From NCBI GenBank assembly GCA_030615505.1, contig JAUWZD010000009.1, positions 1,563 to 65,562 on the forward strand: a stretch of DNA of 64,000 nucleotides. Reading direction: 5' to 3'. How positions within the stretch are numbered: the first letter of the stretch is position 1; each line of letters begins with the position of its first letter. Shown here in pieces: positions 1 through 64,000 of this stretch. This DNA is from Spirochaetales bacterium (GTDB lineage: Bacteria; Spirochaetota; Spirochaetia; SZUA-6; DRHE01). Both the position numbers and the translations under genes were made by a program. The notes under the pieces are model-generated. The model was not told the DNA's origin. It did no database searches and saw nothing but the letters and a program-made list of their open reading frames with translations.

Positions 1-17
1 AGTGAAAGGAAAATAAT

Positions 18-584
18 ATGAGGAAAATAAAAGTAGATGCAGATATGTTGATCTGGGCACTGTAAGATCACAATTTTGAAACACACCACTATTTCGATTT
101 AAAAACAGGAGAGATCTTACTCCTTACTGATTTTGATATGCCGGAGGAAGATTATGCAGATGAACTTAAGGAAAGTATTAAGGCTGAATTACTCCCTCTT
201 CCAGAGGAAAGGGTTTCAAAAAAGAAGAAATATATACTCAGTAAGAAACAGATTGAGTATTTATCATATGCCTTTGACCTTATGTACGATGAAATTATAA
301 ACGATATAAAAACGCTTTTTATTGTGGAAATGGAAGATTATGGAGACTTTATCCAATATGCTTATGAAGGCCTCGACTTCCTTATAATGTATGAGCTAAA
401 ATTTGATGGATTTGATGAAAGTCCGCAGGGTGAAATGATGGGAATTGGATCGTTCTCTACTAAAGAATGGTTTAAGCTGTATAATAAGCCAAGAAATCAC
501 CATCCATTTTTTTGGGATATGAATGAAAGATTGAGTTTCCCGGCAAATAGAGAAATAACAGTGTATTATGCTATCATACCTTAA
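18..584 (+). pseudogene. UPF0158-like protein with early nonsense codon; 3' part may be chimeric
   Basis: ATG at 18 after AAGGA reads MRKIKVDADMLIWAL*DHNFETHHYFDLKTGEILLL, in frame with ORF 138..584. TAA at 63-65 falls where Glu is expected. YFDLKTGEI resembles UPF0158. Confidence 0.5.
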
Positions 585-620
585 AATCTTGTTATTTTAG
601 CAAGAAATTTTTAAAGTCCA
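567..620 (+). repeat. ~54 bp dispersed repeat with internal hairpin (copy 1; copy 2 inverted at 31284-31336)
   Basis: tatgctatcataccttaaaatcttgttattttagcaagaaatttttaaagtcca vs reverse complement of 31284-31336, tatgctatgataccgtaaaatcttgttattttaacaagaaattctaaagtcca. Confidence 0.8.
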
Positions 621-636
621 GCGCCCGAAAATGTTT

Positions 637-688
637 TGTTGGATTTTAGCGTGTAAAAATCAGGTTGCGGATGTAATCTGCGATGGGA
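637..688 (-). repeat. partial copy of the attC-like element at 49846-49963
   Basis: Shares ggttgcggatgtaatctgcg(a/c)tggga and upstream tgttgga..ttt with 49912-49963. Confidence 0.7.
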
Positions 689-714
689 TTTATAAGATAA
701 TTAATTTAGAGGGC

Positions 715-850
715 TCACGATGCTGCTCCAATTATTGAGAATTCCTCGGTTAAAAACTCAAGTCCATAGCAGCAGTTTTTTTCAATTATATTCTCGATCT
801 TCTAGATTTTAGGAAGAAACATTTCCCACATCTTCGTGAACTCATTGTTA
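715..850 (-). pseudogene. GyrI-like effector-binding domain remnant
   Basis: Minus strand reads NNEFTKMWEMFLPKI*KIENIIEKNCCYGLEF; recognised by eye, short. Confidence 0.35.
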
Positions 851-874
851 TTATTATCACTAAAAACAAGCTGA

Positions 875-898
875 CTCAGAAAGACGTCTCTTTCTGAG
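875..898. other. perfect 10-bp-stem hairpin (possible terminator or operator)
   Basis: ctcagaaaga-cgtc-tctttctgag. Confidence 0.4.
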
Positions 899-957
899 GT
901 AATTGATATTTTTTGCTTGCTCATGGATTTTATTTGCTGCTTGACATATTCAGAAAT

Positions 958-988
958 TTGACTTAATTTAATTTTAACGTAATAGGTT
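958..988 (+). promoter_or_regulatory. MerR-type promoter with 19-bp spacer
   Basis: TTGACT-N19-TAGGTT with a TTAA..TTAA dyad across the spacer, directly upstream of a MerR gene. Confidence 0.5.
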
Positions 989-1007
989 AATATTTGGCAG
1001 GAGTAAT

Positions 1008-1583
1008 ATGTCGAAGAGGAATAGCCATACGATTGTTAGGGATAAAATCACAATCCAAAATGAGCGGGTAAACAATCGCAGGAGCGATCAGCACGCTGCT
1101 CACAGAGGGGGCAGGGAGAAGGATGATAAATTCCTTCGTATCGGGGAGCTTGCTGAAATGGCAGGTGTTACCGGACGAACCATTCGTTATTACGAAGAAC
1201 TGGGATTATTAAAAGCTCCGGAGCGCCGGGACACGGAACACAGAAGATACGCTCAGAAAGATCTCCTCTATCTGCGAAGAATTCAGCAGCTCAAGAGCTA
1301 CGGGCTCACCTTAAGTGAAATTAAGGAGATCATAGATCTCGCTCAAGTTGATCCTTCAGGAGAAAAGAGACGATTGAAGCTTCTCACGCGATACAGCGAA
1401 AAATGGCGGGAGGCCATGGAGCGCAAGAGGCGCCTTGATGAATATATCAAAGAACTTGAATGGCATATCGATCAGCTTGAAAAAGTCGGTAATTTCCAGG
1501 CCTGTCCCGGTGAGGAATGCAAGAAGTGTAAATACACAGGTATCTGTAAGTTTGCCAATTTGAATAGTAAAACAGCCCTTTGA
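1008..1583 (+). CDS. MerR-family transcriptional regulator with C-terminal 4-Cys tail
   Basis: LRIGELAEMAGVTGRTIRYYEELGLL HTH; coiled coil; C-terminal CPGEECKKCKYTGIC. Confidence 0.92.
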   Translation: MSKRNSHTIVRDKITIQNERVNNRRSDQHAAHRGGREKDDKFLRIGELAEMAGVTGRTIRYYEELGLLKAPERRDTEHRRYAQKDLLYLRRIQQLKSYGLTLSEIKEIIDLAQVDPSGEKRRLKLLTRYSEKWREAMERKRRLDEYIKELEWHIDQLEKVGNFQACPGEECKKCKYTGICKFANLNSKTAL

Positions 1584-1595
1584 TAAGGAAAAAAC

Positions 1596-2621
1596 ATGAA
1601 AGCAGCGGTTCTTACATCGCCTGAAAACATTGCAGTTAAGGAAGTGGAAACTCCAAGCATTCGGAGAAATGAGATACTTGTAAAAGTAAAATATTGCGGC
1701 ATATGCACACTTGAGCAGCGCCTGTTTATAGGTGCTATGAAGCTCTATTACCCAATTATCCCCGGTCATGAGGCATCGGGAGAAGTCGTTCAGGTTGGCG
1801 AAGATGTTCAGTATGGAATTAAGCCAGGTACGCGGGTGGCTTTAGATTTAATAACTCGCTGCGGGGAATGCTACTTTTGCAGAAAGGGTCAGTCAAATAT
1901 GTGTCTCAACCGCTTTAAGAAAGGCCGGGGAGTGTTGGGAGGATTCGGAGAGTATCTGGCTGCAAAATCAACCCAGGTTTTCCCCATTTCCGATTCACTC
2001 TCTTATCAGGAGGCGGCTCTAGCCGAGCCTGTTGCCTGCTGTATACACTCATTAAAAAAGATTAAGCTTTCCTTAGCGGATGATCTTCTCATTATGGGAG
2101 CTGGACCCATGGGGCTTATTCATCTGCAAACAGCTCTCTGCATGGGTGTGAGGGTTTTCGTTTCTGATCCTGATAAAAATCGCCTTGATAAAGCCATGGA
2201 ACTTGGAGCCTATATATCAATAGATCCTTCTAACGAAGATCTCACCGGGATCGTTAAGGAGCATACGGAAGGCAGAGGCGTAGATGCCTGTGTGATCACT
2301 ACTCCCGCTCATGAGGCGCTTAAGCCGGCTTTTGAGGCTATTTCTCATGCGGGCAGGGTAAATATTTATACCTCATATAATAATAAGCCTGGCCTGCCTG
2401 TTGACGCAAATAACCTGCACAAGACAGAAAAGCTCGTTACAGGCAGTGAAGGTAGAACTGAAAATGATTTCCTGCAAGCAGTACGCCTGCTTTCCTTTGG
2501 CAAGTTGAATATTAAGACCCTGATCAGTTCTACCACCTCTTTTGACAGTATTGAAGAGGGAATGAGAGCAGCAATGAGCCGGTCTACCTACAGGGTCCTT
2601 CTCGATCACGAGGCTGGCTGA
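1596..2621 (+). CDS. Zn-dependent medium-chain (polyol/sugar) dehydrogenase
   Basis: GHE motif, CGECYFC..C structural Zn site, GAGPMG Rossmann motif. Confidence 0.92.
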   Translation: MKAAVLTSPENIAVKEVETPSIRRNEILVKVKYCGICTLEQRLFIGAMKLYYPIIPGHEASGEVVQVGEDVQYGIKPGTRVALDLITRCGECYFCRKGQSNMCLNRFKKGRGVLGGFGEYLAAKSTQVFPISDSLSYQEAALAEPVACCIHSLKKIKLSLADDLLIMGAGPMGLIHLQTALCMGVRVFVSDPDKNRLDKAMELGAYISIDPSNEDLTGIVKEHTEGRGVDACVITTPAHEALKPAFEAISHAGRVNIYTSYNNKPGLPVDANNLHKTEKLVTGSEGRTENDFLQAVRLLSFGKLNIKTLISSTTSFDSIEEGMRAAMSRSTYRVLLDHEAG

Positions 2622-4060
2622 TGATTTTGGTTTTTGACATAGGCACCTCAGTTGTCAAGGGAGGGGTCTTTGGCATGGATGGGGCTTTAAAAGCTAAAGC
2701 AGAGGCGCCGATAAAACTCCTCGAGAGTGAACATACTTTACATAATGAGTCTGACACCGGGTGCTGGATATCATCCCTTTCCCTGGTCACCGCACAGCTT
2801 GAGATCCGAAAGGAAAAAGATCTTGATGCAATTGTTTTGAGCGGAAACGGGCCAACCCTGGTTCCTGTGGGCAGTAACGGAAAGCCCTTGGATTATGCCA
2901 TGACATGGATGGACAGGCGCGCTATTGAAGAAGCAGAGTTGATCGCAGAGGTAAGCGGCTTTCATATTGATCCCAGCTTCAACCTGCCCAAGGCTTACTG
3001 GATATTCAGAAATAAAACGCAAGTTTACGATAAAACTGAAGCCTTCCTTTCCTGTCCGGAGTATATTGGTTTTTTTCTAACTGGAAATGCCTGGACAATT
3101 CTACCCTCTCCTCCCTTTACCCGTATTATTTGGACACCTGAATTAGTCGAGAAACTTGGCATGAGCCGTGAGAAATTTCCCTCATTTATAAGACCCGGTG
3201 AGACAATGGGAAAAGTACGCAAGAGAGCTGAGGAGCTTACAGGGATACCTGCCGGTGTTCCGGTTCTTGCAGGGGGTCCTGATTTTATTATGGCTCTCCT
3301 GGGAACGGCAACCGTGTATCCGGGCAGGGTCTGTGAACGAGCCGGCACTTCTGAGGGCATAAACCTCTGCTCCGATAAACTCATAGAAGATAAGAGGCTC
3401 TTAACTCTGCCCCATATAATAGAAGGTTTTTATAATATCTCAGGAATCATTTCTACCTCCGGCAAGGCGCTTGAGTGGTTTAAGAATATAACAGGCAGGG
3501 AAAAACTCGATTACGAGACCATGTTTGAGGATATCTGCCAGGTTCCTTCCGGATCCAAGGGACTCCTCTTTCTTCCGTATCTTGCCGGTGAAAGAGCCCC
3601 TATATGGGATCCGCTGGCAAGAGGAGCATTTGTGGGTTTAACCTTGAATCACGGCATGAAGGAAATGACTAAGGCAGTGGTCGAATCTGTAGGGTACGCT
3701 ATTCGTGATGTTATTGAAGTGATGGAAGAAAATGGTTGTGCAATAGAAGAGCTCAGGGTGACAGGAAGCCAGGCAAAGAGTCCGCTCTGGAATCAGATTA
3801 AGGCGGATATTTCAGGTAAGCAGGTGCTTGTCCCTGAATTAAGCGATTCTGAGATAGCGGGAGGCCTCTGTATAGGCTTATACTCCCTTGGCCGGTATAA
3901 TTCCCTTGCAGAGGCATCTGACAGCTTGGTCAAAATAAAGAAAGTTTATTTTCCACAGCCTGAAGCCAGGACTGTCTATGATAATCTCTTTAAGCTGTAC
4001 CGGGAATCTTACAGAGGCCTGAAGAATGTCTTTAAACGAATTCCTGAAATAGAGACTTAA
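2621..4060 (+). CDS. FGGY-family carbohydrate kinase (xylulokinase-like)
   Basis: DIGTS, GTS, LPYLAGERAPIWDP..RG motifs. Confidence 0.92.
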   Translation: MILVFDIGTSVVKGGVFGMDGALKAKAEAPIKLLESEHTLHNESDTGCWISSLSLVTAQLEIRKEKDLDAIVLSGNGPTLVPVGSNGKPLDYAMTWMDRRAIEEAELIAEVSGFHIDPSFNLPKAYWIFRNKTQVYDKTEAFLSCPEYIGFFLTGNAWTILPSPPFTRIIWTPELVEKLGMSREKFPSFIRPGETMGKVRKRAEELTGIPAGVPVLAGGPDFIMALLGTATVYPGRVCERAGTSEGINLCSDKLIEDKRLLTLPHIIEGFYNISGIISTSGKALEWFKNITGREKLDYETMFEDICQVPSGSKGLLFLPYLAGERAPIWDPLARGAFVGLTLNHGMKEMTKAVVESVGYAIRDVIEVMEENGCAIEELRVTGSQAKSPLWNQIKADISGKQVLVPELSDSEIAGGLCIGLYSLGRYNSLAEASDSLVKIKKVYFPQPEARTVYDNLFKLYRESYRGLKNVFKRIPEIET

Positions 4061-4069
4061 GGAGGAAAT

Positions 4070-4864
4070 ATGAGCCCGGGAAAGAAAATGAGGATGAACT
4101 CGATTTTTCGTAAAGGAAATGGAAGATCTGTGATTGTCGCGCTGGATCACGGCGGAATTGCGGGACCCATAAAGGGAATTGAAAAACCGGGACATGTTAT
4201 CAAATCATGCGTTGAAGGCGGGGCTGACGCCGTTCTTACTACCCGCGGAGTTGTCAAAGCAGCGATTGAGCAGTGGGATCGAGAACTGGCTCTTATTTTA
4301 AGGCTTACCGGGGGCTTCACCGTTTTAGGAGGAAAATTTGAAGAGGAGATGATATCCAGCCCCGAAGCAGCGCTCTTCTTTAGCGCAGCCGGAGCTGCGG
4401 TGACTGTGAAGTTTGGACACGAACGTGAGGGCGAATTTATAAAGCAGGCATCCCTAACCGCGGATTCATGTGAGCGCTGGTCCATGCCCCTGATGGTCGA
4501 AGCCATGGCCAGGGGTAAGGATCTTAAGCCCATAGACTTAAGAGGTGTTAAACTGGCTGTAAGGGCGGCCCAGGAGATAGGTGCGGATATAGTAAAAAGT
4601 TATTATACCGGAGATCCTGGCAGTTTTAGAGAGGTGGTTGAGGGGTGTCCGGTCCCGATTGTCATTCTCGGTGGAGAAAAAACTGAGAACCTGGAAGATG
4701 TTTTTAGTGATGTATATCATTCTCTTCAGGCGGGAGGCGCAGGCATTGCTATTGGACGGAATATCTGGCAGCATGAAAATGTTAAGGCCATGATAGAGGC
4801 TATGGTGGGCCTGGTTCATGAGGTGTGGAGCGTTAAACAGGCGTTGAAGCACGTCCAGAGTTAA
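4070..4864 (+). CDS. class I aldolase, DhnA/FbaB/LsrF family
   Basis: VALDHG, GADIVK (Schiff-base Lys), ILGG, GRNIWQ. Confidence 0.9.
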   Translation: MSPGKKMRMNSIFRKGNGRSVIVALDHGGIAGPIKGIEKPGHVIKSCVEGGADAVLTTRGVVKAAIEQWDRELALILRLTGGFTVLGGKFEEEMISSPEAALFFSAAGAAVTVKFGHEREGEFIKQASLTADSCERWSMPLMVEAMARGKDLKPIDLRGVKLAVRAAQEIGADIVKSYYTGDPGSFREVVEGCPVPIVILGGEKTENLEDVFSDVYHSLQAGGAGIAIGRNIWQHENVKAMIEAMVGLVHEVWSVKQALKHVQS

Positions 4865-5986
4865 ATGCCTTACCTCTGCTTTGCTTCGAATTTCTTATGG
4901 GTAATGATACTCGGTCTCTTCGGCCCCTCCCTTCCGGCTATCATCAGGGATCTCGACATCAGCTATGCCAGGGCAGGGCTCTTTTTCACATTCTTCTCTT
5001 TAGGCTCTCTTTTCGGCACTACTTTAGGCGGTATAGCAACAGATTATGTAAACAGGAAATTTCTCTACACCGGTGTAGCAGTCCTATTAGTTTGTGGCCT
5101 GGTCTGCATCGGTTTCGCCCCTTCATATCTGCTTATTCTTCTTATTATATTCCTATTAAGTCTCTTCGGGAGTCCCTTAGGCTCAATAGGTCAGAGCATA
5201 ATGCTCGATATGTTCCCGGAAAAGAGGGAGAGCTATCTCACAATTATGACCTTTTTTGCAGCATCCGGAAGTTTTTTAGCCCCACTGCTCGTTTCTTTAA
5301 ATTATACCGCCCATCTCTCCTGGAGGTGGCCCTTTATGGAAACAGCATGTTTGATAGCACTTCTAAGTATCTTTATTATATTGACTAAGATTCCCACCGC
5401 CAGGGCAAAGAGTGTAAGAAGGAAAAATTTCTTAGAGGTACTTAGAAACCCGAAAGTGCTTATAAGCTCTATTCTTATCTTCTTTTTGATGGCCACGGAT
5501 GTAGGCTTTCCCTACTGGTTAGCGGAGTATTTTAAATCGGAACTTAATGTCAGTATAAAGCTTTCCAGTGCGGTGATCAGTATATTTCTAGCCGGAGTCA
5601 TTTCGGTAAGACTTCTTATTACGCCATTGTTAAAGATAAGAAAACCGAAAGATATATTGAAGACCGGTTTGCTGCTTGCCATGGCCAGCCTGGCAGTCTT
5701 CCTTACTATCTCAACTGTATCGGTAAAAGTGGCGGCCGTGTTCTTCTTCGGTTTTGGCATAGGTCCGGTCTTTCCCCTATTAATGGCCAGGGGAACTGCG
5801 GCCTTCCCGGATCAGCCCGGTACAGTTACCGGGGTCCTCTTTGCATTCCTCTCCCTTGGCGGCATAATTTTTCCTCTTCTACTGGGCATTCTTGCTTCGA
5901 GATTTGGATTAGCGCAAATATATCTCTTTCACGGGGTGATCGTGCTTGGATTATTTATTACCGAATCAACTCTGTCACGCAAATGA
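4865..5986 (+). CDS. MFS transporter
   Basis: About 12 hydrophobic helices; GPSLP, D..NRK and GPVFP motifs. Confidence 0.88.
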   Translation: MPYLCFASNFLWVMILGLFGPSLPAIIRDLDISYARAGLFFTFFSLGSLFGTTLGGIATDYVNRKFLYTGVAVLLVCGLVCIGFAPSYLLILLIIFLLSLFGSPLGSIGQSIMLDMFPEKRESYLTIMTFFAASGSFLAPLLVSLNYTAHLSWRWPFMETACLIALLSIFIILTKIPTARAKSVRRKNFLEVLRNPKVLISSILIFFLMATDVGFPYWLAEYFKSELNVSIKLSSAVISIFLAGVISVRLLITPLLKIRKPKDILKTGLLLAMASLAVFLTISTVSVKVAAVFFFGFGIGPVFPLLMARGTAAFPDQPGTVTGVLFAFLSLGGIIFPLLLGILASRFGLAQIYLFHGVIVLGLFITESTLSRK

Positions 5987-6750
5987 TTTGCAGGCACATC
6001 ATGAATGCATGCAACGACCTCAGCGGCAATGGAGACTACGATCTCTGCAGCCGTGTCGCCGCCTATATTGATGCCCACCGGGGCAAAGAGGTATTCCGGC
6101 ACAGCTAAGCTGTCTTTCTCAAGGCGCTCGAGGGTTGTTTTTACTTTTTTACGTGAGCCGATAAGACCGATATATCTGAAATCACCTGGGATTTCCAGAA
6201 TCTGTTTCAGAACCGTATAATCGTGCTCATGCCCGTGGGTAGCGATAAAGGCGAACTCTGAAGCTTTAATTCTCTCTTTAACAGGTGATAGATCGTTATA
6301 ATCGCCTATTACAACGCTTTTTTGCGGGCCCTCTACAATTTTTTCCCGGACTTCCTTCCGGGAATCGAAAACAGTTACGTGAAAACCCAGGGATACTAAG
6401 ATAGGAGTGAGAGCCTGGCCGATATGCCCTCCCCCGAAGAGCATGAAAGATTTTACGCCTTTAAGATACTCTAAAACCAAAGTGGTCCGGCCCCCGCACT
6501 TCATTCCCAGTTCTTTAAGGTTGTACTCGAATATCTGATTCTCCCCGCTTTTAAGAACCTTACCGGCTTCCTCAATGGCCCGATGTTCTAAAGCGCCGCC
6601 GCCGACTGTTCCATAGGTCTCGTTATTATCAGTCAGAAGCAGCTTAAAGCCCGGTTTGCCAGGAGTACCCCTGCTGGATTTTACCACTGTGATCTGAACC
6701 ACGTTCATGCCGGATTCCAGCAGCTCGATGCACTTTCTGTAAATGTTCAT
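5929..6750 (-). CDS. xdhC: XdhC/CoxI-family molybdenum-hydroxylase maturation factor
   Basis: GTVGGGALE, LGMKCGG, FGGGHIG, ATHGHEHD, YIGLIGSRKK, APVG.NIG..TAAEI. Confidence 0.93.
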   Translation of the reverse strand: MNIYRKCIELLESGMNVVQITVVKSSRGTPGKPGFKLLLTDNNETYGTVGGGALEHRAIEEAGKVLKSGENQIFEYNLKELGMKCGGRTTLVLEYLKGVKSFMLFGGGHIGQALTPILVSLGFHVTVFDSRKEVREKIVEGPQKSVVIGDYNDLSPVKERIKASEFAFIATHGHEHDYTVLKQILEIPGDFRYIGLIGSRKKVKTTLERLEKDSLAVPEYLFAPVGINIGGDTAAEIVVSIAAEVVACIHDVPANHLRDRVDSVINNPSTITP

Positions 6751-6774
6751 GGCGTTATTATTAGGTCTTCATCC

Positions 6775-8124
6775 TTATGTCTTCTTGGGCAATTCCTTAA
6801 AGGCACTATCGATTCGCTCAAGCGCCTCATCAATATCCTTTTCTGTGTTCCCGGCAGATATGAAAGTCTCTTCGTATGCTGAGGGTGCAGTAAAGAAAAG
6901 GCCCTTATTAATCATGCTCATATACCATTTAAGCCATTGATCTTTGTCGTTTACTAAGGTCTCACGGTAATTCCGGGGTTTCTTCTCCATGAAAAAGACA
7001 GTCAACATGGGACCAATGCCGGCCGGCACGGCGCGAATACCGTGGCGACGGATGGAATCCTCGATTCCTTTTCTAAGCTTTTCGCCCATACGATCAGTAT
7101 GCTTGTATGCTTCCCTGGTCATGACCTTGGTGAGACAGGCTAAGCTGGCGGCCATCGATATTGGGTTGGCATTATAGGTCCCGAAATGAATCACCTCGCC
7201 CAGTGGATAGAACATATCCCAAAAATCTTCCGTCGCTCCGAAAGCAGCCAGGGGCAGTCCCCCCCCAAAGGCCTTGGAGAGGCATATTATATCCGGCCTT
7301 ACACCGGTTACTTCCGTACCGCCGCCCGGTGCCAGCCTGATTCCTACTTTTACCTCATCGAAAATAAGCACCACATTATAGTGCCTGGTAATCTCACGAA
7401 CCTTTTCAAGGTAGCCTTTATCGGGCAGGCACATACCGAAATTTGCTACGATGGGTTCCACTATGAGGCAGGCCACTTCACCGAGGTTTCGGTCAAGACA
7501 GCTTTTAAGGGCATCGGTATCATTCCACGGAACCACAAGTGTATTTTTAGCCGTATCGGGGAGGATTCCGGCGGATTCGATTACCGGGGTCGGGGCCCAG
7601 GCCGGCCCCATGTGCGCCGGCCGGTGAGGCTTATCGCTTATTAAAACAGCATCATGACAGCCGTGGTAACAGCCCTCAATCTTGATTATCTTGTCTTTTC
7701 CTGTGTATGCCCTGGCCAGGCGCAGTGCATACATGGTGGCCTCCGCCCCGGAATTGGCAAAGCGGAAAAAGCGCATGGAGCTGTATCTGCGCAGTAGCTC
7801 ACGCAGCAGCTTTTCAGTGATTCTACCCGGTATGCCGAACATACTGCCCTTTTCTGCCTGTTCTTTAATGGCCCGGTTAATTTCAGGGTGTGCATGACCG
7901 GCGATAATGGCTCCGTAACAGTTGTTGAAATCAATATACTCATTTCCGTCCACATCCCATATCCTGCCTCCCTTGCCTCTTTCTACAAAGAATGGATATG
8001 GTTCATAGTAACGGAAAGGGCTGGCAACCCCGCCCTGTATAAGATCGGCCGCTGAGGCGTGCAGCCCGGCGGATTTAGGTGTTCTCTTACGGAATTCATC
8101 AAGAATTGCTGGTAAATCCGACAT
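6775..8124 (-). CDS. class III PLP aminotransferase (glutamate-1-semialdehyde aminomutase-like)
   Basis: DVDGNEYID, NSGAEA, GCYHG, LIFDEV, SKAFGGGLP, GTYNANP. Confidence 0.9.
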   Translation of the reverse strand: MSDLPAILDEFRKRTPKSAGLHASAADLIQGGVASPFRYYEPYPFFVERGKGGRIWDVDGNEYIDFNNCYGAIIAGHAHPEINRAIKEQAEKGSMFGIPGRITEKLLRELLRRYSSMRFFRFANSGAEATMYALRLARAYTGKDKIIKIEGCYHGCHDAVLISDKPHRPAHMGPAWAPTPVIESAGILPDTAKNTLVVPWNDTDALKSCLDRNLGEVACLIVEPIVANFGMCLPDKGYLEKVREITRHYNVVLIFDEVKVGIRLAPGGGTEVTGVRPDIICLSKAFGGGLPLAAFGATEDFWDMFYPLGEVIHFGTYNANPISMAASLACLTKVMTREAYKHTDRMGEKLRKGIEDSIRRHGIRAVPAGIGPMLTVFFMEKKPRNYRETLVNDKDQWLKWYMSMINKGLFFTAPSAYEETFISAGNTEKDIDEALERIDSAFKELPKKT

Positions 8125-8171
8125 TGGGACCTCCTTTTCTGGCGTCTTCGTTTAATTGAAATTTTCTTAAT

Positions 8172-8199
8172 ATTCTAATATCTTCAATTAGTGTGTCAA
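8172..8199 (-). promoter_or_regulatory. sigma70-like promoter for aminotransferase-xdhC
   Basis: Minus strand TTGACA-N16-TAGAAT. Confidence 0.5.
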
Positions 8200-8217
8200 T
8201 CATATTTTAAGGTAATA

Positions 8218-8236
8218 ATTCTCACTATTTGGAATC
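8218..8236. promoter_or_regulatory. candidate IclR operator (matches 63663-63681)
   Basis: Imperfect palindrome attctcactatttggaatc; reverse complement matches 15/19 to gattccatataatgataaa. Confidence 0.5.
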
Positions 8237-8384
8237 TGATTGAATAATCTATTTAGAAATAATTTGATTTCCTGATCCAACTAATTTATAATAATTATCA
8301 TATCTATTCTCAAGATTGTGGAGCAATGGATAAGTCCCTTTCATAAGGGATGTTGTTGCTTCAAAAAAAGTTAAGGAGGGATGT

Positions 8385-9920
8385 ATGGGCACGAATATGA
8401 TCGAAATTGTCGTGATCATCCTCTATTTAATCGGCATGATCGTCATCGGTGCGGTGCTTGCCAGAAGAATCAAGAGCAGCGATGACTATCTCGCCGCAGG
8501 CAGGAGGATGCCTATGTGGCTTGTTACCGCCACCCTGTTCGCCACATGGTGGGGTGGTGGTACGGTCTTAGGTGGTTCCGGCGCAGCCTTCTATGACGGT
8601 TTCCATGGGGTTATGTATGATCCCTATGGAGCGGGCCTTACCCTGATTCTGGCCGGGCTCTTATTCATGAAGATCATCCACGATGCTAAGGTAAACACCG
8701 TGGCACAGTTTTTTTCCTGCCGCTTTGGCCCCTGGGCGTCTTCCTGGTCGGGTATTCTCATGGTGCCGACCTACTGCCTATGGGGTGCTGTCCAGCTCGT
8801 AGCAATCGGAAAGATCTTTGAGGTGGTGCTGGGATGGCCTTATGCATTGACTATCTTGATCGGAACGGCCATTATCCTCGCCTATACCTTACTGGGAGGT
8901 ATGCTGGCCGTTGCCTGGACCGACTTTTTCCAGATTCTAATAGTACTGGCGGGGTTGATCATTATTCTGCCCCTGTCTATCAATCTGGCAGGTGGATGGA
9001 GCAAGGTAGTTGAAGCCACGCCAAAGCATTTCTTTGCAATTTTCCCGGCCAAGGGCTCGGAGATGGCGCCCCCGGACCTGGGCGGCTGGCTGTGGTGGAT
9101 CAGCGCAATACTGGGGGTCGGCCTCGGCTCACTGGCCTGTCCTGATCTCTACCAGAGAGCGATTGTGGCTAAAACCGGTAAGGCGGCCAGTAAAGCGGCG
9201 CTTACAAGCGGTGTAGGCTACTGGCTGCTGGGCGTAATACCCGTTTATCTTGCCTTTGTGGCCATAGCCCTGATCGGCCAGGGTGTCCTGGATGGGGCTG
9301 CGATAGAAGCGGACAGTGAAAAGATTGTCCTGCTCTTGACACGGGCTGTTCTTCCCCCCGTGCTATCCGCGATTTTTATTGCTTCACTACTTGCGACAGT
9401 CATGTCATCCGGTGACTCTGCAATGTTTGCTCCTGCAGCCATTCTTTCCAATGACCTCTATAAGCCGCTTTACGAGAAATCGGCCAAAAAGGCACTATCC
9501 GATAGTGGTCTGATTCTCTCCACGAGGGTCTCAGTAGCTATCATTGCCGCTATTGCGCTTATCATCGGCTTCTTCTACGCAAATATGTATGACCTTTTAA
9601 TCGTAGCTTTTGAGCTTCTCTTTCACATGCTTTTCTTCCCGCTCATCCTGGGCGTCTACTGGAAGAAGGCCAATGCTCCGGGAGCTATCTCGGCTATGAT
9701 CACAGGTTTGGTACTCTCAGTCGGCTGGTTCATCATTGCAGGTTCCCTGTTCCCTGAGCCGGAGTGGTTATCCGTTTTAGGCCCCGGAACAACAGGCGGT
9801 GTTGTGATGATCATTGTCTCTTTAGCCACTCAGAAGAGCCATCCGCCCAAAGCCCTGGTATCTTCGGACGGCAAGTTCCTGAAATGGTCTGACCTGCCCA
9901 GCCCTTTAGCGGGCAAGTAA
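8385..9920 (+). CDS. sodium:solute symporter (SSS) family, choline-transporter-like
   Basis: DYLAAGR, TLFATWWGGG, YTLLGGMLAVAWTDFFQ, ATVMSSGDS; about 13 TM helices. Confidence 0.93.
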   Translation: MGTNMIEIVVIILYLIGMIVIGAVLARRIKSSDDYLAAGRRMPMWLVTATLFATWWGGGTVLGGSGAAFYDGFHGVMYDPYGAGLTLILAGLLFMKIIHDAKVNTVAQFFSCRFGPWASSWSGILMVPTYCLWGAVQLVAIGKIFEVVLGWPYALTILIGTAIILAYTLLGGMLAVAWTDFFQILIVLAGLIIILPLSINLAGGWSKVVEATPKHFFAIFPAKGSEMAPPDLGGWLWWISAILGVGLGSLACPDLYQRAIVAKTGKAASKAALTSGVGYWLLGVIPVYLAFVAIALIGQGVLDGAAIEADSEKIVLLLTRAVLPPVLSAIFIASLLATVMSSGDSAMFAPAAILSNDLYKPLYEKSAKKALSDSGLILSTRVSVAIIAAIALIIGFFYANMYDLLIVAFELLFHMLFFPLILGVYWKKANAPGAISAMITGLVLSVGWFIIAGSLFPEPEWLSVLGPGTTGGVVMIIVSLATQKSHPPKALVSSDGKFLKWSDLPSPLAGK

Positions 9921-9943
9921 GAGACTGCTGGGGGGGGCATAAC

Positions 9944-11779
9944 ATGTATGCGGTTACAGGCAAAATACTCACTGTAAATCTGAAGACTAAAGGACTTCAG
10001 GCTGAAGATATCCCGGAGCGGATGTACTTAGAGTATCTGGGCGGATACGGCTTGGGCGCAGCCCTGCTTATGCTTAGAGCGAGGATGGACCCTGCCGCCG
10101 ATCCACTGGGCCCGGGAAATATCTTAGGGTTTGCAGCCGGGTATCTTACCGGAACAGGCGCATACATTGCCTCCCGTTTCATGGTATTTGGAAAATCCCC
10201 ATCCACTCAAGGATGGGGAGATTCCAACTGCGGAGGTTTCTTCGGTAAGAAGATGAAGCAGGCCGGCTTTGATGTAATCCTGTTTACAGGAACCTCTACG
10301 GAGCCGGTTTATCTGCTTGTGGATCAGGGATCCCCCCAAATCCAAAAAGCTGACTGGCTCTGGGGAAAAGACTGTTATGAAACCGAAGACCTCCTGAAAG
10401 AAAAGCACGGTAAGGACTGCGAGGTGGCCTGTATCGGCCCTGCGGGGGAGAAGCTTTCCGCCGTAGCCGGTATCTCCACAGATAAGGGCAGGTTTGCAGC
10501 CCGCTCCGCCCTTGGTGCGGTAATGGGATCCAAGCGGGTTAAGGCGGTGGTCTTGAAGGGCGATAATTCGATAGACTTAGCAGACCCGGAGCGAATGAAA
10601 GAATTGAGAAAGGAGCACCTGCAGGTCTTTAAAGTGGACCTGGGGAAAGACCTTTCTACTTACGGTACCCCCGTATTTTATAAGGATTACCTGGATTCTG
10701 GAGACACCCCGGTAAAAAACTGGTCCTCCTCTATAGAGGAGCTGAGCGGCAAGCATATGGATGCCGAGCAGGTTTTAAAATACCAGCAAAAACGCTACGC
10801 GTGCAGTGGCTGTCCTATCGGATGCGGGGGTCACGTAAAGGTGGAGAAAGGCGCGTTTAAAACCGAAACCACGCTCCATAAGGTGGAATATGAGACTATG
10901 GGTATGTTCGGTTCCAATCTATTGAATGAGAATGTTGAAGCCCTGATAAAAATCAATGATCTCTGCAACCGCTACGGCATGGATACGATAGGCTGCGGGG
11001 CGCTCTGCGCCTTTGCAATCGAATGCTATGAAAAGGGCTTAATCGATAAGGAGCAAACCGGGGGTTTAGAGCTTGCCTGGGGTCATGCCGAAGTAATTGT
11101 CTCACTGGTGGAGAAGATCGGAAAGTCAGAGGGAATAGGCGCTGTGCTGTCCGGGGGCTTTGAAGAGGCTATCAGGCATTTTGGACCGGAGAGCATGCAG
11201 TACGCCATGGCTGTAAGAAATGAAGCCCTTCCGGCCCATGATCCCCGCTGGTCCTCCGGTCTGGCTCTAACCTACTATGCAGATCCCACACCGGCCCGCC
11301 ATACCCAGGGCTCCACCACCTTTCCTTTAGCCGGTTATGAAATGCCGGAGATTCCCGCTGCCCGGGCATCCGGAAGGGCTAAATACCACAACGACAATGT
11401 TAACCTGACCCACGTTTTAAACTCTGCCGGTTTGTGTTTGTTCGGCTATTTTATCCTGGATTATAAAACCCTGCCCGAGTTTCTTAAGGCAGCGGACGGC
11501 AGAAGTTGGGATTTGAAGGAGCTTGAGAAAATAGGCCTGAGAATCACTGTTTTGCGATACCTCTTTAATTTCCGGGCCGGGATAAGGCTGAACCAGTACA
11601 CCTTCCCTGAACGGGCGTTAGGAATGCCGCCTCTCACTTCCGGTGCTACCAAGGGAGTGCAGGTCGATTTAGATACCATGCTGAAAGAGTACCTTGAAGA
11701 GATGCACTGGGATCCGGATACAGGACTGCCTTCAGAGAGAGTGCTTGAGGAGATGAACCTTGCACAATATTTAACTTGA
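9944..11779 (+). CDS. aor: aldehyde:ferredoxin oxidoreductase (W/Mo bis-pterin family)
   Basis: YLGG.GL, KSP, CIGPAGE, GAVMGSKRVKA, CSGCPIGC, EYET, GMDTI, HDPR. Confidence 0.93.
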   Translation: MYAVTGKILTVNLKTKGLQAEDIPERMYLEYLGGYGLGAALLMLRARMDPAADPLGPGNILGFAAGYLTGTGAYIASRFMVFGKSPSTQGWGDSNCGGFFGKKMKQAGFDVILFTGTSTEPVYLLVDQGSPQIQKADWLWGKDCYETEDLLKEKHGKDCEVACIGPAGEKLSAVAGISTDKGRFAARSALGAVMGSKRVKAVVLKGDNSIDLADPERMKELRKEHLQVFKVDLGKDLSTYGTPVFYKDYLDSGDTPVKNWSSSIEELSGKHMDAEQVLKYQQKRYACSGCPIGCGGHVKVEKGAFKTETTLHKVEYETMGMFGSNLLNENVEALIKINDLCNRYGMDTIGCGALCAFAIECYEKGLIDKEQTGGLELAWGHAEVIVSLVEKIGKSEGIGAVLSGGFEEAIRHFGPESMQYAMAVRNEALPAHDPRWSSGLALTYYADPTPARHTQGSTTFPLAGYEMPEIPAARASGRAKYHNDNVNLTHVLNSAGLCLFGYFILDYKTLPEFLKAADGRSWDLKELEKIGLRITVLRYLFNFRAGIRLNQYTFPERALGMPPLTSGATKGVQVDLDTMLKEYLEEMHWDPDTGLPSERVLEEMNLAQYLT

Positions 11780-12222
11780 TGCAGAGTGAAGAAATCTGTT
11801 ATTTAAGGTCCGACATCCATATTCTCCTTAATTTACAAGAGTTTGATAATAATTTATATCTTTTTCAGTAATATTTATTCTATAATAGTGCGAATTTAAA
11901 ATTTGACATAGCGATATGCTAGTGATAGGCTGATATAGAAATTATTTTTAAATGTCGAGGTAAGTATTTATTATGGAGGAAGGAAAAGGAAATCACAAGA
12001 AAATTTTAATCTCACATTCCGCACCTTTTGAGTAAAAATTCAAGTATCTTCTCATCCGCCATTTAATGCTTTTTAGACGTTTCTCGATACTTTTTTATTC
12101 TATTTTGAACAATTTTATCAGCCAATTCCGATAAGATTTTCATTTTTTTTCTTAACAACCTGGAATTTTCTATATAGACATAAGCCTCATCTAACATTTC
12201 CTTAGGTACCAGAATAGCCTTA

Positions 12223-13372
12223 GAGGCTGTAAAAAAACAACTTCCCCTATTTAAAAATATTTGCTATCCTGTATAAAGTAGTTGTGTTATCGCTTGATGA
12301 CACAACATGAATATTCACATTCACTGGGAGGGGAGAGTGGATAGTAAGCTGGAAGTGCATAAATGTCAGTGTCCGATTTGTCGGCAGGAAGCCTACCATC
12401 CTGACAAAGAATTGCATCATCGAATTAATCTGTTCCTCAGTCGTTTAGATGAGCAACAACGCAGATGGTATATTGCTCTTGAGAGCAAGCGAATTGGTCA
12501 CGGTGGGGATCGCTTATTGTTGCAGATCACAGGTATGGACGAAAAAACTATCAGACGCGGGCGACAGGAGCTGGAAAGAGAGCTTGAAGACCGGCCGGTT
12601 GACAAAATACGTCTACCAGGGGGTGGCAGACCACCCATAGAAAAAAAAAGAAGAGGGAATCGAAGAAGCACTTGAACAAATAGTGTTGCCTGAGACGGCG
12701 GGTGATCCCATGAGCAGCCTGAAGTGAGTGAGAAGCAGCCTGCGGGAATTGGCTTATCGTTTAGAGCAGGTTGGTTATGGTATCAGTCCACCCACGGTAA
12801 GCAGACTCTTAAGGAAAAATGACTACTCGTTGAGGGGAAATGTTAAGAAAATCGAAGGCAGTAATCATCCTGAGCGAAACAAGCAATTTGAATACATTGA
12901 GGAGCAAAAAGCGCTCTTTTCTGCTTTAGGACTGCCCATAATCAGCGTTGATGGCAAAAAGAAGGAGCTGATTGGTAATTTCAAGAACGTAGGCCTTAGT
13001 TGGTGCAAAGAGCCGGATTAGCAGTAACGGTTTGTCACTATCCTACCGGTTGCTCAAAGTGGAATCCCATCGAACATCGTATGTTTAGCTTTATCAGTGG
13101 AAATTGGTCCGGTAAACCTTTGAGAAGTTTTGAAATAATGTTGTCCTGTATTCGGGGCACCTCTACCAAAACCGGATTACAGATTGAAGCTTTTATGGTT
13201 GAGGATGATTATAAGAAAGGGAAAAAGGTTACAGACGAAGAAATGGAAAAGCTTAATATGCAGCGTCATTCAGTTTGTCCTCTCTGTAATTACTCTTTCA
13301 AGCCTCGAAGAAATGATAATCCATATCTGAAAGAAATATGACATAACCGGGAAGTTGTTTTTTTACAGCCCC
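12223..13372 (+). mobile_element. ISAzo13-family insertion sequence, internally deleted, with intact terminal inverted repeats
   Basis: Left IR gaggctgtaaaaaaacaacttccc; right end gggaagttgtttttttacagcccc; TA on both flanks. Confidence 0.88.
12307..13341 (+). pseudogene. ISAzo13 (Rhodopirellula-type DDE) transposase, disrupted
   Basis: LDEQQRR, GGGRP, A9 run, GDPMSSLK*, ISVDGKKKELIGNFKN, HYPTGCSKWNPIEHRMFS; nonsense codon, frameshifts and missing central DDE segment. Confidence 0.9.
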
Positions 13373-13481
13373 TAAGGTGTCTCAAGCTGTGAGCAGAGCA
13401 ACGGCAGCTATAGATTAAGATCATTATCTTAAAAAGCAGCTGACCTTGCGCAGGTTGAGAATTTCGCTTTAAGATATCACC

Positions 13482-14372
13482 ATGATTTCGGATGACAGAC
13501 TGAATTATAAAATACTTCCCTTCACAGAAGATGATATCCCTGAGGCAATGGACCTTAAGAATGCCTTAGGATGGAACCAGACTGTTGCAGACTGGAAGAG
13601 GTTTCTCTATCTGGCAGGGGAAGGCAGCTTTAAAGTGCTAATAGAGTACAGGCTTGCAGCCACATGCTTCGTATTCATCCGAGATCATATTGCCTGGCTG
13701 GCTATGTTGATCGTAAAAGAGGAATATAAGAGAAGGGGAATAGGCAGGGCCTTAATGGAGAAAAGCCTTACATACTGTAAGGAGAGGGGAATCAAACTTA
13801 TAAAGCTGGACGGGACCCAAGAGGGCTACCCCTTTTATAAGAGGTTCGGATTCCTCGATGAGGGTGCAGTAGGGATGTTTAAAGGGAAAATCGGCAGCTT
13901 AGATTATGTCCGGTCTCTTGCCTCCGGCTTAAAGCCGAAGCGGGTTGAAATGACGAATCTTGAGGGAATTATTTCCATTGATACTGAAGCCTTCGGTGTC
14001 GGCAGGGCCGCCCTCATAGAGAGGCTCTTCGTAGATTATCCGGAAAGCGGCTTTATCTCCGGCGTGAAAGCGATAAGCGGGTATATCCTGTTCAAGCCGG
14101 GCCATCACTCCTATCAGATAGGCCCTCTCATTGCATCAAGCCGGATGGAAGCTGAGGCCCTTCTTGATGCAGCGATTGAAAGGATCGGAATAGAGAATAG
14201 AAAGGCCGACATCTGCATCTATTCACTTCTGAATTACCCGGACGCAGCCCGGCTTTTTAAACGGAAAGGCTTTGCATGTGTGCGCAGGTTGATACGAATG
14301 TATAAAGGTGAAAATGTCTTGCAAGGAAGGGAGAATATGTTATATATTCTAAGTGGGCCCGAAAAGGGCTGA
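13482..14372 (+). CDS. GNAT acetyltransferase (two-domain, YitH-like)
   Basis: GWNQT, V..EYKRRGIGRALM, GYPFYKRFGF, IGPLIA. Confidence 0.85.
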   Translation: MISDDRLNYKILPFTEDDIPEAMDLKNALGWNQTVADWKRFLYLAGEGSFKVLIEYRLAATCFVFIRDHIAWLAMLIVKEEYKRRGIGRALMEKSLTYCKERGIKLIKLDGTQEGYPFYKRFGFLDEGAVGMFKGKIGSLDYVRSLASGLKPKRVEMTNLEGIISIDTEAFGVGRAALIERLFVDYPESGFISGVKAISGYILFKPGHHSYQIGPLIASSRMEAEALLDAAIERIGIENRKADICIYSLLNYPDAARLFKRKGFACVRRLIRMYKGENVLQGRENMLYILSGPEKG

Positions 14373-14400
14373 TTTAATATTATTTCAAAGGAGGACTAAA

Positions 14401-15594
14401 ATGTACAAAAGAATCTTTTTGGTACTTCTTTCTCTGGCGCTGATCCTCGGATTTTCAAGCGCTCTCTTTGCCGCTGCTCAGCAGGAGGAAGCCGGTCCCA
14501 TAAAAATCGGAATGTATGCGGATTTAAGCGCCGGAACTGCACAGTGGGGAACCGATTCAGAGAAGGGAGCTAAGCTCAGGGTCAAGGAGATTAATGAAAA
14601 AGGCGGAATTATGGGAAGAAAAGTGGAGTTGATTATTTACGACTGTAAACTCAGCCCCACAGAAGCGGTCAAGGCCTATACACGGCTGGCCCAGCTGGAC
14701 AAGGTTGCCGCTGTATATGGATCCTTAATCTCAAACACAGGATTGGCTGTTTCTCCTGTAGCCGAACAGCTTAAAGTCCCGGTGGTGGCACGAGCCATGG
14801 ACGAAAGAGTAACCACACCGAAATTCAATCCTGAGGATCCTGAAAATCCAGGCCCTGCAAACCCATATTTCTTCCTTCTCCAGCCCTCAGCCTTTCAGCA
14901 GGCTGCCATGATTGGTGGATATGCGATTGATGAGTTGGGTCTCAACACCTTTGCCATGCTTTACTCACCAGCCAATGCCTATGCCCTCTACCTGGCAAAG
15001 GGCTTTGAGCACTATGTGAAAAAACGCGGTAAAACAATGGTCGGCGGCTTCGAGTTTCAGGCCGGAGATATGGACTACAAAGCCCAGCTAACCAAGATTA
15101 AACAGCTTAAGCCCGATGGACTCTTTATCTGCAACTATGTCACCCAGAACGCCAATGCCGTTAAACAAGCCAGGGAGCTAGGCCTTAAGACAACGTTCCT
15201 GGGTAATAATTCCTGGTATAAGCCCATGGATGATGTAGCCGGCTCGGCAGCAGATGGAGGCTATTTCCCTCATAATATTGCTGAAGATGATCCCTCATTA
15301 CAGTGGTATTTCAAGAAGTATGAAGCTGAATACGGCCAGGAGCCAAGGCTCCACTCATTCTCCGGCTGGGATGATGTGGGATTCATTCTGCAGGCCATAG
15401 AAAAGGCAAAATCCACCGACCCGGAGAAAGTAAAGGATGCCATGGAGGCTACCAGAAAGTTTGAAGGAACTATCGGGACCATCAATATCGATCCTAAAAC
15501 CCATAGGCCTGTAGGCCTTAAGATGTCCATTCTCTATTTCGAAGGGGCGAATATTAAAACTGCGGAGCTAAAATATTATCCAAAAGAACCGTAA
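14401..15594 (+). CDS. livK: branched-chain amino acid (HAAT) ABC transporter substrate-binding protein
   Basis: GGAGG RBS then ATG 14401; signal peptide; IKIG..LS, EINEKGGIMGRK, DYKAQLTKIK. Confidence 0.9.
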   Translation: MYKRIFLVLLSLALILGFSSALFAAAQQEEAGPIKIGMYADLSAGTAQWGTDSEKGAKLRVKEINEKGGIMGRKVELIIYDCKLSPTEAVKAYTRLAQLDKVAAVYGSLISNTGLAVSPVAEQLKVPVVARAMDERVTTPKFNPEDPENPGPANPYFFLLQPSAFQQAAMIGGYAIDELGLNTFAMLYSPANAYALYLAKGFEHYVKKRGKTMVGGFEFQAGDMDYKAQLTKIKQLKPDGLFICNYVTQNANAVKQARELGLKTTFLGNNSWYKPMDDVAGSAADGGYFPHNIAEDDPSLQWYFKKYEAEYGQEPRLHSFSGWDDVGFILQAIEKAKSTDPEKVKDAMEATRKFEGTIGTINIDPKTHRPVGLKMSILYFEGANIKTAELKYYPKEP

Positions 15595-15599
15595 GGTGC

Positions 15600-16484
15600 A
15601 TGAAGATTAATCTCATCCTCCAACAGCTATTGAATGGAATATCCCTGGGAGGAGTATATGCCCTTATGGCCGTGGGATTTGGACTTATATTCAATGTTCT
15701 TAAGTTTTCTAATTTTTCTCACGGCGGTGTTGTAGCCATCTGCGCCTATTTTGGTTACTTCATCTCACAGCATGTGTACCCGAACTTTATCGTCACCCTT
15801 ATTCTAACAGCAATTGTCGGCGGATTTATCGGCGTGATTATTGAAAAGCTGATTTTCAGACCGATTCGATTGAAAGGCGCGCCTCTCACCCTGTTCCTGG
15901 TAAATTCCATAACCGCAGCCATGCTGGTCCAGCAGTTCTTTGCCGTAATGTGGGGTGATAATTACTACCCCTATCCGGAGTTCATCAAAGAGACAGCAAT
16001 TCATATAGGTGAATTTACAGTATCAAAGATCTATCTTTTAATGCTTTCCATTTCAGCATTTGTGCTTCTCATTTTAAGCTATATCCTAAGGAAAACAAAG
16101 ATCGGAATCGCCATTCGCGCTGCCTCTTCTGACATTCGCACTCCCAGCTTAATGGGTATCAATATTGACTTTGTTATATCAACGGCCTTTTTCTTTGCCG
16201 GCATTCTCGGAGGCGTTACAGGGTACCTTTTAGGTATGGCCTTTACGGTCGATCCCTTTATCGGCAGCATGATATTAAAGGGCATTATTGCCGCCATCAT
16301 CGGCGGTATGGGCAGCCTCGGTGGGGGTGTTGTAGCCGGACTCCTGCTGGGCGTGGCGGAGAGCCTCCTCATTGCGGAAATAGGGGCCTCCCTCACACCG
16401 ATTGTGATCTATGCAAGCATTATCCTGCTGCTTCTTATTCGCCCGGAGGGAATTTCGGGAAAAGGCTATATTGTAAAAGCATAA
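15600..16484 (+). CDS. livH: HAAT ABC permease
   Basis: QQLLNGISLGGVYALMAVG, NFSHG, GIAIRA, IIGGMGS, RPEG. Confidence 0.93.
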   Translation: MKINLILQQLLNGISLGGVYALMAVGFGLIFNVLKFSNFSHGGVVAICAYFGYFISQHVYPNFIVTLILTAIVGGFIGVIIEKLIFRPIRLKGAPLTLFLVNSITAAMLVQQFFAVMWGDNYYPYPEFIKETAIHIGEFTVSKIYLLMLSISAFVLLILSYILRKTKIGIAIRAASSDIRTPSLMGINIDFVISTAFFFAGILGGVTGYLLGMAFTVDPFIGSMILKGIIAAIIGGMGSLGGGVVAGLLLGVAESLLIAEIGASLTPIVIYASIILLLLIRPEGISGKGYIVKA

Positions 16485-16511
16485 AACGGAAGAATCGATT
16501 CAGGGGTGTGA

Positions 16512-17357
16512 ATGTTCTACCTTAAGGTACTCGAGATAACGAGTCTCTATACAATCCTGGTACTGGGCGTCTATTTGATGACCGGCCTGACCGGACTTTT
16601 CTCCCTGGGTCAGGGGGGATTTGTCTCCATAGGCGCCTATACAGCAGCTATCGCTTTTATGAAGCTTAACCTTCCCTTTCCCGTGGCTTTGATGATGGCC
16701 GTTGTTATGGGAGCAGTTTTAGGCTTTCTTATAGGAATCCCCACCCTGCGTCTGCGCCGGGATTACTTTCTGCTCGTTACATTCTGTCTCGGAGAGATGG
16801 TGAGAGCGGCCCTGCTCTACCTGGCCCAGTTGACCGGAGGCGCCCTGGGCATGGCGGGTATGCCTAGAAAGGTAGGACTTCCGTTAATTCTGATCTCCAT
16901 TGTTTTCATCACCTTCATTCTCTACAGCCTGAAGCGCTCTCGATTCGGGAGAGACTGTATCGCTGTGCGGGATGATGAACTGGCGGCCTCTATGATGGGG
17001 ATCAATGTGTTCGCTCATAAGATGAAGGTGTTTATTATCAGTTCCGCCATTACTGCCTACGGCGGTGCGCTTTATGCCTTTAACATCCTGTTTATTGAGC
17101 CCAATCTGTTCAACTGGCTGGAATCCGGGAGGCTGATTATTATCACATTTGTGGGAGGCCTGAACAGCATCGCCGGAGTGATTATTACTTCTGCCATCTA
17201 TTACTCCTTCGGAGAGTTCTTCCGTTTTATAGATGTCTGGAGGGATGTCCTTCTTGCTCTTGTAGTGATTCTGGTTGTTATCTTTCGTCCCGGAGGGCTC
17301 TTCCAGGGCCTAGAGCTGCTTCCTCAAAAACTGCTGTCAAGAACTGAGCGGAAATAG
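16512..17357 (+). CDS. livM: HAAT ABC permease
   Basis: GLFSLGQGGF..IGAY, LRLRRDY, SRFGR...AVRDDELAA. Confidence 0.92.
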   Translation: MFYLKVLEITSLYTILVLGVYLMTGLTGLFSLGQGGFVSIGAYTAAIAFMKLNLPFPVALMMAVVMGAVLGFLIGIPTLRLRRDYFLLVTFCLGEMVRAALLYLAQLTGGALGMAGMPRKVGLPLILISIVFITFILYSLKRSRFGRDCIAVRDDELAASMMGINVFAHKMKVFIISSAITAYGGALYAFNILFIEPNLFNWLESGRLIIITFVGGLNSIAGVIITSAIYYSFGEFFRFIDVWRDVLLALVVILVVIFRPGGLFQGLELLPQKLLSRTERK

Positions 17358-17359
17358 CT

Positions 17360-18124
17360 GTGGATGTTCTAAGGATAGAAGGAGTCAGCAAGAATTTTGG
17401 CGGCGTGACGGCCCTGGTTGATTTTTTCATGGTACAGCATGAAAATGAAATCACAGGAATTATCGGGCCAAACGGGGCGGGAAAAACCACGGTCTTCAAC
17501 CTGATAAACGGTGTATATCCACTTGACAACGGCAGGATCTTTTTTATTAATCAGGATATAACTGAAAGTCCTGCCCACAAAAGGGCCGAAATGGGAATCT
17601 CCCGTACATTTCAGAATATCCGGCTATTCAAGAACCTTAATGTTCTGGACAATATGAAGGTTGCCTGCGGCTGGAAGGTTCGATACTCCCTTTGGGAGGA
17701 GATGATACGCCTGCCCCGACCACAAAGGGAAGAGAAGGAGATCGATGAGAAGGCCAGGTACTTTCTGGAATATCTCAATCTTACTCAATATGCGAATCAA
17801 AGACCGGATAATCTGCCCTATGGCATCCAGCGCAGACTGGAGCTGGCCCGTACCTTGATGGCAGAACCAAAACTATTACTCCTAGATGAACCGGCTGCTG
17901 GTCTTAATCCCAAAGAAGTGGTTTCCCTCATGGAAATGATCAAAAAGCTCCAGCAGGATTATAATCTCACCATTATCATCGTCGAGCACCATATGGAGTT
18001 GATCATGAAAATATGCTCCCTGATCCATGTGCTTGATTTCGGCAAGAAGATAGCCGTAGGCAAGCCGGAAGAGATAAAAAGGAATGAGTCGGTATTACAG
18101 GCCTATTTAGGGGATGGGGCGTAG
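17360..18124 (+). CDS. livG: HAAT ABC ATPase
   Basis: [28 protein letters not shown]. Confidence 0.94.
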   Translation: MDVLRIEGVSKNFGGVTALVDFFMVQHENEITGIIGPNGAGKTTVFNLINGVYPLDNGRIFFINQDITESPAHKRAEMGISRTFQNIRLFKNLNVLDNMKVACGWKVRYSLWEEMIRLPRPQREEKEIDEKARYFLEYLNLTQYANQRPDNLPYGIQRRLELARTLMAEPKLLLLDEPAAGLNPKEVVSLMEMIKKLQQDYNLTIIIVEHHMELIMKICSLIHVLDFGKKIAVGKPEEIKRNESVLQAYLGDGA

Positions 18125-18130
18125 GTAGAT

Positions 18131-18838
18131 ATGATTGAAGTTAAAGGCTTAAGTGTACACTATGGGGGAATCGTGGCCCTGGATAATATATCCCTGTCAA
18201 TTCCTGATGGGAAGATCGTCAGCATAGTGGGCGCAAATGGCGCAGGCAAATCAACCACCATAAACGCCATCAGCGGCATGGTAAAGATACATTCCGGCAC
18301 CATCACTGAGAATGGTGAGAGTTTGCTCATTCCGCCTCAGGATATTGTAAAGAGGGGCATAGTCCAGGTGCCTGAAGGAAGGAAAATTTTTCCAACTATA
18401 ACTGTTCAGGAGAATCTTATTCTGGGTGCATACGTCATTAAGGATAGGGAAAAGATCAAAAAGAATATGGAGAAGGTTTTTGATCTCTTTCCCATCCTGA
18501 AGGAACGAAAGAATCAGCCCGGGGGGACCCTGTCCGGGGGAGAACAGCAGATGCTTTCCTTAAGCAGGGCCCTGATGTCGGATCCACGCGTGCTGGTGCT
18601 CGACGAACCTTCCTTGGGGCTGGCTCCTATGTTTGTGCTGGAGATATTCAAGATGATCGAAGATTTAAACAGCATAGGGCATACCATTCTTTTAGTGGAG
18701 CAGAATGCCCAGAAGGCGCTTTCTATTGCGGATTACGCCTATGTGCTTGAGACCGGCAGGATTGTTTCTGAGGGCAGGGGCAAAGAAGTTGCGGATGATC
18801 CGATTGTTAAGAAGGCCTATTTGGGGATTGAGGAGTAA
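18131..18838 (+). CDS. livF: HAAT ABC ATPase
   Basis: GANGAGKST, VPEGR, LSGGEQQML, DEPSLGLAP, VEQNA. Confidence 0.94.
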   Translation: MIEVKGLSVHYGGIVALDNISLSIPDGKIVSIVGANGAGKSTTINAISGMVKIHSGTITENGESLLIPPQDIVKRGIVQVPEGRKIFPTITVQENLILGAYVIKDREKIKKNMEKVFDLFPILKERKNQPGGTLSGGEQQMLSLSRALMSDPRVLVLDEPSLGLAPMFVLEIFKMIEDLNSIGHTILLVEQNAQKALSIADYAYVLETGRIVSEGRGKEVADDPIVKKAYLGIEE

Positions 18839-18840
18839 GC

Positions 18841-20223
18841 ATGCTCAGTAAAGCCAAAATCGAGGCTATCGATCAGGCGGCCAAGGCTATGCTTGAGGAT
18901 CCCGGTATAATGGTCGAGGATGATGGGATAGTTGATCTCCTGCTTAAGAACGGTGCCCGGCCAGGAGCGCGGAATAGTGTCGTGCGGATCCCTGTGGAGA
19001 TGCTCGATGAATATATGGCCCTGGCTCCGGAAAAAATTACCTTTGCAGGCAGGGCCGGTAGAGAACAGCAGGTGACACCCGATTCAGAATCCCGTTTCTG
19101 GACCGGCGCCGCCCTCTTCTACCTGGACAGGCGGGGGCTTAGATTGGTTCATCAGAAGGATCTGGCTGACTTTACCCGGGTTATAGAAAAACTTAAAAAT
19201 GTGGATACCGTGGTGGGGACCAGTACGGAGGATACCCTTTCCCAATACAGGGATTTTGTGGGATTCAGAATCATAGCCCAGAACACTCACAAACATATCA
19301 GAGCCCTCTCCTTTACGCCCAGAGGAGGTGAGGCCATGGTCGAAATGGCAAAGGTCCTGGCCGGCAGCCGCAGCCTTAAAGAATATCCGCTCTTCAGCGT
19401 GGGTTTCACAGCTCATGGACCGCTGCGCTGGACAAACTTGGCCCTGGGGGTCTACAAGGCCACGGCAGGCTATGGGATTCCCTGTACAGTAAACGGCGAA
19501 CCCATGGCCGGCGCCTCTGCCCCGGTGACCCTCGCCGGGAATGCAGCGGTGGGCACTGCAGAGATCCTGGGAGGGATTGTGATAAATCAGCTTCTCGAAC
19601 CGGGCAGGCCCTGCCTTTTCAATCTGGGCTTTGCTCATGTGATGGATATGCGTACAGGATTCGCTGTGACTGGAGGACCGGAAAACTCGCTCATGGCAGT
19701 AACGGGCGCGCAGCTTGCCAGACGCTACCGCCTGCCCTCTGTGTCGTGGATGTGCACAGATTCACTTTATTACGATGCCCAGAATTCACTGGAGAAGATG
19801 CTGGGCGCTTTTACCCATGCTCAGGCCAGGGTGAGTACCGTCTGGGGTGTGGGACAGGTGGAATCGGAAAAAACCATTTCCCCGGTGCAGGCCGTCATTG
19901 ATGATGAAATCGTAGGACTGGTCAGGCGCTATCTTAAAGGCTTTCCGGTGGATGAGGAGAGCTTAGCCGTGGAGGAGGTGCGCAGGGTAGGCATCACAGG
20001 ATCCTTCCTCGACACGGAGCACACCTTCGCTCACTTCAGGGATTCTATTTATGAGCCAGAGCTGCTGGTACGGGAACAGAGAGCCAGCGCCGGTGAGAAA
20101 AACAGCACTTTAGCACGGTCAGAGGCCATGGTGGAGGATATCCTTTCCGCCCCCCCGGAACCGATGCTGGATGAGCAGGCTGAAAGGGAGTTGTTGCGAA
20201 TAGAAGAGAGGTATTCAGCTTAG
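18841..20223 (+). CDS. MttB-superfamily corrinoid methyltransferase, non-pyrrolysine
   Basis: PL, MAGASAPVTLAG, AEILGG, MDMRTG..GGPE, DAQ..EK, ISP.QAVIDDEI; no in-frame TAG. Confidence 0.88.
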   Translation: MLSKAKIEAIDQAAKAMLEDPGIMVEDDGIVDLLLKNGARPGARNSVVRIPVEMLDEYMALAPEKITFAGRAGREQQVTPDSESRFWTGAALFYLDRRGLRLVHQKDLADFTRVIEKLKNVDTVVGTSTEDTLSQYRDFVGFRIIAQNTHKHIRALSFTPRGGEAMVEMAKVLAGSRSLKEYPLFSVGFTAHGPLRWTNLALGVYKATAGYGIPCTVNGEPMAGASAPVTLAGNAAVGTAEILGGIVINQLLEPGRPCLFNLGFAHVMDMRTGFAVTGGPENSLMAVTGAQLARRYRLPSVSWMCTDSLYYDAQNSLEKMLGAFTHAQARVSTVWGVGQVESEKTISPVQAVIDDEIVGLVRRYLKGFPVDEESLAVEEVRRVGITGSFLDTEHTFAHFRDSIYEPELLVREQRASAGEKNSTLARSEAMVEDILSAPPEPMLDEQAERELLRIEERYSA

Positions 20224-21437
20224 GATTTCTGCTGCAACAGCTCTTCCATGCTTATTGCTTTTTGAGGGCAGATATCCACGCAGGTTGAACAGGCCAGACA
20301 TCTTTCGGGCGCAATATTAGTTATCCCGTCTGGATGAATAATGGCCTGACAGTGTCCGATCTTCCAGCAGAGCCCGCAGGAATTGCATTTGTCCGGATCA
20401 ATAACAGCATGGCCCTTATATACTATCAGTTCCTGAGAGGTCTTTATATTCTTCAACAGCATATCTCTGAAATCGGCTACTCTGCCATACCCCATTTCCT
20501 GCATATAGCTTTTAAGATTATCGAGCAGTTTGGGAAGCCAGTCGAAGCCCCTCAGCATGGTTTCCGTACAGACCCATACGGCATCGGCGCCGACCATTAT
20601 CTGCTGAACCGCGCTCTGAAGGTCATTCACTCCGCCTGAGCCGATAATGAAGGCCTCTTTGTCCAGGTGAAAGCGCATTTCATAGGTGTCCCGGAGCGCC
20701 AGGGGTTTAAGCCATGGGCCTGAGATGCATCCTAAAGTAATATTATCCTGCAGGCGGTAGATAGTGCCCATGGGGTTTCTGATATCGATGTCAGGAATCC
20801 CAAGCCTGTTGGCCGCGCTGCCTACTGCAGCGGCTCCGGCCTTTAAAGAGACCTCTGCAGCCTGGGCGATTCTTCCTCCTTCAGGAGTCAGCTTGACGAT
20901 CACAGGTATATTCACCTCATCGGTAATGTGCTTGATGACCTTGGGCAGTGCTTGAAGATCTGAGCCCAAACTGGCGCCTGTGGCTTCTTCTATCTCTTTT
21001 CCCGTAGCCTGAACATTAAAGGACATGTTTGGACAGCACATGTTAAGTTCAACGGCATGAGCCCCGGCCTCTTCAAACTGTTTGGCCATCCGAGCCCATC
21101 CCTCCCAGTCCGGTCCGTCGTAAGTGATGTTTGGAATAAGAAGGATCTCACTGGTTACCTTTTTAGCATCATCCAGGAGTTTTAACGAGGCATCCGGAGT
21201 TAAGCGGGTTTCTGCGGTGAAGATGTGAATTTTCTCTTTTTTAAGCCAGCGGTAGCGGGGAGGAAGATTAATATAAGGAAACGGATCGATAGCCAGCTTA
21301 AAAGATACTGCGGCCCAGCTATTGTCCTCGGCTTCTTTAATCTGATCCAGTGTTTTTACAGTGGGCCCGGAACCGACGATGAATGGATTGCGAAGTTTAA
21401 TATCCCCCAATTTAACCGAGAGATCGGTATTATTCAC
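20220..21437 (-). CDS. dihydropyrimidine/dihydroorotate dehydrogenase family FMN protein with C-terminal 4Fe-4S dicluster (PreA-like)
   Basis: NPFIVGSGP, ELNMCCPN, PVIVKLTP, SGP..KPLAL, GSGGV; CNSCGLC and CLACSTCVDICP. Confidence 0.85.
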   Translation of the reverse strand: MNNTDLSVKLGDIKLRNPFIVGSGPTVKTLDQIKEAEDNSWAAVSFKLAIDPFPYINLPPRYRWLKKEKIHIFTAETRLTPDASLKLLDDAKKVTSEILLIPNITYDGPDWEGWARMAKQFEEAGAHAVELNMCCPNMSFNVQATGKEIEEATGASLGSDLQALPKVIKHITDEVNIPVIVKLTPEGGRIAQAAEVSLKAGAAAVGSAANRLGIPDIDIRNPMGTIYRLQDNITLGCISGPWLKPLALRDTYEMRFHLDKEAFIIGSGGVNDLQSAVQQIMVGADAVWVCTETMLRGFDWLPKLLDNLKSYMQEMGYGRVADFRDMLLKNIKTSQELIVYKGHAVIDPDKCNSCGLCWKIGHCQAIIHPDGITNIAPERCLACSTCVDICPQKAISMEELLQQKS

Positions 21438-21585
21438 TTGAATCCCCCTGATTTCTATATGGATTAAAGCATAGTTTTAAGCATCCCTGGTGTCAAGAAA
21501 GGACATAATCTTATCCGGGCTAGACGACTGATTTACTTTACTGGCCTGTAACTTTACAATAAGAGGAAGCTTTAAGGGAGGAATT

Positions 21586-22644
21586 ATGGATAAAGTAAGA
21601 ATCGGTATTGTTGGTTCAAAATTTGCTGCAGATTTTCACTGTGATTCGTACAGTAGAAATGAACATACTGAGGTCGTTGCTGTTGCAGCCATAGATAATC
21701 TTGATGCTATCGCCGGGAAGTGGAATATCCCGGATACCTACGAAGATTATCATGAGATGTTTAAAAGAAAGGATATCGAATTAATCTCGGTCTGCGTTCC
21801 CAATTTTCTGCATCACGATATAGTGATAGCAGCCTCAGATGCAGGTAAACATGTTGTCTGTGAAAAACCTCTGGCCACTACTATCGAGCATGGCAGGGAG
21901 ATGATCGAGGTGTGTGAAAAGAACAACACCAAACTGATGTATGCTGAAGACTGGTGCTTCTCGCCTGCTTTGAGAAGAGCGGAAAAGTTGATTGAGGAAG
22001 GGGGAATTGGAAGGCTCCTCTATGTAAAAGCAAAGGAGGTACATAACGGTACTCATTCCATGTATGCCAAGGATAAGAAGATGTGCGGCGGCGGCAGCTT
22101 CATGCATCTAGGCATACATCCGGTGGGATATCTTCTCTACCTTCTGGGCAGAGGCAACAATCCCGTTGTTGAGGTTACAGGTAAAATGACAGGTGGATTA
22201 AAAAGGAACTTTGTGCATAAGGAAAACGGAGGAGAAGACTTCGGCATGGGCATGATGAGATTCGAAAACGGCGAGTTTGCCTTTGTGGAGGGGAATTATA
22301 TTACAGTGGGCGGAATGGATGATAAAGTAGAGATCTACGGAACAGAGGGAGTGATTAAAGTTGATCTTACCTTTGGCTCGCCGATTGACTGTTACTCCGG
22401 TCCGGGAATATCCTACTCCATTGAGAAAACGAATCACAACCTGGGGTGGACCAAACCGGCGGTTGATGAATTCTATAATCTGGGTTATGTGCCGGAACTC
22501 GAATATTTCGTTGATTGTGTGAGAAAGGATATGAAGCCCTTCTACGGTGTAAACGGGCAGGCCGGCCTTTCAGCCCTGGAATTAATTCAGGCTTTCTATG
22601 AGTCAAATAATATTGGAAAAACAGTACGCGGCAGGTGGGGCTAA
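21586..22644 (+). CDS. Gfo/Idh/MocA oxidoreductase
   Basis: IGIVG, PNFLH, GKHVVCEKPL, GGG. Confidence 0.92.
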   Translation: MDKVRIGIVGSKFAADFHCDSYSRNEHTEVVAVAAIDNLDAIAGKWNIPDTYEDYHEMFKRKDIELISVCVPNFLHHDIVIAASDAGKHVVCEKPLATTIEHGREMIEVCEKNNTKLMYAEDWCFSPALRRAEKLIEEGGIGRLLYVKAKEVHNGTHSMYAKDKKMCGGGSFMHLGIHPVGYLLYLLGRGNNPVVEVTGKMTGGLKRNFVHKENGGEDFGMGMMRFENGEFAFVEGNYITVGGMDDKVEIYGTEGVIKVDLTFGSPIDCYSGPGISYSIEKTNHNLGWTKPAVDEFYNLGYVPELEYFVDCVRKDMKPFYGVNGQAGLSALELIQAFYESNNIGKTVRGRWG

Positions 22645-22833
22645 TTTAGATCTCCTTCAACGGTTTCGATTTCAAGGTCAGCTAATGCACGGCGGTCCTT
22701 GCGGACCAGTGCGAGAACGGATGATGGTCGATCTTTGATAATGGCGAGCATACGTTAAGAGTTCTTTGGTGCTGGTAAACGCGAGATCTCTTTGACAACC
22801 CGGCAGTATTTTATTTATAGTTCTCTAGAGTCT

Positions 22834-24288
22834 ATGGAAAAGAATATTTTGTTCATTACCACCGACCAGCAGCGGAAGGACTCGCTTCCCTGCTATGGGC
22901 TGGATTTCATGCAGACCCCAGCTCTGGATCGCTTGGCGCAGGGTGGTGTCGTGTTCGATAACTGCAGCTCCGTATCGCCGGTCTGTCAACCGGCCAGGGC
23001 CTCTTTTATGATCGGACAGTATCCCCATGTAACCGGTGTACCGGACAATTTTCGCTGGCTCCGTCCAGATTCGCCTACATTGCCACGACTGTTTTCCCAG
23101 GCTGGATGGAAAACTACGGCCATTGGTAAGATGCATTTTCATCCCTGGGACAACCCTGAAGGGTTTCAGGAGCGAATTATCGCCGAAGACAAAAGGCACA
23201 TTTTTAGGCCTGACCATTGGACTTTGTTCCTGGAGAAGCAGGGATACAGGAGGAATCATCCCGCTATGGTTCCAGGGTATGGAGAGAGTCTCGGTGCCAT
23301 CGTCAGTCCGCTGCCCGAGAGGCTGCACATCGATTCTTTTATCGGTGACCAGGCGGTGGAGTGGATCGAGGGATTTGCTGCCCAGGATGAGAAGAAACCT
23401 TTCTTTACCTGGGTTTCATTTAACAGCCCCCACGATCCGTACGATCCCCCGGAAACTCTGGCGGATTTGTACCGGGATGTCCCAATCCCTGAGCCTGTGG
23501 GCTCTCTGGAAGAACTATCCGAGAAGCCGGAGTACCAGCAGAAAATAATCCCCTTTTTTAAGCAAAATCTCCTCTACTTGATAGACTATTCCCGGATGAA
23601 CGCCCTCATCATCCGTAAAATCCGGGAGCACTACCTGGCTACAATTACTCTGATCGACAGGCAGATCGAGAAGATACTTCAGGCCTTGGAGTGGACCGGG
23701 CTGCTCGAATCGACGTTCATCGTCTTCTCCTCGGACCATGGGGATCACTTGGGCGACCACGGGCTTCCCTTCAAATCCACTTATTATGAAAGCGCCCTGA
23801 TGGTGCCGCTGATTGTCATGGGACCTGGTATTCCATCCGGAAGACGGAACCGTACCTCGGTGAACTGGCTGGATCTTCATGCGACCTTTCTTTCTCTAGC
23901 AGGAATCCCGGTTCCGGACCACGTCCAGGGCGAGGACCTCAGCGAGCTGTTAAAGTCTCCGGATCAGCACTGGGAGAGGGACGCTTTCAGTGAGCTTCTA
24001 GGCAGCGTGATGGTCAGGACCTCTGACATGAAGCTCGTTCTCTGTGACGATGGAACCGGTGAGTTATACGATCTGAAAGAGGCACCACTGGAGGTTCACA
24101 ATTACTTTCACGACTTGGCCTACAGGGGAGTTAGAGAGGAGTTGACTGAAAAGATACTGAAACATCTGCTGGCCCACAGTCGGGTCCGTTCCTTCGGAGG
24201 TGGTCGGCATCCAACGGACATCCAGCGGGAGCGCTGTTTTGCTGAAATCAAGGCCCGGCTGGAGGCGGAAGGCTATCCCGGGTTGTAA
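22834..24288 (+). CDS. formylglycine-type sulfatase-like hydrolase (Cys type)
   Basis: NILFITTDQQR, CQPARAS (CxPxR), GKMH, PHDP, SDHGD; start moved to ATG 22834. Confidence 0.92.
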   Translation: MEKNILFITTDQQRKDSLPCYGLDFMQTPALDRLAQGGVVFDNCSSVSPVCQPARASFMIGQYPHVTGVPDNFRWLRPDSPTLPRLFSQAGWKTTAIGKMHFHPWDNPEGFQERIIAEDKRHIFRPDHWTLFLEKQGYRRNHPAMVPGYGESLGAIVSPLPERLHIDSFIGDQAVEWIEGFAAQDEKKPFFTWVSFNSPHDPYDPPETLADLYRDVPIPEPVGSLEELSEKPEYQQKIIPFFKQNLLYLIDYSRMNALIIRKIREHYLATITLIDRQIEKILQALEWTGLLESTFIVFSSDHGDHLGDHGLPFKSTYYESALMVPLIVMGPGIPSGRRNRTSVNWLDLHATFLSLAGIPVPDHVQGEDLSELLKSPDQHWERDAFSELLGSVMVRTSDMKLVLCDDGTGELYDLKEAPLEVHNYFHDLAYRGVREELTEKILKHLLAHSRVRSFGGGRHPTDIQRERCFAEIKARLEAEGYPGL

Positions 24289-24369
24289 CCCTTTCCCGGG
24301 GATGGCCAAACTCATTACGTCAAACTGAGAGCTTTCTGCGCTTTTGTCAGGTCACGAGGGGGTATACCT

Positions 24370-25869
24370 GTGAAAATTTCCGAAAAAGAGCTCAAACTAT
24401 TTTGGGGGGATCTCCACAACCATAATGCCGTAGGCTATGCTAAAGGATCTTTGGAGCGCTCTATCGATATAGCCCAGGAGCACCTGGATTTCTTTGCTTT
24501 TACGGGACAAGCTTCCTGGCACGACATCCCGCTGATGCCGGGAGACCGCCATATGCTCTGGGTGAACGGGTTTAAAGCCCATGTGGAACACTGGCCCAAG
24601 ACTAGGAGGTTGATTCGGGAAGCCAACAGTAATAGTTTTGTGGCATTTCTGGGTTATGAATGGCACTCCAGTGCCTTTGGCGATTACTGCCTTATCTTTC
24701 CTGAAGATCAACCGGACCTTTTCCTTCCTGACCATGTGATAAAGCTGCTCGACTTCGCTTCCGAGAAGGGAGCGCTGTCCATTCCACACCATGTGGGCTA
24801 TAAAACGAATTGGCGGGGAGCGAACTGGGATTATTTCAGACCCGAAGTGAGTCCAGTGGTAGAGATATTCTCCGAGCATGGCTGTACCGTTTCTGACCGC
24901 TCTCCTTATCCGATGATCCTGCACAGCAACGGCGGCCGGGCCACTGCCAACACGATTTACTATCAGCTGGAGCGAGGACTCCGTTTCGGTTTCGTGGCTT
25001 CTACGGACGACCATTTCGGATATCCCGGCGCCTATGGTGAGGGTCTGGTGGGGGTCTGGGCCGAGGAGTTGAGCGCAGAGGCCCTCTTTAAGGCCATCCG
25101 TCAACGGCACACCATCGCTGTAACGGGGGACCGTATCTCTTTGGGGTTCACCCTGAATGGACAGCCCATGGGCTCTGAGCTGCCCTTCGATACCCAGCGC
25201 AGTATTGGGGTGGAAGTGGAAGGGCAGGATTCGGTGGAGATGATCGAGCTTCTACGGAATGGGCGAATCATCCAGCGTTTTTTCCCGGAGGACCTGGTTA
25301 CTGAGCCGCTCAATCTCCCCGGCAGGGCAAAGTGTCGTTTTCAGTACGGGTGGGGACCCTGGTCTGCCCTAGAACTGGAGCGGATTTGCTCCTGGGAGAT
25401 GACCCTCCGATTAGAAAACGGACGCTTCCTCAAAACCGAGCGCTGCTTTCAATCCGGCCCTTTCAGAGAGGATCTGCGCGATCGGCTCAGGCAGGTTTCT
25501 GAGAATGAGGTGCATCTCGAGTCTTTCACTTCGCGCAAACAGGCCTATTTGGAAGATCCCACCAAATCGATCGTCTGCGATCTGGAATCAGATTCAAGAT
25601 CTAAACTCATCGTGGAGCTAAAGAAACCGTCTGAGCTTACCGTGGAAGTGCCTCTTCAGAAATTACTCAAGGAAAATGAAATCACCTTTACCGGAGCGTT
25701 TACAACGGAGAGCTTCGTTGTTCACCGGTTGGTCGCACCGGAAGAGTTTTCGGCCCAGATCCATTGGGAGGATAGTCGAACTGAGACCGACGGCAGCGAC
25801 CAGTACCATGTTCGAGTACGTCAGCACAATCAGCAGTTGGCTTGGTCCAGCCCGATCTGGATAGGCTAG
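24370..25869 (+). CDS. PHP-fold metallohydrolase (DUF3604-like)
   Basis: WGDLHNH, GYEW, PHH, VEIFSEHG, GFVASTDDH, terminal AWSSPIW. Confidence 0.78.
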   Translation: MKISEKELKLFWGDLHNHNAVGYAKGSLERSIDIAQEHLDFFAFTGQASWHDIPLMPGDRHMLWVNGFKAHVEHWPKTRRLIREANSNSFVAFLGYEWHSSAFGDYCLIFPEDQPDLFLPDHVIKLLDFASEKGALSIPHHVGYKTNWRGANWDYFRPEVSPVVEIFSEHGCTVSDRSPYPMILHSNGGRATANTIYYQLERGLRFGFVASTDDHFGYPGAYGEGLVGVWAEELSAEALFKAIRQRHTIAVTGDRISLGFTLNGQPMGSELPFDTQRSIGVEVEGQDSVEMIELLRNGRIIQRFFPEDLVTEPLNLPGRAKCRFQYGWGPWSALELERICSWEMTLRLENGRFLKTERCFQSGPFREDLRDRLRQVSENEVHLESFTSRKQAYLEDPTKSIVCDLESDSRSKLIVELKKPSELTVEVPLQKLLKENEITFTGAFTTESFVVHRLVAPEEFSAQIHWEDSRTETDGSDQYHVRVRQHNQQLAWSSPIWIG

Positions 25870-25891
25870 GCTCATCAATTAGGGGGGATGG

Positions 25892-27175
25892 GTGATCCGT
25901 TTCGATCGCTACCGTTTCACCGTGGAGCGGGAGCCTTTAATCAGGCCTTTCCACTTTAAAGGCGGATACTTTACTGAGAAGTGGATCAACGTCGTCACGC
26001 TCTACTCTTCCAGTGGAATCCGGGCCACCGGCATCGGCGGCAGCGCCGTATTGTGGTCCGACCCGGAGGTGTTTTTCTCTTTCTCAGAAACTGGAGGAAA
26101 TATCCTGATGGCCTCACTGGCTGAGCGGGCGGCACAGCTGGCTCAAGGGTTTTCTTTTCAGAATCCTGTGGAGGCCATTCAGTACATCTTGCCCGAGCTG
26201 CACCGCTTCGGCTGTCAGATCACCGGCAGACGAGACCTAAAGCGGACCTTTACTCTAAACTCCCTGGTTGCCATTGATCTGGCCCTCTGGAAGCTTTACG
26301 CCCTTGAGCAGGGAAGCCTAGGTTTTAGTGAACTGATACCTGAAGAGTATCGATTCGCCTTTCAACATCGCCAGTCCTGCCTGGCCCATGCCCCGCTGAT
26401 TACCTACAACGTCCCCGTTTCTGAAGTAATCCAGCTGGTTGACCGCAGACATTTCTTCCTCAAGATCAAGATAGGCCAGCAGGGAAGTCAGGAAGAGATG
26501 CTGGAAAAGGACAAAACCAGGTTGTCCGAGCTGCACGTAGCTCTAAAGCACAAGCGAACATCTCACACAGCCGATGGGAAGCTGCTCTACTATCTTGATG
26601 CCAACGGGCGGTATCAAGACAAAGAGGGGCTTATAGAGTTGTTGAATCATGCCGAGGCGATCGGCATGCTGGAGCAAATCGCCCTGTTGGAAGAGCCCTT
26701 CCCCTACGAAAAGAAGATCAGCGTCACTGACCTTCCGGTACGGGTTGCTGCCGATGAATCCCTGCACGCTGTAAAGGACCTTCAGGAGCGTATAAATCTG
26801 GGGTACAGGGCCTTCGCTTTGAAGCCGGCCGGAAGAACCTTGAGCATGTCCATCACCATGGCCGCCGCTGCAGCTAAGCATGATATCCCCTGTTTCGTAG
26901 CCGATTCTGCCTGTGTGCCGCTTCTCGTTGAATGGAACAAGATCACCGCGGCCCATCTTTCCTCTTTTCCGGAACTTTCCATGGGGGTCCTTGAGTCCAA
27001 CGGGGCCCAGAATTACCGCAACTGGCAGGGGTTATTGAAGGAGCATTCACGCTTCGGAGCCCCGTGGATTGAGCCGCGGGAAGGGCTCTTTGTGCTCGAT
27101 CAGGATTTCTACGATGTGTCGGGAGGCATCTTCGATGCTGCAGGACATTACGAGAAATCGAGCGACGAATGTTGA
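25892..27175 (+). CDS. enolase-superfamily protein (mandelate racemase/muconate cycloisomerase fold)
   Basis: IDLALW, KIK, DAN, EEP, ADES, LKP. Confidence 0.85.
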   Translation: MIRFDRYRFTVEREPLIRPFHFKGGYFTEKWINVVTLYSSSGIRATGIGGSAVLWSDPEVFFSFSETGGNILMASLAERAAQLAQGFSFQNPVEAIQYILPELHRFGCQITGRRDLKRTFTLNSLVAIDLALWKLYALEQGSLGFSELIPEEYRFAFQHRQSCLAHAPLITYNVPVSEVIQLVDRRHFFLKIKIGQQGSQEEMLEKDKTRLSELHVALKHKRTSHTADGKLLYYLDANGRYQDKEGLIELLNHAEAIGMLEQIALLEEPFPYEKKISVTDLPVRVAADESLHAVKDLQERINLGYRAFALKPAGRTLSMSITMAAAAAKHDIPCFVADSACVPLLVEWNKITAAHLSSFPELSMGVLESNGAQNYRNWQGLLKEHSRFGAPWIEPREGLFVLDQDFYDVSGGIFDAAGHYEKSSDEC

Positions 27176-27254
27176 GATTAGCAGTCGATTCGTTGACAAC
27201 AGAGCATGCATCCCTTATAATTTTTTTATCACTAAGCTGTAAAGGAGGTCCTTT

Positions 27255-28232
27255 ATGAAAAAGCTTTTCTTAGTCTTTATTATTCTGCTGGCGTCTGCAG
27301 GATTAATCCTGGCTGAAGGGACCCAGGAAGGTGCTGCGGCCGGGGAGTACCCCACCAAGCCGATTCAGATCATCGTTCCCTGGGGAGCTGGTGGAAGAAC
27401 CGACATAAACGCCCGGATGTTTGCCAGTGTAGCGCCGAAGTACCTGGGACAGCCCGTGGTAGTCGTGAACAAGGCCGGCGGCGGCAGCGTGATCGGCGGC
27501 GACTATGTTGCTAAAGCCAAACCTGACGGATACACCCTTCTGGCCATTACACCGGGGACCAATGTCTTTCCGGTGATCTTCAAGAAAGCGCCCTACGGAA
27601 CTTACGATTTCGATCCCATAGGCCAGATCGGGTCCAGTACTATGGCCATCGCCTCCAAGCCTGACAGACCATGGAAGAATGTGCAGGAACTCATCGCCTA
27701 TACCAAGGCCAATCCGGGGAAGGTAACCTATGCCTGTGTTGCTCTGAAAGCCCCTCAACTGGGGTTCCTGCGCTGGGCCGACAAGGCGGGGTTGAAGTTC
27801 AAGCATGTACCTGTGGGCAACGATGCTGAAGCTGTGGAGGCCGCTTTGGGCGGGCATGTTGATATTGCCATGACCTCCAGCGTGGCTACGATTATCTCTC
27901 ACGTGAACGCCAACAAGCTCAACGCCCTTATAGTTTTCTCCGAGAAACGTGATGCAAATCTGTCCGATACGCCAACCGCTGTTGAAACCGGCTATGCGGT
28001 GGTGGCCAGTCCCTTCACCGGCCTTGCCGGACCGAAGGGGATGCCTAAAGAGGTTTTAAATAAACTGCGTACTGTTTTCAGGCAGGTCATCGAGGATCCA
28101 GACTTTCTGAAAGTGATGAAGCGGATCGGTGAGAGTATCAGCCCCAAGTTCGGAGATGAGTTCTACGCTGTCTGGAAGAACGATTTTGAAGGCTACTCTG
28201 ACATCGTAAGGAAGATGGGTTTCGTTAAGTGA
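27255..28232 (+). CDS. tctC: tripartite tricarboxylate transporter substrate-binding protein
   Basis: YPTKPI.IIVPWGAGG.TD, NKAGG, PDGYTL, GGHVD. Confidence 0.93.
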   Translation: MKKLFLVFIILLASAGLILAEGTQEGAAAGEYPTKPIQIIVPWGAGGRTDINARMFASVAPKYLGQPVVVVNKAGGGSVIGGDYVAKAKPDGYTLLAITPGTNVFPVIFKKAPYGTYDFDPIGQIGSSTMAIASKPDRPWKNVQELIAYTKANPGKVTYACVALKAPQLGFLRWADKAGLKFKHVPVGNDAEAVEAALGGHVDIAMTSSVATIISHVNANKLNALIVFSEKRDANLSDTPTAVETGYAVVASPFTGLAGPKGMPKEVLNKLRTVFRQVIEDPDFLKVMKRIGESISPKFGDEFYAVWKNDFEGYSDIVRKMGFVK

Positions 28233-28696
28233 GGAAACCCCATATTCGTCGTTTGGGGGAAGGAATCACGCTGACCGTTCTGGCCGGCGTGATTCTTTTT
28301 CTTGTGCCCTCCCAGATAGATCGGATACCCGGAATGGAAACAGAGGTTTCTCCATTCTTTTTACCCACGGTACTGGCCGTAGCGATCATGGCTGTGGGCA
28401 TTGCCCTCCTGGCCCAGGCCTTTCGAAAGAACATTGGCGAGGGCGAGAAAGAATTTCCCATGTCCGGGGGCCTGCGGGTGCTGGTGTCGGTACTCCTGCT
28501 TATTGCTTATACCCTGTTATTTCCGCGGCTGGGATTTCTTGTTACCAGTGGTATTTTTATGGGAATTTTCACTTATTATTTTGGCGCCCGGAGCATATTG
28601 AAAATTGGTTTGAGCATGCTGCTGGTTCCGGTATGCGTCTGGCTGTTCTTTGAAAAGCTGTTTCGCATACCCCTTCCCCACGGTCTGATCTTTTAG
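28229..28696 (+). CDS. tctB: TTT small membrane subunit
   Basis: 4 TM helices, P.F.P, LGF, terminal IPLP.G; lies between tctC and tctA. Confidence 0.88.
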   Translation: MRKPHIRRLGEGITLTVLAGVILFLVPSQIDRIPGMETEVSPFFLPTVLAVAIMAVGIALLAQAFRKNIGEGEKEFPMSGGLRVLVSVLLLIAYTLLFPRLGFLVTSGIFMGIFTYYFGARSILKIGLSMLLVPVCVWLFFEKLFRIPLPHGLIF

Positions 28697-28704
28697 GTTA
28701 ATCC

Positions 28705-30213
28705 ATGTTCAGCCACTTTATTCCTGCGGTCCATCTTTTTTTTACCATACAGAATCTGCTGGTCGTGGCAATTGGGCTGTTTGTGGGGGTTACTATCGGC
28801 GCTATTCCCGGCCTCAACGTGCCTATGACGGTGGCCCTGCTGCTGCCGATTACCTTCTACATGTCTCCCGTGGCAGGCATCAGTCTGCTCATCGGAGTGT
28901 ACAAGGGAGGGACTTACGGTGGTTCGATCTCGGCAATCCTGATCAATACACCCGGTGCTCCCGCGGCAGCTGCGACCTGTATGGACGGCTACCCCATGGC
29001 CAAACAGGGTAAAGCCGGTAAAGCCTTGAGGGCTTCCATATACGGCTCGGTGATCGGTGAGTTTATCGCTGACCTGGTGTTGATCACTATTGCCAGTCAA
29101 ATCGCGATGGTCGCGCTGAAGTTTGGCCCTACAGAAAAGTTATCTCTGGTTATTTTTGCCCTGGTTACCATTGGCGTGGTTTCTTCCGAACACAAGCTGA
29201 AGGGGATTGCCGCCGGGCTGCTGGGGATCTTTTTCCGTACGGTGGGTTCAGATCCCATTTCCGGGTCCTCTCGTTTTACCTTAGGTGTTTTCAGCCTGAT
29301 CGGGGGGATCCCCTTTCTTCCCCATCTGATCGGATTGTTTGCCGTATCCGAGTTTTTTGTACAGATTGAGAGCAAAGTTGTGGATGCCCAGCGGGATGTT
29401 GTGGCTCCGGTTTCTAAAAACCGAGAGGATAACTACGTCTCCTGGAAGGAGTTCAAGCAGAACATTGTCACCATTATCCGATCTACCCTGATCGGCATTG
29501 GTATCGGGGCGCTGCCGGGAAGCGGATCGGCGATCTCAGCCTTTGTTTCCTACGGCGCGGCCAAGAACGCATCCAAGCATCCCGAAAAGTTCGGGAAAGG
29601 TTCTCTGGAAGGGGTGTTTGCTGCCGAAACGGGAAACAATGCTGTTTGCGGCGGTGCCTTGATTCCGCTGCTCACCCTGGGTATTCCCGGAGATGCTATC
29701 ACCGCCATTATGTTGGGGGTCTTTCTGGTGCACGGGTTGATTCCCGGCCCCGATCTATTCGTAAAGTCGGGAGACATCATTTACGCCGTATTCATCGGAC
29801 TGATAGTAGCCAACATCCTGCACTTCTTTATTGCCTCGCTGGGTTTAAGGCTCTTCATCAAATTGCTGTCCATCAGCCGAGCGATCCTGTTCCCCATCGT
29901 TATCATCATCTGCGTTGCTGGAGCCTTTACAGCGAACAGCAGTATCTTCGATGTGTACGTGATGATCTTTTTCGGGGTGCTGGGCTATGTGATGAAGAAG
30001 TTCAACTTTCCTGTGGCACCCTTGATGATGGGCTATATCCTCGGCTCCCTGCTCGAGACCTCTTTAGTGCAAACTCTCGTTTTGAGCAACGGTTCTGTGC
30101 TGCCGATATTTACCCGGCCGATTTCCCTGCTGTTTGTCGTTCTGACTGTATTCTTTGTTGTCTGGTCTTTGATCATACAGAAACGGGGAAGAGCGAGAAA
30201 AGCAAAGCTTTAA
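28705..30213 (+). CDS. tctA: TTT large membrane subunit
   Basis: GAIPGL, YGGSISAILINTPG, DGYPMAKQG, ETGNNA, LGIPG. Confidence 0.95.
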   Translation: MFSHFIPAVHLFFTIQNLLVVAIGLFVGVTIGAIPGLNVPMTVALLLPITFYMSPVAGISLLIGVYKGGTYGGSISAILINTPGAPAAAATCMDGYPMAKQGKAGKALRASIYGSVIGEFIADLVLITIASQIAMVALKFGPTEKLSLVIFALVTIGVVSSEHKLKGIAAGLLGIFFRTVGSDPISGSSRFTLGVFSLIGGIPFLPHLIGLFAVSEFFVQIESKVVDAQRDVVAPVSKNREDNYVSWKEFKQNIVTIIRSTLIGIGIGALPGSGSAISAFVSYGAAKNASKHPEKFGKGSLEGVFAAETGNNAVCGGALIPLLTLGIPGDAITAIMLGVFLVHGLIPGPDLFVKSGDIIYAVFIGLIVANILHFFIASLGLRLFIKLLSISRAILFPIVIIICVAGAFTANSSIFDVYVMIFFGVLGYVMKKFNFPVAPLMMGYILGSLLETSLVQTLVLSNGSVLPIFTRPISLLFVVLTVFFVVWSLIIQKRGRARKAKL

Positions 30214-30269
30214 AAAGGGGGAAACTGGATAAGATGGCAGCTTCCTCTGTATGCACTAATTGGTGCACG

Positions 30270-30590
30270 CTACAGGATCACGATACACGCCCGCCTTAAA
30301 GAGAGTTGAATTTGAGCGCCGGTGCTCAGATCGAGGGTCACGTAAGCCTGAGTGGAGAAGCTAATCTCTGTCATCTGCCGGGCTTCGGTATCCAGTCGAA
30401 GGTGAAGTCGATGCCAAGAAGCAGTATTGGTTCGGCTCACAATATGTGCAGTGACCCGATTGTGCTTCACTGCCCCTGCCAGAGCTCGATTGAGGTAGAG
30501 GATTTTCATTTCTTCCGGCCGGATGTACGGAGTTGCCGCATCACCTGCTTCAGCCAAACGGGGGGCACCTTCAAGGTTAAGCTGTTCCAA
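30270..30590 (-). pseudogene. remnant of ABC ATPase C-terminal (TOBE-like) domain
   Basis: IRPEEMKI...AYVTLDLSTGAQIQLSL; no upstream ATPase domain. Confidence 0.4.
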
Positions 30591-30875
30591 TCTAAAAAGA
30601 GACCTTCCGGTGTGGATTTGATCACCCGATCCTGGGAGAGATTAGTGATAGGAATGGCCATAGATGAGGAAGGTAGGGAATCCGATTTGATGAGGCGGGC
30701 ATTTTTCGAGAAGATGAGGATCTAAGGATTTAGCGAACGAGGATGGATTCGCAGCTAGGGTGGAAATAATGTGTAATTTCGCGAGCATAGGGGTGAAGGA
30801 AAGATTTTTGAGATGTCTTGCCAAAGGCTGAGGATATAGCTAACCTCCGGAACAATCGGATGGTAGAGAAGGAAG

Positions 30876-31761
30876 TCAATTCAAAGAAGCGGCATCGAGT
30901 CCAGGAGGCGGCCGACCGATTTTAGCCAAAGGCTTAAGGATTCTCCTTACCCGATCGGACTCGGTGATGACAGCAAAAATCCGCATTTCAGAGTCACAGT
31001 AAGGACATTCCAAAGGGTCCGCCTCGTAGACCTGAGAGATGAGCTTGGCCTACCCTGGCGGGCATCTTCGACAAGTAGACCGGCTGTCATTGTCAGAAAC
31101 AGTTGATTCTTCATAGTAAGGTTGTTCCGACTCAGGAGCCTGCAGATGCTCCGTCTTCCACCCAGTCAGAGCGAGCCGCATCACATGCGGCATTTCAGGC
31201 CCGCCCTGCGGGCCGCCCTGCGGGCACCTTCGGCCTTCGGTTTCCCCTTGGTTCGGGAAGACCATCGCGGTCTTTGACCGCAATGGACTTTAGAATTTCT
31301 TGTTAAAATAACAAGATTTTACGGTATCATAGCATATAGCCCATATCGCCGGATATACTGAGATCCGTGGGGTGGGATATGTCGTGTAAGTTCCAGGAGG
31401 AAACGCGTCACGGAAAAGGTTTCGGTTTTTTCCTTTAAGAAGTCATTGACGGAGGTGTAGGAGATTACCGTGGCCTCGCCGTTCTCTTCGATGCTCATCT
31501 TCTTCAAGGAGATCGGAGGGCGAGCGATGTACTAAGAGAGGGCTTCACGGGCTTTCTCTGAATGTGCCGCAACCCGTACGGAGGAATCGATTGAAAATCC
31601 GGAGTGTCGCCAGTTGATCGGGCTGGTGCTAAGGTGGCACTGATCAGATTCTTCTTGAGGAAAGACTTTATGATCACCCGGCAGAAATACTCCAACATTC
31701 TTTCGATATTCCCGAAGGGGATATAGACAAACCTGCCGGTCTCGTCGGAGCTGACGTGCAT
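30876..31761 (-). mobile_element. IS91-family (Y2 HUH) transposase remnant, fragmented
   Basis: NWRHSGFSIDSSVR; HIPPHGSQYIRRYGLYA; *AKLISQVYEADPLECPYCDSEMRIFAVITE..VRRIL; spread over several frames with small insertions. Confidence 0.8.
31284..31336 (-). repeat. ~53 bp dispersed repeat with hairpin (copy 2)
   Basis: Perfect stem tcttgtta-aaa-taacaaga; matches 567-620; an adjacent second hairpin ccatcgcggtc-ttt-gaccgcaatgg lies at 31262-31286. Confidence 0.8.
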
Positions 31762-31914
31762 GCTTCTTAGTCCGGCTTCCGAGCCGGAGATGCACTAATG
31801 CCGGTGAGCGCATGCTTCTCAGTCCAGTGTCCTCATCCAGCGAGCGCAGTGAGTCGGACGAGGCGTAGCCGAGTCGGAGATGCGCGAAAGCCGGCCGCCT
31901 TCCAACACGAGGCA

Positions 31915-32262
31915 ATGAAAAAGAATATTCCTAAAGAACTCTACAGCGCTTCGAAGATCGATGGAGCAGGATCCTTAACCCAATTTTCGCGTATAACCTT
32001 ACCAATGCTCTCTCCGACGACCTTTTTCGTTATCATAGTAACATTAATAAACTGTTTTTTGGTTTTTGAGCAAACCTATACCATTACAAAAGGCGGGCCA
32101 GCAAATTCCACATTAACGTTTGCACTTCACATCTATAACAACGCTTTCCTATATTTTAAGATGGGCTATGCTTCCGCACTTTCATTCATCTTTTTTCTCT
32201 TACTACTTTCCATAAATCTTTTTCAAACAACTTTTCAGAAGAAATGGGTATTTTATCAATGA
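31915..32262 (+). pseudogene. carbohydrate ABC permease, C-terminal fragment
   Basis: IPKELYSASKIDGA (EAA motif), ITLPMLSP, TKGGPANST, GYASA; N-terminal two-thirds missing. Confidence 0.85.
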
Positions 32263-32431
32263 GCAGAGGTATCTATGATCAAAAGAAAATATTGTAAAAA
32301 AGGGATAATTTTAATGTCTGCGATCTTGATGTGTCTTCTCGACTAAAGCCGAGATCATTATTAGGCCCCTATCGACCCCTGTTAAAGTAGTAGAGAAAGG
32401 CGATTTTCAGGGAATAGAGCAAGATGCGAGG

Positions 32432-33067
32432 CTAGACCACCTTGAGCTTGGTTAGCCCCTCGTACACGAACTGAATGGCCAGACCCGCGAGTATGATTCC
32501 CATGATGCGCTGGATTACGGATACCCCAGTCTGCCTGAGCAGCTTCAGAAAAAATCCGCTTAAAAACATGAAGCCCAGGGCGATCAGCAGAGCGGCAGTA
32601 ACAGCGCCGAAGAGAACCAGGGTGATGAACAGGTTGCTCTATGTTTCGCTGACTTCGCTAGCGAAGAGGAGTATGGTGGTAATGGTTCCCGGACCGGCTA
32701 GGATGGGTATGCCCAGGGGGAAAATAAAGATATCCTCTGCGTCCCGCTCCCGCTCAGATGTCTTGGTCCTCTGCCGGTGCCCCAGTAAGAGATCCAGAGA
32801 GACAATAAAAAGGAGGACACCTCCGGCCACATAAAATGATCCCGGCTTAATACCCAGGAAGGTGAGAATATCCCTGCCTGCCAGAATAAAAAGGGCAAGC
32901 ACAGTGAAAGCGGTCAAGACTGCTTTCAGGATGGTATTGCGCTTCTTATGTGCGTCCATATGACCGGTTAGAGAGAGAAATACCGGGATGAGGCCCAGAG
33001 GGTCGGCCACGATAAAAATGGTGAGAAAGATAGTAAGAATTTCTCGGGTTGCAGTAATTGTTGCCAT
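32432..33067 (-). pseudogene. marC: MarC-family membrane protein with a single in-frame TAG
   Basis: DPLGLIPVF, FPLGIPILAGPGTITT; after TAG at 32639-32641 the frame continues ...RIMGIILAGLAIQFV to the stop at 32432. Confidence 0.85.
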
Positions 33068-33862
33068 TTACAGTCTACGCAGATTAAGTCCGCCATCGAT
33101 ATGGATGATTGAGCCTGTGGCAAAGGGCAGGTCACCCCGTACGGCCGCTGTCACTGCTCTGCCCACATCGTCCGGAGTTCCCCATCTTTTCTCAGGTATT
33201 AGACCTTCTGAGATAAATTTTTCATATTTGTCCCTGACAGAATGAGTCATATCCGTCTTCATTATGCCCGGACGGAATTCAAATACCTGGATGCCGCTCT
33301 CCGCCAGCCGTACAGACCAGAGCTGAGAAGCCATGGACAAGCCCGCCTTGGATATACAGTAGTCTCCCCGATTGATGGAAGCGGTATTGGCCGATACAGA
33401 GGTCACAAAAATTATCTTGAAACCATTCTGGAGAACAGGTTTAACGGCGGTATTCAGCCAGTAGTTGGCAACCGACTGGGTTAGAAAATAGGGTCCCTGA
33501 AGATTGGTGCGTATAAGTTCCTCAAAGGATTCCTCCGTAGCCTCGGTAATATCGGCTCTCACCCTGGGGGCTATTCCCGCGTTATTTATCAATACATCGA
33601 TGCGCCCAAGCTGCTTGAGGGTCGATTCTACCAGATTCACCCTTTCTTCCCTATTGCTGATATCGGCTTTGATTGTAATAAATTGCTGACCGTCATCCAC
33701 TTGCGCCGCTTTACAACTCTTCAGAGTTTCTTCAGCTGCCTGAGCATTGGAGGCGTAGTTAATAACAACAGAATATCCATGCCCGGCAAGATGGAGGGCA
33801 ATTCCCCTGCCCAGTCCCCGGCTGGCCCCTGTAACAAGGGTTACTGCATTTGCTTCTGACAT
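33068..33862 (-). CDS. short-chain dehydrogenase/reductase
   Basis: TGASRGLG, NNAG, YCISK, PG...TDM, IDGG. Confidence 0.92.
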   Translation of the reverse strand: MSEANAVTLVTGASRGLGRGIALHLAGHGYSVVINYASNAQAAEETLKSCKAAQVDDGQQFITIKADISNREERVNLVESTLKQLGRIDVLINNAGIAPRVRADITEATEESFEELIRTNLQGPYFLTQSVANYWLNTAVKPVLQNGFKIIFVTSVSANTASINRGDYCISKAGLSMASQLWSVRLAESGIQVFEFRPGIMKTDMTHSVRDKYEKFISEGLIPEKRWGTPDDVGRAVTAAVRGDLPFATGSIIHIDGGLNLRRL

Positions 33863-33939
33863 ATACAGGAGGGTAAACTCTTTCATAGAATAAGACAAGG
33901 CATCTTATCGCCGGAAGTATTTGCCAATCGATGCAGCTA

Positions 33940-34314
33940 TCCTGGATATAGAAGGAAATGATCAGCTGTGGTAAACTTCTGAGCAATTACCTTGCTCGCT
34001 TTTATGGTTTGTGCGTCATCAACAGCCAGTTGGAGTTTAAGATTTTTAGCCCGTCATACAGCTTCAGCCTCACCCCTACCGATTTTAAAATCATCCTTAA
34101 GCTTCTTAACGGCCTTATCATACTCAATTTCCCGAACTTCAATTCTTTTCTCCTCAATAAGGCGTGCAATCAGGAGGGCATCAACACTATCTTTAATCAG
34201 GCATTCCTTTTTCACGCTCTCTGGAATAATAACCGTTGTGGTGTTTGTGATCTCTCTCAATAAATTCACTTTAGCCAGCAGAATCAGTGTTGAAACATCA
34301 AATACCGCCTTCAC
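33940..34314 (-). pseudogene. PIN-domain (VapC/DUF3368-like) toxin, interrupted
   Basis: VFDVSTLI, P.SV..E, GRGEAEA*; reading continues ..LAVDD after the TGA at 34054-34056; no antitoxin seen; 3' limit approximate. Confidence 0.7.
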
Positions 34315-34511
34315 GTTTACAAAATAATAAAAGAGACTTCCAGCTTCGCCAACCTGATAAAGGCTTCGATGGAGAAAAAGAGCAGAGAGTTCTGCTCAGT
34401 TTTTCAAAAAGCTTTACATGGAGTCTTAATAGCTATTACAGATCTAGGTCCTTTAGGCTAACATGCTACTTTTTTTATTGACTTTTTGAACATATGGAAT
34501 AGTATTCGCAT

Positions 34512-35900
34512 ATGATCAAAACTATGAGTTTAAAACCCAGTGATCTGCTGGTTAAAATCAAGCGGCTCTTTGAATACTCCGGCAAAAAGATACTGGAAAT
34601 TCAGGAATCATGTCCTCCTGGATCCGCCGCCCCCGTCTACACGGTACGGGGGAAATACACCTCCAGGGGCTGGACCGAGTGGACCCAGGGCTTTCAATAC
34701 GGATCGGCCATTCTGCAGTATGAGGCCTCCGGGGATGAGACTTTTTTGGAGATTGGACGAAGCAGCACGGTTACCCATATGGCAAATCATCTCAGCCATA
34801 TGGGCGTACATGATCATGGCTTTAACAATATCAGTACCTATGGCAATCTGCTGCGGCTGATGAGGGAGGGAACGATCCCCGCCGACGAATGGGAAGCCAG
34901 ATTCTATGAGCTGGCCCTTAAAGTTTCAGGCGCGGTGCAGGCAGCCCGCTGGACCGGGCTTCCGGGCAATCTGGGTTATATATACTCCTTCAACGGCCCA
35001 CACTCCCTGTTTGTGGATACTATAAGGACCCTTCGAGTGCTGGCTGTGGCCCACCAGTTAGGACATACTCTCATGGGTGAGCAGGATCGGCGCATTTCAC
35101 TGCTTGAGAGACTGCTCCAGCATGCCGAAACCACCGCCCGCTATAATATTTACTTCGGTGAGGGCCGGGACGCCTATGATATCCGGGGTAGAACCGTTCA
35201 TGAGGTTGTATTTAATATTACCAATGGCTCCTACCGCTGCCCCAGCACCCAGCAAGGATTTTCTCCCTTTTCAACCTGGACCCGGGGCCTGGCCTGGGCA
35301 TTATGCGGCTTTGCTGAACAGATAGAGTTCATAGACAACCTGTCTGAGGATGCCTTTGCCGGTCTGAAGGCCGGGAATCTCGAAGGTAAAGAGGCTCTGG
35401 TTGCGCGGATGGCCGAGACCTGTGAGGCGGTAGGGGATTTCTATATTGAGCACTCCCCCACAGACGGGATTCCCTACTGGGATACAGGAGCGCCGGGATT
35501 GGCTAACCTGGGTGATTATCTGGAAAAAGATGCAGATCCCTTTAATGATTTTGAACCGGTTGACAGCTCCGCCTCAGCTATTGCTGCCCAGGGACTGCTC
35601 AGGCTGGGCCACTTCCTGGGACAAGTGGGAAAAGAGGAGCACGGAGAGCGCTATTTTCAATCAGGGCTCAGGATAGCGGATACTCTCTTTGAGGAACCCT
35701 ATCTGGCCACGGCTCCGAATCATCAGGGTTTGATCCTGCACTCAGTCTATCACCGTCCCAAGGGCTGGGATTATATACCGGAGGGGAGGAAGATCCCTGC
35801 TGGTGAAGCCACCATGTGGGGCGATTATCATGCCCGGGAGATGGCCCTGTACCTCAAGCGCCTGGCTGAGGATAAACCCTACTATACATTTTGGAGGTAA
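34512..35900 (+). CDS. GH88-like (alpha/alpha)6 unsaturated-uronyl hydrolase family protein
   Basis: WTQGF..G, HDHGF, VDT, STWTRGLAW...GF, PYWD, DSSASAIAA, WGDY. Confidence 0.8.
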   Translation: MIKTMSLKPSDLLVKIKRLFEYSGKKILEIQESCPPGSAAPVYTVRGKYTSRGWTEWTQGFQYGSAILQYEASGDETFLEIGRSSTVTHMANHLSHMGVHDHGFNNISTYGNLLRLMREGTIPADEWEARFYELALKVSGAVQAARWTGLPGNLGYIYSFNGPHSLFVDTIRTLRVLAVAHQLGHTLMGEQDRRISLLERLLQHAETTARYNIYFGEGRDAYDIRGRTVHEVVFNITNGSYRCPSTQQGFSPFSTWTRGLAWALCGFAEQIEFIDNLSEDAFAGLKAGNLEGKEALVARMAETCEAVGDFYIEHSPTDGIPYWDTGAPGLANLGDYLEKDADPFNDFEPVDSSASAIAAQGLLRLGHFLGQVGKEEHGERYFQSGLRIADTLFEEPYLATAPNHQGLILHSVYHRPKGWDYIPEGRKIPAGEATMWGDYHAREMALYLKRLAEDKPYYTFWR

Positions 35901-35904
35901 AAAT

Positions 35905-36738
35905 ATGGGCGCCGGGCCAATATGGGACTATTCAAAGCTATGCATCCATACCATAACTACCAAGCCCTGGTCCCTGGATGAAGCGATTTCACACTATACC
36001 CGGGCCGGAGTTTCAGGGATTACGGTCTGGCGAAATGCCTTAGAAGGCATGGATCCGCAAAGCGCAGGACGGCGCATTCGGGAGGCTGGCCTTGAGATCG
36101 TTTCCCTCTGCCGGGGCGGATTCTTTCCGGCTGCCGATTCTGAAGGAAGGCAAAAAGCGATTGAAGAGAACTTAAGGATTATTGATGAGGCGGCCTCCCT
36201 TGGGGCTCCCCTCATTGTTTTAGTCTGTGGAGCGGTACCGGGTCAGCCTCTAAATGAGTCACGGAAAAAGATCCGGGATGGAATTGCAGCCATTCAGCCC
36301 TATGCTGAAGAGAGGGATATCAGGCTGGCTATAGAACCTTTGCATCCCATGTATGCGGATGATCGTTCTGCCATCAATACCCTGAAACAGGCCAATGATA
36401 TGGCCGAGGATCTCAATACAGAAACGGTCGGAGTTGCGGTGGATGTATACCATCTCTGGTGGGATCAGGAACTGGAGGCAGAGATCAGGCGCAGCGGCAG
36501 AGCGGGTAATCTCTTTGCCTTCCATATCTGTGACTGGAGAACCCCTACAGAGGATCTGCTTAATGACCGGGGACTGATGGGGGAGGGCTGCATCCCCATT
36601 CGCAATATCCGCGGCTGGATGGAAGAGGGCGGTTTTGATGGTTTTAATGAAGTAGAGATTTTTTCAAACCGGCGATGGGCCCAGGACCAGGAAAAATACT
36701 TAGAAGAAATCTGCCGGGCCTATCTTCAGGCTTCATGA
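35905..36738 (+). CDS. sugar-phosphate isomerase/epimerase (IolE/xylose-isomerase-like TIM barrel)
   Basis: AIEPLHP, DVYH, FHICD, DR..MGEG, EVEIF; start moved to ATG 35905. Confidence 0.9.
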   Translation: MGAGPIWDYSKLCIHTITTKPWSLDEAISHYTRAGVSGITVWRNALEGMDPQSAGRRIREAGLEIVSLCRGGFFPAADSEGRQKAIEENLRIIDEAASLGAPLIVLVCGAVPGQPLNESRKKIRDGIAAIQPYAEERDIRLAIEPLHPMYADDRSAINTLKQANDMAEDLNTETVGVAVDVYHLWWDQELEAEIRRSGRAGNLFAFHICDWRTPTEDLLNDRGLMGEGCIPIRNIRGWMEEGGFDGFNEVEIFSNRRWAQDQEKYLEEICRAYLQAS

Positions 36739-36763
36739 ATACACATTATAGAAAGGATCTATC

Positions 36764-37912
36764 ATGAAAGAGCATAAAATCGGTGTCATTATGAACGGAG
36801 TTACAGGACGGATGGGCACCAATCAGCATCTCGTCCGCTCCATTCTGGCCATTCGCCGGCAGGGAGGTGTTCAGTTGGGACCCGGTGAGGTGATCATGCC
36901 GGATCCTGTTTTAGTCGGGCGGAATGAGGAGAAACTAAAGAACCTGGCCGCTGCCCATGGTTTAAAACGGTTTTCTACTGATCTGGACGCCTGTCTGTCC
37001 GATTCTTACAATCGGATCTACTTCGACGCCCAGAGAACGGACATACGCCCGGCCAGTGTGCTCAAAGCCATTCAGGCGGGCAAGGCCATTTACTGCGAGA
37101 AACCTCCTGCAACAAACACGGAGGAGGCGCTGAAACTATATCGAGCCGCTAAAAAAGCAGGGCTTAAGAATGGGGTTGTGCAGGATAAACTCTGGCTTCC
37201 CGGGCTTTTAAAATTAAAATACCTGATCGACACCGGATTTTTCGGTGAGCTGCTTTCAGTACACTGTGAGTTTGGCTACTGGGTCTTTGACGGCTTTGAT
37301 CAGCCCTGCCAGCGGCCCTCCTGGAACTACCGGAAGGAGGACGGGGGAGGAATACTTCTGGATATGCTGTGTCACTGGCGCTATGTGATTGATAATCTCT
37401 TTGGCCGGGTAAAATCAGTTTCCTGTTTCGCCGCCACACATATTAAAAAGAGGGCCGATGAACAGGGTAAGGAATACTCCTGTACAGCGGAAGATGCGGC
37501 CTACACCACCTTTCTCTGTGATAACGGTGTGGTCTGTCACTTTAATTCCTCATGGGTGGTAAGGGTACGGCGGGATGATCTGGTCGTATTCCAGGTGGAC
37601 GGTACCAGGGGCAGTGCTGTAGCGGGGTTACGAGAATGCCGGGTTCAGTCTGATGCCGCTACTCCCCGTCCGGTATGGAATCCTGATATTGAGAATCCCA
37701 TCGATCTATACGCCGGCTGGCAGGCGGTCCCTGACAACCGGGAATACGATAATGCCTTTAAAGTACAGTGGGAGCTCTTTTTAAAGCATGTGGTTAACGA
37801 TGAGCCCTTCCCCTGGTCTCTTCTGGAGGGAGCCAAAGGGGTGCAGTTGGCGGAGAAGGGCTATGAATCCTGGAAGACCCGGCGCTGGGTGGATCTGGAA
37901 CCAATTTCCTGA
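36764..37912 (+). CDS. Gfo/Idh/MocA oxidoreductase
   Basis: GVTGRMG, GKAIYCEKP, GGGILLDMLCH. Confidence 0.92.
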   Translation: MKEHKIGVIMNGVTGRMGTNQHLVRSILAIRRQGGVQLGPGEVIMPDPVLVGRNEEKLKNLAAAHGLKRFSTDLDACLSDSYNRIYFDAQRTDIRPASVLKAIQAGKAIYCEKPPATNTEEALKLYRAAKKAGLKNGVVQDKLWLPGLLKLKYLIDTGFFGELLSVHCEFGYWVFDGFDQPCQRPSWNYRKEDGGGILLDMLCHWRYVIDNLFGRVKSVSCFAATHIKKRADEQGKEYSCTAEDAAYTTFLCDNGVVCHFNSSWVVRVRRDDLVVFQVDGTRGSAVAGLRECRVQSDAATPRPVWNPDIENPIDLYAGWQAVPDNREYDNAFKVQWELFLKHVVNDEPFPWSLLEGAKGVQLAEKGYESWKTRRWVDLEPIS

Positions 37913-37923
37913 AGGAGGACAGC

Positions 37924-38625
37924 ATGAAAGGACCTGAGAGCACGAGTTTTGAGATTGAGGAAGAAGGGTGTGACCTGGCTGTTTTAGGGGTGGGGTCGTT
38001 TGAACAGCATTCATATCATCTTCCCCTGGAAACCGACTTCTTTTTTGCCGGCAAGGTGAGCAGTGAAGTGGCTGGAAGTCTCGATGCCCTCTTTCTCAAC
38101 CCCCTCCCATATTCCAGCTCTTTGGAGCATAAGGGTTTCGCCGGTACGATCACCCTGAAACCAGATACATTAAAGCGCATAATATGGGATATAGCAGAGT
38201 CCGTTTCCGCCTGGGGCATTAAATATCTGGCTTTGATAAATGCTCACGGTGGAAATTTCATCCTTAACCCCACAGCCAGGGAGTGGAATATGGGAAACAG
38301 ACTGCCCCGGATTATGCTCATCGATTTTTATAATGGTATTTCAGGCATGCGCCCAAACCTCCATGCAGGGGAAGTGGAAACCTCTTTGATGCTTTACCTG
38401 GCTCCGGAGAAGGTGAGGGCCAATAAGCCGCGTGATTTTGTTCCGGACTGGGGCAGGGAGGATCTGACTCATTTCGGTATGAAAAAGATAAGCCCTGAGG
38501 GGGTCTGGGGATTTCCGAGCAGGGCTACAAGAGAAAAGGGAGAGAAGTGGTTTAAAGAGGCCGCACATTACTGCATTGATCGGATCAGGGCCCTGAAGAG
38601 CTTTTTTGATGAAGGGGATGCATGA
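37924..38625 (+). CDS. creatininase-family amidohydrolase
   Basis: GSFEQHSYHLPLETD, H.GFAGT, NAHGGN, HAGEVETS, GVWG. Confidence 0.9.
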   Translation: MKGPESTSFEIEEEGCDLAVLGVGSFEQHSYHLPLETDFFFAGKVSSEVAGSLDALFLNPLPYSSSLEHKGFAGTITLKPDTLKRIIWDIAESVSAWGIKYLALINAHGGNFILNPTAREWNMGNRLPRIMLIDFYNGISGMRPNLHAGEVETSLMLYLAPEKVRANKPRDFVPDWGREDLTHFGMKKISPEGVWGFPSRATREKGEKWFKEAAHYCIDRIRALKSFFDEGDA

Positions 38626-38649
38626 GGGGGGCGATATAAATTTTTAAAT

Positions 38650-38677
38650 TTGACATTGCATTTATTGAGGTATATAC
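38650..38677 (+). promoter_or_regulatory. sigma70-like promoter upstream of tctC
   Basis: TTGACA-N17-TATACT. Confidence 0.55.
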
Positions 38678-38704
38678 TTTTTTTGTATTAGAAACTAAAG
38701 GAGG

Positions 38705-39727
38705 ATGAACATGGAAAAAAAGTTTACAGTACTGTTAATACTTCTCTTCGCTGCCTCTTTACTATTTGCAGGAGGCGCAAAAGAAGAGAAGGGAATGTGG
38801 CAGCCCACAAAACACATTACAGTGATTGTGCCCTGGGGTGCAGGCGGATCAACCGACCAGGTTACCAGGGTTGTGGCTGGAGAGCTTGAGGACGGTCTGG
38901 GCCAGAAGATTGTGATTGTCAATCAGGGAGGGGCCTCGGGTTCTGTCGGAACAAAGGGCTGCCTGGATGCCCCGCACGACGGCTATACCTGGACTGCGGG
39001 CGCTGCTGCAGACCTGGGCGCCTACAAGGTGCGCGGCCTGCTGGAAACAACCCTGGATGATTGGGTCTTATACCTGAACGTGGCTAATGTTTCTGTAATA
39101 TCCGTTCACCCGGATACGCCCTATCAGGACTTCGGCGATCTTTTAGATGCATTCAAGGCCAAGCCCGGTCAGATACCTGTAGCCACTGCAGGGCAGCTCT
39201 CTGCAGGGCATAACGCTATGGTGGCTATTCAAAAGTACACCGGGATAAAATTCAAGCACATGACCTATGACGGTGGAAACCCGGCCGTTGTTGCTACTGT
39301 AGCCGGTGAGTGTGAAGTGGTTCCCCAACTGGCCGTCGAAGAGGCGGATATGCTTGCAGGTGGAAAGCTGAGAGCCCTTGCTGTTCTGGACGATAAGCCC
39401 CTTGAGCTTAAAGGCTACGGCACCATCCCTCCAGTTACCAAGTGGATTCCTGATTTTAAGCCCGCACCGAACTATTTCGGGATCTGGGTTCCCAAGGATG
39501 TCCCAAAAGAAGTTATAGACACCTTCGGAAAGCTGTGGGATGACGTGATTAAGACCTCCCAGAAACTCAAAGATTACGCTGCTGAGCGGGGAGCTGTCAT
39601 GGATCCTGCCTGGGGGGAAGAAGCTAAGAAAAAGGCTATGCCTTATCTTCAGATTATCGCCTGGAATCTTCACGAAGCCGGAAAGACAGTCATATCGCCT
39701 GAAGAAATAGGCATTCCCAAGCCGTAA
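38705..39727 (+). CDS. tctC: TTT substrate-binding protein
   Basis: P.K.I..IVPWGAGGSTD, N.GGASG, DGYT, Y.GG. Confidence 0.92.
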   Translation: MNMEKKFTVLLILLFAASLLFAGGAKEEKGMWQPTKHITVIVPWGAGGSTDQVTRVVAGELEDGLGQKIVIVNQGGASGSVGTKGCLDAPHDGYTWTAGAAADLGAYKVRGLLETTLDDWVLYLNVANVSVISVHPDTPYQDFGDLLDAFKAKPGQIPVATAGQLSAGHNAMVAIQKYTGIKFKHMTYDGGNPAVVATVAGECEVVPQLAVEEADMLAGGKLRALAVLDDKPLELKGYGTIPPVTKWIPDFKPAPNYFGIWVPKDVPKEVIDTFGKLWDDVIKTSQKLKDYAAERGAVMDPAWGEEAKKKAMPYLQIIAWNLHEAGKTVISPEEIGIPKP

Positions 39728-39749
39728 CGATTTCGTTTTATAAACCAAT

Positions 39750-39788
39750 GCAGGGCATTTTTTTATTTGAAAATGTCCTGCTCTTTTT
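39750..39788 (+). terminator. intercistronic Rho-independent terminator or stabilising hairpin after tctC
   Basis: gcagggcatttt...aaaatgtcctgc followed by a T-rich tract. Confidence 0.7.
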
Positions 39789-39827
39789 AATCTATAATTT
39801 ATTAGGGCAGATCAGGGAGTATTATCG

Positions 39828-40346
39828 ATGAAAGAGAGTAATATGCCCAGGGCGGATTTTGTAACCTCCATGATTCTTATTGCTTTTGGGATTTCGGTGC
39901 TGGTTCTTTCTCTTCAGATGCCAAGATTCGAGGAACATGACGTAAATCCTTATTCCGTGCCGGGAATTGTCCCCGGTTTTTTGGGAGCTGTTATTGCCTT
40001 TCTGGGAGTAGTTCTGTTGATCCGATCAATACTGCAGAAGGGGTATCGATTAGGCATTAGCGGCGGGACAGTTAAGGATTTCTTTAGCTCCGAGGTGACT
40101 AAGCGATTTGCTCTTACCATAGCCATCAGTGTCATCTATGCCCTGGTCCTTCTGGGCCGGATTTCCTATCCGATCGCCACGGGAGTGTATATCTTTGCCT
40201 TTATTTTCATTTTTGAGTACGAATGGAAGAAGAGTTTTTCAGACCAGTTGAAGAAAGTTCTGATGGCCCTGGTAATATCAGTTATCTTCTCTGCGGCCGT
40301 TACCGGCGTTTTTCGCTATCTTTTTTTAGTTAACCTTCCGGGTTAA
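39828..40346 (+). CDS. tctB: TTT small membrane subunit
   Basis: 4 TM helices, PGIVP, terminal F.Y.F.V.LP. Confidence 0.88.
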   Translation: MKESNMPRADFVTSMILIAFGISVLVLSLQMPRFEEHDVNPYSVPGIVPGFLGAVIAFLGVVLLIRSILQKGYRLGISGGTVKDFFSSEVTKRFALTIAISVIYALVLLGRISYPIATGVYIFAFIFIFEYEWKKSFSDQLKKVLMALVISVIFSAAVTGVFRYLFLVNLPG

Positions 40347-40374
40347 CTAATCAGGGTTATGTGGAGGATGGAAC

Positions 40375-41898
40375 ATGCTTGAGGGTTTACAGATGTTCGT
40401 CGAAGGTTTTATTGGCTTCATGCGGCCAAAGATAATCTTTGATGTGCTGTGGGCCACCCAGTTGGGGATTATAGTGGGCATGCTGCCGGGGCTTACCGCC
40501 ACCATGGGTGTGGCTTTAATGACCACACTGACCTTTAAAATGGAAGCCTCCAATGCGGTGCTGATTTTAGTGTGCATGTATGTAGGGGCAATCTACGGGG
40601 GGAGCAGGAGCGCCATACTATTGAATATTCCCGGCACCCCGGCCAATGCGGCCACAGCCGTGGACGGCTATCCCCTGGCCAAGCAGGGCCGGGCGGGAAG
40701 GGCGATCGGGATTGCCACCACCGGATCATTTATTGGCTCAGTCATCGGCATGCTCATGCTGGCCTTTTTTACGCCCATCATCGGGAACTTTGCCTTGAAA
40801 ATTCATTCGCCTGAATTTACCTGGCTGGCAATCTTTGGAATTGTGATCTGCGGAAACCTTACAGCTCCAAAGGATCCCTTAAAGGGGTGGATTGCCGGAT
40901 TTGCCGGGCTCTTTGTGGCCATGATCGGAATGGAGGGTATGCATGCGCATATTCGCTTTGCCTTTGGCACCGTAGCCCTCTCAGGGGGGATTGCGCTTTT
41001 ACCGGCCATGGTCGGCGCATTTGGCTTTGCCGAGATAATCACGATAATGAAGCATCCCAAGTATGAGGTGGTTAAGACCAAGATCGAGCGGGTCATACCA
41101 AAGTTCAGCGATATCAAGCGGTATTTTAAGACGATTGTCCGTTCGGGAGTTGTGGGCACCTTCATCGGCGCCATCCCCGGAGTGGGTGAGGATATAGCCG
41201 CCTGGGTGTCCTACGATATGGCCAAGCGCTCGAGCAAAGAGGGAGATAAGTTTGGCACCGGCGTCGTTGAGGGGCTCATTGCTGCGGAGACAGGAAATAA
41301 CGCCTGTGTAGCGGGCGCCATGATACCTGTGCTTTCCCTGGCTATTCCGGGCTCGGCGCCCGCGGCCGTGCTCTTAGCGGCCATGTTCATCCACGGGATA
41401 CGTCCCGGTCCGCTGATCATGCTCGAGTTTCCTGAGTTTGTTTTTCAGGTTGTGGCCATGGTGCTTCTGGCCTCTACGGCAATGTTGATTCTTGGATTAT
41501 CCATGGTTCGTACCCTGGTCAAGGTGCTACTGGTGCCCCGGGAGAAGCTGATGCCCATTGTGTTCATTCTATGTGTGGTTGGAGCTTTTGCCATACAGCA
41601 GCGAATCTTCGATGTGGGCGTCATGGTGGTGTTCGGAGTTATAGGGTATTACATGCGGGAGATGGATTACCCGGTCGCTCCTCTGGTACTGGGGATAATT
41701 CTGGGAAAAATCCTGGATGACAACCTGAGAAGGGCCCTTACACTATCTGACGGCAGTATCATTCCCTTTTTCACCAGGCCTATCTGCACGGTTCTTGCTA
41801 TAATTACCCTGCTGACCATTTTCAGCCGGATGAAGTGGTTCCAGAAACTTACGGGCTCAGTCCGTTCGGGAATAAAGGCTGTGTTTAAGGGGAAATAA
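40375..41898 (+). CDS. tctA: TTT large membrane subunit
   Basis: GMLPGL, YGGSRSAILLNIPGTP, DGYPLA, ETGNNA. Confidence 0.95.
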   Translation: MLEGLQMFVEGFIGFMRPKIIFDVLWATQLGIIVGMLPGLTATMGVALMTTLTFKMEASNAVLILVCMYVGAIYGGSRSAILLNIPGTPANAATAVDGYPLAKQGRAGRAIGIATTGSFIGSVIGMLMLAFFTPIIGNFALKIHSPEFTWLAIFGIVICGNLTAPKDPLKGWIAGFAGLFVAMIGMEGMHAHIRFAFGTVALSGGIALLPAMVGAFGFAEIITIMKHPKYEVVKTKIERVIPKFSDIKRYFKTIVRSGVVGTFIGAIPGVGEDIAAWVSYDMAKRSSKEGDKFGTGVVEGLIAAETGNNACVAGAMIPVLSLAIPGSAPAAVLLAAMFIHGIRPGPLIMLEFPEFVFQVVAMVLLASTAMLILGLSMVRTLVKVLLVPREKLMPIVFILCVVGAFAIQQRIFDVGVMVVFGVIGYYMREMDYPVAPLVLGIILGKILDDNLRRALTLSDGSIIPFFTRPICTVLAIITLLTIFSRMKWFQKLTGSVRSGIKAVFKGK

Positions 41899-41902
41899 AG
41901 CC

Positions 41903-43078
41903 ATGGAAGAAAAGATTCGCTGTGGATTTGCCGGGGCCGGTTTCGCGGCCCGCTTTCACTACGAGTCCCTGAAAGCTTTGGCTGCCTTGGGGATCGAGCC
42001 GGTGGGGGTCTTCTCCAAGCGGGAGGAGAGCAGGCAGAAGTTTGCCGCTGAAAGGGGTATGAAAGCTTACAGCTCTTTAGAAGAGCTGCTCGAGGCGGTG
42101 GATGTGATCCACGTCTGTGTTCCGCCCGCCCTGCACCAATGGGTTGCGGTGGAGGCTTTAAAGAGGGATGTTCACGTGATCGTGGAAAAGCCCTTTACCG
42201 GCTTTTTCGGTCCTCCGGAGGCAATTGATTTCAGGGGAAACGAATTTCCCAAGCAGAGGATGCGCGAGGAAGCACTCAGGAATGCCTCGGGAATGCTGGA
42301 GGCCGAAAAGAAGAGCCCTGCCAGGATCTTCTACGCGGAGAATTGGGTCTTTGCCCCTGTCATCCAGAAAGAGGTGGAGATAATCGAAAAGACCAAAGCG
42401 CAGATCCTCTGGATCATTGCCGAAGAATCACACTCCGGTTCCCACTCACCCACCTACGGCATCTGGAAGCACTCCGGGGGTGGGTCCATTATGGGCAAGG
42501 GGACCCACCCTCTAACCACCGTACTCTATTTAAAACGGATTGAGGGTATGGCCAGGCAAGGTAAGCCGCTTCGACCCAAAACCGTAACGGCCAGAACCCA
42601 CGAGTTAACTCGCCTGCCGGCTTTTCAGGATAAGGGATACTTGCGCACCGGCTACACGGATGTGGAGGATTACGGCCTGATGCACGTGGTTTTCGAGAAT
42701 GGAACAGTGGCCGATATCTTCTCAACCGAGATCGTGATGGGAGGCGTGCACAACTGGCTGGAAGTGCTGGCCAACAATCACAGGACGCGCTGCAACATCA
42801 ATCCCATGGACGGTCTGGAGACCTATAACCCGGAGGAAGAACAGTTCAAGGATATTTATGTGGTGGAGAAGATCGGGACCAGGCAGGGCTGGAGCAAGCC
42901 CGCCCCGGATGAGAACTGGATGAACGGCTATGTGCAGGAACTGTCTTATTTCTACCGCTGCATTCGGGAAGGAAAGGAGCCCTTTTCTTCCTCCCAGCTG
43001 GGCTATGATACGGTTTCAGTGATCTACTCGGCCTATCTCTCGGCTGAGAAGGGAGGAGCTGAGGTGGATGTTCCCTAG
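41903..43078 (+). CDS. Gfo/Idh/MocA oxidoreductase
   Basis: GAGF, HVIVEKP, YAENW, GGG; similar to 21586..22644. Confidence 0.9.
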   Translation: MEEKIRCGFAGAGFAARFHYESLKALAALGIEPVGVFSKREESRQKFAAERGMKAYSSLEELLEAVDVIHVCVPPALHQWVAVEALKRDVHVIVEKPFTGFFGPPEAIDFRGNEFPKQRMREEALRNASGMLEAEKKSPARIFYAENWVFAPVIQKEVEIIEKTKAQILWIIAEESHSGSHSPTYGIWKHSGGGSIMGKGTHPLTTVLYLKRIEGMARQGKPLRPKTVTARTHELTRLPAFQDKGYLRTGYTDVEDYGLMHVVFENGTVADIFSTEIVMGGVHNWLEVLANNHRTRCNINPMDGLETYNPEEEQFKDIYVVEKIGTRQGWSKPAPDENWMNGYVQELSYFYRCIREGKEPFSSSQLGYDTVSVIYSAYLSAEKGGAEVDVP

Positions 43079-43091
43079 CTGATTCTCATTT

Positions 43092-44183
43092 TTATGGCTC
43101 AAGCCAGCCGCCCAGATGAGACCGGACATAATCGCAGTCGGTCAGGTGCGGGTAATTACGTATTATCGAATCGATTTTCTTGCACTGCCCCAGTGAAAGC
43201 CGCTCATCGGCCAGGGTTTTAACACCGGAGACCAGTCCGCTTTTACTCAATACATAGAGTATACCTGGGATGCAGCCGGAGAAATTATGGGCTGGATCAA
43301 AAACTGCGGCATTAGATTCGGTAACCTGGGCGGCAAGGGTTAACATCTCAGCCGGTATGCTTCCGGTACCGGAAAGGGCCTTGATTCTCTCCAGCTGCTC
43401 TACGGCCCGCTTCGTCCAGTAGGCCCAGTGGCCCAGCAATCCTCCGACGATCCGGAGCTTAATCAGTCCGGCACCAATATTTATCTCATATGGGGTCAAC
43501 AGGTCAACTACAATAGAATCGTCGTTCCCGGTATAGAGGACGATCTCCTCGCTCCGTCCCGAGGCGGCAACGGCCCGGACTACTTCCAGGGTATGATAAC
43601 GGTTAAAGGGGGCTATCTTTATAGCGGCCAGGTTGGGAATTTCTGAAAGCTTTCGCCAGAAACCTTCTGAGAGCAGGCGTCCGCCCACGGCCGGCTGGAG
43701 GTAAAAGCCCATGATCGGGATCACGGCCGCGATTTCCTGTGCATGTTGGACCAGTTGTTTTTCGTTTGTCTCTCTTAATGCACCAAGGCTAAGCAGGCCG
43801 ATATGATAGCCCAACTCCCGGGCAGTGGCCGCCTCCTTGACCGCCTGTTTTGTGGGTCCGGTAATACCGGCAATCATAACCGGTTGACGGTCCCCGGCAG
43901 CACTGTTTGGCATCCAATCCCGGGCAGTAGCAATGGCCAGCTCAAGAACAGGCCTGTAAAGACCCACGGCCGGGTCATGGATTTTGAACTCGGTAGTATG
44001 GACCCCGACGGCCAACCCGCCGGCTCCGGCAGCAAGGTAGTACCGGGTCAGGGCTCGCTGATGCGGTTCGTCAAGCTGCTTCTGCTCGGTTAAGGCCAGG
44101 GGATGTGCGGGGATCACCGTACCCAGGCGCAGGGTTTCCAGAATCTTTGTGGAAGGTAATGGAAAAGAATTTTCGGTTCCCAC
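43092..44183 (-). CDS. dihydrodipicolinate synthase/N-acetylneuraminate lyase family protein
   Basis: IPAHP, GVHTTEF, GFYLQP, AIK (Schiff-base Lys), YTGNDD. Confidence 0.85.
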   Translation of the reverse strand: MGTENSFPLPSTKILETLRLGTVIPAHPLALTEQKQLDEPHQRALTRYYLAAGAGGLAVGVHTTEFKIHDPAVGLYRPVLELAIATARDWMPNSAAGDRQPVMIAGITGPTKQAVKEAATARELGYHIGLLSLGALRETNEKQLVQHAQEIAAVIPIMGFYLQPAVGGRLLSEGFWRKLSEIPNLAAIKIAPFNRYHTLEVVRAVAASGRSEEIVLYTGNDDSIVVDLLTPYEINIGAGLIKLRIVGGLLGHWAYWTKRAVEQLERIKALSGTGSIPAEMLTLAAQVTESNAAVFDPAHNFSGCIPGILYVLSKSGLVSGVKTLADERLSLGQCKKIDSIIRNYPHLTDCDYVRSHLGGWLEP

Positions 44184-44234
44184 GGCCGGCTCTTTAGATC
44201 ATAAAAGGTAACAGTTAGTGAGTGATAGGAGCGA

Positions 44235-44402
44235 TTATTGGAGCTTGAATAGGACAGAAAAGACTTCGAAAGCAAATAATTCAGGAACTGCAAAAAGCTT
44301 GGGTGTATCAATTACTTTTCGCAGGACTTCTTCAGCATTTGGATGGTTCTCATCTTCTATAAACCATCTTAAGACCACAGATGCGTAAATGACCCAGATC
44401 AC
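44235..44402 (-). pseudogene. VapC (PIN) toxin, truncated
   Basis: GTG start overlaps the antitoxin stop; MIWVIYASVVLRWF (Tyr at the catalytic Asp of the VIDAS motif)...VPELF.FEV; stops after 55 aa. Confidence 0.65.
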
Positions 44403-44671
44403 AGGTTATATCCTCTAAGGTCACGCAGTACCTGTATGCTGTTCTCTTCCAGTACATTTTTTGCACTCAAACTCTTGATCTTTCTGAGAAGTTTCTGCTT
44501 CTCTTCTTCTGCCTGTTTGTCGATAAATCTTCGTCTGAATTCCTCAGGAGTGATCAGAACTGCCCGAATAACTCTTCCCTTACTTATGAGTACTGGTTCA
44601 TTTGTCTTCTCAAGAGTATCCAGTACACTTCCCAGATTGTTTCTTATTGTCAGGGCATTGACTGTTTTCAT
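44399..44671 (-). CDS. Phd/YefM antitoxin
   Basis: TVNALTIRNNLGSVLD..EPVLISKG...AVLITPEEF. Confidence 0.85.
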   Translation of the reverse strand: MKTVNALTIRNNLGSVLDTLEKTNEPVLISKGRVIRAVLITPEEFRRRFIDKQAEEEKQKLLRKIKSLSAKNVLEENSIQVLRDLRGYNL

Positions 44672-44939
44672 AGGATCTCCTGTTTACCTTTTTCTAAAAA
44701 ATAGCAGGAGAAAACATATACGTCAAGTGTATACGTGTATATACACATATAACTTATTATAATAAGGTGATTCGCGTTTGTTCGGCAAGGAGAGAACAGC
44801 AAAAAGCTTCTTTGCTAAACAGTTTACTGAAAAGTAAATACATAGTAGCCTTGCCATATTTCATAGATCTATCCTTGGAAACAAAGCCCAGCGTTCCGGG
44901 CAGGGGCCGGTTTAAGGAAAAACACGAGAATAGGGGTTT

Positions 44940-45320
44940 TTGAAGGCAATAAGGGCGGAGGGATTAAGCAAGATCTTTGACCCTCAGATCAGGGCGGTCA
45001 GCGAGCTGACCCTGGAAGTGGAAAGGGGAGAGACATTCTGCTTTTTTGGACCCAATGGCGCGGGAAAGACTACGACCTTAAGGCTTCTGAACGGAATCCA
45101 GTGGTGTGAGCTGGTGGCCTGCGGCAAGAAGGAGTAGCTGATCAACTCCGGCATCGAGGAGAAGCGCAGCGAGATAAAAACCGTGAATCAGAGCTTCACC
45201 TTTCCCTATATCCACGGAGAGGAATCAACGGCTTCATACAACAGGTCCTAAAACAGGGAGAAATTTTACTAGAGGTGCGGCCGATTCGTCCCAGCCCGGA
45301 GGATGTCTATTTTCATTATA
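44940..45320 (+). pseudogene. ABC-2 exporter ATPase, internally deleted
   Basis: Walker [10 protein letters not shown], then frame breaks; C-terminal RPS.EDVYF remnant. Confidence 0.75.
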
Positions 45321-45335
45321 TAGGGAGAACGAACA

Positions 45336-45920
45336 ATGAACTGGTCTAGAGTGCGCGCCATCATTAAAAAGGATATTCAGGCTGTTGTCTACGCCAAGCT
45401 GGTGATGATCCCGATGATTGTTATGCCCCTTGTGCTGTGTATCGCTGTACCTGCCTTTGTTACGATCCAGTCCCTATTTATGATCCTGCCCCTCATGGCA
45501 TCCTCCATCGTAACGGCCAATTCGATTGTGGGGGAAAAGGAGCGTAAAACCCTGGAGACCCTGCTCTATACTCCGGTCACAAACAGGGAATTTCTGGTGG
45601 CCAAGTTATTGAACTCCTTTATCCCGGCTGTGCTGATTGGCTGTGCCGGGTTTGCCGGTTTCTTTTTGGTCCTCAACCTGATCTATTTTTTGCACAGGAA
45701 TATGCTGATTATCCACTCCTGGATCTGGATGCCGGCGATTCTGCTCCTCTCTCCTTCGGTCTCCCTTATCGGCCTGTCCCTAACTCTGATGGTATCCCTC
45801 AAGGCCAAATCTTACGCCTAAGCGCAGTAGGTGGCGGGGGTGATCGTGCTGCCCTTCATTGTCCTGATCGTCGTGCAGATTACCGGAGTGATTATCTTTA
45901 AGGCTCTCTACCTTTTAAAA
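45336..45920 (+). pseudogene. ABC-2 exporter permease with nonsense codons
   Basis: GEKERKTLETLLYTP; KSYA*AQ*VAGVIVLP continues past two stops. Confidence 0.75.
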
Positions 45921-45979
45921 TGCTCGGGTAAAGTATCCGCAGCTGCCGATCTGGAGTAACAGCAAATTCCTAAACGATA

Positions 45980-47053
45980 TTACTCGATGCGTTTGGCCTG
46001 CATTTGTGCTTTGATGGCCAGCTCGGCTGCCTTAAAGGTATGCTCCTGAGTCATGGCCTTCTCCGTGCCGCCCAGGCAGTCCAGTATGAGCTTCCCAAAA
46101 TAGGGAAATCCGACTTTTCCGCATACGGAGAAACGCTTTTCCCCCTCGTGATCTACCAGATACACCTGGTCTCCTTCGTTGTCTCGACTCACATCAAGAT
46201 ATTTCCTCAATTCGATGTACCCTTGCGTACCGAGGATAAAGGTTCTTCCGTCTCCCCAGGCGCCGAGTCCGTCGGGGGTAAACCAATCGACCCTGAAGTA
46301 GGCGGTGGCTCCGTTATCCGCTACTAAAGAGGCATCGCCAAAATCTTCAAGCTCAGGATACTGGGGGTGGTTGTAGTTAGCGACTTTACTGTGGAGAATT
46401 TTTGCATCCTTCGCACCGGCAAAGGAGAGAAACTGCTCGATCTGGTGGCTCCCGATATCGCAGATAATGCCGCCGTACTTTTTCTTCTTGAAAAACCAGG
46501 GCGGTCTCGTGTCCGGATTCATCCTGTGAGGCCCCAGTCCGATGACCTGAACCACCCGGCCTATGGTGCCCTCTTCGATGAGCTGGCCGGCATAGACTGC
46601 GCACTCTGAATGAAGGCGCTCCGCATAGTAAACGGCGTACTTCATTCCCGAATCTTCGGCCTTCCGGCGAGCTTCGGCGAGCTGATTTAAGGTTGTCAGG
46701 GGGGGTTTGTCGGCAAAGTAATGTTTGCCGTGGTCCATCACTTTTAGTCCCAGGGAACAGCGCTCAGAGGGTATTCTAGCGCTTGCGATTAAGCGTACGG
46801 ATAGGTCGTTCAAAATCTCATCCTCAGAGGATGCTGCCTGAACCTTGGGAAAGGCCTGACAGAATTGTTTCACCTTGGCAGGGTCCGGATCATATACCCA
46901 TTTGAGCTCCGCGCCCCCTTCCACCATGCCGTTGCACATGCCGTAAATGTGGCCGTGGTCAAGACCGATGGCTGCAATCTGGAATTCCCCCTCTTTGCAA
47001 ACGGGGTTGGGTTTGCCCTTGGGGGCGTAGAACATGCCGTCCGCTTTTTGCAT
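45980..47053 (-). CDS. Gfo/Idh/MocA oxidoreductase
   Basis: IGLDHGH, GKHYFADKP, GGIICDIGSH; start moved to ATG 47053. Confidence 0.9.
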   Translation of the reverse strand: MQKADGMFYAPKGKPNPVCKEGEFQIAAIGLDHGHIYGMCNGMVEGGAELKWVYDPDPAKVKQFCQAFPKVQAASSEDEILNDLSVRLIASARIPSERCSLGLKVMDHGKHYFADKPPLTTLNQLAEARRKAEDSGMKYAVYYAERLHSECAVYAGQLIEEGTIGRVVQVIGLGPHRMNPDTRPPWFFKKKKYGGIICDIGSHQIEQFLSFAGAKDAKILHSKVANYNHPQYPELEDFGDASLVADNGATAYFRVDWFTPDGLGAWGDGRTFILGTQGYIELRKYLDVSRDNEGDQVYLVDHEGEKRFSVCGKVGFPYFGKLILDCLGGTEKAMTQEHTFKAAELAIKAQMQAKRIE

Positions 47054-47215
47054 AGGAAGCTCCTTTTTAAAAGGTGCTATAGCAGTTGTACTAAAAGGTG
47101 TCAATAGCTGGAAAGAAATTTGGGGACTGCATACAATCTTTAAAAATCCTCCATAGAGCATTTACCTTTCCGGAGTATCATTTTCTTAAGAAAAGATTAT
47201 TTTGGAGGATAGGAA

Positions 47216-47914
47216 ATGAAAAGGAAAGCTTTACTATTGATTCTGGTTATGTTCTTTGCGATAACGGTTGACCTAGTAGCTGCAGAGTACAGCTCCAACT
47301 TTGCCCTCGGTATCAGCAGCGCCATCGTTTCCATCGAGCCGGGAACTCTCACCCAAGCGGAGAAGGAGGGTCTGCTGCTCATGCGGGAGGAGGAGAAACC
47401 GGCCAGGGATGTATATATAAAATTCTTCGAGCGGTGAGGTATTCCGAGCTTCGGGAATATCGGCCGCGCTGAGGCTGAGCATATGGAGGGTGTTAAGGTG
47501 CTCCTGGACGGCTATGGCCTGGAGGACCCAGTCGGGATGGATGCGGTTGGTGAGTTTAAGAATCAGGAACTGCAGAAGCTCTACGATGAACTGACATCAG
47601 AGGGGACCCGCTCCTTTGAGAGGGCCCTGCAGGCGGGTGCGCTAATCGAGGATGTTGATATCTTCGACCTGCGCAATCTGATCGAGAGGACCGATAAGGA
47701 TGATATCAAGATTCTTTACCAGAATCTTCTAAAAGGCTCGAGAAACCACCTGCGCTCATTTGCGCGACAGCTCGACCGAAACGATTATGACTATGAGGAA
47801 CAGTACCTCAGCCAGGAGGAGTTTGACCGGATTGCCGGAAGCAGCCAGGAGTGGGGTGGAACGAGCACTGATCCCGATTTCAGGTTAAAGCCATTCCGGA
47901 TGGCTCAACAGTAA
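47216..47914 (+). pseudogene. DUF2202 ferritin-like protein split by an in-frame TGA
   Basis: MREEEK.ARDVY..ER*G..F.NI..AE..H in frame with 47483..47914 (GALIED.DI.DL, GSRNHLRSF). Confidence 0.8.
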
Positions 47915-48128
47915 GCTATGTCGGGAAGAAATACTATCTAAACATCAAGATTATCATGGTAGAAACTGCAGAGATTATAGGCTCCAGCATTGCCGACGCC
48001 ACGGATGCCACCGAGTTCTACGAAATGTGCAACGAAGCGGTATTTATGCTGTTCTAAAAAACGCATGCGGACTTGATCCCTTTAAGTTAGCTGAGCACCT
48101 AGTGCTTGTGGAGAAAGTTCTGCTCTCC

Positions 48129-49787
48129 TTATTTTTCATAGACAACCTTGCCGCCGGCTATTGTCATCTTAACTTCAATATCTTTGATCCGTTCTTCAAC
48201 GCAATTGAGGAAATCATCTTCAAGAATAACCATATCTGCAAATTTCCCCGGCTCAATGGATCCTTTAATACTTTCCTCAAAAGATGAATAGGCATTATTG
48301 ATCGTATAGCAGCGAAGGGCCTCCTCCCGGCTGATAGCTTCTTCCGGTACGATAACAGTGCCACGTTCAGTCTTTCTGGTAACCATGGCATACATGGCAA
48401 GCCACGGGTTGTAGGGATTGATCGAATCTTTATTGTCGAGTTTAACCATATGATCGCTTCCGGCGCTGACTTTTATCCCGCAATTGATGAGAGAGCGATA
48501 TGGATGGAAATTTCGCATTCTTTCCCTGCCCAGAATATAGAGCATGGCATCACCATCCTTATAAAACCAGGCGGGTTGACAGTCAGCGATTATTCCGAGC
48601 TCCTTGAATCTAGAGAGGGCTTCGGGAGTAAAAAAATTACCGTGTATAATGGAAAAGCGTAAAGGCTGCACATCGATCGTACGATTTACCTTCTCATAGG
48701 CATCGAGCAGGAGGTCCACTGCCCCACCGCCGGTGCAATGGGCGGTCATCTTCCAGCCCTCTTCCGCACCTGCATGACAGAGCCTGGCAAGCTCACCGGC
48801 GCTGAACTGGGCTATGCCTCGATAGTCCGGATCTGCAACCCCGAATAGTTTATTGGCCTTATGGCCCCAGGGTTCGCGGAGATAAGCTGTTCCGGTTAGT
48901 ATACCGCCGTCTATTAAAACTTTCAGAGCGCCGATTCTGATCCATTCATCCCCATAACCGGTGGAGAAGGCCAGTGCTTTAACAGATTCCCTGATTTCTT
49001 TTAAAGGCGTTTCTTTAAAGGGGAAATCCACAGCTATATTAATAAATACCCTCAAGGTAAGCATTCGCTTCTCTTTCATATAACGGTAGAGTGCTATGTC
49101 TTTCTCGGAAAGTAGGCCCGAAGTAACTCCCGTAAAACCGACCCGGTTGTAAAGATCAAACATCTTCTTCAGTGCCAGGGCGCGCCTTGAGATTGAAAAC
49201 GTTTTTTCAGGGGGCTGTTTGAGCAGTTTGAAAGCCGTAAAACGGAGCTTTCCATTCAGTTTTCCCGTTGTTTTGTCCTTAAGAATTCCCGGGTGTCCGG
49301 TTTTTTCGCTAATGTTGCTAACACACATGGCGGATGAATTAATTACCCCTCCGAATGTACCGTTTAAAAAAACCGGATTGTCTGGAGCAGCCGAGTCGAG
49401 CTCCTCAAGCGTAGGGGCGCGCAGTTCAAGCAGCCGTGTAGAGAACATTTTCGGGTGTATTATCCATTCCCCATCCGCTTTAGATTTTGCCTGCTCTTTG
49501 ATCCAGGTTAAAAGGTCTTTGAGGTTACGGGGGTTTGGAAGTGATTGTTCAAGCTCACTCAATGATGCCATTTCCGGATGAGCGTGTGCCTCGATAAGTC
49601 CGGGTACAACTGTATGCCCCTGAAGATCAATTTTCTTAAGTTTAGCTCCACCTAAAGATAGAATATCCCTGTTCGACCCTACCTCCAGGAAACGGTCTCC
49701 TTTTATGGCCACAGCTTGAGCAATAGAGAAAGCACTGTCTACCGTGAGAATTTTACCATTGAAGTATATGGTATCAGGCGCTGCCAT
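48129..49787 (-). CDS. amidohydrolase-3 (YtcJ-like) metal-dependent hydrolase
   Basis: NGKILT, IDLQG.TVVPGLIEAHAH, K...DG, HCTG, IIH, GSD, YTINNAY, GSIEPGKFAD. Confidence 0.9.
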   Translation of the reverse strand: MAAPDTIYFNGKILTVDSAFSIAQAVAIKGDRFLEVGSNRDILSLGGAKLKKIDLQGHTVVPGLIEAHAHPEMASLSELEQSLPNPRNLKDLLTWIKEQAKSKADGEWIIHPKMFSTRLLELRAPTLEELDSAAPDNPVFLNGTFGGVINSSAMCVSNISEKTGHPGILKDKTTGKLNGKLRFTAFKLLKQPPEKTFSISRRALALKKMFDLYNRVGFTGVTSGLLSEKDIALYRYMKEKRMLTLRVFINIAVDFPFKETPLKEIRESVKALAFSTGYGDEWIRIGALKVLIDGGILTGTAYLREPWGHKANKLFGVADPDYRGIAQFSAGELARLCHAGAEEGWKMTAHCTGGGAVDLLLDAYEKVNRTIDVQPLRFSIIHGNFFTPEALSRFKELGIIADCQPAWFYKDGDAMLYILGRERMRNFHPYRSLINCGIKVSAGSDHMVKLDNKDSINPYNPWLAMYAMVTRKTERGTVIVPEEAISREEALRCYTINNAYSSFEESIKGSIEPGKFADMVILEDDFLNCVEERIKDIEVKMTIAGGKVVYEK

Positions 49788-49845
49788 ATCTCTTGAATTA
49801 CTTCCTCTATTCAATATCTATGCTATTACCTTTAAAATATTGTGT

Positions 49846-49963
49846 GTTCAGCGCAAAAAAAAATCAAGTCAGCGACCGGAGGAAGTCCTGTGGACGTCCG
49901 AATCTATCCTGTGTTGGACTTTTGCTTTAAGAACTTCGGTTGCGGATGTAATCTGCGCTGGGA
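49846..49963 (-). repeat. degenerate attC-like imperfect inverted repeat
   Basis: Ends cagcgca/tgcgctg; inner arms tcagcgaccgga/ttcggttgcgga and aagtcc/ggactt; core triplets AGC/GCT rather than AAC/GTT. Confidence 0.45.
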
Positions 49964-50130
49964 AATAGCCGTAAGCCCAACCTTCTACACCAGATTCAAG
50001 TTGGACCTGATATAAGAAATATGAGCATTCTCGATCCACCATTCTTAGCTCGAACCTTCCATTTCTGAATAAATTTTCAACCATTCCCCATTTTCTTCAG
50101 TTACAGCTATGATGTCCAATGGCATTAGCG
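49964..50130 (-). pseudogene. SH3-like domain protein remnant
   Basis: Fragments PLDIIAVTEENGEWLKI and YQVQLESGVEGWAYGYF in different frames. Confidence 0.35.
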
Positions 50131-50727
50131 GCTGCTTTCTTTATTATTGGCAATACCCTCTAAAGAACGTACCCCTCAAGGGGAAATTAAGTAATTTTTT
50201 TCTGGGGTTTGCCGGGGAAAAAATCCTTGAGTACAGAGGAAGTTATAGCAAAACAGAAAACAGTATTTGGAGGCTGTTAGTGACAATTATACTGAATGCA
50301 TACGAAGCGATGATCGAAAACAGGCAGCTTACAATCGATATGCCCAGTAAGATGTTCAGAAGCAGATGACTGAATATATTTACCCCGGGCAGGAGCCCAA
50401 TGCATAACAGCCCCTACAGGATGTGTTGAGTCGTGTTGAGTATTCTATTTGACAAAGGTAATACAAAGTATTAAATTGATAGGCTATTATGATTAAAGTC
50501 AAGGATCAATAGGATCCTTGAAAGATTATGCTTTGTAAAAAACAATAGGTGACTGTATACTGTCTTTAACCCCAAACCAGGGAAGGAAAGGGGAAAGGGC
50601 AGTAGATGAACGTTAAATTTTCTGTGGCGCTTTGCGACCACGGGGAAAAGGTTTGTTAAGTCACCTACTGTATTTGTACCAATAAACTGTGTGCTCATTT
50701 GGGACCGCGAATATTTCCTAAGTAAAG

Positions 50728-51321
50728 TCAAGCTCTTTTTTCAGATTTATTTTCACCTCCTTTGCACAGCTTATTAACAGGCACTAAATATTGAATTTGA
50801 TCTTCCTTTTTGTCCCGATTCTTTTTCAAGTGCTCAAAGTCAGCATCAAATTGGGATTGCACAAGCAATTCGGAGAATGTATTCTTTAGGATAATTCCAG
50901 CGGGGAGAGTTTTACCACTTCTCTTTGAGGAGTTATCCCGCAAACAAATGGGAAGCTGCCTCGGCTGGCCCGAAAGGGGCTTATACGAAGTGGAGCTCTC
51001 CCCATTTTTGATATGAGTTTGCTGACTCTTTTTTAGCTTATCCATATTTTTTGAATTTGCGGAGTTCTTTTTTCGTTGAGATTTGCTGGGGAACTTTTCC
51101 AGTTCAACAATTTTACTCTCTTCGTGATCCAAAAGATCCAGCTCAATTCGGATCTCCTCTTCAACCTCCTGGAAATCAAAAGGTAACGCTGCTGCTTGCT
51201 CCATCGGTCCATAAATCTTTGTAGTAGATACAGATACCTGGTATATATTCTCTAAAATCCCTTCGGAGACGCGCGTAAGACAGAGTTCTTGAAATCGTCT
51301 GAGAAACTCCTCTCTTTCCAT
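50728..51321 (-). CDS. hypothetical protein (charged, low-complexity middle)
   Basis: 197-aa ORF without recognisable motif. Confidence 0.5.
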   Translation of the reverse strand: MEREEFLRRFQELCLTRVSEGILENIYQVSVSTTKIYGPMEQAAALPFDFQEVEEEIRIELDLLDHEESKIVELEKFPSKSQRKKNSANSKNMDKLKKSQQTHIKNGESSTSYKPLSGQPRQLPICLRDNSSKRSGKTLPAGIILKNTFSELLVQSQFDADFEHLKKNRDKKEDQIQYLVPVNKLCKGGENKSEKRA

Positions 51322-51624
51322 CTTAACAATCGCTGCTAAACAAATACGATTTTCTTAATAAATAGCTGAGAGTCTCTTTCAAGGCTTGGGGTAAAATCTG
51401 TCAAACTCTGGTGAAATGATAACGGTTTCTCTTAACGAATATTCCTTTAGAAAAGTAAGAACTTCATATGCCATTGAGGTCTCGGGAAGTTCTGCCTTTC
51501 CAAGGAGGACAACTCAACAGCTTCAATAAACGACTTGGAGCGAACCTGGATTATCCGGCGTAAGATGATCTTGCTGAAAGGTATCAACGGGGTTTAAAGG
51601 TACTATGCGGAATAATCCGGGAGG

Positions 51625-51953
51625 CGGCATACCACCGCGGTCCACCTCCTCAGGTCGGGGGTCGACATCAATACCATCCGAGCTTGACTGTGACACGTCT
51701 CTTTGGAGACTACAAACCGCTATGCCGAAGTAGACCTCGAAATGAAGGCAAAAGCCTTGGCGACATGTGCAGTGACTCCTCGAAAGAAGAAAGCCGATCG
51801 TGAACCTCTGTGGCGTAAGGATCGCGATCTGATGGATTTCCTGGCTTCGCTGTAGCTGCTGGTAATCCGATTATGTGGTGAGGATTCGACCTAACATTCT
51901 ATGCCTGAAGGATTTACCGGGCTTACGCCACATAAATCGCCACACCACATAAC
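51625..51953 (+). mobile_element. RIT-element remnant: 3' end of third tyrosine recombinase plus terminal repeats
   Basis: RHTTAVHLLRSGVDINTIRA*L*HVSLETTNRYAEVDLEMKAKAL...DLMDFLASL*, then ttatgtggtg...cacataa..cacataac. Confidence 0.75.
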
Positions 51954-51979
51954 AGCAAGGATCACAGACCTGATTTAAA

Positions 51980-52491
51980 GCAATTCATATGAAAACTTAA
52001 AAATCTTAGGTGCATTGAATCAAGAAGAAAATATTCAGTTTATCTTTCGAATGCCTGAAACATATAAGGAATGTTTGCGAGTAATAAAGGATGCAACCCA
52101 AGCGGATTCATGGATTACTATAGGCAAATTATCTTAAGAAGCATCTCATCATAATCGGCCCACAGCTGAGTACAAGAGTTACGAATCAAAAGTAACGATA
52201 GAGGGCAAGGAATATAGAGCAATAGTAATTCATTCCGATGTTTTGGATAAGCGAAGGCAAAAGAAAATTGCTCGTAGATTAAAACAATATAAAACTGAGA
52301 TAGAAAAAACATATAAAAAGGTAAAAAAACTTGAGTTTCAGAGTGAACAAACTGCTAAAGCTTTTATCGAGATACTACCAGAGGGTAAGTATCATAGACT
52401 TGAATGGGGAATAGAAAAACAAGAAATCTATAAACGTGGTCGACCTAAAAAGGATAAAAAAAAGAAGTTGCCAAGATTTACTACAAACTGA
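51980..52491 (+). mobile_element. IS1634-like transposase internal fragment
   Basis: FIFRMPETY..., YRAIVIHSDVLDKRRQK, F....A, KRGRPKK; in-frame stop, both ends missing. Confidence 0.65.
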
Positions 52492-52604
52492 AAGTTAAGG
52501 TTATTCCAGATGGAAAATTGTGTGAGATGCATTCAAAAAAAGAATCTTAATTCTTCCGGCGCCGGGTGAATTTCCTGAGAGATCTGTTTTTGCTTCAAAC
52601 CGCC

Positions 52605-52815
52605 CTACCAAACAGACACAGTATCAGGATAGCCGTGGATGAGCTGGTCGGGGGTCAGAATTTTCATACCCTGTATCTGCGATGTTGTAATGATTATCCG
52701 GTCGCACGGGTCTTTATGAATAGCAGGCAGCGCACTTGCTCGATCTGCTATAAGCCAGTCAATCGGAATATCCTGGATGCCGTGGAAGAAGAGAGCCTTA
52801 AAATAGAAAACTGGC
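52605..52815 (-). pseudogene. VapC (PIN) toxin C-terminal fragment
   Basis: IPIDWLIADRASALPAIHKDPCDRIII...ILTPDQLIHGYPDTVSVW*. Confidence 0.75.
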
Positions 52816-52852
52816 TTTAGTAATTTTTACATTCCTTATATTTTTATAGATT

Positions 52853-53179
52853 CTAATCTATTAGTAGTCTTTCCTGCAGCAGAGTCTGCATATCCCTCCT
52901 TCCATCAAGAACACAGTGGATGAAAACATCATTCCCGAGCAATTGATAGATAATTCGATAGGGCTTGAAGTGGATCTCAAGGAAATCAGATACAGCTATT
53001 CTCTCAAGTTCTGGCGGGATATTTCCCATGGCCGGATAACTTTCCAGTTTTAAAATAGCGTTTTTTATATTTTCAATAAGGCTGTGGGCTTTTGAAGAGG
53101 AATAGCGCTCGCTGGTATATCTATAGATATCAAAGAGATCTTCTTCAGCATCAGATACGAGATGAATGTTATACTTCAT
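52853..53179 (-). CDS. RelE/ParE-family toxin
   Basis: AEEDLFDIYRY, L..YP.MG..PPEL, YRIIY, V.I..VLDGRRD. Confidence 0.9.
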   Translation of the reverse strand: MKYNIHLVSDAEEDLFDIYRYTSERYSSSKAHSLIENIKNAILKLESYPAMGNIPPELERIAVSDFLEIHFKPYRIIYQLLGNDVFIHCVLDGRRDMQTLLQERLLID

Positions 53180-53459
53180 TTTCCCGGAAGACCGAGATTC
53201 TCTTTTCTAGATCATTAAACGAATCATGGAGAGGTTTTATCCTGCCCTTTTTTAAGTTACCGCTGCTCTTAGCAAGAATTTTTAAAAGTGCAAGACTCTC
53301 CTGTGTCTGTTCATATACACGTATGTCCTGAACAATAACCTTTGCTACTCCATTTTGTGTAATAACTAAAGTTTTACGATTATCAGTAACATCTCGAATA
53401 ATTTCCGATGCGTGCACTTTCAAATAGCTTATAGGTTTAATTGAATCTGCCAGTTTCAT
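53169..53459 (-). CDS. Phd/YefM antitoxin
   Basis: IKPISYLK.HASEII...LVITQNG.AK; overlaps the toxin; upstream palindrome gactata-a-tatagtc. Confidence 0.9.
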   Translation of the reverse strand: MKLADSIKPISYLKVHASEIIRDVTDNRKTLVITQNGVAKVIVQDIRVYEQTQESLALLKILAKSSGNLKKGRIKPLHDSFNDLEKRISVFRENEV

Positions 53460-53560
53460 TATTCCCCCTATCTATTCTTGACTATAATATAGTCCGTATT
53501 TTGGTATAGTACAAGTGTTAGAAACTTTAAACAGGGCAAACTCATTTAAAATGGAAGACG

Positions 53561-53596
53561 CCTACCAAACAGACTCAGTATCAGGATAGTCGTGGA
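53561..53596 (+). repeat. 36-bp direct repeat of 52604-52639 (3' end of vapC fragment)
   Basis: cctaccaaacagac(a/t)cagtatcaggatag(c/t)cgtgga, 34/36 identical. Confidence 0.85.
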
Positions 53597-53599
53597 ATG

Positions 53600-53848
53600 A
53601 AGGTACAATCTATAAAAGGTTAAGCAAGTTAGCCCTACTGCTCCCTTTGTAAATTCGTATAGATCAAGTTCAATAACCTCAATCCCTCGTTTTCTTGATT
53701 CTTTAGTTATTTTCAAATTAAATGCAGAGACAATAACTTTTTTTAAGGGTAATAGGAAGGAGATTCAGTGCGCAGGTAAGTAATACTTCATCTGTGGCTT
53801 CTATAAGATCAAAACCTTTGTTTTCCAACAATAAGATGGTGTTATAAC
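53600..53848 (-). pseudogene. amidinotransferase/arginine-deiminase family C-terminal remnant
   Basis: ALNLL..., RGIEVIELDLYEFTKG...LTCLT. Confidence 0.45.
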
Positions 53849-53852
53849 CGAA

Positions 53853-54150
53853 TTGGGAGGCATGCTGGCCGTTGCCTGGACTAACTTTTTTCAGATTTTA
53901 ATAGTACTGGTGGGGTTGATCATAATTCTGCCCCTGTATATCAGTCTGGCAGGAGGATGGAGTAAAGTAGTTATGGCTACATCAAAGAATTTCTTTGCCA
54001 TTTTACCGGCCAAGAGTTCGGAACTAGCGTCTCCGGACTTAGGCGGCTGGCTGTGGTGGATCAGAGCCATACTGGGTGTCATACCCGTTTACCTTGCCTT
54101 TGTGGCTATGGCCCTGATCAGCAAGGGTGTCCTGGATGGGGCCGTGATAG
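53853..54150 (+). pseudogene. diverged partial copy of the SSS gene at 8385..9920
   Basis: GGMLAVAWTNFFQIL...PDLGGWLWWI.AILG/VIPVYLAFVA aligns with 8893-9305, with a 117-bp deletion. Confidence 0.9.
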
Positions 54151-54296
54151 CAGTTGTCTTCCTTTATTTCTGTGGCGGCTATTCATTCTTGGGCCCGTTC
54201 ATTAACTACAACGTTTCTCGGTTAAGCAAAGTTGCCTATATTCATCTTTTGAATACCTAAAACCGTCTACTCTCGAATGCAATCATAGTTTTAATC

Positions 54297-54408
54297 CATT
54301 TAACGAGTAAGCTAACCGGCGCCGCCGAAAAAAAGGCCCTTTCGTTCAACAAAAACAGGTTCCCGATCTTAAACACCCGTCGGCGTCAGGTTAAGCGATT
54401 TGTTAGAC
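54297..54408 (-). other. integron attC recombination site
   Basis: Minus strand: R'' GTCTAAC, 5 nt, L'' GCTTAACC ... L' GGTTAGC, 6 nt, R' GTTAAAT; extra base in L''; inner stem acgccgac/cggcggcg; downstream of mazF. Confidence 0.85.
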
Positions 54409-54495
54409 CCACTCTTGCATCTATACCAGAACGATTATCTGATTTTCAAAACCGACTATACCTCCAATAGGCAGATGAATCATATGTGCAGTGCA

Positions 54496-54837
54496 TCACG
54501 GTGAAAACATCTCTTGTAAGATTGTCAGGACATTATTAAGAACTACTGACGGTAATCGACCGAGAGACCGTATAATACGATCGTGATCGACAGTACGGAT
54601 TTGATCAAGAACTATATAACCAACCTTCCTCTGAAACCGACAGGTGACACGAAAAGGATATGGATGATCGCCGGTTGTCATTGGAGCAACGATGAATGTC
54701 CTTAAGTGGGTGTTCAGTTCATCTGGTGAAACCACGACACAAGGACGAGTCTTCCGTATCTCGCTACCAAGAGTCGGATCTAGATTGACGAGGAAAATAT
54801 CTCCTCGATGTACCTCCTCGACCGTCACCATTGCCAC
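54496..54837 (-). CDS. mazF: MazF/PemK endoribonuclease toxin
   Basis: RGDIFLVNLDPTLGSEIRKTRPCVVVS, VAPMTT, DQIRTVD. Confidence 0.95.
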   Translation of the reverse strand: MAMVTVEEVHRGDIFLVNLDPTLGSEIRKTRPCVVVSPDELNTHLRTFIVAPMTTGDHPYPFRVTCRFQRKVGYIVLDQIRTVDHDRIIRSLGRLPSVVLNNVLTILQEMFSP

Positions 54838-55073
54838 TCATTCTCATCGAAGTGAGTAGGAGAAGGAGGATCCAGAAGCTGATCTCCCTTTCGATCGTGG
54901 AGAAGTTTCGCAGCTTCCGCCCATCCTGAACGGCGCTTCATTCTAGAGGTGATAATGATAGCCCCTTCGCGAACGTGAATGTCAACTTCATCATTGAGTT
55001 TAGCCTCTTCGATAAATGGTTTAGGCAGACGCACTCCTCGAGAGTTTCCTATTTGAACAAGTCGTGCTTTCAT
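54825..55073 (-). CDS. mazE: MazE/AbrB antitoxin
   Basis: LVQIGNSRGVRLPK...R.GW; overlaps mazF. Confidence 0.93.
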   Translation of the reverse strand: MKARLVQIGNSRGVRLPKPFIEEAKLNDEVDIHVREGAIIITSRMKRRSGWAEAAKLLHDRKGDQLLDPPSPTHFDENEWQW

Positions 55074-55092
55074 GTTTCAGAACCTCCGCACG

Positions 55093-55128
55093 GTAATTAC
55101 AATATAATCACGACTGGTTTGTCTGTCA
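55093..55128 (-). promoter_or_regulatory. mazEF promoter/operator
   Basis: Minus strand TTGACA-N17-TATATT overlapping gtaattac/ataatcac repeats. Confidence 0.6.
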
Positions 55129-55335
55129 ATACCTCAGTAGAGTGATATCCAGTAGTATTCTTGGGATGGTTAAAATGCGACTTCTATTTGTTTCTTTTGG
55201 GTTTTCACACGATTTTTTCATAAAGTTGATGACACTATTTTCATCATTTTATCGTAAAGCTAAATCCTTTTAAAAAAAGTTCAGATCTTTAGGAGATTAA
55301 CATTTTCCATTTAAATATTGTACAGTTTTGAAGCA

Positions 55336-55355
55336 GTATAACAAATTTATATGTA
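55336..55355 (-). other. candidate attI core site
   Basis: Minus strand ...tataaattt-GTTATAC, about 60 bp upstream of the intI start; 6/7 match to the complement of the cassette R''. Confidence 0.35.
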
Positions 55356-55403
55356 TTATTGTATTGTAGCCGCATAAGTAGAAAAAGGCAACGATAGGTG
55401 GAT

Positions 55404-56085
55404 ATGAATTTTAGAAGTTATCTGGACCATGTAGTGAATATACCACGAGGTAAAATCTCTTACTATATTAGATGAGTTAATCGCTATTTATCTTTTGTAA
55501 AAAGAGAGTAATACATTATAGAAAACCCCGAGAGTGTTAAATCATTTATTACCTATATACCCTAATTCCGGTTGGCCTGACTGGCTTGTAAGGCAGGCAG
55601 AAGATGCCGTTAGGTACTATTTCTATTTTAATGAAAAAAAGAAACGAAACAGTACTTAAGGAACAACAAATGCAAAAAACAAATATACGGACACTGAAGA
55701 TTCCTTAGCCCAGGCCATTCGTGATACAAGAAAAGTTCTCAGACTGAAACAAAGATCCTTACGAACGGAAAAAAGTTATCTTTGCTGGCTTCGTCGCTTT
55801 ACAGAATATCTGAAATATCCTCCCATATCGGAATTTACGGCTGATGATCTTAAACACTACCTTTCTCATTTAGCTGTAGATAAGCATGTCTCAGCTGCAA
55901 CCCAGAATCAAGCATTCAACGCACTTCTCTTTTTCTACCGACATATTATTAAGGTGGAAATATCAGATTTAAGTGGATCCATTCGTTCAAGAGTCCCTCA
56001 ACGCCTGCCTGTTGTTCTGACAAAAAAAGAGATTCAGATTATTTTAATTCATCTTTCAGGGGTCAGCTAACTTATGGCTTCTATC
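55404..56085 (+). pseudogene. intI: integron integrase, N-terminally extended type, truncated before the catalytic domain
   Basis: ISYYIR*VNRYL; RLKQRSLRTEKSYLCWLRRF; YLSHLAVDKHVSAATQNQAFNALLFFYR; RLPVVLTKKEI; *LMASI, then homology ends. Confidence 0.85.
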
Positions 56086-56192
56086 ACTCGGTTTTTCCGC
56101 CAGAACGATTGACTTCATCTTAAGACACTACCCTCCTGGGGAGTATACCGTGAAGCAAAAGAAATGGTAAATGAATAAACCCATAAAACGTA

Positions 56193-57797
56193 TCAAACTG
56201 TGGGGACCACGAATTGCTCGACGAAGTATCGAGCGGACAGAGGATCACCGGTCGCCTTTTCGATCATTTCATTCCAGTGGTAAAGTTTCCCCGGCTTGAA
56301 TATCTTGTACCTGAAGAACTGTCCCACCCTTTTCTGGTTTACAAACTTCACCTTCTCATGGTTATCTGCCAGATGGATGTTCTGCACAATATAGTGATGC
56401 ATCTGGGAGGCGAGCAATTCACCCAGCAGGTAGTTGTGATAGTAACAAGGTGCCGAGGCAAAATGGATCTTGGAGGCCCAGTCCGGTTCACTCCGGCCTT
56501 CGGGCGTATTCACTAACTGATACTTTTTAACCGTCTGCCACCAGAGCGCATTGAGGTCCTGATCGGGATTATCGTAGAGATGCTTTTCAAAAGCGTACAT
56601 CACCATGGCCCAGCGAGCAAAGATGAGTTGTTTGAGCCGGGCGTACCGGGAACTCACCTGCTCGATTTCCGTCCGCTGCTTATCGGAAAGCCCTATCATG
56701 GCCTGCATCCAGCCGGCATCTCGGCTCAATCGGCCAAAGAACATGGCCACTGCTTCGGTTGTAAAGATATGAGCCGGCTCTCGAAGCAGGTACGGTATCT
56801 GTGGATCGTGATACAGATCGTACACCCCGTGACCCAATTCGTGCAGGATCGTCTCCATCCAGCGCTCAACATTCTTGATATTGCACAAAATCCTTACGTC
56901 CCCCTCGCGATCCATGTCCTCGCAGAAGGCGTGGGGATTCTTTCCGTCTCGCTCGTAAAGATCGCTGCGATCGAGTATAGATTCTACCGGCAGATCCAAA
57001 CTTGCATAGAAACGCTTTGCTATTTCTTTCACATCCCGGTCTCTGTAATAGGCGTCCAGGTCAAGATCGTAGACCAGGGGTGTTTCCTGGAAGAACGGAT
57101 CGTGATAATGCCAGGGCATGAGATCAGGCGGATCAACACCGTATGTTTTTGCCAGCATCCCATCCAGCTCTGCCTTTAACTCGGAAAAGGGTCCACGGGT
57201 CAGCTTATCGAGTTGATTGAAAATGGAATCTAACTCATCCACCTCTTGCTCCGCTGTGGTAAGGGAAAGGCTGTGGTAATTATCAAATCCTAATCCCCGG
57301 GCCCCTTCGTTTCGCAGTCTGATCAGTTGTAAGAGATCCTCTGCAACCCACTGGCCCACCTGTTTGCTGGCAAGCCAGGCCTCCTTTCTGTTGTCTGAAT
57401 CTGTTTCGGATTTCAGTATCTCTTTGATCTCGTTATCGGTGACCTTCTTCCCCCTTAAGATGCCCCGAAAGGTGCTGAACTTCCTGTCAACCATAGTCTC
57501 CAACTCCACGATCTTCGTGAGCAGGTTCGGCTCTATCTGATTCGCAAGGTAGGCATTGTACAGAACATCGAGTTGGCGGGTCATTACCCTGTCCTCTACC
57601 GATCCGGTATTTTTAAGCTTTTCCAGCCGAGCGAACTCTTCCGTGTTGCTGTAGATCCTCCGTATTTCAAGCTCCAGCTTGCCGTATCTATCGTATGCCG
57701 TAGACCTACCGGAGATCGCTGCCTCCCAATAAGCAAGCTTTACCTGTTTCATCAAAGGCTTGATTCGTTTGAGGTGTTTTTCAATAAACTCGATCAA
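56193..57797 (-). CDS. M3/M2-like zinc metallopeptidase (oligoendopeptidase-type)
   Basis: RN..AR.LGF.NY, PW.Y, DLY.R.GK, HELGH, EAVA, W..K.H, YY.NY. Confidence 0.88.
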   Translation of the reverse strand: MIEFIEKHLKRIKPLMKQVKLAYWEAAISGRSTAYDRYGKLELEIRRIYSNTEEFARLEKLKNTGSVEDRVMTRQLDVLYNAYLANQIEPNLLTKIVELETMVDRKFSTFRGILRGKKVTDNEIKEILKSETDSDNRKEAWLASKQVGQWVAEDLLQLIRLRNEGARGLGFDNYHSLSLTTAEQEVDELDSIFNQLDKLTRGPFSELKAELDGMLAKTYGVDPPDLMPWHYHDPFFQETPLVYDLDLDAYYRDRDVKEIAKRFYASLDLPVESILDRSDLYERDGKNPHAFCEDMDREGDVRILCNIKNVERWMETILHELGHGVYDLYHDPQIPYLLREPAHIFTTEAVAMFFGRLSRDAGWMQAMIGLSDKQRTEIEQVSSRYARLKQLIFARWAMVMYAFEKHLYDNPDQDLNALWWQTVKKYQLVNTPEGRSEPDWASKIHFASAPCYYHNYLLGELLASQMHHYIVQNIHLADNHEKVKFVNQKRVGQFFRYKIFKPGKLYHWNEMIEKATGDPLSARYFVEQFVVPTV

Positions 57798-57977
57798 TTG
57801 TCACTCCTTCTCTTTATTCCTTTTTTACGGTATGGTCGTGAAAATTTCCTTGAGCATGCATTTGATTATGGAGCTTCCTGTGAGCAGATTATTGATAGTA
57901 AAATTTAATTGACAGTAAAATTCATATCACAGGATGGTCGAGATATCAAGGAGATGAGAGAAATTTTCACTAATATA

Positions 57978-58044
57978 AAATGCCGGAGATTCCCGCTGCC
58001 CAGGCATCCGGGCGGGCTAAATACCACAACAACAATGTCAACCT
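57978..58044 (+). repeat. 67-bp copy of an internal aor segment (11340-11406)
   Basis: 62/67 identical; encodes MPEIPAA.ASGRAKYHN.NVNL. Confidence 0.9.
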
Positions 58045-58128
58045 TTCTAAAAGCACGAGAGAAATCTATATGACTGGGGCTTAAATGCGAAGATCTTTTC
58101 TTATAAATGTTTATTAATACTTATTGGC

Positions 58129-59052
58129 CTATGCCCTGCCCATAACCAGAGCAAGCAGTGCCATTCTCAAATATACACCGTTATGGGCCTGGCGGAAGTA
58201 TGCGGCATTGGGAAGCACATCCACATCGGTGGAGATTTCATCGACCCGCGGCAGGGGATGCATAATGGCAATGCCTTTCTTCCCTTTCTCAACAAGTTCC
58301 CGGTTCAGCACATAGCTCCCTTTAAGGCGCTCATACTCAGCCGGATCTTTAAAACGCTCCTGTTGAATGCGGGTCATATAGATTATGTCTGCCTGAAGGG
58401 CGTCTTCGATCCGGGCTGTACTATCTACCGTTATTCCTCTATCCTCCATATCCGAAGTGATGCGGTCCGGCATTCTAAGCTCATCCGGGGCGCAGTATAT
58501 ATACTGAGGATTAAAAGGAGCCAGCGCATAGGAGAGTGAGTGCACGGTGCGCCCGTATTTAAGATCACCCACCATGGCGACTTTAAGCCCCTCCAGGCCT
58601 CCCTCCTCCTTCTGAATAGTGTATAGGTCAAGCAGAGCCTGGGTGGGATGCTGTCCGGATCCGTCTCCGCCGTTGATGACAGGAATCTCCACAGCGTCCG
58701 CTATAATCTTTGCTCCGCCTGTCTGGGGCTGGCGTATCACGATACAGTCCACATACCCGGCCACGGTTTTACCCATATCCGCTAAGGACTCTCCCTTTTT
58801 GGCTGATGAACTCCCTGCATCGGCCACTGTAATCGGCCGGGCTCCCAGCCTGTTTATGGCTGTTTCAAAGGAAAGCCGTGTGCGGGTGGATGGCTCTAGA
58901 AAGATAACAGCTACCAGTTTGTCTTTGAGCAGGTCAGAGATTCGCTGTTTTTTCACAAGCTCTTCCATCTGTGCAGTAACCTTCATTATATGCAGAAGAT
59001 CCTCTTTAGATAGATCTTCTGTAGTCAGTATGTCCCTGCCCTCAAAACTCAT
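58129..59052 (-). CDS. pyrB: aspartate carbamoyltransferase catalytic subunit
   Basis: EPSTRTRLSFE, KGESL.D, HPTQALLD, GDLKYGRTVHSL, TRIQQERF, MHPLPR. Confidence 0.93.
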   Translation of the reverse strand: MSFEGRDILTTEDLSKEDLLHIMKVTAQMEELVKKQRISDLLKDKLVAVIFLEPSTRTRLSFETAINRLGARPITVADAGSSSAKKGESLADMGKTVAGYVDCIVIRQPQTGGAKIIADAVEIPVINGGDGSGQHPTQALLDLYTIQKEEGGLEGLKVAMVGDLKYGRTVHSLSYALAPFNPQYIYCAPDELRMPDRITSDMEDRGITVDSTARIEDALQADIIYMTRIQQERFKDPAEYERLKGSYVLNRELVEKGKKGIAIMHPLPRVDEISTDVDVLPNAAYFRQAHNGVYLRMALLALVMGRA

Positions 59053-59537
59053 CTCTTACTCCTTTCACGGATCTTCTCAGCGCCGGTTTTTATAGCTTTA
59101 ATAATGTTAATGTATCCTGTACAGCGGCAGAGGTTGCCCCTAATAGCCTCTTTTATCGCAGAATTGGAGGGATCCGGATTTTTATCCACCAGGGCCTTTG
59201 CCGATAGAATCATTCCCGGGGTACAGAACCCGCACTGTACTGCACCCTCTTCAATAAAAGCCTCCTGCAGGGGATGGAGCTCTTTATTCCCTTCCGGGAC
59301 AAGCCCCTCGATTGTAGTGATCTCCCGGCCGGCTGCAGAAACCGCCAGGGTCTGGCAGGAAAGAATAGCCCTGCCGTTAAGAATTACTGTACAGGCGCCG
59401 CACTCTCCGATACCGCAGCCGTATTTGACTCCTATTAGATGAAGCTTGTCCCGCAGTACATTCAGCAGAATTTCATTAGGCTTAACCTCAATGGAATGCT
59501 CTTTTCCATTGACTTTCAAAACAATGGGTATTCTCAT
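59049..59537 (-). CDS. xanthine dehydrogenase family small [2Fe-2S] subunit (CoxS-like)
   Basis: GCGIGECGACTV, QCGFCTPG, GNLCRCTGY. Confidence 0.95.
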   Translation of the reverse strand: MRIPIVLKVNGKEHSIEVKPNEILLNVLRDKLHLIGVKYGCGIGECGACTVILNGRAILSCQTLAVSAAGREITTIEGLVPEGNKELHPLQEAFIEEGAVQCGFCTPGMILSAKALVDKNPDPSNSAIKEAIRGNLCRCTGYINIIKAIKTGAEKIRERSKR

Positions 59538-60436
59538 TCTTTTACCTCCCTCCCGGCTCCGGATCTATTCCAGGCCGTTGTAAGGGTATCCTGGATCAAC
59601 ACCGAGGCTGCCTGTGTTTTATACACGGCTGTGGAGCGTGCATTCCGCGGAGAAATATCCTGGCTCACCATTTCCGCTGCCTCAGCGAGTAAGCTTGCAG
59701 TAAGCTTTTTTCCGGCAAGTGCTTTTTCCACATTAAAAGCCCGAACCGGCTTAGGCGCCACGGCGCCCAAGGAAATCCGCACATTCTTGCATATGTCTCC
59801 TTCACCTTTCACATACACGGCACAGTTTATCTTGGCTATATCAAGCTTAACACGTCCGATCTTTATAAAGGCTGAACCTGAGGATGCATCAGGTTCAGGA
59901 ATCAGTATTGATGTTAATAATTCTCCCTGTTCCAGTACCGTCTTTTTAGGCCCGGTAAAGAATTCTTCAATGGGTAGAGTTCTCCGTTCGATTTCTCCTC
60001 GTCCGTTTTTTCTACTTACTTCCACTTTGGCATTCAGCACTATAAGAGGAGGCGCGGCGTCTGCCCCGGGAGAGGCGGTACAGAGATTGCCCCCTAAAGT
60101 AGCCATATTCCTTATCTGCATGCCTCCCATACTGTTCACTGCCTCACAGAGGGCAGGATATTTCTTCTTTATTCGATCATCTTCTTCAATTTTGCACAGC
60201 AATGTCGCAGGCCCAATTCTAAATCCATGCTCAAACTCTACGAAATCAAGCTCGTTTATACCAAGAATGGAAACCAATGCCTTCGGTACTATCTCCCCGG
60301 TTTTAATATCATTCAGGAGATCGGTTCCTCCTGCAAGAACCTTCACTCCCTCCGACTTCAGGTATTCCAGTGCTTCTTCTACAGTTTTAGGGCTGTAATA
60401 GTCAAAATCGCAGTCGATCACCTGTGAATTAGACAT
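59534..60436 (-). CDS. xanthine dehydrogenase family FAD subunit (CoxM-like)
   Basis: AGGTDL, QIRNMATLGGNL, ASPGAD. Confidence 0.95.
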   Translation of the reverse strand: MSNSQVIDCDFDYYSPKTVEEALEYLKSEGVKVLAGGTDLLNDIKTGEIVPKALVSILGINELDFVEFEHGFRIGPATLLCKIEEDDRIKKKYPALCEAVNSMGGMQIRNMATLGGNLCTASPGADAAPPLIVLNAKVEVSRKNGRGEIERRTLPIEEFFTGPKKTVLEQGELLTSILIPEPDASSGSAFIKIGRVKLDIAKINCAVYVKGEGDICKNVRISLGAVAPKPVRAFNVEKALAGKKLTASLLAEAAEMVSQDISPRNARSTAVYKTQAASVLIQDTLTTAWNRSGAGREVKE

Positions 60437-62780
60437 GGTCCCTTCCTTCCTTTACCGCTTTTAAAATTGTCTCCGGCAGGATCGGCAGCCTGGTGAAATA
60501 GATACCTGTCGCATTCTGAATCGCTAAGGCAATGGCTGCCGGCACGGGGTTTAAAGCGGCCTCGCCGATTCCCTTAGCGCCCATTGGACCTGTGGGCTCG
60601 TATGTGTCGGCAAAAAACACCTGGAAATCTTCCGGATCCGGGAGATCTTCGGGTCCAAGCATTTTATAATTGGTCAGCAGGCCCTTACACCGAAGATTCC
60701 CGGTTTTTTCATCGTACTGCGTATCTTCCACTAAAGCATATCCGGCGCCGCGGTAGAAACCGCCGTGAAGCTGTCCCCGTGCAAGAGTGGGATTGATAAC
60801 CACACCGGCATCGCTTCCGGCCGCAACCCTTTTTATCTCTACCCGGCCGGTCTGCATATCCACTTCAACCTCGACAAAATAGGTGGTATATGCCGGAGGG
60901 CAGTTGACCTTGCGTATGCTCCCGGCTGCAATTGCGGTGCCCCAATCCTTGTTCATGGCAGTCTGGGCCGCTTTGGCTAAGGTAATATGTTTTTCAGGCA
61001 TTCCCTCAACATAGATTATCCCCTGGCCCAGCTTAAAATCAGGCTTTGTCTTGAGCGAGCCCACCGGGGCGTCCAGAATCCTGGATGCATACTCTAAAAG
61101 CACTTTTTTTGCCTCCCGGGCTACCTCTAAAACAGCCCCGCCTCCGCAGTATACGCCTCTTGTAGCATGGGTGCAGACATCATAACCGGTTGAGCGTGTA
61201 TCCGCCGGAGATATACCTACTTTTTCAAAGGGCACTCCGAACTCCTCAGCAACAAGCTTGGCAGCCGCATCCAAGGTTCCTCCGCCGTGGTCCATCAGGG
61301 CGGTTAAAATATCGATTGAGCCGTCCTCATTGACTTTTACCTGGGCGGTGGTGAAGTCTTTGACTTCTCCCGGAACAGGAGCTCCGGTTCCAGAGGTATG
61401 GAATCCCCTGGCCATGCCTATACCCTTTCTGAACCGGCCCGTCTGGGTTTTTGGATCCGGGCGGTCTTTCCAGCCGATGAGTTCTGCGCCTCTATGGAGG
61501 AGTTCTTTCACGCCGTCTGAATGGATGAGGGAGCGTACCGTGGGTCCCTGGCCCCAGAATATTTCGCCCAACCCCACATAGTTCTTAATACGTATCTCAA
61601 TCGGATCTATACCTAGTCTTTCCGCCAGCATGTTCATAGTTGTTTCAACGCCGAAGGTTACCTGGGGCGCTCCGTACCCCTGCATGGCGCAGGTCGGCAC
61701 TTTATTGGTATATACTGCCACGCCCTCATATTTAAGATTGGGCATCCGGTAGAGGGAATGCCACCAGCCGGCCAGTACGCCTAAATAGGATAAGGCCTGA
61801 ATATGATGGGAACCGATATCCACAGAGGCCTTCATCTCTCCGGCAACCAAAGTTCCATCCTTTTTTGCCCCGATCTTGAGTGTGTAGCGTGAGGGATAGC
61901 GGCAGTGATCATACATGTCTTCCTCGCGGGATTGAACAATCCTGACAGGTTTACCTGATTTTAAGGCCAGGGCCACCGTAATCAGGACTACGGGGTTTGT
62001 ATGTATCCCGGAGCCGAAATGGCCGCCCCCGGTAATCCTGACCACATTGAGCTTGTTCAGGGGAATATCAAAGATATCTCCGATCAAGATCCGGGTATTA
62101 TGCAGGGCCTGGGTTGTAGGCCAGAGGGTGATTCCCCCGTCTGGCTCGGGCCTGCACACGCAGGATCTGGGCTCGAGCTGGCAGTGATATACTCTGGGAG
62201 TGGAAAACTCATTCTCCACAATCACATCAGCCTCTTTGAATCCCTTATCCACGTCCCCTTCAGCAACCTCTCTCGTACAGGCTATGTTGCTCTTGATTGT
62301 GATTTCCCTGTCTTCCAGATATACCTTCTCATGGATCAGGTCTTTCCTGGCAGCAAGGGCTTGCTCAATTGTCATATAGGAAGGCAGCATCTCCCATTCG
62401 ACCTTTACCGCCCCGGCTGCTCTTGCTGCAAGTTCCTCGGTTTCCGCAGCTACTGCGCCGAAAGGATCGCCCACCTGCCTCATGTGATCGGTAAGCACCT
62501 GCCAGTCCTTATAAGTTGCCCGGGGTACTGAGACCTGACGCAAATTAAAGTGCTTCTGGGGTGTATTCTTAAAGCTTAAGCACACCGCCCCTAAGCTTAA
62601 AGCTTCGGAAAAATCGATGCTTTTAATCCGGGCATGTGGATAGGGGCTGCGCAGAATCCGGCCGTGAAGCATTCCTGTAAGGTAAATATCGGAAGGATAG
62701 ACTTCCCTGCCGGTCACCCGGGCAATTCCATCCTTCCTTGGAAAATCTTTCCCCAAAAAGTGATATTTCTTATTGCTCAT
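60429..62780 (-). CDS. xanthine dehydrogenase family molybdopterin subunit (CoxL-like)
   Basis: RSPYPHARI, LEPR, TQ, GGGHFG, QGYGAPQ, D.G..INP, GQ..GG, GAKGIGE. Confidence 0.95.
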   Translation of the reverse strand: MSNKKYHFLGKDFPRKDGIARVTGREVYPSDIYLTGMLHGRILRSPYPHARIKSIDFSEALSLGAVCLSFKNTPQKHFNLRQVSVPRATYKDWQVLTDHMRQVGDPFGAVAAETEELAARAAGAVKVEWEMLPSYMTIEQALAARKDLIHEKVYLEDREITIKSNIACTREVAEGDVDKGFKEADVIVENEFSTPRVYHCQLEPRSCVCRPEPDGGITLWPTTQALHNTRILIGDIFDIPLNKLNVVRITGGGHFGSGIHTNPVVLITVALALKSGKPVRIVQSREEDMYDHCRYPSRYTLKIGAKKDGTLVAGEMKASVDIGSHHIQALSYLGVLAGWWHSLYRMPNLKYEGVAVYTNKVPTCAMQGYGAPQVTFGVETTMNMLAERLGIDPIEIRIKNYVGLGEIFWGQGPTVRSLIHSDGVKELLHRGAELIGWKDRPDPKTQTGRFRKGIGMARGFHTSGTGAPVPGEVKDFTTAQVKVNEDGSIDILTALMDHGGGTLDAAAKLVAEEFGVPFEKVGISPADTRSTGYDVCTHATRGVYCGGGAVLEVAREAKKVLLEYASRILDAPVGSLKTKPDFKLGQGIIYVEGMPEKHITLAKAAQTAMNKDWGTAIAAGSIRKVNCPPAYTTYFVEVEVDMQTGRVEIKRVAAGSDAGVVINPTLARGQLHGGFYRGAGYALVEDTQYDEKTGNLRCKGLLTNYKMLGPEDLPDPEDFQVFFADTYEPTGPMGAKGIGEAALNPVPAAIALAIQNATGIYFTRLPILPETILKAVKEGRDHV

Positions 62781-62810
62781 CTTGAAACACCCTTTCTTAA
62801 CCTAAACTAT

Positions 62811-63593
62811 TTACCGTTTCTTATGATAATCCAGTATCCATTGAGGATAATCGGCTCCAAGTCTTCCTGAAACATCAATACTTGCATCAATAAACAGCTC
62901 GGCATATTCAGAAAGCTGTTTCTCGTGCAGATCAACTGATATCCCTACCATTGCCATAGAGCCGATCACCCGGTTTTGACTGTTGAAGATCGGTGTTGCC
63001 AGGGCATTGATGCCGTTATGGAACTCCTGGTAATTATAGGAGACACCCGATTTATAGATTTCATCAAGCTTCTTCTGCAGCGTAACAGGATCCGTGATTG
63101 TTCGTGCGGTATAAGATTTAAGATCATTTTCTTCAATGATCTTTTTTCTTTCCTTATCCGGAAGGAAGGCTAAGACGGCCTTTCCCGAGGCCGAGCAATG
63201 CAGAGGCATGACTTCGCCGCGTCCCACAGAGACCCTGGTATTGATATGTCCGCAGATCTCCATTGCGATACAGTATTTGCCATTGTGGAGGGCAAAGAAG
63301 GTGGTTTCTTCAGTTTCCCTGTGAAGGTCTTCCAAATAGGGCAGGCAGATCGCGGCCACATCCATTCCCTCTACTACAGATTCTGCTAAACGCAGATGCG
63401 CAAAGCCCAAAAAATAGCGGCTATCCGACTTTCGCTGATAGATATAATCATATTTTTTTAAAGAAGCCAGTATTCGGTAGCATGTGGATGGTGGGATATT
63501 CAGAGTCTCGCTGATTTTTTTGTTGGTTAACCCGGTCCTGTAGTGGATGCGCAGGATTTCTAAAATACTATGAATTTTATCAATTGAAGGCAT
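62811..63593 (-). CDS. IclR-family transcriptional regulator
   Basis: N-terminal HTH (PSTCYRILASL), PLHCSASGKAVLA, YTARTITD, ALATPIF. Confidence 0.93.
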   Translation of the reverse strand: MPSIDKIHSILEILRIHYRTGLTNKKISETLNIPPSTCYRILASLKKYDYIYQRKSDSRYFLGFAHLRLAESVVEGMDVAAICLPYLEDLHRETEETTFFALHNGKYCIAMEICGHINTRVSVGRGEVMPLHCSASGKAVLAFLPDKERKKIIEENDLKSYTARTITDPVTLQKKLDEIYKSGVSYNYQEFHNGINALATPIFNSQNRVIGSMAMVGISVDLHEKQLSEYAELFIDASIDVSGRLGADYPQWILDYHKKR

Positions 63594-63662
63594 AAAACAT
63601 TTCTATCCCGACTTTAAAATATGGGCTTTAATCCAGGCTGTCAATATCGTATAAAAGAATAG

Positions 63663-63681
63663 GATTCCATATAATGATAAA
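63663..63681. promoter_or_regulatory. candidate IclR operator in divergent promoter
   Basis: gattccatataatgataaa, 18 nt from a minus-strand TTGACA; matches 8218-8236. Confidence 0.5.
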
Positions 63682-63798
63682 GTTCCAACCGGGTTGAGGT
63701 TGACAGTTAAAATATATATATTAACGTGTATTGATTAAAGTAGGGGGGCTGGACCTCTGATTATGAACAAGAATTGCGGCCTTTAGGGGGGTTAGAAG

Positions 63799-64000
63799 AT
63801 GCAGACAATATTGAAAAGCAAAACTGTGGAAGTAAGGATAGATACTGAAGGCCCTGTTGTAATGATAGGTGAGAGGATCAACCCCACAGGACATAAAAAG
63901 CTGGCTGCGGCATTGAAAGAGGGGAACTTCGGCTATGTCCGGGAGCTGGCGGCCCGGCAGGTAGAGGCGGGCGCTCATGTGCTGGACGTGAATGTCGGCG
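63799..64000 (+). CDS. pterin-binding methyl-THF:corrinoid methyltransferase (AcsE/MetH-like), partial at window edge
   Basis: Not in the ORF track; MQTILKSKTVEVRIDTEGPVVMIGERINPTGHKKL...ARQVEAGAHVLDVNVG. Confidence 0.85.
   Translation, partial: MQTILKSKTVEVRIDTEGPVVMIGERINPTGHKKLAAALKEGNFGYVRELAARQVEAGAHVLDVNVG

Follow-up and report, generated by a model that had tools for sequence, protein, structure and literature searches.

A predicted IclR regulon split among several loci of a Spirochaetales genome, and the oxygen-free pathway that it may encode

Two gene sets, 55 kb apart, lie towards opposite ends of the 64,000-nucleotide stretch of DNA from an uncultured member of the Spirochaetales analysed here (the window), and they raise the question of whether one IclR-family regulator governs both, and for what pathway. 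Pfam searches confirmed the gene content originally described for the two loci. At locus A (5.9–11.8 kb), a leftward, minus-strand operon comprises genes for a class-III, HemL-like aminotransferase (AT3; 6775..8124; PF00202) and an XdhC-family maturation factor (5929..6750; PF02625, PF13478), the second of which starts 25 nt past the end of the first. AT3 exceeds the cut-off of the NF000818 subfamily (427 vs. 398 bits) but falls below that of the hemL equivalog TIGR00713 (435.7 vs. 527.3), while the best NCBIfam models for XdhC, NF045664 and TIGR02964, do not reach their cut-offs. A sodium:solute symporter (SSS; 8385..9920; PF00474) and a tungsten-type aldehyde:ferredoxin oxidoreductase (AOR; 9944..11779; PF02730, PF01314) are encoded on the plus strand.

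Locus B (58–64 kb) contains a minus-strand operon headed by the IclR-family regulator gene (62811..63593; PF09339, PF01614), whose product scores 93 bits, below cut-off, against the NCBIfam AllR model. It is followed by the molybdopterin (60429..62780; PF01315, PF02738, PF20256), FAD (59534..60436; PF00941, PF03450) and [2Fe-2S] (59049..59537; PF01799, PF00111) subunits of a xanthine dehydrogenase-family enzyme, XDH-1, and finally by the catalytic chain of aspartate carbamoyltransferase (ATCase; 58129..59052). The ATCase is well above the TIGR00670 cut-off of 236.95 bits (364.2 as a protein, 363.8 in the genome search) and retains the aspartate and carbamoyl-phosphate motifs STRTR, HPTQ, RiQqER and HPLPR by comparison with PDB 1ML4. 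The best PDB match of the XDH-1 Mo subunit is 1RM6 (281 bits) and every NCBIfam equivalog is below cut-off, so that, as judged from its sequence, the subunit is without a close characterised relative. On the plus strand, a pterin-binding methyl-THF:corrinoid methyltransferase gene (NF005719, 294.8 bits vs. a cut-off of 259; PF00809) starts at 63799 and runs through the window end at 64000 to contig position 66203; it precedes a 224-aa ORF with a weak, below-cut-off match to the MetH activation domain (PF02965, E = 2e-4). The original prediction paired the xdhC of locus A with the XDH-family enzyme of locus B. The complementary gene content holds, but an assignment of XdhC to locus B alone does not, as the genome has about 10 loci of the XDH family against just two xdhC-like genes.

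Each divergent promoter region contains an imperfect palindrome, at 8218–8236 in locus A (ATTCTCACTATTTGGAATC) and at 63663–63681 in locus B (reverse complement TTTATCATTATATGGAATC). As had been noted, these predicted operators are similar (15/19 identical, in opposite orientation; no other pair of 19-mers from the two intergenic regions matches better), and the distance to a leftward TTGACA is 18 nt at both (8199–8194 and 63644–63639). Taken alone, the pairwise likeness is at chance level and lacks significance, since 15/19 or more was reached 78 times in 300 dinucleotide shuffles of the two intergenic regions, which are 29% and 37% G+C. The two sites could thus be AT-rich quasi-palindromes that resemble one another by chance in AT-rich divergent promoters, with no shared regulation. 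The shared spacing to the −35 hexamer argues against this, as does a motif obtained independently of the window. Of 40 relatives, 16 have an IclR orthologue (60–72% identity), and de novo expectation maximisation was applied to the 250-nt upstream regions of 14 of these, with the window excluded. The consensus learned, TTCTCAcTATaTGGAAT, is an 18–19-bp imperfect palindrome found upstream of 11 of the 14 orthologues (17.6–27.0 bits, between −60 and −135 relative to the start codon) and absent from the upstream regions of the other three.

When the 4.44-Mb genome (~8.9 million positions) was scanned with this matrix, precisely these two sites ranked first (8219–8236, 26.5 bits) and second (63663–63680, 22.0 bits), well removed from the background frequency expected of a chance motif. 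In six genomes simulated with a 3rd-order Markov model, maxima were 20.1–24.2 bits. Site A exceeds all of them, none reaching 26 bits, while site B is equalled or exceeded in two of the six. The third-ranked site (C39:5602–5619) is followed after 9 nt by a TTGACA and after about 600 nt by the operon of a second Mo hydroxylase, XDH-2. The sixth (C92:802–819) lies about 100 nt before the start of a carbamate kinase gene that spans the ends of contigs C92 and C39; ranks 4 and 5 are in apparently coding DNA. Because scores of about 20–22 bits arise 0.5–2 times per random genome, site B and the C39 and C92 sites rest on their positions and not on score alone. The regulon was originally thought to comprise loci A and B; the scan would extend it by at least two members outside this contig, XDH-2 and carbamate kinase.

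Six other genomes (G027 (L040), L087, L088, L091, L099 and L105) have the two gene sets joined side by side. In G027, pyrB-XDH1-iclR faces a decarboxylase-AT3b-SSS-AOR-XDH2 array. The PLP decarboxylase, which has no orthologue in the study genome, does not qualify as a canonical histidine decarboxylase (59–71 bits to PRK02769 vs. a cut-off of 305); its best PDB match is 4OBU. SSS orthologues (69–75%) adjoin AOR in six relatives, and AT3 orthologues (78%) are found in G020, G016 and L087. The motif also precedes iclR in relatives, and occurs between the XDH-1 and XDH-2 operons in four and before carbamate kinase in five. In G027 and G039 it stands ahead of the PLP decarboxylase and AT3b, and in G020 ahead of SSS and AT3/methyltransferase. 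G039 is split likewise, and all four of its matches with at most one mismatch are in the iclR contig (C2) or the feeder contig (C45). The AT3b-SSS-AOR-M3 operon of G017 and G018 has no site of at least 14 bits.

The decayed SSS and AOR copies reported beside locus B are real but small: an SSS paralogue fragment 4 kb from the locus (53847..54149, plus strand; 60% identity by tblastn across 140 aligned positions, matching query residues 168–307) and a 25-aa AOR remnant (57974..58048, plus strand; tblastn, 84% identity to AOR residues 465–489) 80 bp from the ATCase gene. A minus-strand gene for an M3-family peptidase (56193..57797; Pfam) is a conserved SSS/AOR neighbour in relatives, its orthologues (41–42%) coming after AOR or SSS in G017, G018 and G020. 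In an alignment with G020 and G016 (A1), site A pairs with their AT3-proximal site and site B with their methyltransferase-proximal site. This indicates, at the sequence level, that a rearrangement cut one ancestral AT3/methyltransferase intergenic region with two operators into the present loci A and B. With orthologous sites in these two genomes and contiguous gene sets elsewhere, the evidence is strongly against chance resemblance, which is scarcely credible.

The motif could instead be real but bound by another protein, such as a second IclR paralogue or a global factor, leaving loci A and B only loosely connected. G020 and G016 do carry a second IclR paralogue (50–52% identical) beside the feeder genes, 6–10 kb from AT3, methyltransferase, AOR and SSS, and G020 has sites at the end of the paralogue gene as well as before feeder genes; the paralogue may be the true regulator of the feeder promoters in these two genomes. 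The study genome has no such close paralogue, its next-best IclR-family matches being 27–29% identical, and the motif lies upstream of the IclR orthologues themselves. Among loci in a wider set, sites of at least 18 bits occur in 13 of the 24 with an IclR orthologue (the other 11 have none) and in none of 46 distant XDH-1 loci (757 kb), all of which lack the regulator; judged by these counts, motif and regulator go together. A different binding protein is therefore improbable.

The iclR-trained motif, the genome scan, contiguity in six genomes and the split alignment together make it highly probable that the IclR regulon is real, with the link between loci A and B that was first proposed, and it very probably spans at least three loci. 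The IclR protein (62811–63593) is predicted to recognise the palindrome in four promoter regions: between AT3-xdhC and SSS-AOR at locus A, between the iclR-XDH1-pyrB operon and the methyltransferase gene at locus B, and, at the third locus, before the XDH-2 operon (contig C39) and before the adjoining carbamate kinase gene (C92/C39). From the motif, its positions and the synteny, all observed in silico, we infer both binding by the locus B IclR and the possible sign of regulation. Locus A has leftward (8172..8199; TTGACA, 16 nt, TAGAAT; 11/12 consensus matches) and rightward (8264..8292; TTGATT, 17 nt, TATAAT; 10/12) promoter-like sites. Locus B has a leftward iclR site (63616..63644; TTGACA, 17 nt, TATTTT; 10/12) and a rightward one (63694..63722), TTGACA also occurring at 63700–63705, such that its operator is 18–19 nt from −35 hexamers on either side. 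In both loci the operator centre would lie about 62.5 nt upstream of the inferred leftward transcript start, a placement that would suit an activator acting from a class-I-like position, or else a repressor aided by further weak half-sites.

A single oxygen-free pathway from an amine to aspartate and ATP is the most likely function of the regulon; we infer every enzymatic step of it. SSS would import a primary amine or its acid, AT3 would transaminate the amine to an aldehyde, and AOR would oxidise this to an acid with ferredoxin. XDH-1 and XDH-2, matured by XdhC, would hydroxylate an N-heterocyclic ring twice, and a hydantoinase-like amidohydrolase would open it to N-carbamoyl-L-aspartate. 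ATCase in reverse would then release aspartate and carbamoyl phosphate, from which carbamate kinase would form ATP. The originally suggested order of uptake, transamination, AOR oxidation, ring hydroxylation and carbamoyl transfer fits the conserved genes, its steps being proposals. In L117, XDH-1, XDH-2, ATCase, carbamate kinase and a cyclic amidohydrolase form one operon; L129 has the same operon minus the amidohydrolase, whose gene stands about 9 kb off. The cluster amidohydrolase is hydantoinase-like (TIGR02033, 351 bits), and its gene adjoins AOR in G039 and XDH-2 in G027; the hydantoinase-like gene of the study genome (C82) has no motif site nearby. The regulon, the split locus and the oxygen-free pathway taken together are the best explanation of the data, and a probable one.

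The substrate can be named only tentatively, as histamine or imidazole-4-acetate; the best-guess route would lead from histamine via imidazole-4-acetate and 5-carboxymethylhydantoin. Four genomes (G039, G009, G005 and G020) have hisD or hisC within the cluster or adjoining it, in two instances preceded by a motif site. No ATCase other than that of the cluster exceeds the cut-off in G020, G039, G027 or G034, hisD is single-copy in 5/5 genomes checked, a single carbamate kinase gene was matched in the study genome, and no CarB was found in five genomes. ATCase, hisD and carbamate kinase may accordingly be housekeeping genes, and this weakens the substrate guess.

The sole cluster ATCase and the absence of a CarB match also favour a reading in which a real regulon has pyrimidine/orotate-type metabolism at its core and not imidazole breakdown. 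The sole-copy pyrB, carbamate kinase, PyrD/PyrK and a dihydroorotase-like enzyme would be used to synthesise, salvage or ferment a pyrimidine carboxylate, which the two hydroxylases would make or consume; carbamate kinase would be the carbamoyl-phosphate source in a lineage without CarB, and the amine module would feed the core or merely be co-regulated. PyrD/PyrK and the amidohydrolase are in the cluster in G039, G027 and G034, and the amidohydrolase also scores 213–233 bits on the dihydroorotase model. For family f8, with a PyrD/PyrK pair inside the cluster, an orotate-type route would fit equally well. Against this, the amidohydrolase scores better as a hydantoinase (351 vs. 226–236 bits as a dihydroorotase), a better-scoring PyrC-like gene is found elsewhere in each of five genomes, and hisD/hisC are neighbours in four. 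Transporter-linked IclR regulators control catabolism in most cases, and no natural pyrimidine that would need an amine-aldehyde-acid feeder and two hydroxylations to orotate is evident to us. The orotate-type core is accordingly unlikely, and the oxygen-free breakdown of an amine-bearing N-heterocycle is preferred.

Literature searches found no published description of such a pathway, in keeping with the first reading of the window, in which the combination was not recognised. AllR of E. coli, a repressor of the IclR family, governs the anaerobic use of allantoin, in which carbamoyl phosphate is formed and carbamate kinase takes part. Its regulon likewise has palindromic operators in divergent promoters and several separate operons, and converts a ureide to carbamoyl phosphate and ATP, as proposed here. 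Operator and enzyme set differ, relatedness being at family level only: the present set includes two hydroxylases of the XDH family, an AOR of the tungsten type and a HemL-like transaminase, and oxamate carbamoyltransferase gives way to a true ATCase. The anaerobic purine/urate cluster of E. coli and gut anaerobes (xdh, ygeW, ygeX/Y, hyuA, yqeA, ssnA, ygfK) shares XDH-family enzymes, a cyclic amidohydrolase, a carbamoyltransferase and carbamate kinase, and ATP from an N-heterocycle without oxygen, as would be the case here. In the spirochaete, by contrast, the carbamoyltransferase is an ATCase that scores only 42.5 bits as YgeW, the Mo subunits fall outside the xanthine dehydrogenase equivalogs, and an amine-to-acid feeder is attached.

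In the aerobic histamine pathway of Pseudomonas putida U (hin genes), a transaminase leads via imidazole-acetaldehyde to imidazole-4-acetate, with aspartate as the end product. The first two proposed steps and the end product are the same, but the aerobic route employs an NAD aldehyde dehydrogenase, an O2-dependent imidazoleacetate monooxygenase and formiminoaspartate, without carbamoyl phosphate; AOR and water-dependent Mo hydroxylases would stand in here. N-carbamoyl-L-aspartate is also the hub of orotate fermentation by Clostridium oroticum, with its carboxymethylhydantoinase (EC 3.5.2.4). Common features are a cyclic amidohydrolase acting on dihydroorotate or L-5-carboxymethylhydantoin and, in some clusters here, a class-1B-type orotate reductase; we know of no Mo hydroxylases or amine feeder in that fermentation. 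No gene-level account of it or of carboxymethylhydantoinase was found in literature searches, and the genes have apparently never been assigned. The corrinoid demethylation suggested at the outset gains some support from G020, in which the methyltransferase orthologue is followed by genes for corrinoid proteins and by MtmB/MttB-type genes.

Locus A consists of two facing gene pairs. Genes for an XdhC-type protein (xdhC; 5929–6750) and a class III aminotransferase (AT3; 6775–8124) lie on the minus strand, facing those of a sodium:solute symporter (SSS; 8385–9920) and an aldehyde:ferredoxin oxidoreductase (AOR; 9944–11779). Locus B, 55 kb away, is a leftward operon comprising iclR (62811–63593), the Mo (60429–62780), FAD (59534–60436) and 2Fe-2S (59049–59537) subunit genes of a molybdenum hydroxylase (XDH-1) and a carbamoyltransferase gene (58129–59052). 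It faces a pterin-binding methyltransferase gene starting at 63799, and the 224-aa ORF that follows the methyltransferase shows only a sub-threshold match to the MetH activation domain. These gene calls are borne out by Pfam. The regulator belongs to the IclR family (PF01614, 117.6 bits; PF09339, 27.5 bits; both above cut-off). XDH-1 carries Hammerhead and two MoCo-binding domains, FAD_binding_5 and CO_deh_flav_C, and two [2Fe-2S] domains, all above the Pfam cut-offs and spread over three adjacent genes, and is thus predicted to be a three-subunit member of the XDH/Mo-hydroxylase family. It does not appear to be a xanthine dehydrogenase proper, as its Mo subunit scores 470 against 916 (NF007426), 469 against 780 (NF043082) and 339 against 784 (pucD). 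Its nearest solved relative in the PDB is 4-hydroxybenzoyl-CoA reductase, at only 281 bits, and this identity was likewise rejected (FAD subunit 117 bits on that model, against 404.55). No characterised NCBIfam equivalog was matched by either XDH-1 or XDH-2, a second Mo hydroxylase encoded on contig C39.

The carbamoyltransferase scores 364.2 bits as a protein and 363.8 bits in the genome search on the aspartate carbamoyltransferase (ATCase) model TIGR00670 (cut-off 236.95), and 314.1 bits on NF002032 (cut-off 263). All of its carbamoyl-phosphate- and aspartate-binding motifs (STRTR, HPTQ, RxQxER and HPLPR) are conserved in alignment with 1ML4 and 2RGW, so that, judged by sequence, it is a true ATCase catalytic chain. 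AT3 falls below the cut-off of the hemL equivalog (TIGR00713, 435.7 against 527.3) and was not accepted as glutamate-1-semialdehyde 2,1-aminomutase; only the subfamily model NF000818 is passed (427.3 against 398), and AT3 is treated here as a putative HemL-like transaminase. The AOR is assigned to the tungsten aldehyde:ferredoxin oxidoreductase family by its AFOR_N (229 bits) and AFOR_C (329.5 bits) domains.

The original prediction, that one IclR regulon is divided over both loci, started from two similar 19-mers, here called site A (8218–8236) and site B (63663–63681). As described, they run in opposite orientation and share 15 of their 19 bases. A leftward TTGACA lies 18 nt from each, within a good sigma-70-like promoter that matches the consensus at 11 (site A) or 10 (site B) of 12 positions. 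Their pairwise likeness was discarded as evidence, because a 19-mer match of at least 15 arose between the two intergenic regions in 78 of 300 dinucleotide shuffles of both. An independent motif was derived from relatives. IclR orthologues (60–72% identity) occur in 16 of 40 related genomes, and 20-kb stretches were obtained from 14, the other two orthologues being on very short contigs. De novo expectation maximisation on the 250 nt upstream of these 14 iclR genes, with the window excluded, returned the pseudo-palindrome TTCTCAcTATaTGGAAT(c/g), found in 11 of the 14 upstream regions at 17.6–27.0 bits and mostly 17–18 nt before a TTGACA. This conserved pseudo-palindrome also occurs at target promoters and is taken as the candidate operator.

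The window corresponds to C157:1563–65562 in the Spirochaetales genome (G000), a 4.44-Mb assembly of 171 contigs. When the matrix was run over both strands of this whole genome, site A (8219–8236, 26.5 bits) and site B (63663–63680, 22.0 bits) ranked first and second. Six genomes simulated with a third-order Markov model gave maxima of 20.1–24.2 bits, with at least 22 bits in two and at least 26 in none. Site A is therefore significant genome-wide, while site B and the two further sites described below are supported by score together with position, since simulated genomes reach comparable values. The third-ranking site (C39:5602–5619, 21.7 bits) is followed after 9 nt by a TTGACA and after about 600 nt by the XDH-2 operon (order FAD, 2Fe-2S, Mo), whose products are 72–83% identical to the XDH-2 adjoining iclR in relatives. 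A carbamate kinase gene is split between the end of C39 and contig C92; on the latter, the sixth-ranking site (C92:802–819, 19.3 bits) precedes the gene start by about 100 nt. With these two added, the regulon amounts to four candidate operators at three loci in G000. The remaining two of the six best matches are probably due to chance: that at C137:8196 (rank 5) is inside a LacI-SBP ORF, and that at C90:950 (rank 4) is in a stretch that reads like coding DNA, though without a closed ORF of at least 80 aa. Between the C39 site and XDH-2, positions 5640–6165 resemble, when read by eye, the C-terminal part of a corrinoid (B12-binding) protein, and genes for MttB, a corrinoid protein and a RACo activase are found upstream.

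In the fetched stretches of the relatives, the motif is located before iclR, between divergent XDH-1 and XDH-2 operons (G020, G013, G017 and G002), before carbamate kinase (five genomes), before a PLP decarboxylase and the class III aminotransferase AT3b (G027 and G039), and, in G020, before SSS and in the spacer between AT3 and the methyltransferase gene. In G039 the regulator and the feeder genes (decarboxylase, AT3, SSS and AOR) are on separate contigs, and these two loci account for all four G039 matches that have no more than one mismatch. The two gene sets do co-localise elsewhere: they are contiguous in G027, where pyrB (the ATCase gene)-XDH1-iclR faces decarboxylase-AT3b-SSS-AOR-XDH2 in a single 15-kb block, and joined in loci L087, L088, L091, L099 and L105. 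There are counter-examples. The AT3b-SSS-AOR-M3 groups of G017 and G018 have no site of at least 14 bits, and in G020 and G016 a second IclR paralogue (50–52%) is found beside the feeder genes; G000 has no such paralogue, its next-best IclR-family matches being 27–29% identical.

A wider search with the XDH-1 Mo subunit recovered 80 loci, 34 of them closest and 46 remote. An IclR orthologue accompanies 24 of the closest loci and none of the remote ones. The corresponding counts are four and one for AT3 or AT3b (at least 60% identity, within the flank), three and none for AOR, and none and one for SSS. Of the 24 loci with an IclR orthologue, 13 have a matrix match of at least 18 bits. Such matches were also seen in five further loci of the closest group, and the 46 remote loci (757 kb of sequence) have none. 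Four of those five have the match either between XDH-1 and XDH-2 or ahead of the Mo-subunit gene, and in one a match also precedes a binding-protein gene. Taken together, a split IclR regulon over loci A and B is very likely to be real. Far from the clusters, a 24.3-bit match in G020 (C1:3103222; L061:5222–5239) precedes a glutamate-dehydrogenase-type gene by about 125 nt, in the gap that separates this gene from a ParA/HypA gene group.

At loci A and B alike, the centre of the operator is placed about 62.5 nt before the inferred start of leftward transcription, and at locus B the operator is 18–19 nt from −35 hexamers on both strands. This placement resembles that of IclR-type activators. Several orthologues have a weak TTCT(C) repeat nearer the −35, which would permit repression by a tetramer. 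In the predicted 5′ leader of SSS, a hairpin followed by a T-rich run (8334–8351), 34 nt before the start codon, may be an attenuator or leader structure.

The division into two loci can be traced to a single ancestral spacer. The AT3–methyltransferase spacer of G020 and G016 aligns with both window spacers and holds two candidate operators. The AT3-side operator corresponds in the alignment to site A with its TGTCAA, and the methyltransferase-side operator to site B with the TTGACA found 18 nt further on, which indicates that a rearrangement broke the spacer between the two. Decayed copies of locus A genes, already noted beside locus B, were recovered as an SSS fragment (53847–54149, with 60% identity across 140 aligned positions) and an AOR remnant of 25 aa (57974–58048). 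Toxin genes (ParE and PemK) and the gene of an M3 peptidase are found between these two remnants. A truncated ISAzo13-type transposase gene (13000–13341) and the ParE and PemK/MazF toxin genes (52853–53179 and 54496–54837) all lie between loci A and B, and the transposase fragment, toxin-antitoxin genes and gene remnants fit a past rearrangement. The case illustrates how one locus can be broken up and dispersed with its parts still held under common control by their operators. Elsewhere in the genome, a 41-aa remnant (C142:12086–12196) that is 71% identical to the C-terminus of the locus B ATCase is another trace of duplication or rearrangement.

XdhC is assigned to the XdhC/CoxI family by its XdhC_CoxI (PF02625, 61 bits) and XdhC_C Rossmann (PF13478, 105.8 bits) domains, and scores below cut-off on the equivalog models. 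Its gene is predicted to be co-transcribed with AT3 under candidate operator A, and orthologues lie 6–13 kb from the iclR/carbamate-kinase cluster in G017, G018, G013 and G003. In G000, two xdhC-like genes stand against about ten XDH-family loci. The clients of XdhC probably include XDH-1 and XDH-2 but are not limited to them.

The metabolic role of the regulon is best considered from the ring-processing genes. A hydantoinase-like amidohydrolase is encoded alongside the cluster in G039, G027, G034 and G020. In L117, from a Desulfobacterales MAG, this enzyme is encoded in a single operon with XDH-1, XDH-2, ATCase and carbamate kinase; in L129 the genes for the latter four are in one run, and that of the amidohydrolase is on the opposite strand at a distance of about 9 kb. 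The G039 amidohydrolase scores highest on TIGR02033 (D-hydantoinase/dihydropyrimidinase; 351.3 bits against 393.25), followed by allantoinase, ErtD and dihydroorotase models. The combination of two hydroxylations with a cyclic amidohydrolase, ATCase and carbamate kinase suggests conversion of a ring to N-carbamoyl-aspartate. The feeder decarboxylase, transaminase and AOR would turn an amino acid or amine into an aryl- or heteroaryl-acetic acid. This general logic of the pathway, broadly that of the single anaerobic pathway first envisaged, is reasonably probable.

Histidine or histamine, degraded via imidazole-4-acetate and 5-carboxymethylhydantoin, is proposed as the starting compound because it satisfies both the ring and the feeder requirements. 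The ferredoxin-linked AOR and two water-dependent Mo hydroxylases would convert the imidazole ring to 5-carboxymethylhydantoin, which the hydantoinase would open to N-carbamoyl-aspartate. The cell's only ATCase, run backwards, would then with carbamate kinase give aspartate and ATP, and one IclR-type regulator would switch the whole pathway through an operator centred near −62.5. A biosynthetic ATCase is probably used in reverse for energy conservation. Neighbouring hisD or hisC genes in four genomes fit the histidine/histamine idea, but as hisD is single-copy and hisC has one to four matches at E ≤ 1e-50, they are weaker evidence for a dedicated histidine module. The decarboxylases of G027 and G039 score 59.4 and 71 bits on the histidine decarboxylase model PRK02769, below its cut-off of 305; the relatives' enzyme is a group II decarboxylase, with 4OBU as nearest solved relative (182 bits). 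Histamine or imidazole-acetate is a tentative choice of substrate.

A reading centred on pyrimidine or orotate remains a serious rival in view of the following points. The cluster ATCase is the only one above cut-off in each of the four relatives checked, where a dedicated catabolic ATCase paralogue can be rejected. Besides the single hisD, only one carbamate kinase gene was matched in G000; PyrD/PyrK are found inside the cluster in family f8; and G000 has no decarboxylase orthologue, while the 17 kb around its hydantoinase-like gene (C82) holds no site of at least 14 bits. The large subunit of carbamoyl-phosphate synthetase (CarB, TIGR01369) was not found at E ≤ 1e-60 in G000, G020, G039, G027 or G034; the best matches in G000 and G020 reach 28–40 bits, and the control search was positive in 14 of 14 reference genomes. 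In this lineage, carbamoyl phosphate may come solely from carbamate kinase or from catabolic carbamoyltransferases. With no CarB found in these spirochaetes, the proposed histamine/imidazole-4-acetate route may also provide arginine and pyrimidine synthesis with carbamoyl phosphate and carbamoyl-aspartate.

In guts, sediments and spoiling protein, histamine is one of the major biogenic amines. Among the result entries of a literature search, none described an anaerobic imidazole-ring-opening route for histamine or imidazole-acetate, or a regulon of this kind. Known systems that invite comparison are AllR, the ygeW cluster, the Pseudomonas hin genes and Clostridium oroticum. Orthologous twin-hydroxylase/ATCase/carbamate-kinase modules are found in Desulfobacterales, Thermoleophilia, Acidobacteria and several archaeal groups. 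It is conceivable, if somewhat doubtful, that there is a widespread and undescribed oxygen-free histamine/imidazole-4-acetate pathway, composed of AOR, Mo hydroxylases, hydantoinase, reverse ATCase and carbamate kinase, switched by IclR and, in these spirochaetes, possibly also feeding arginine and pyrimidine synthesis. The regulon itself provides a testable parts list from uncultured spirochaetes, with one regulator, an 18-bp candidate operator, a transporter and about eight enzymes.

Other gene groups for nitrogen compounds are found in the same genome. Contig C77 (2873–19345; L003) encodes hydantoinase A/B, an opine-type dehydrogenase, an OTCase-like carbamoyltransferase, a transketolase-like enzyme, a ferredoxin, a second AOR, a third XDH-family enzyme, an amidohydrolase and a PreA-like dehydrogenase. 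Two carbamoyltransferases, an SSS, an MtmB-like gene and a corrinoid protein are encoded on C81 (8801–15237; L004), and both groups are further N-compound clusters. The 6-kb contig C78 (L006) is filled by a close XDH-1 paralogue with FAD and 2Fe-2S subunits, whose Mo subunit is 57% identical to that of XDH-1, within the range of non-spirochaete orthologues. Within the window, positions 13482–21437 encode a GNAT protein, a branched-chain-type ABC transporter, a non-Pyl MttB-family methyltransferase (18841–20223) and a PreA-like DHO_dh/4Fe-4S protein (20220–21437), and may be another quaternary-amine or N-heterocycle module.
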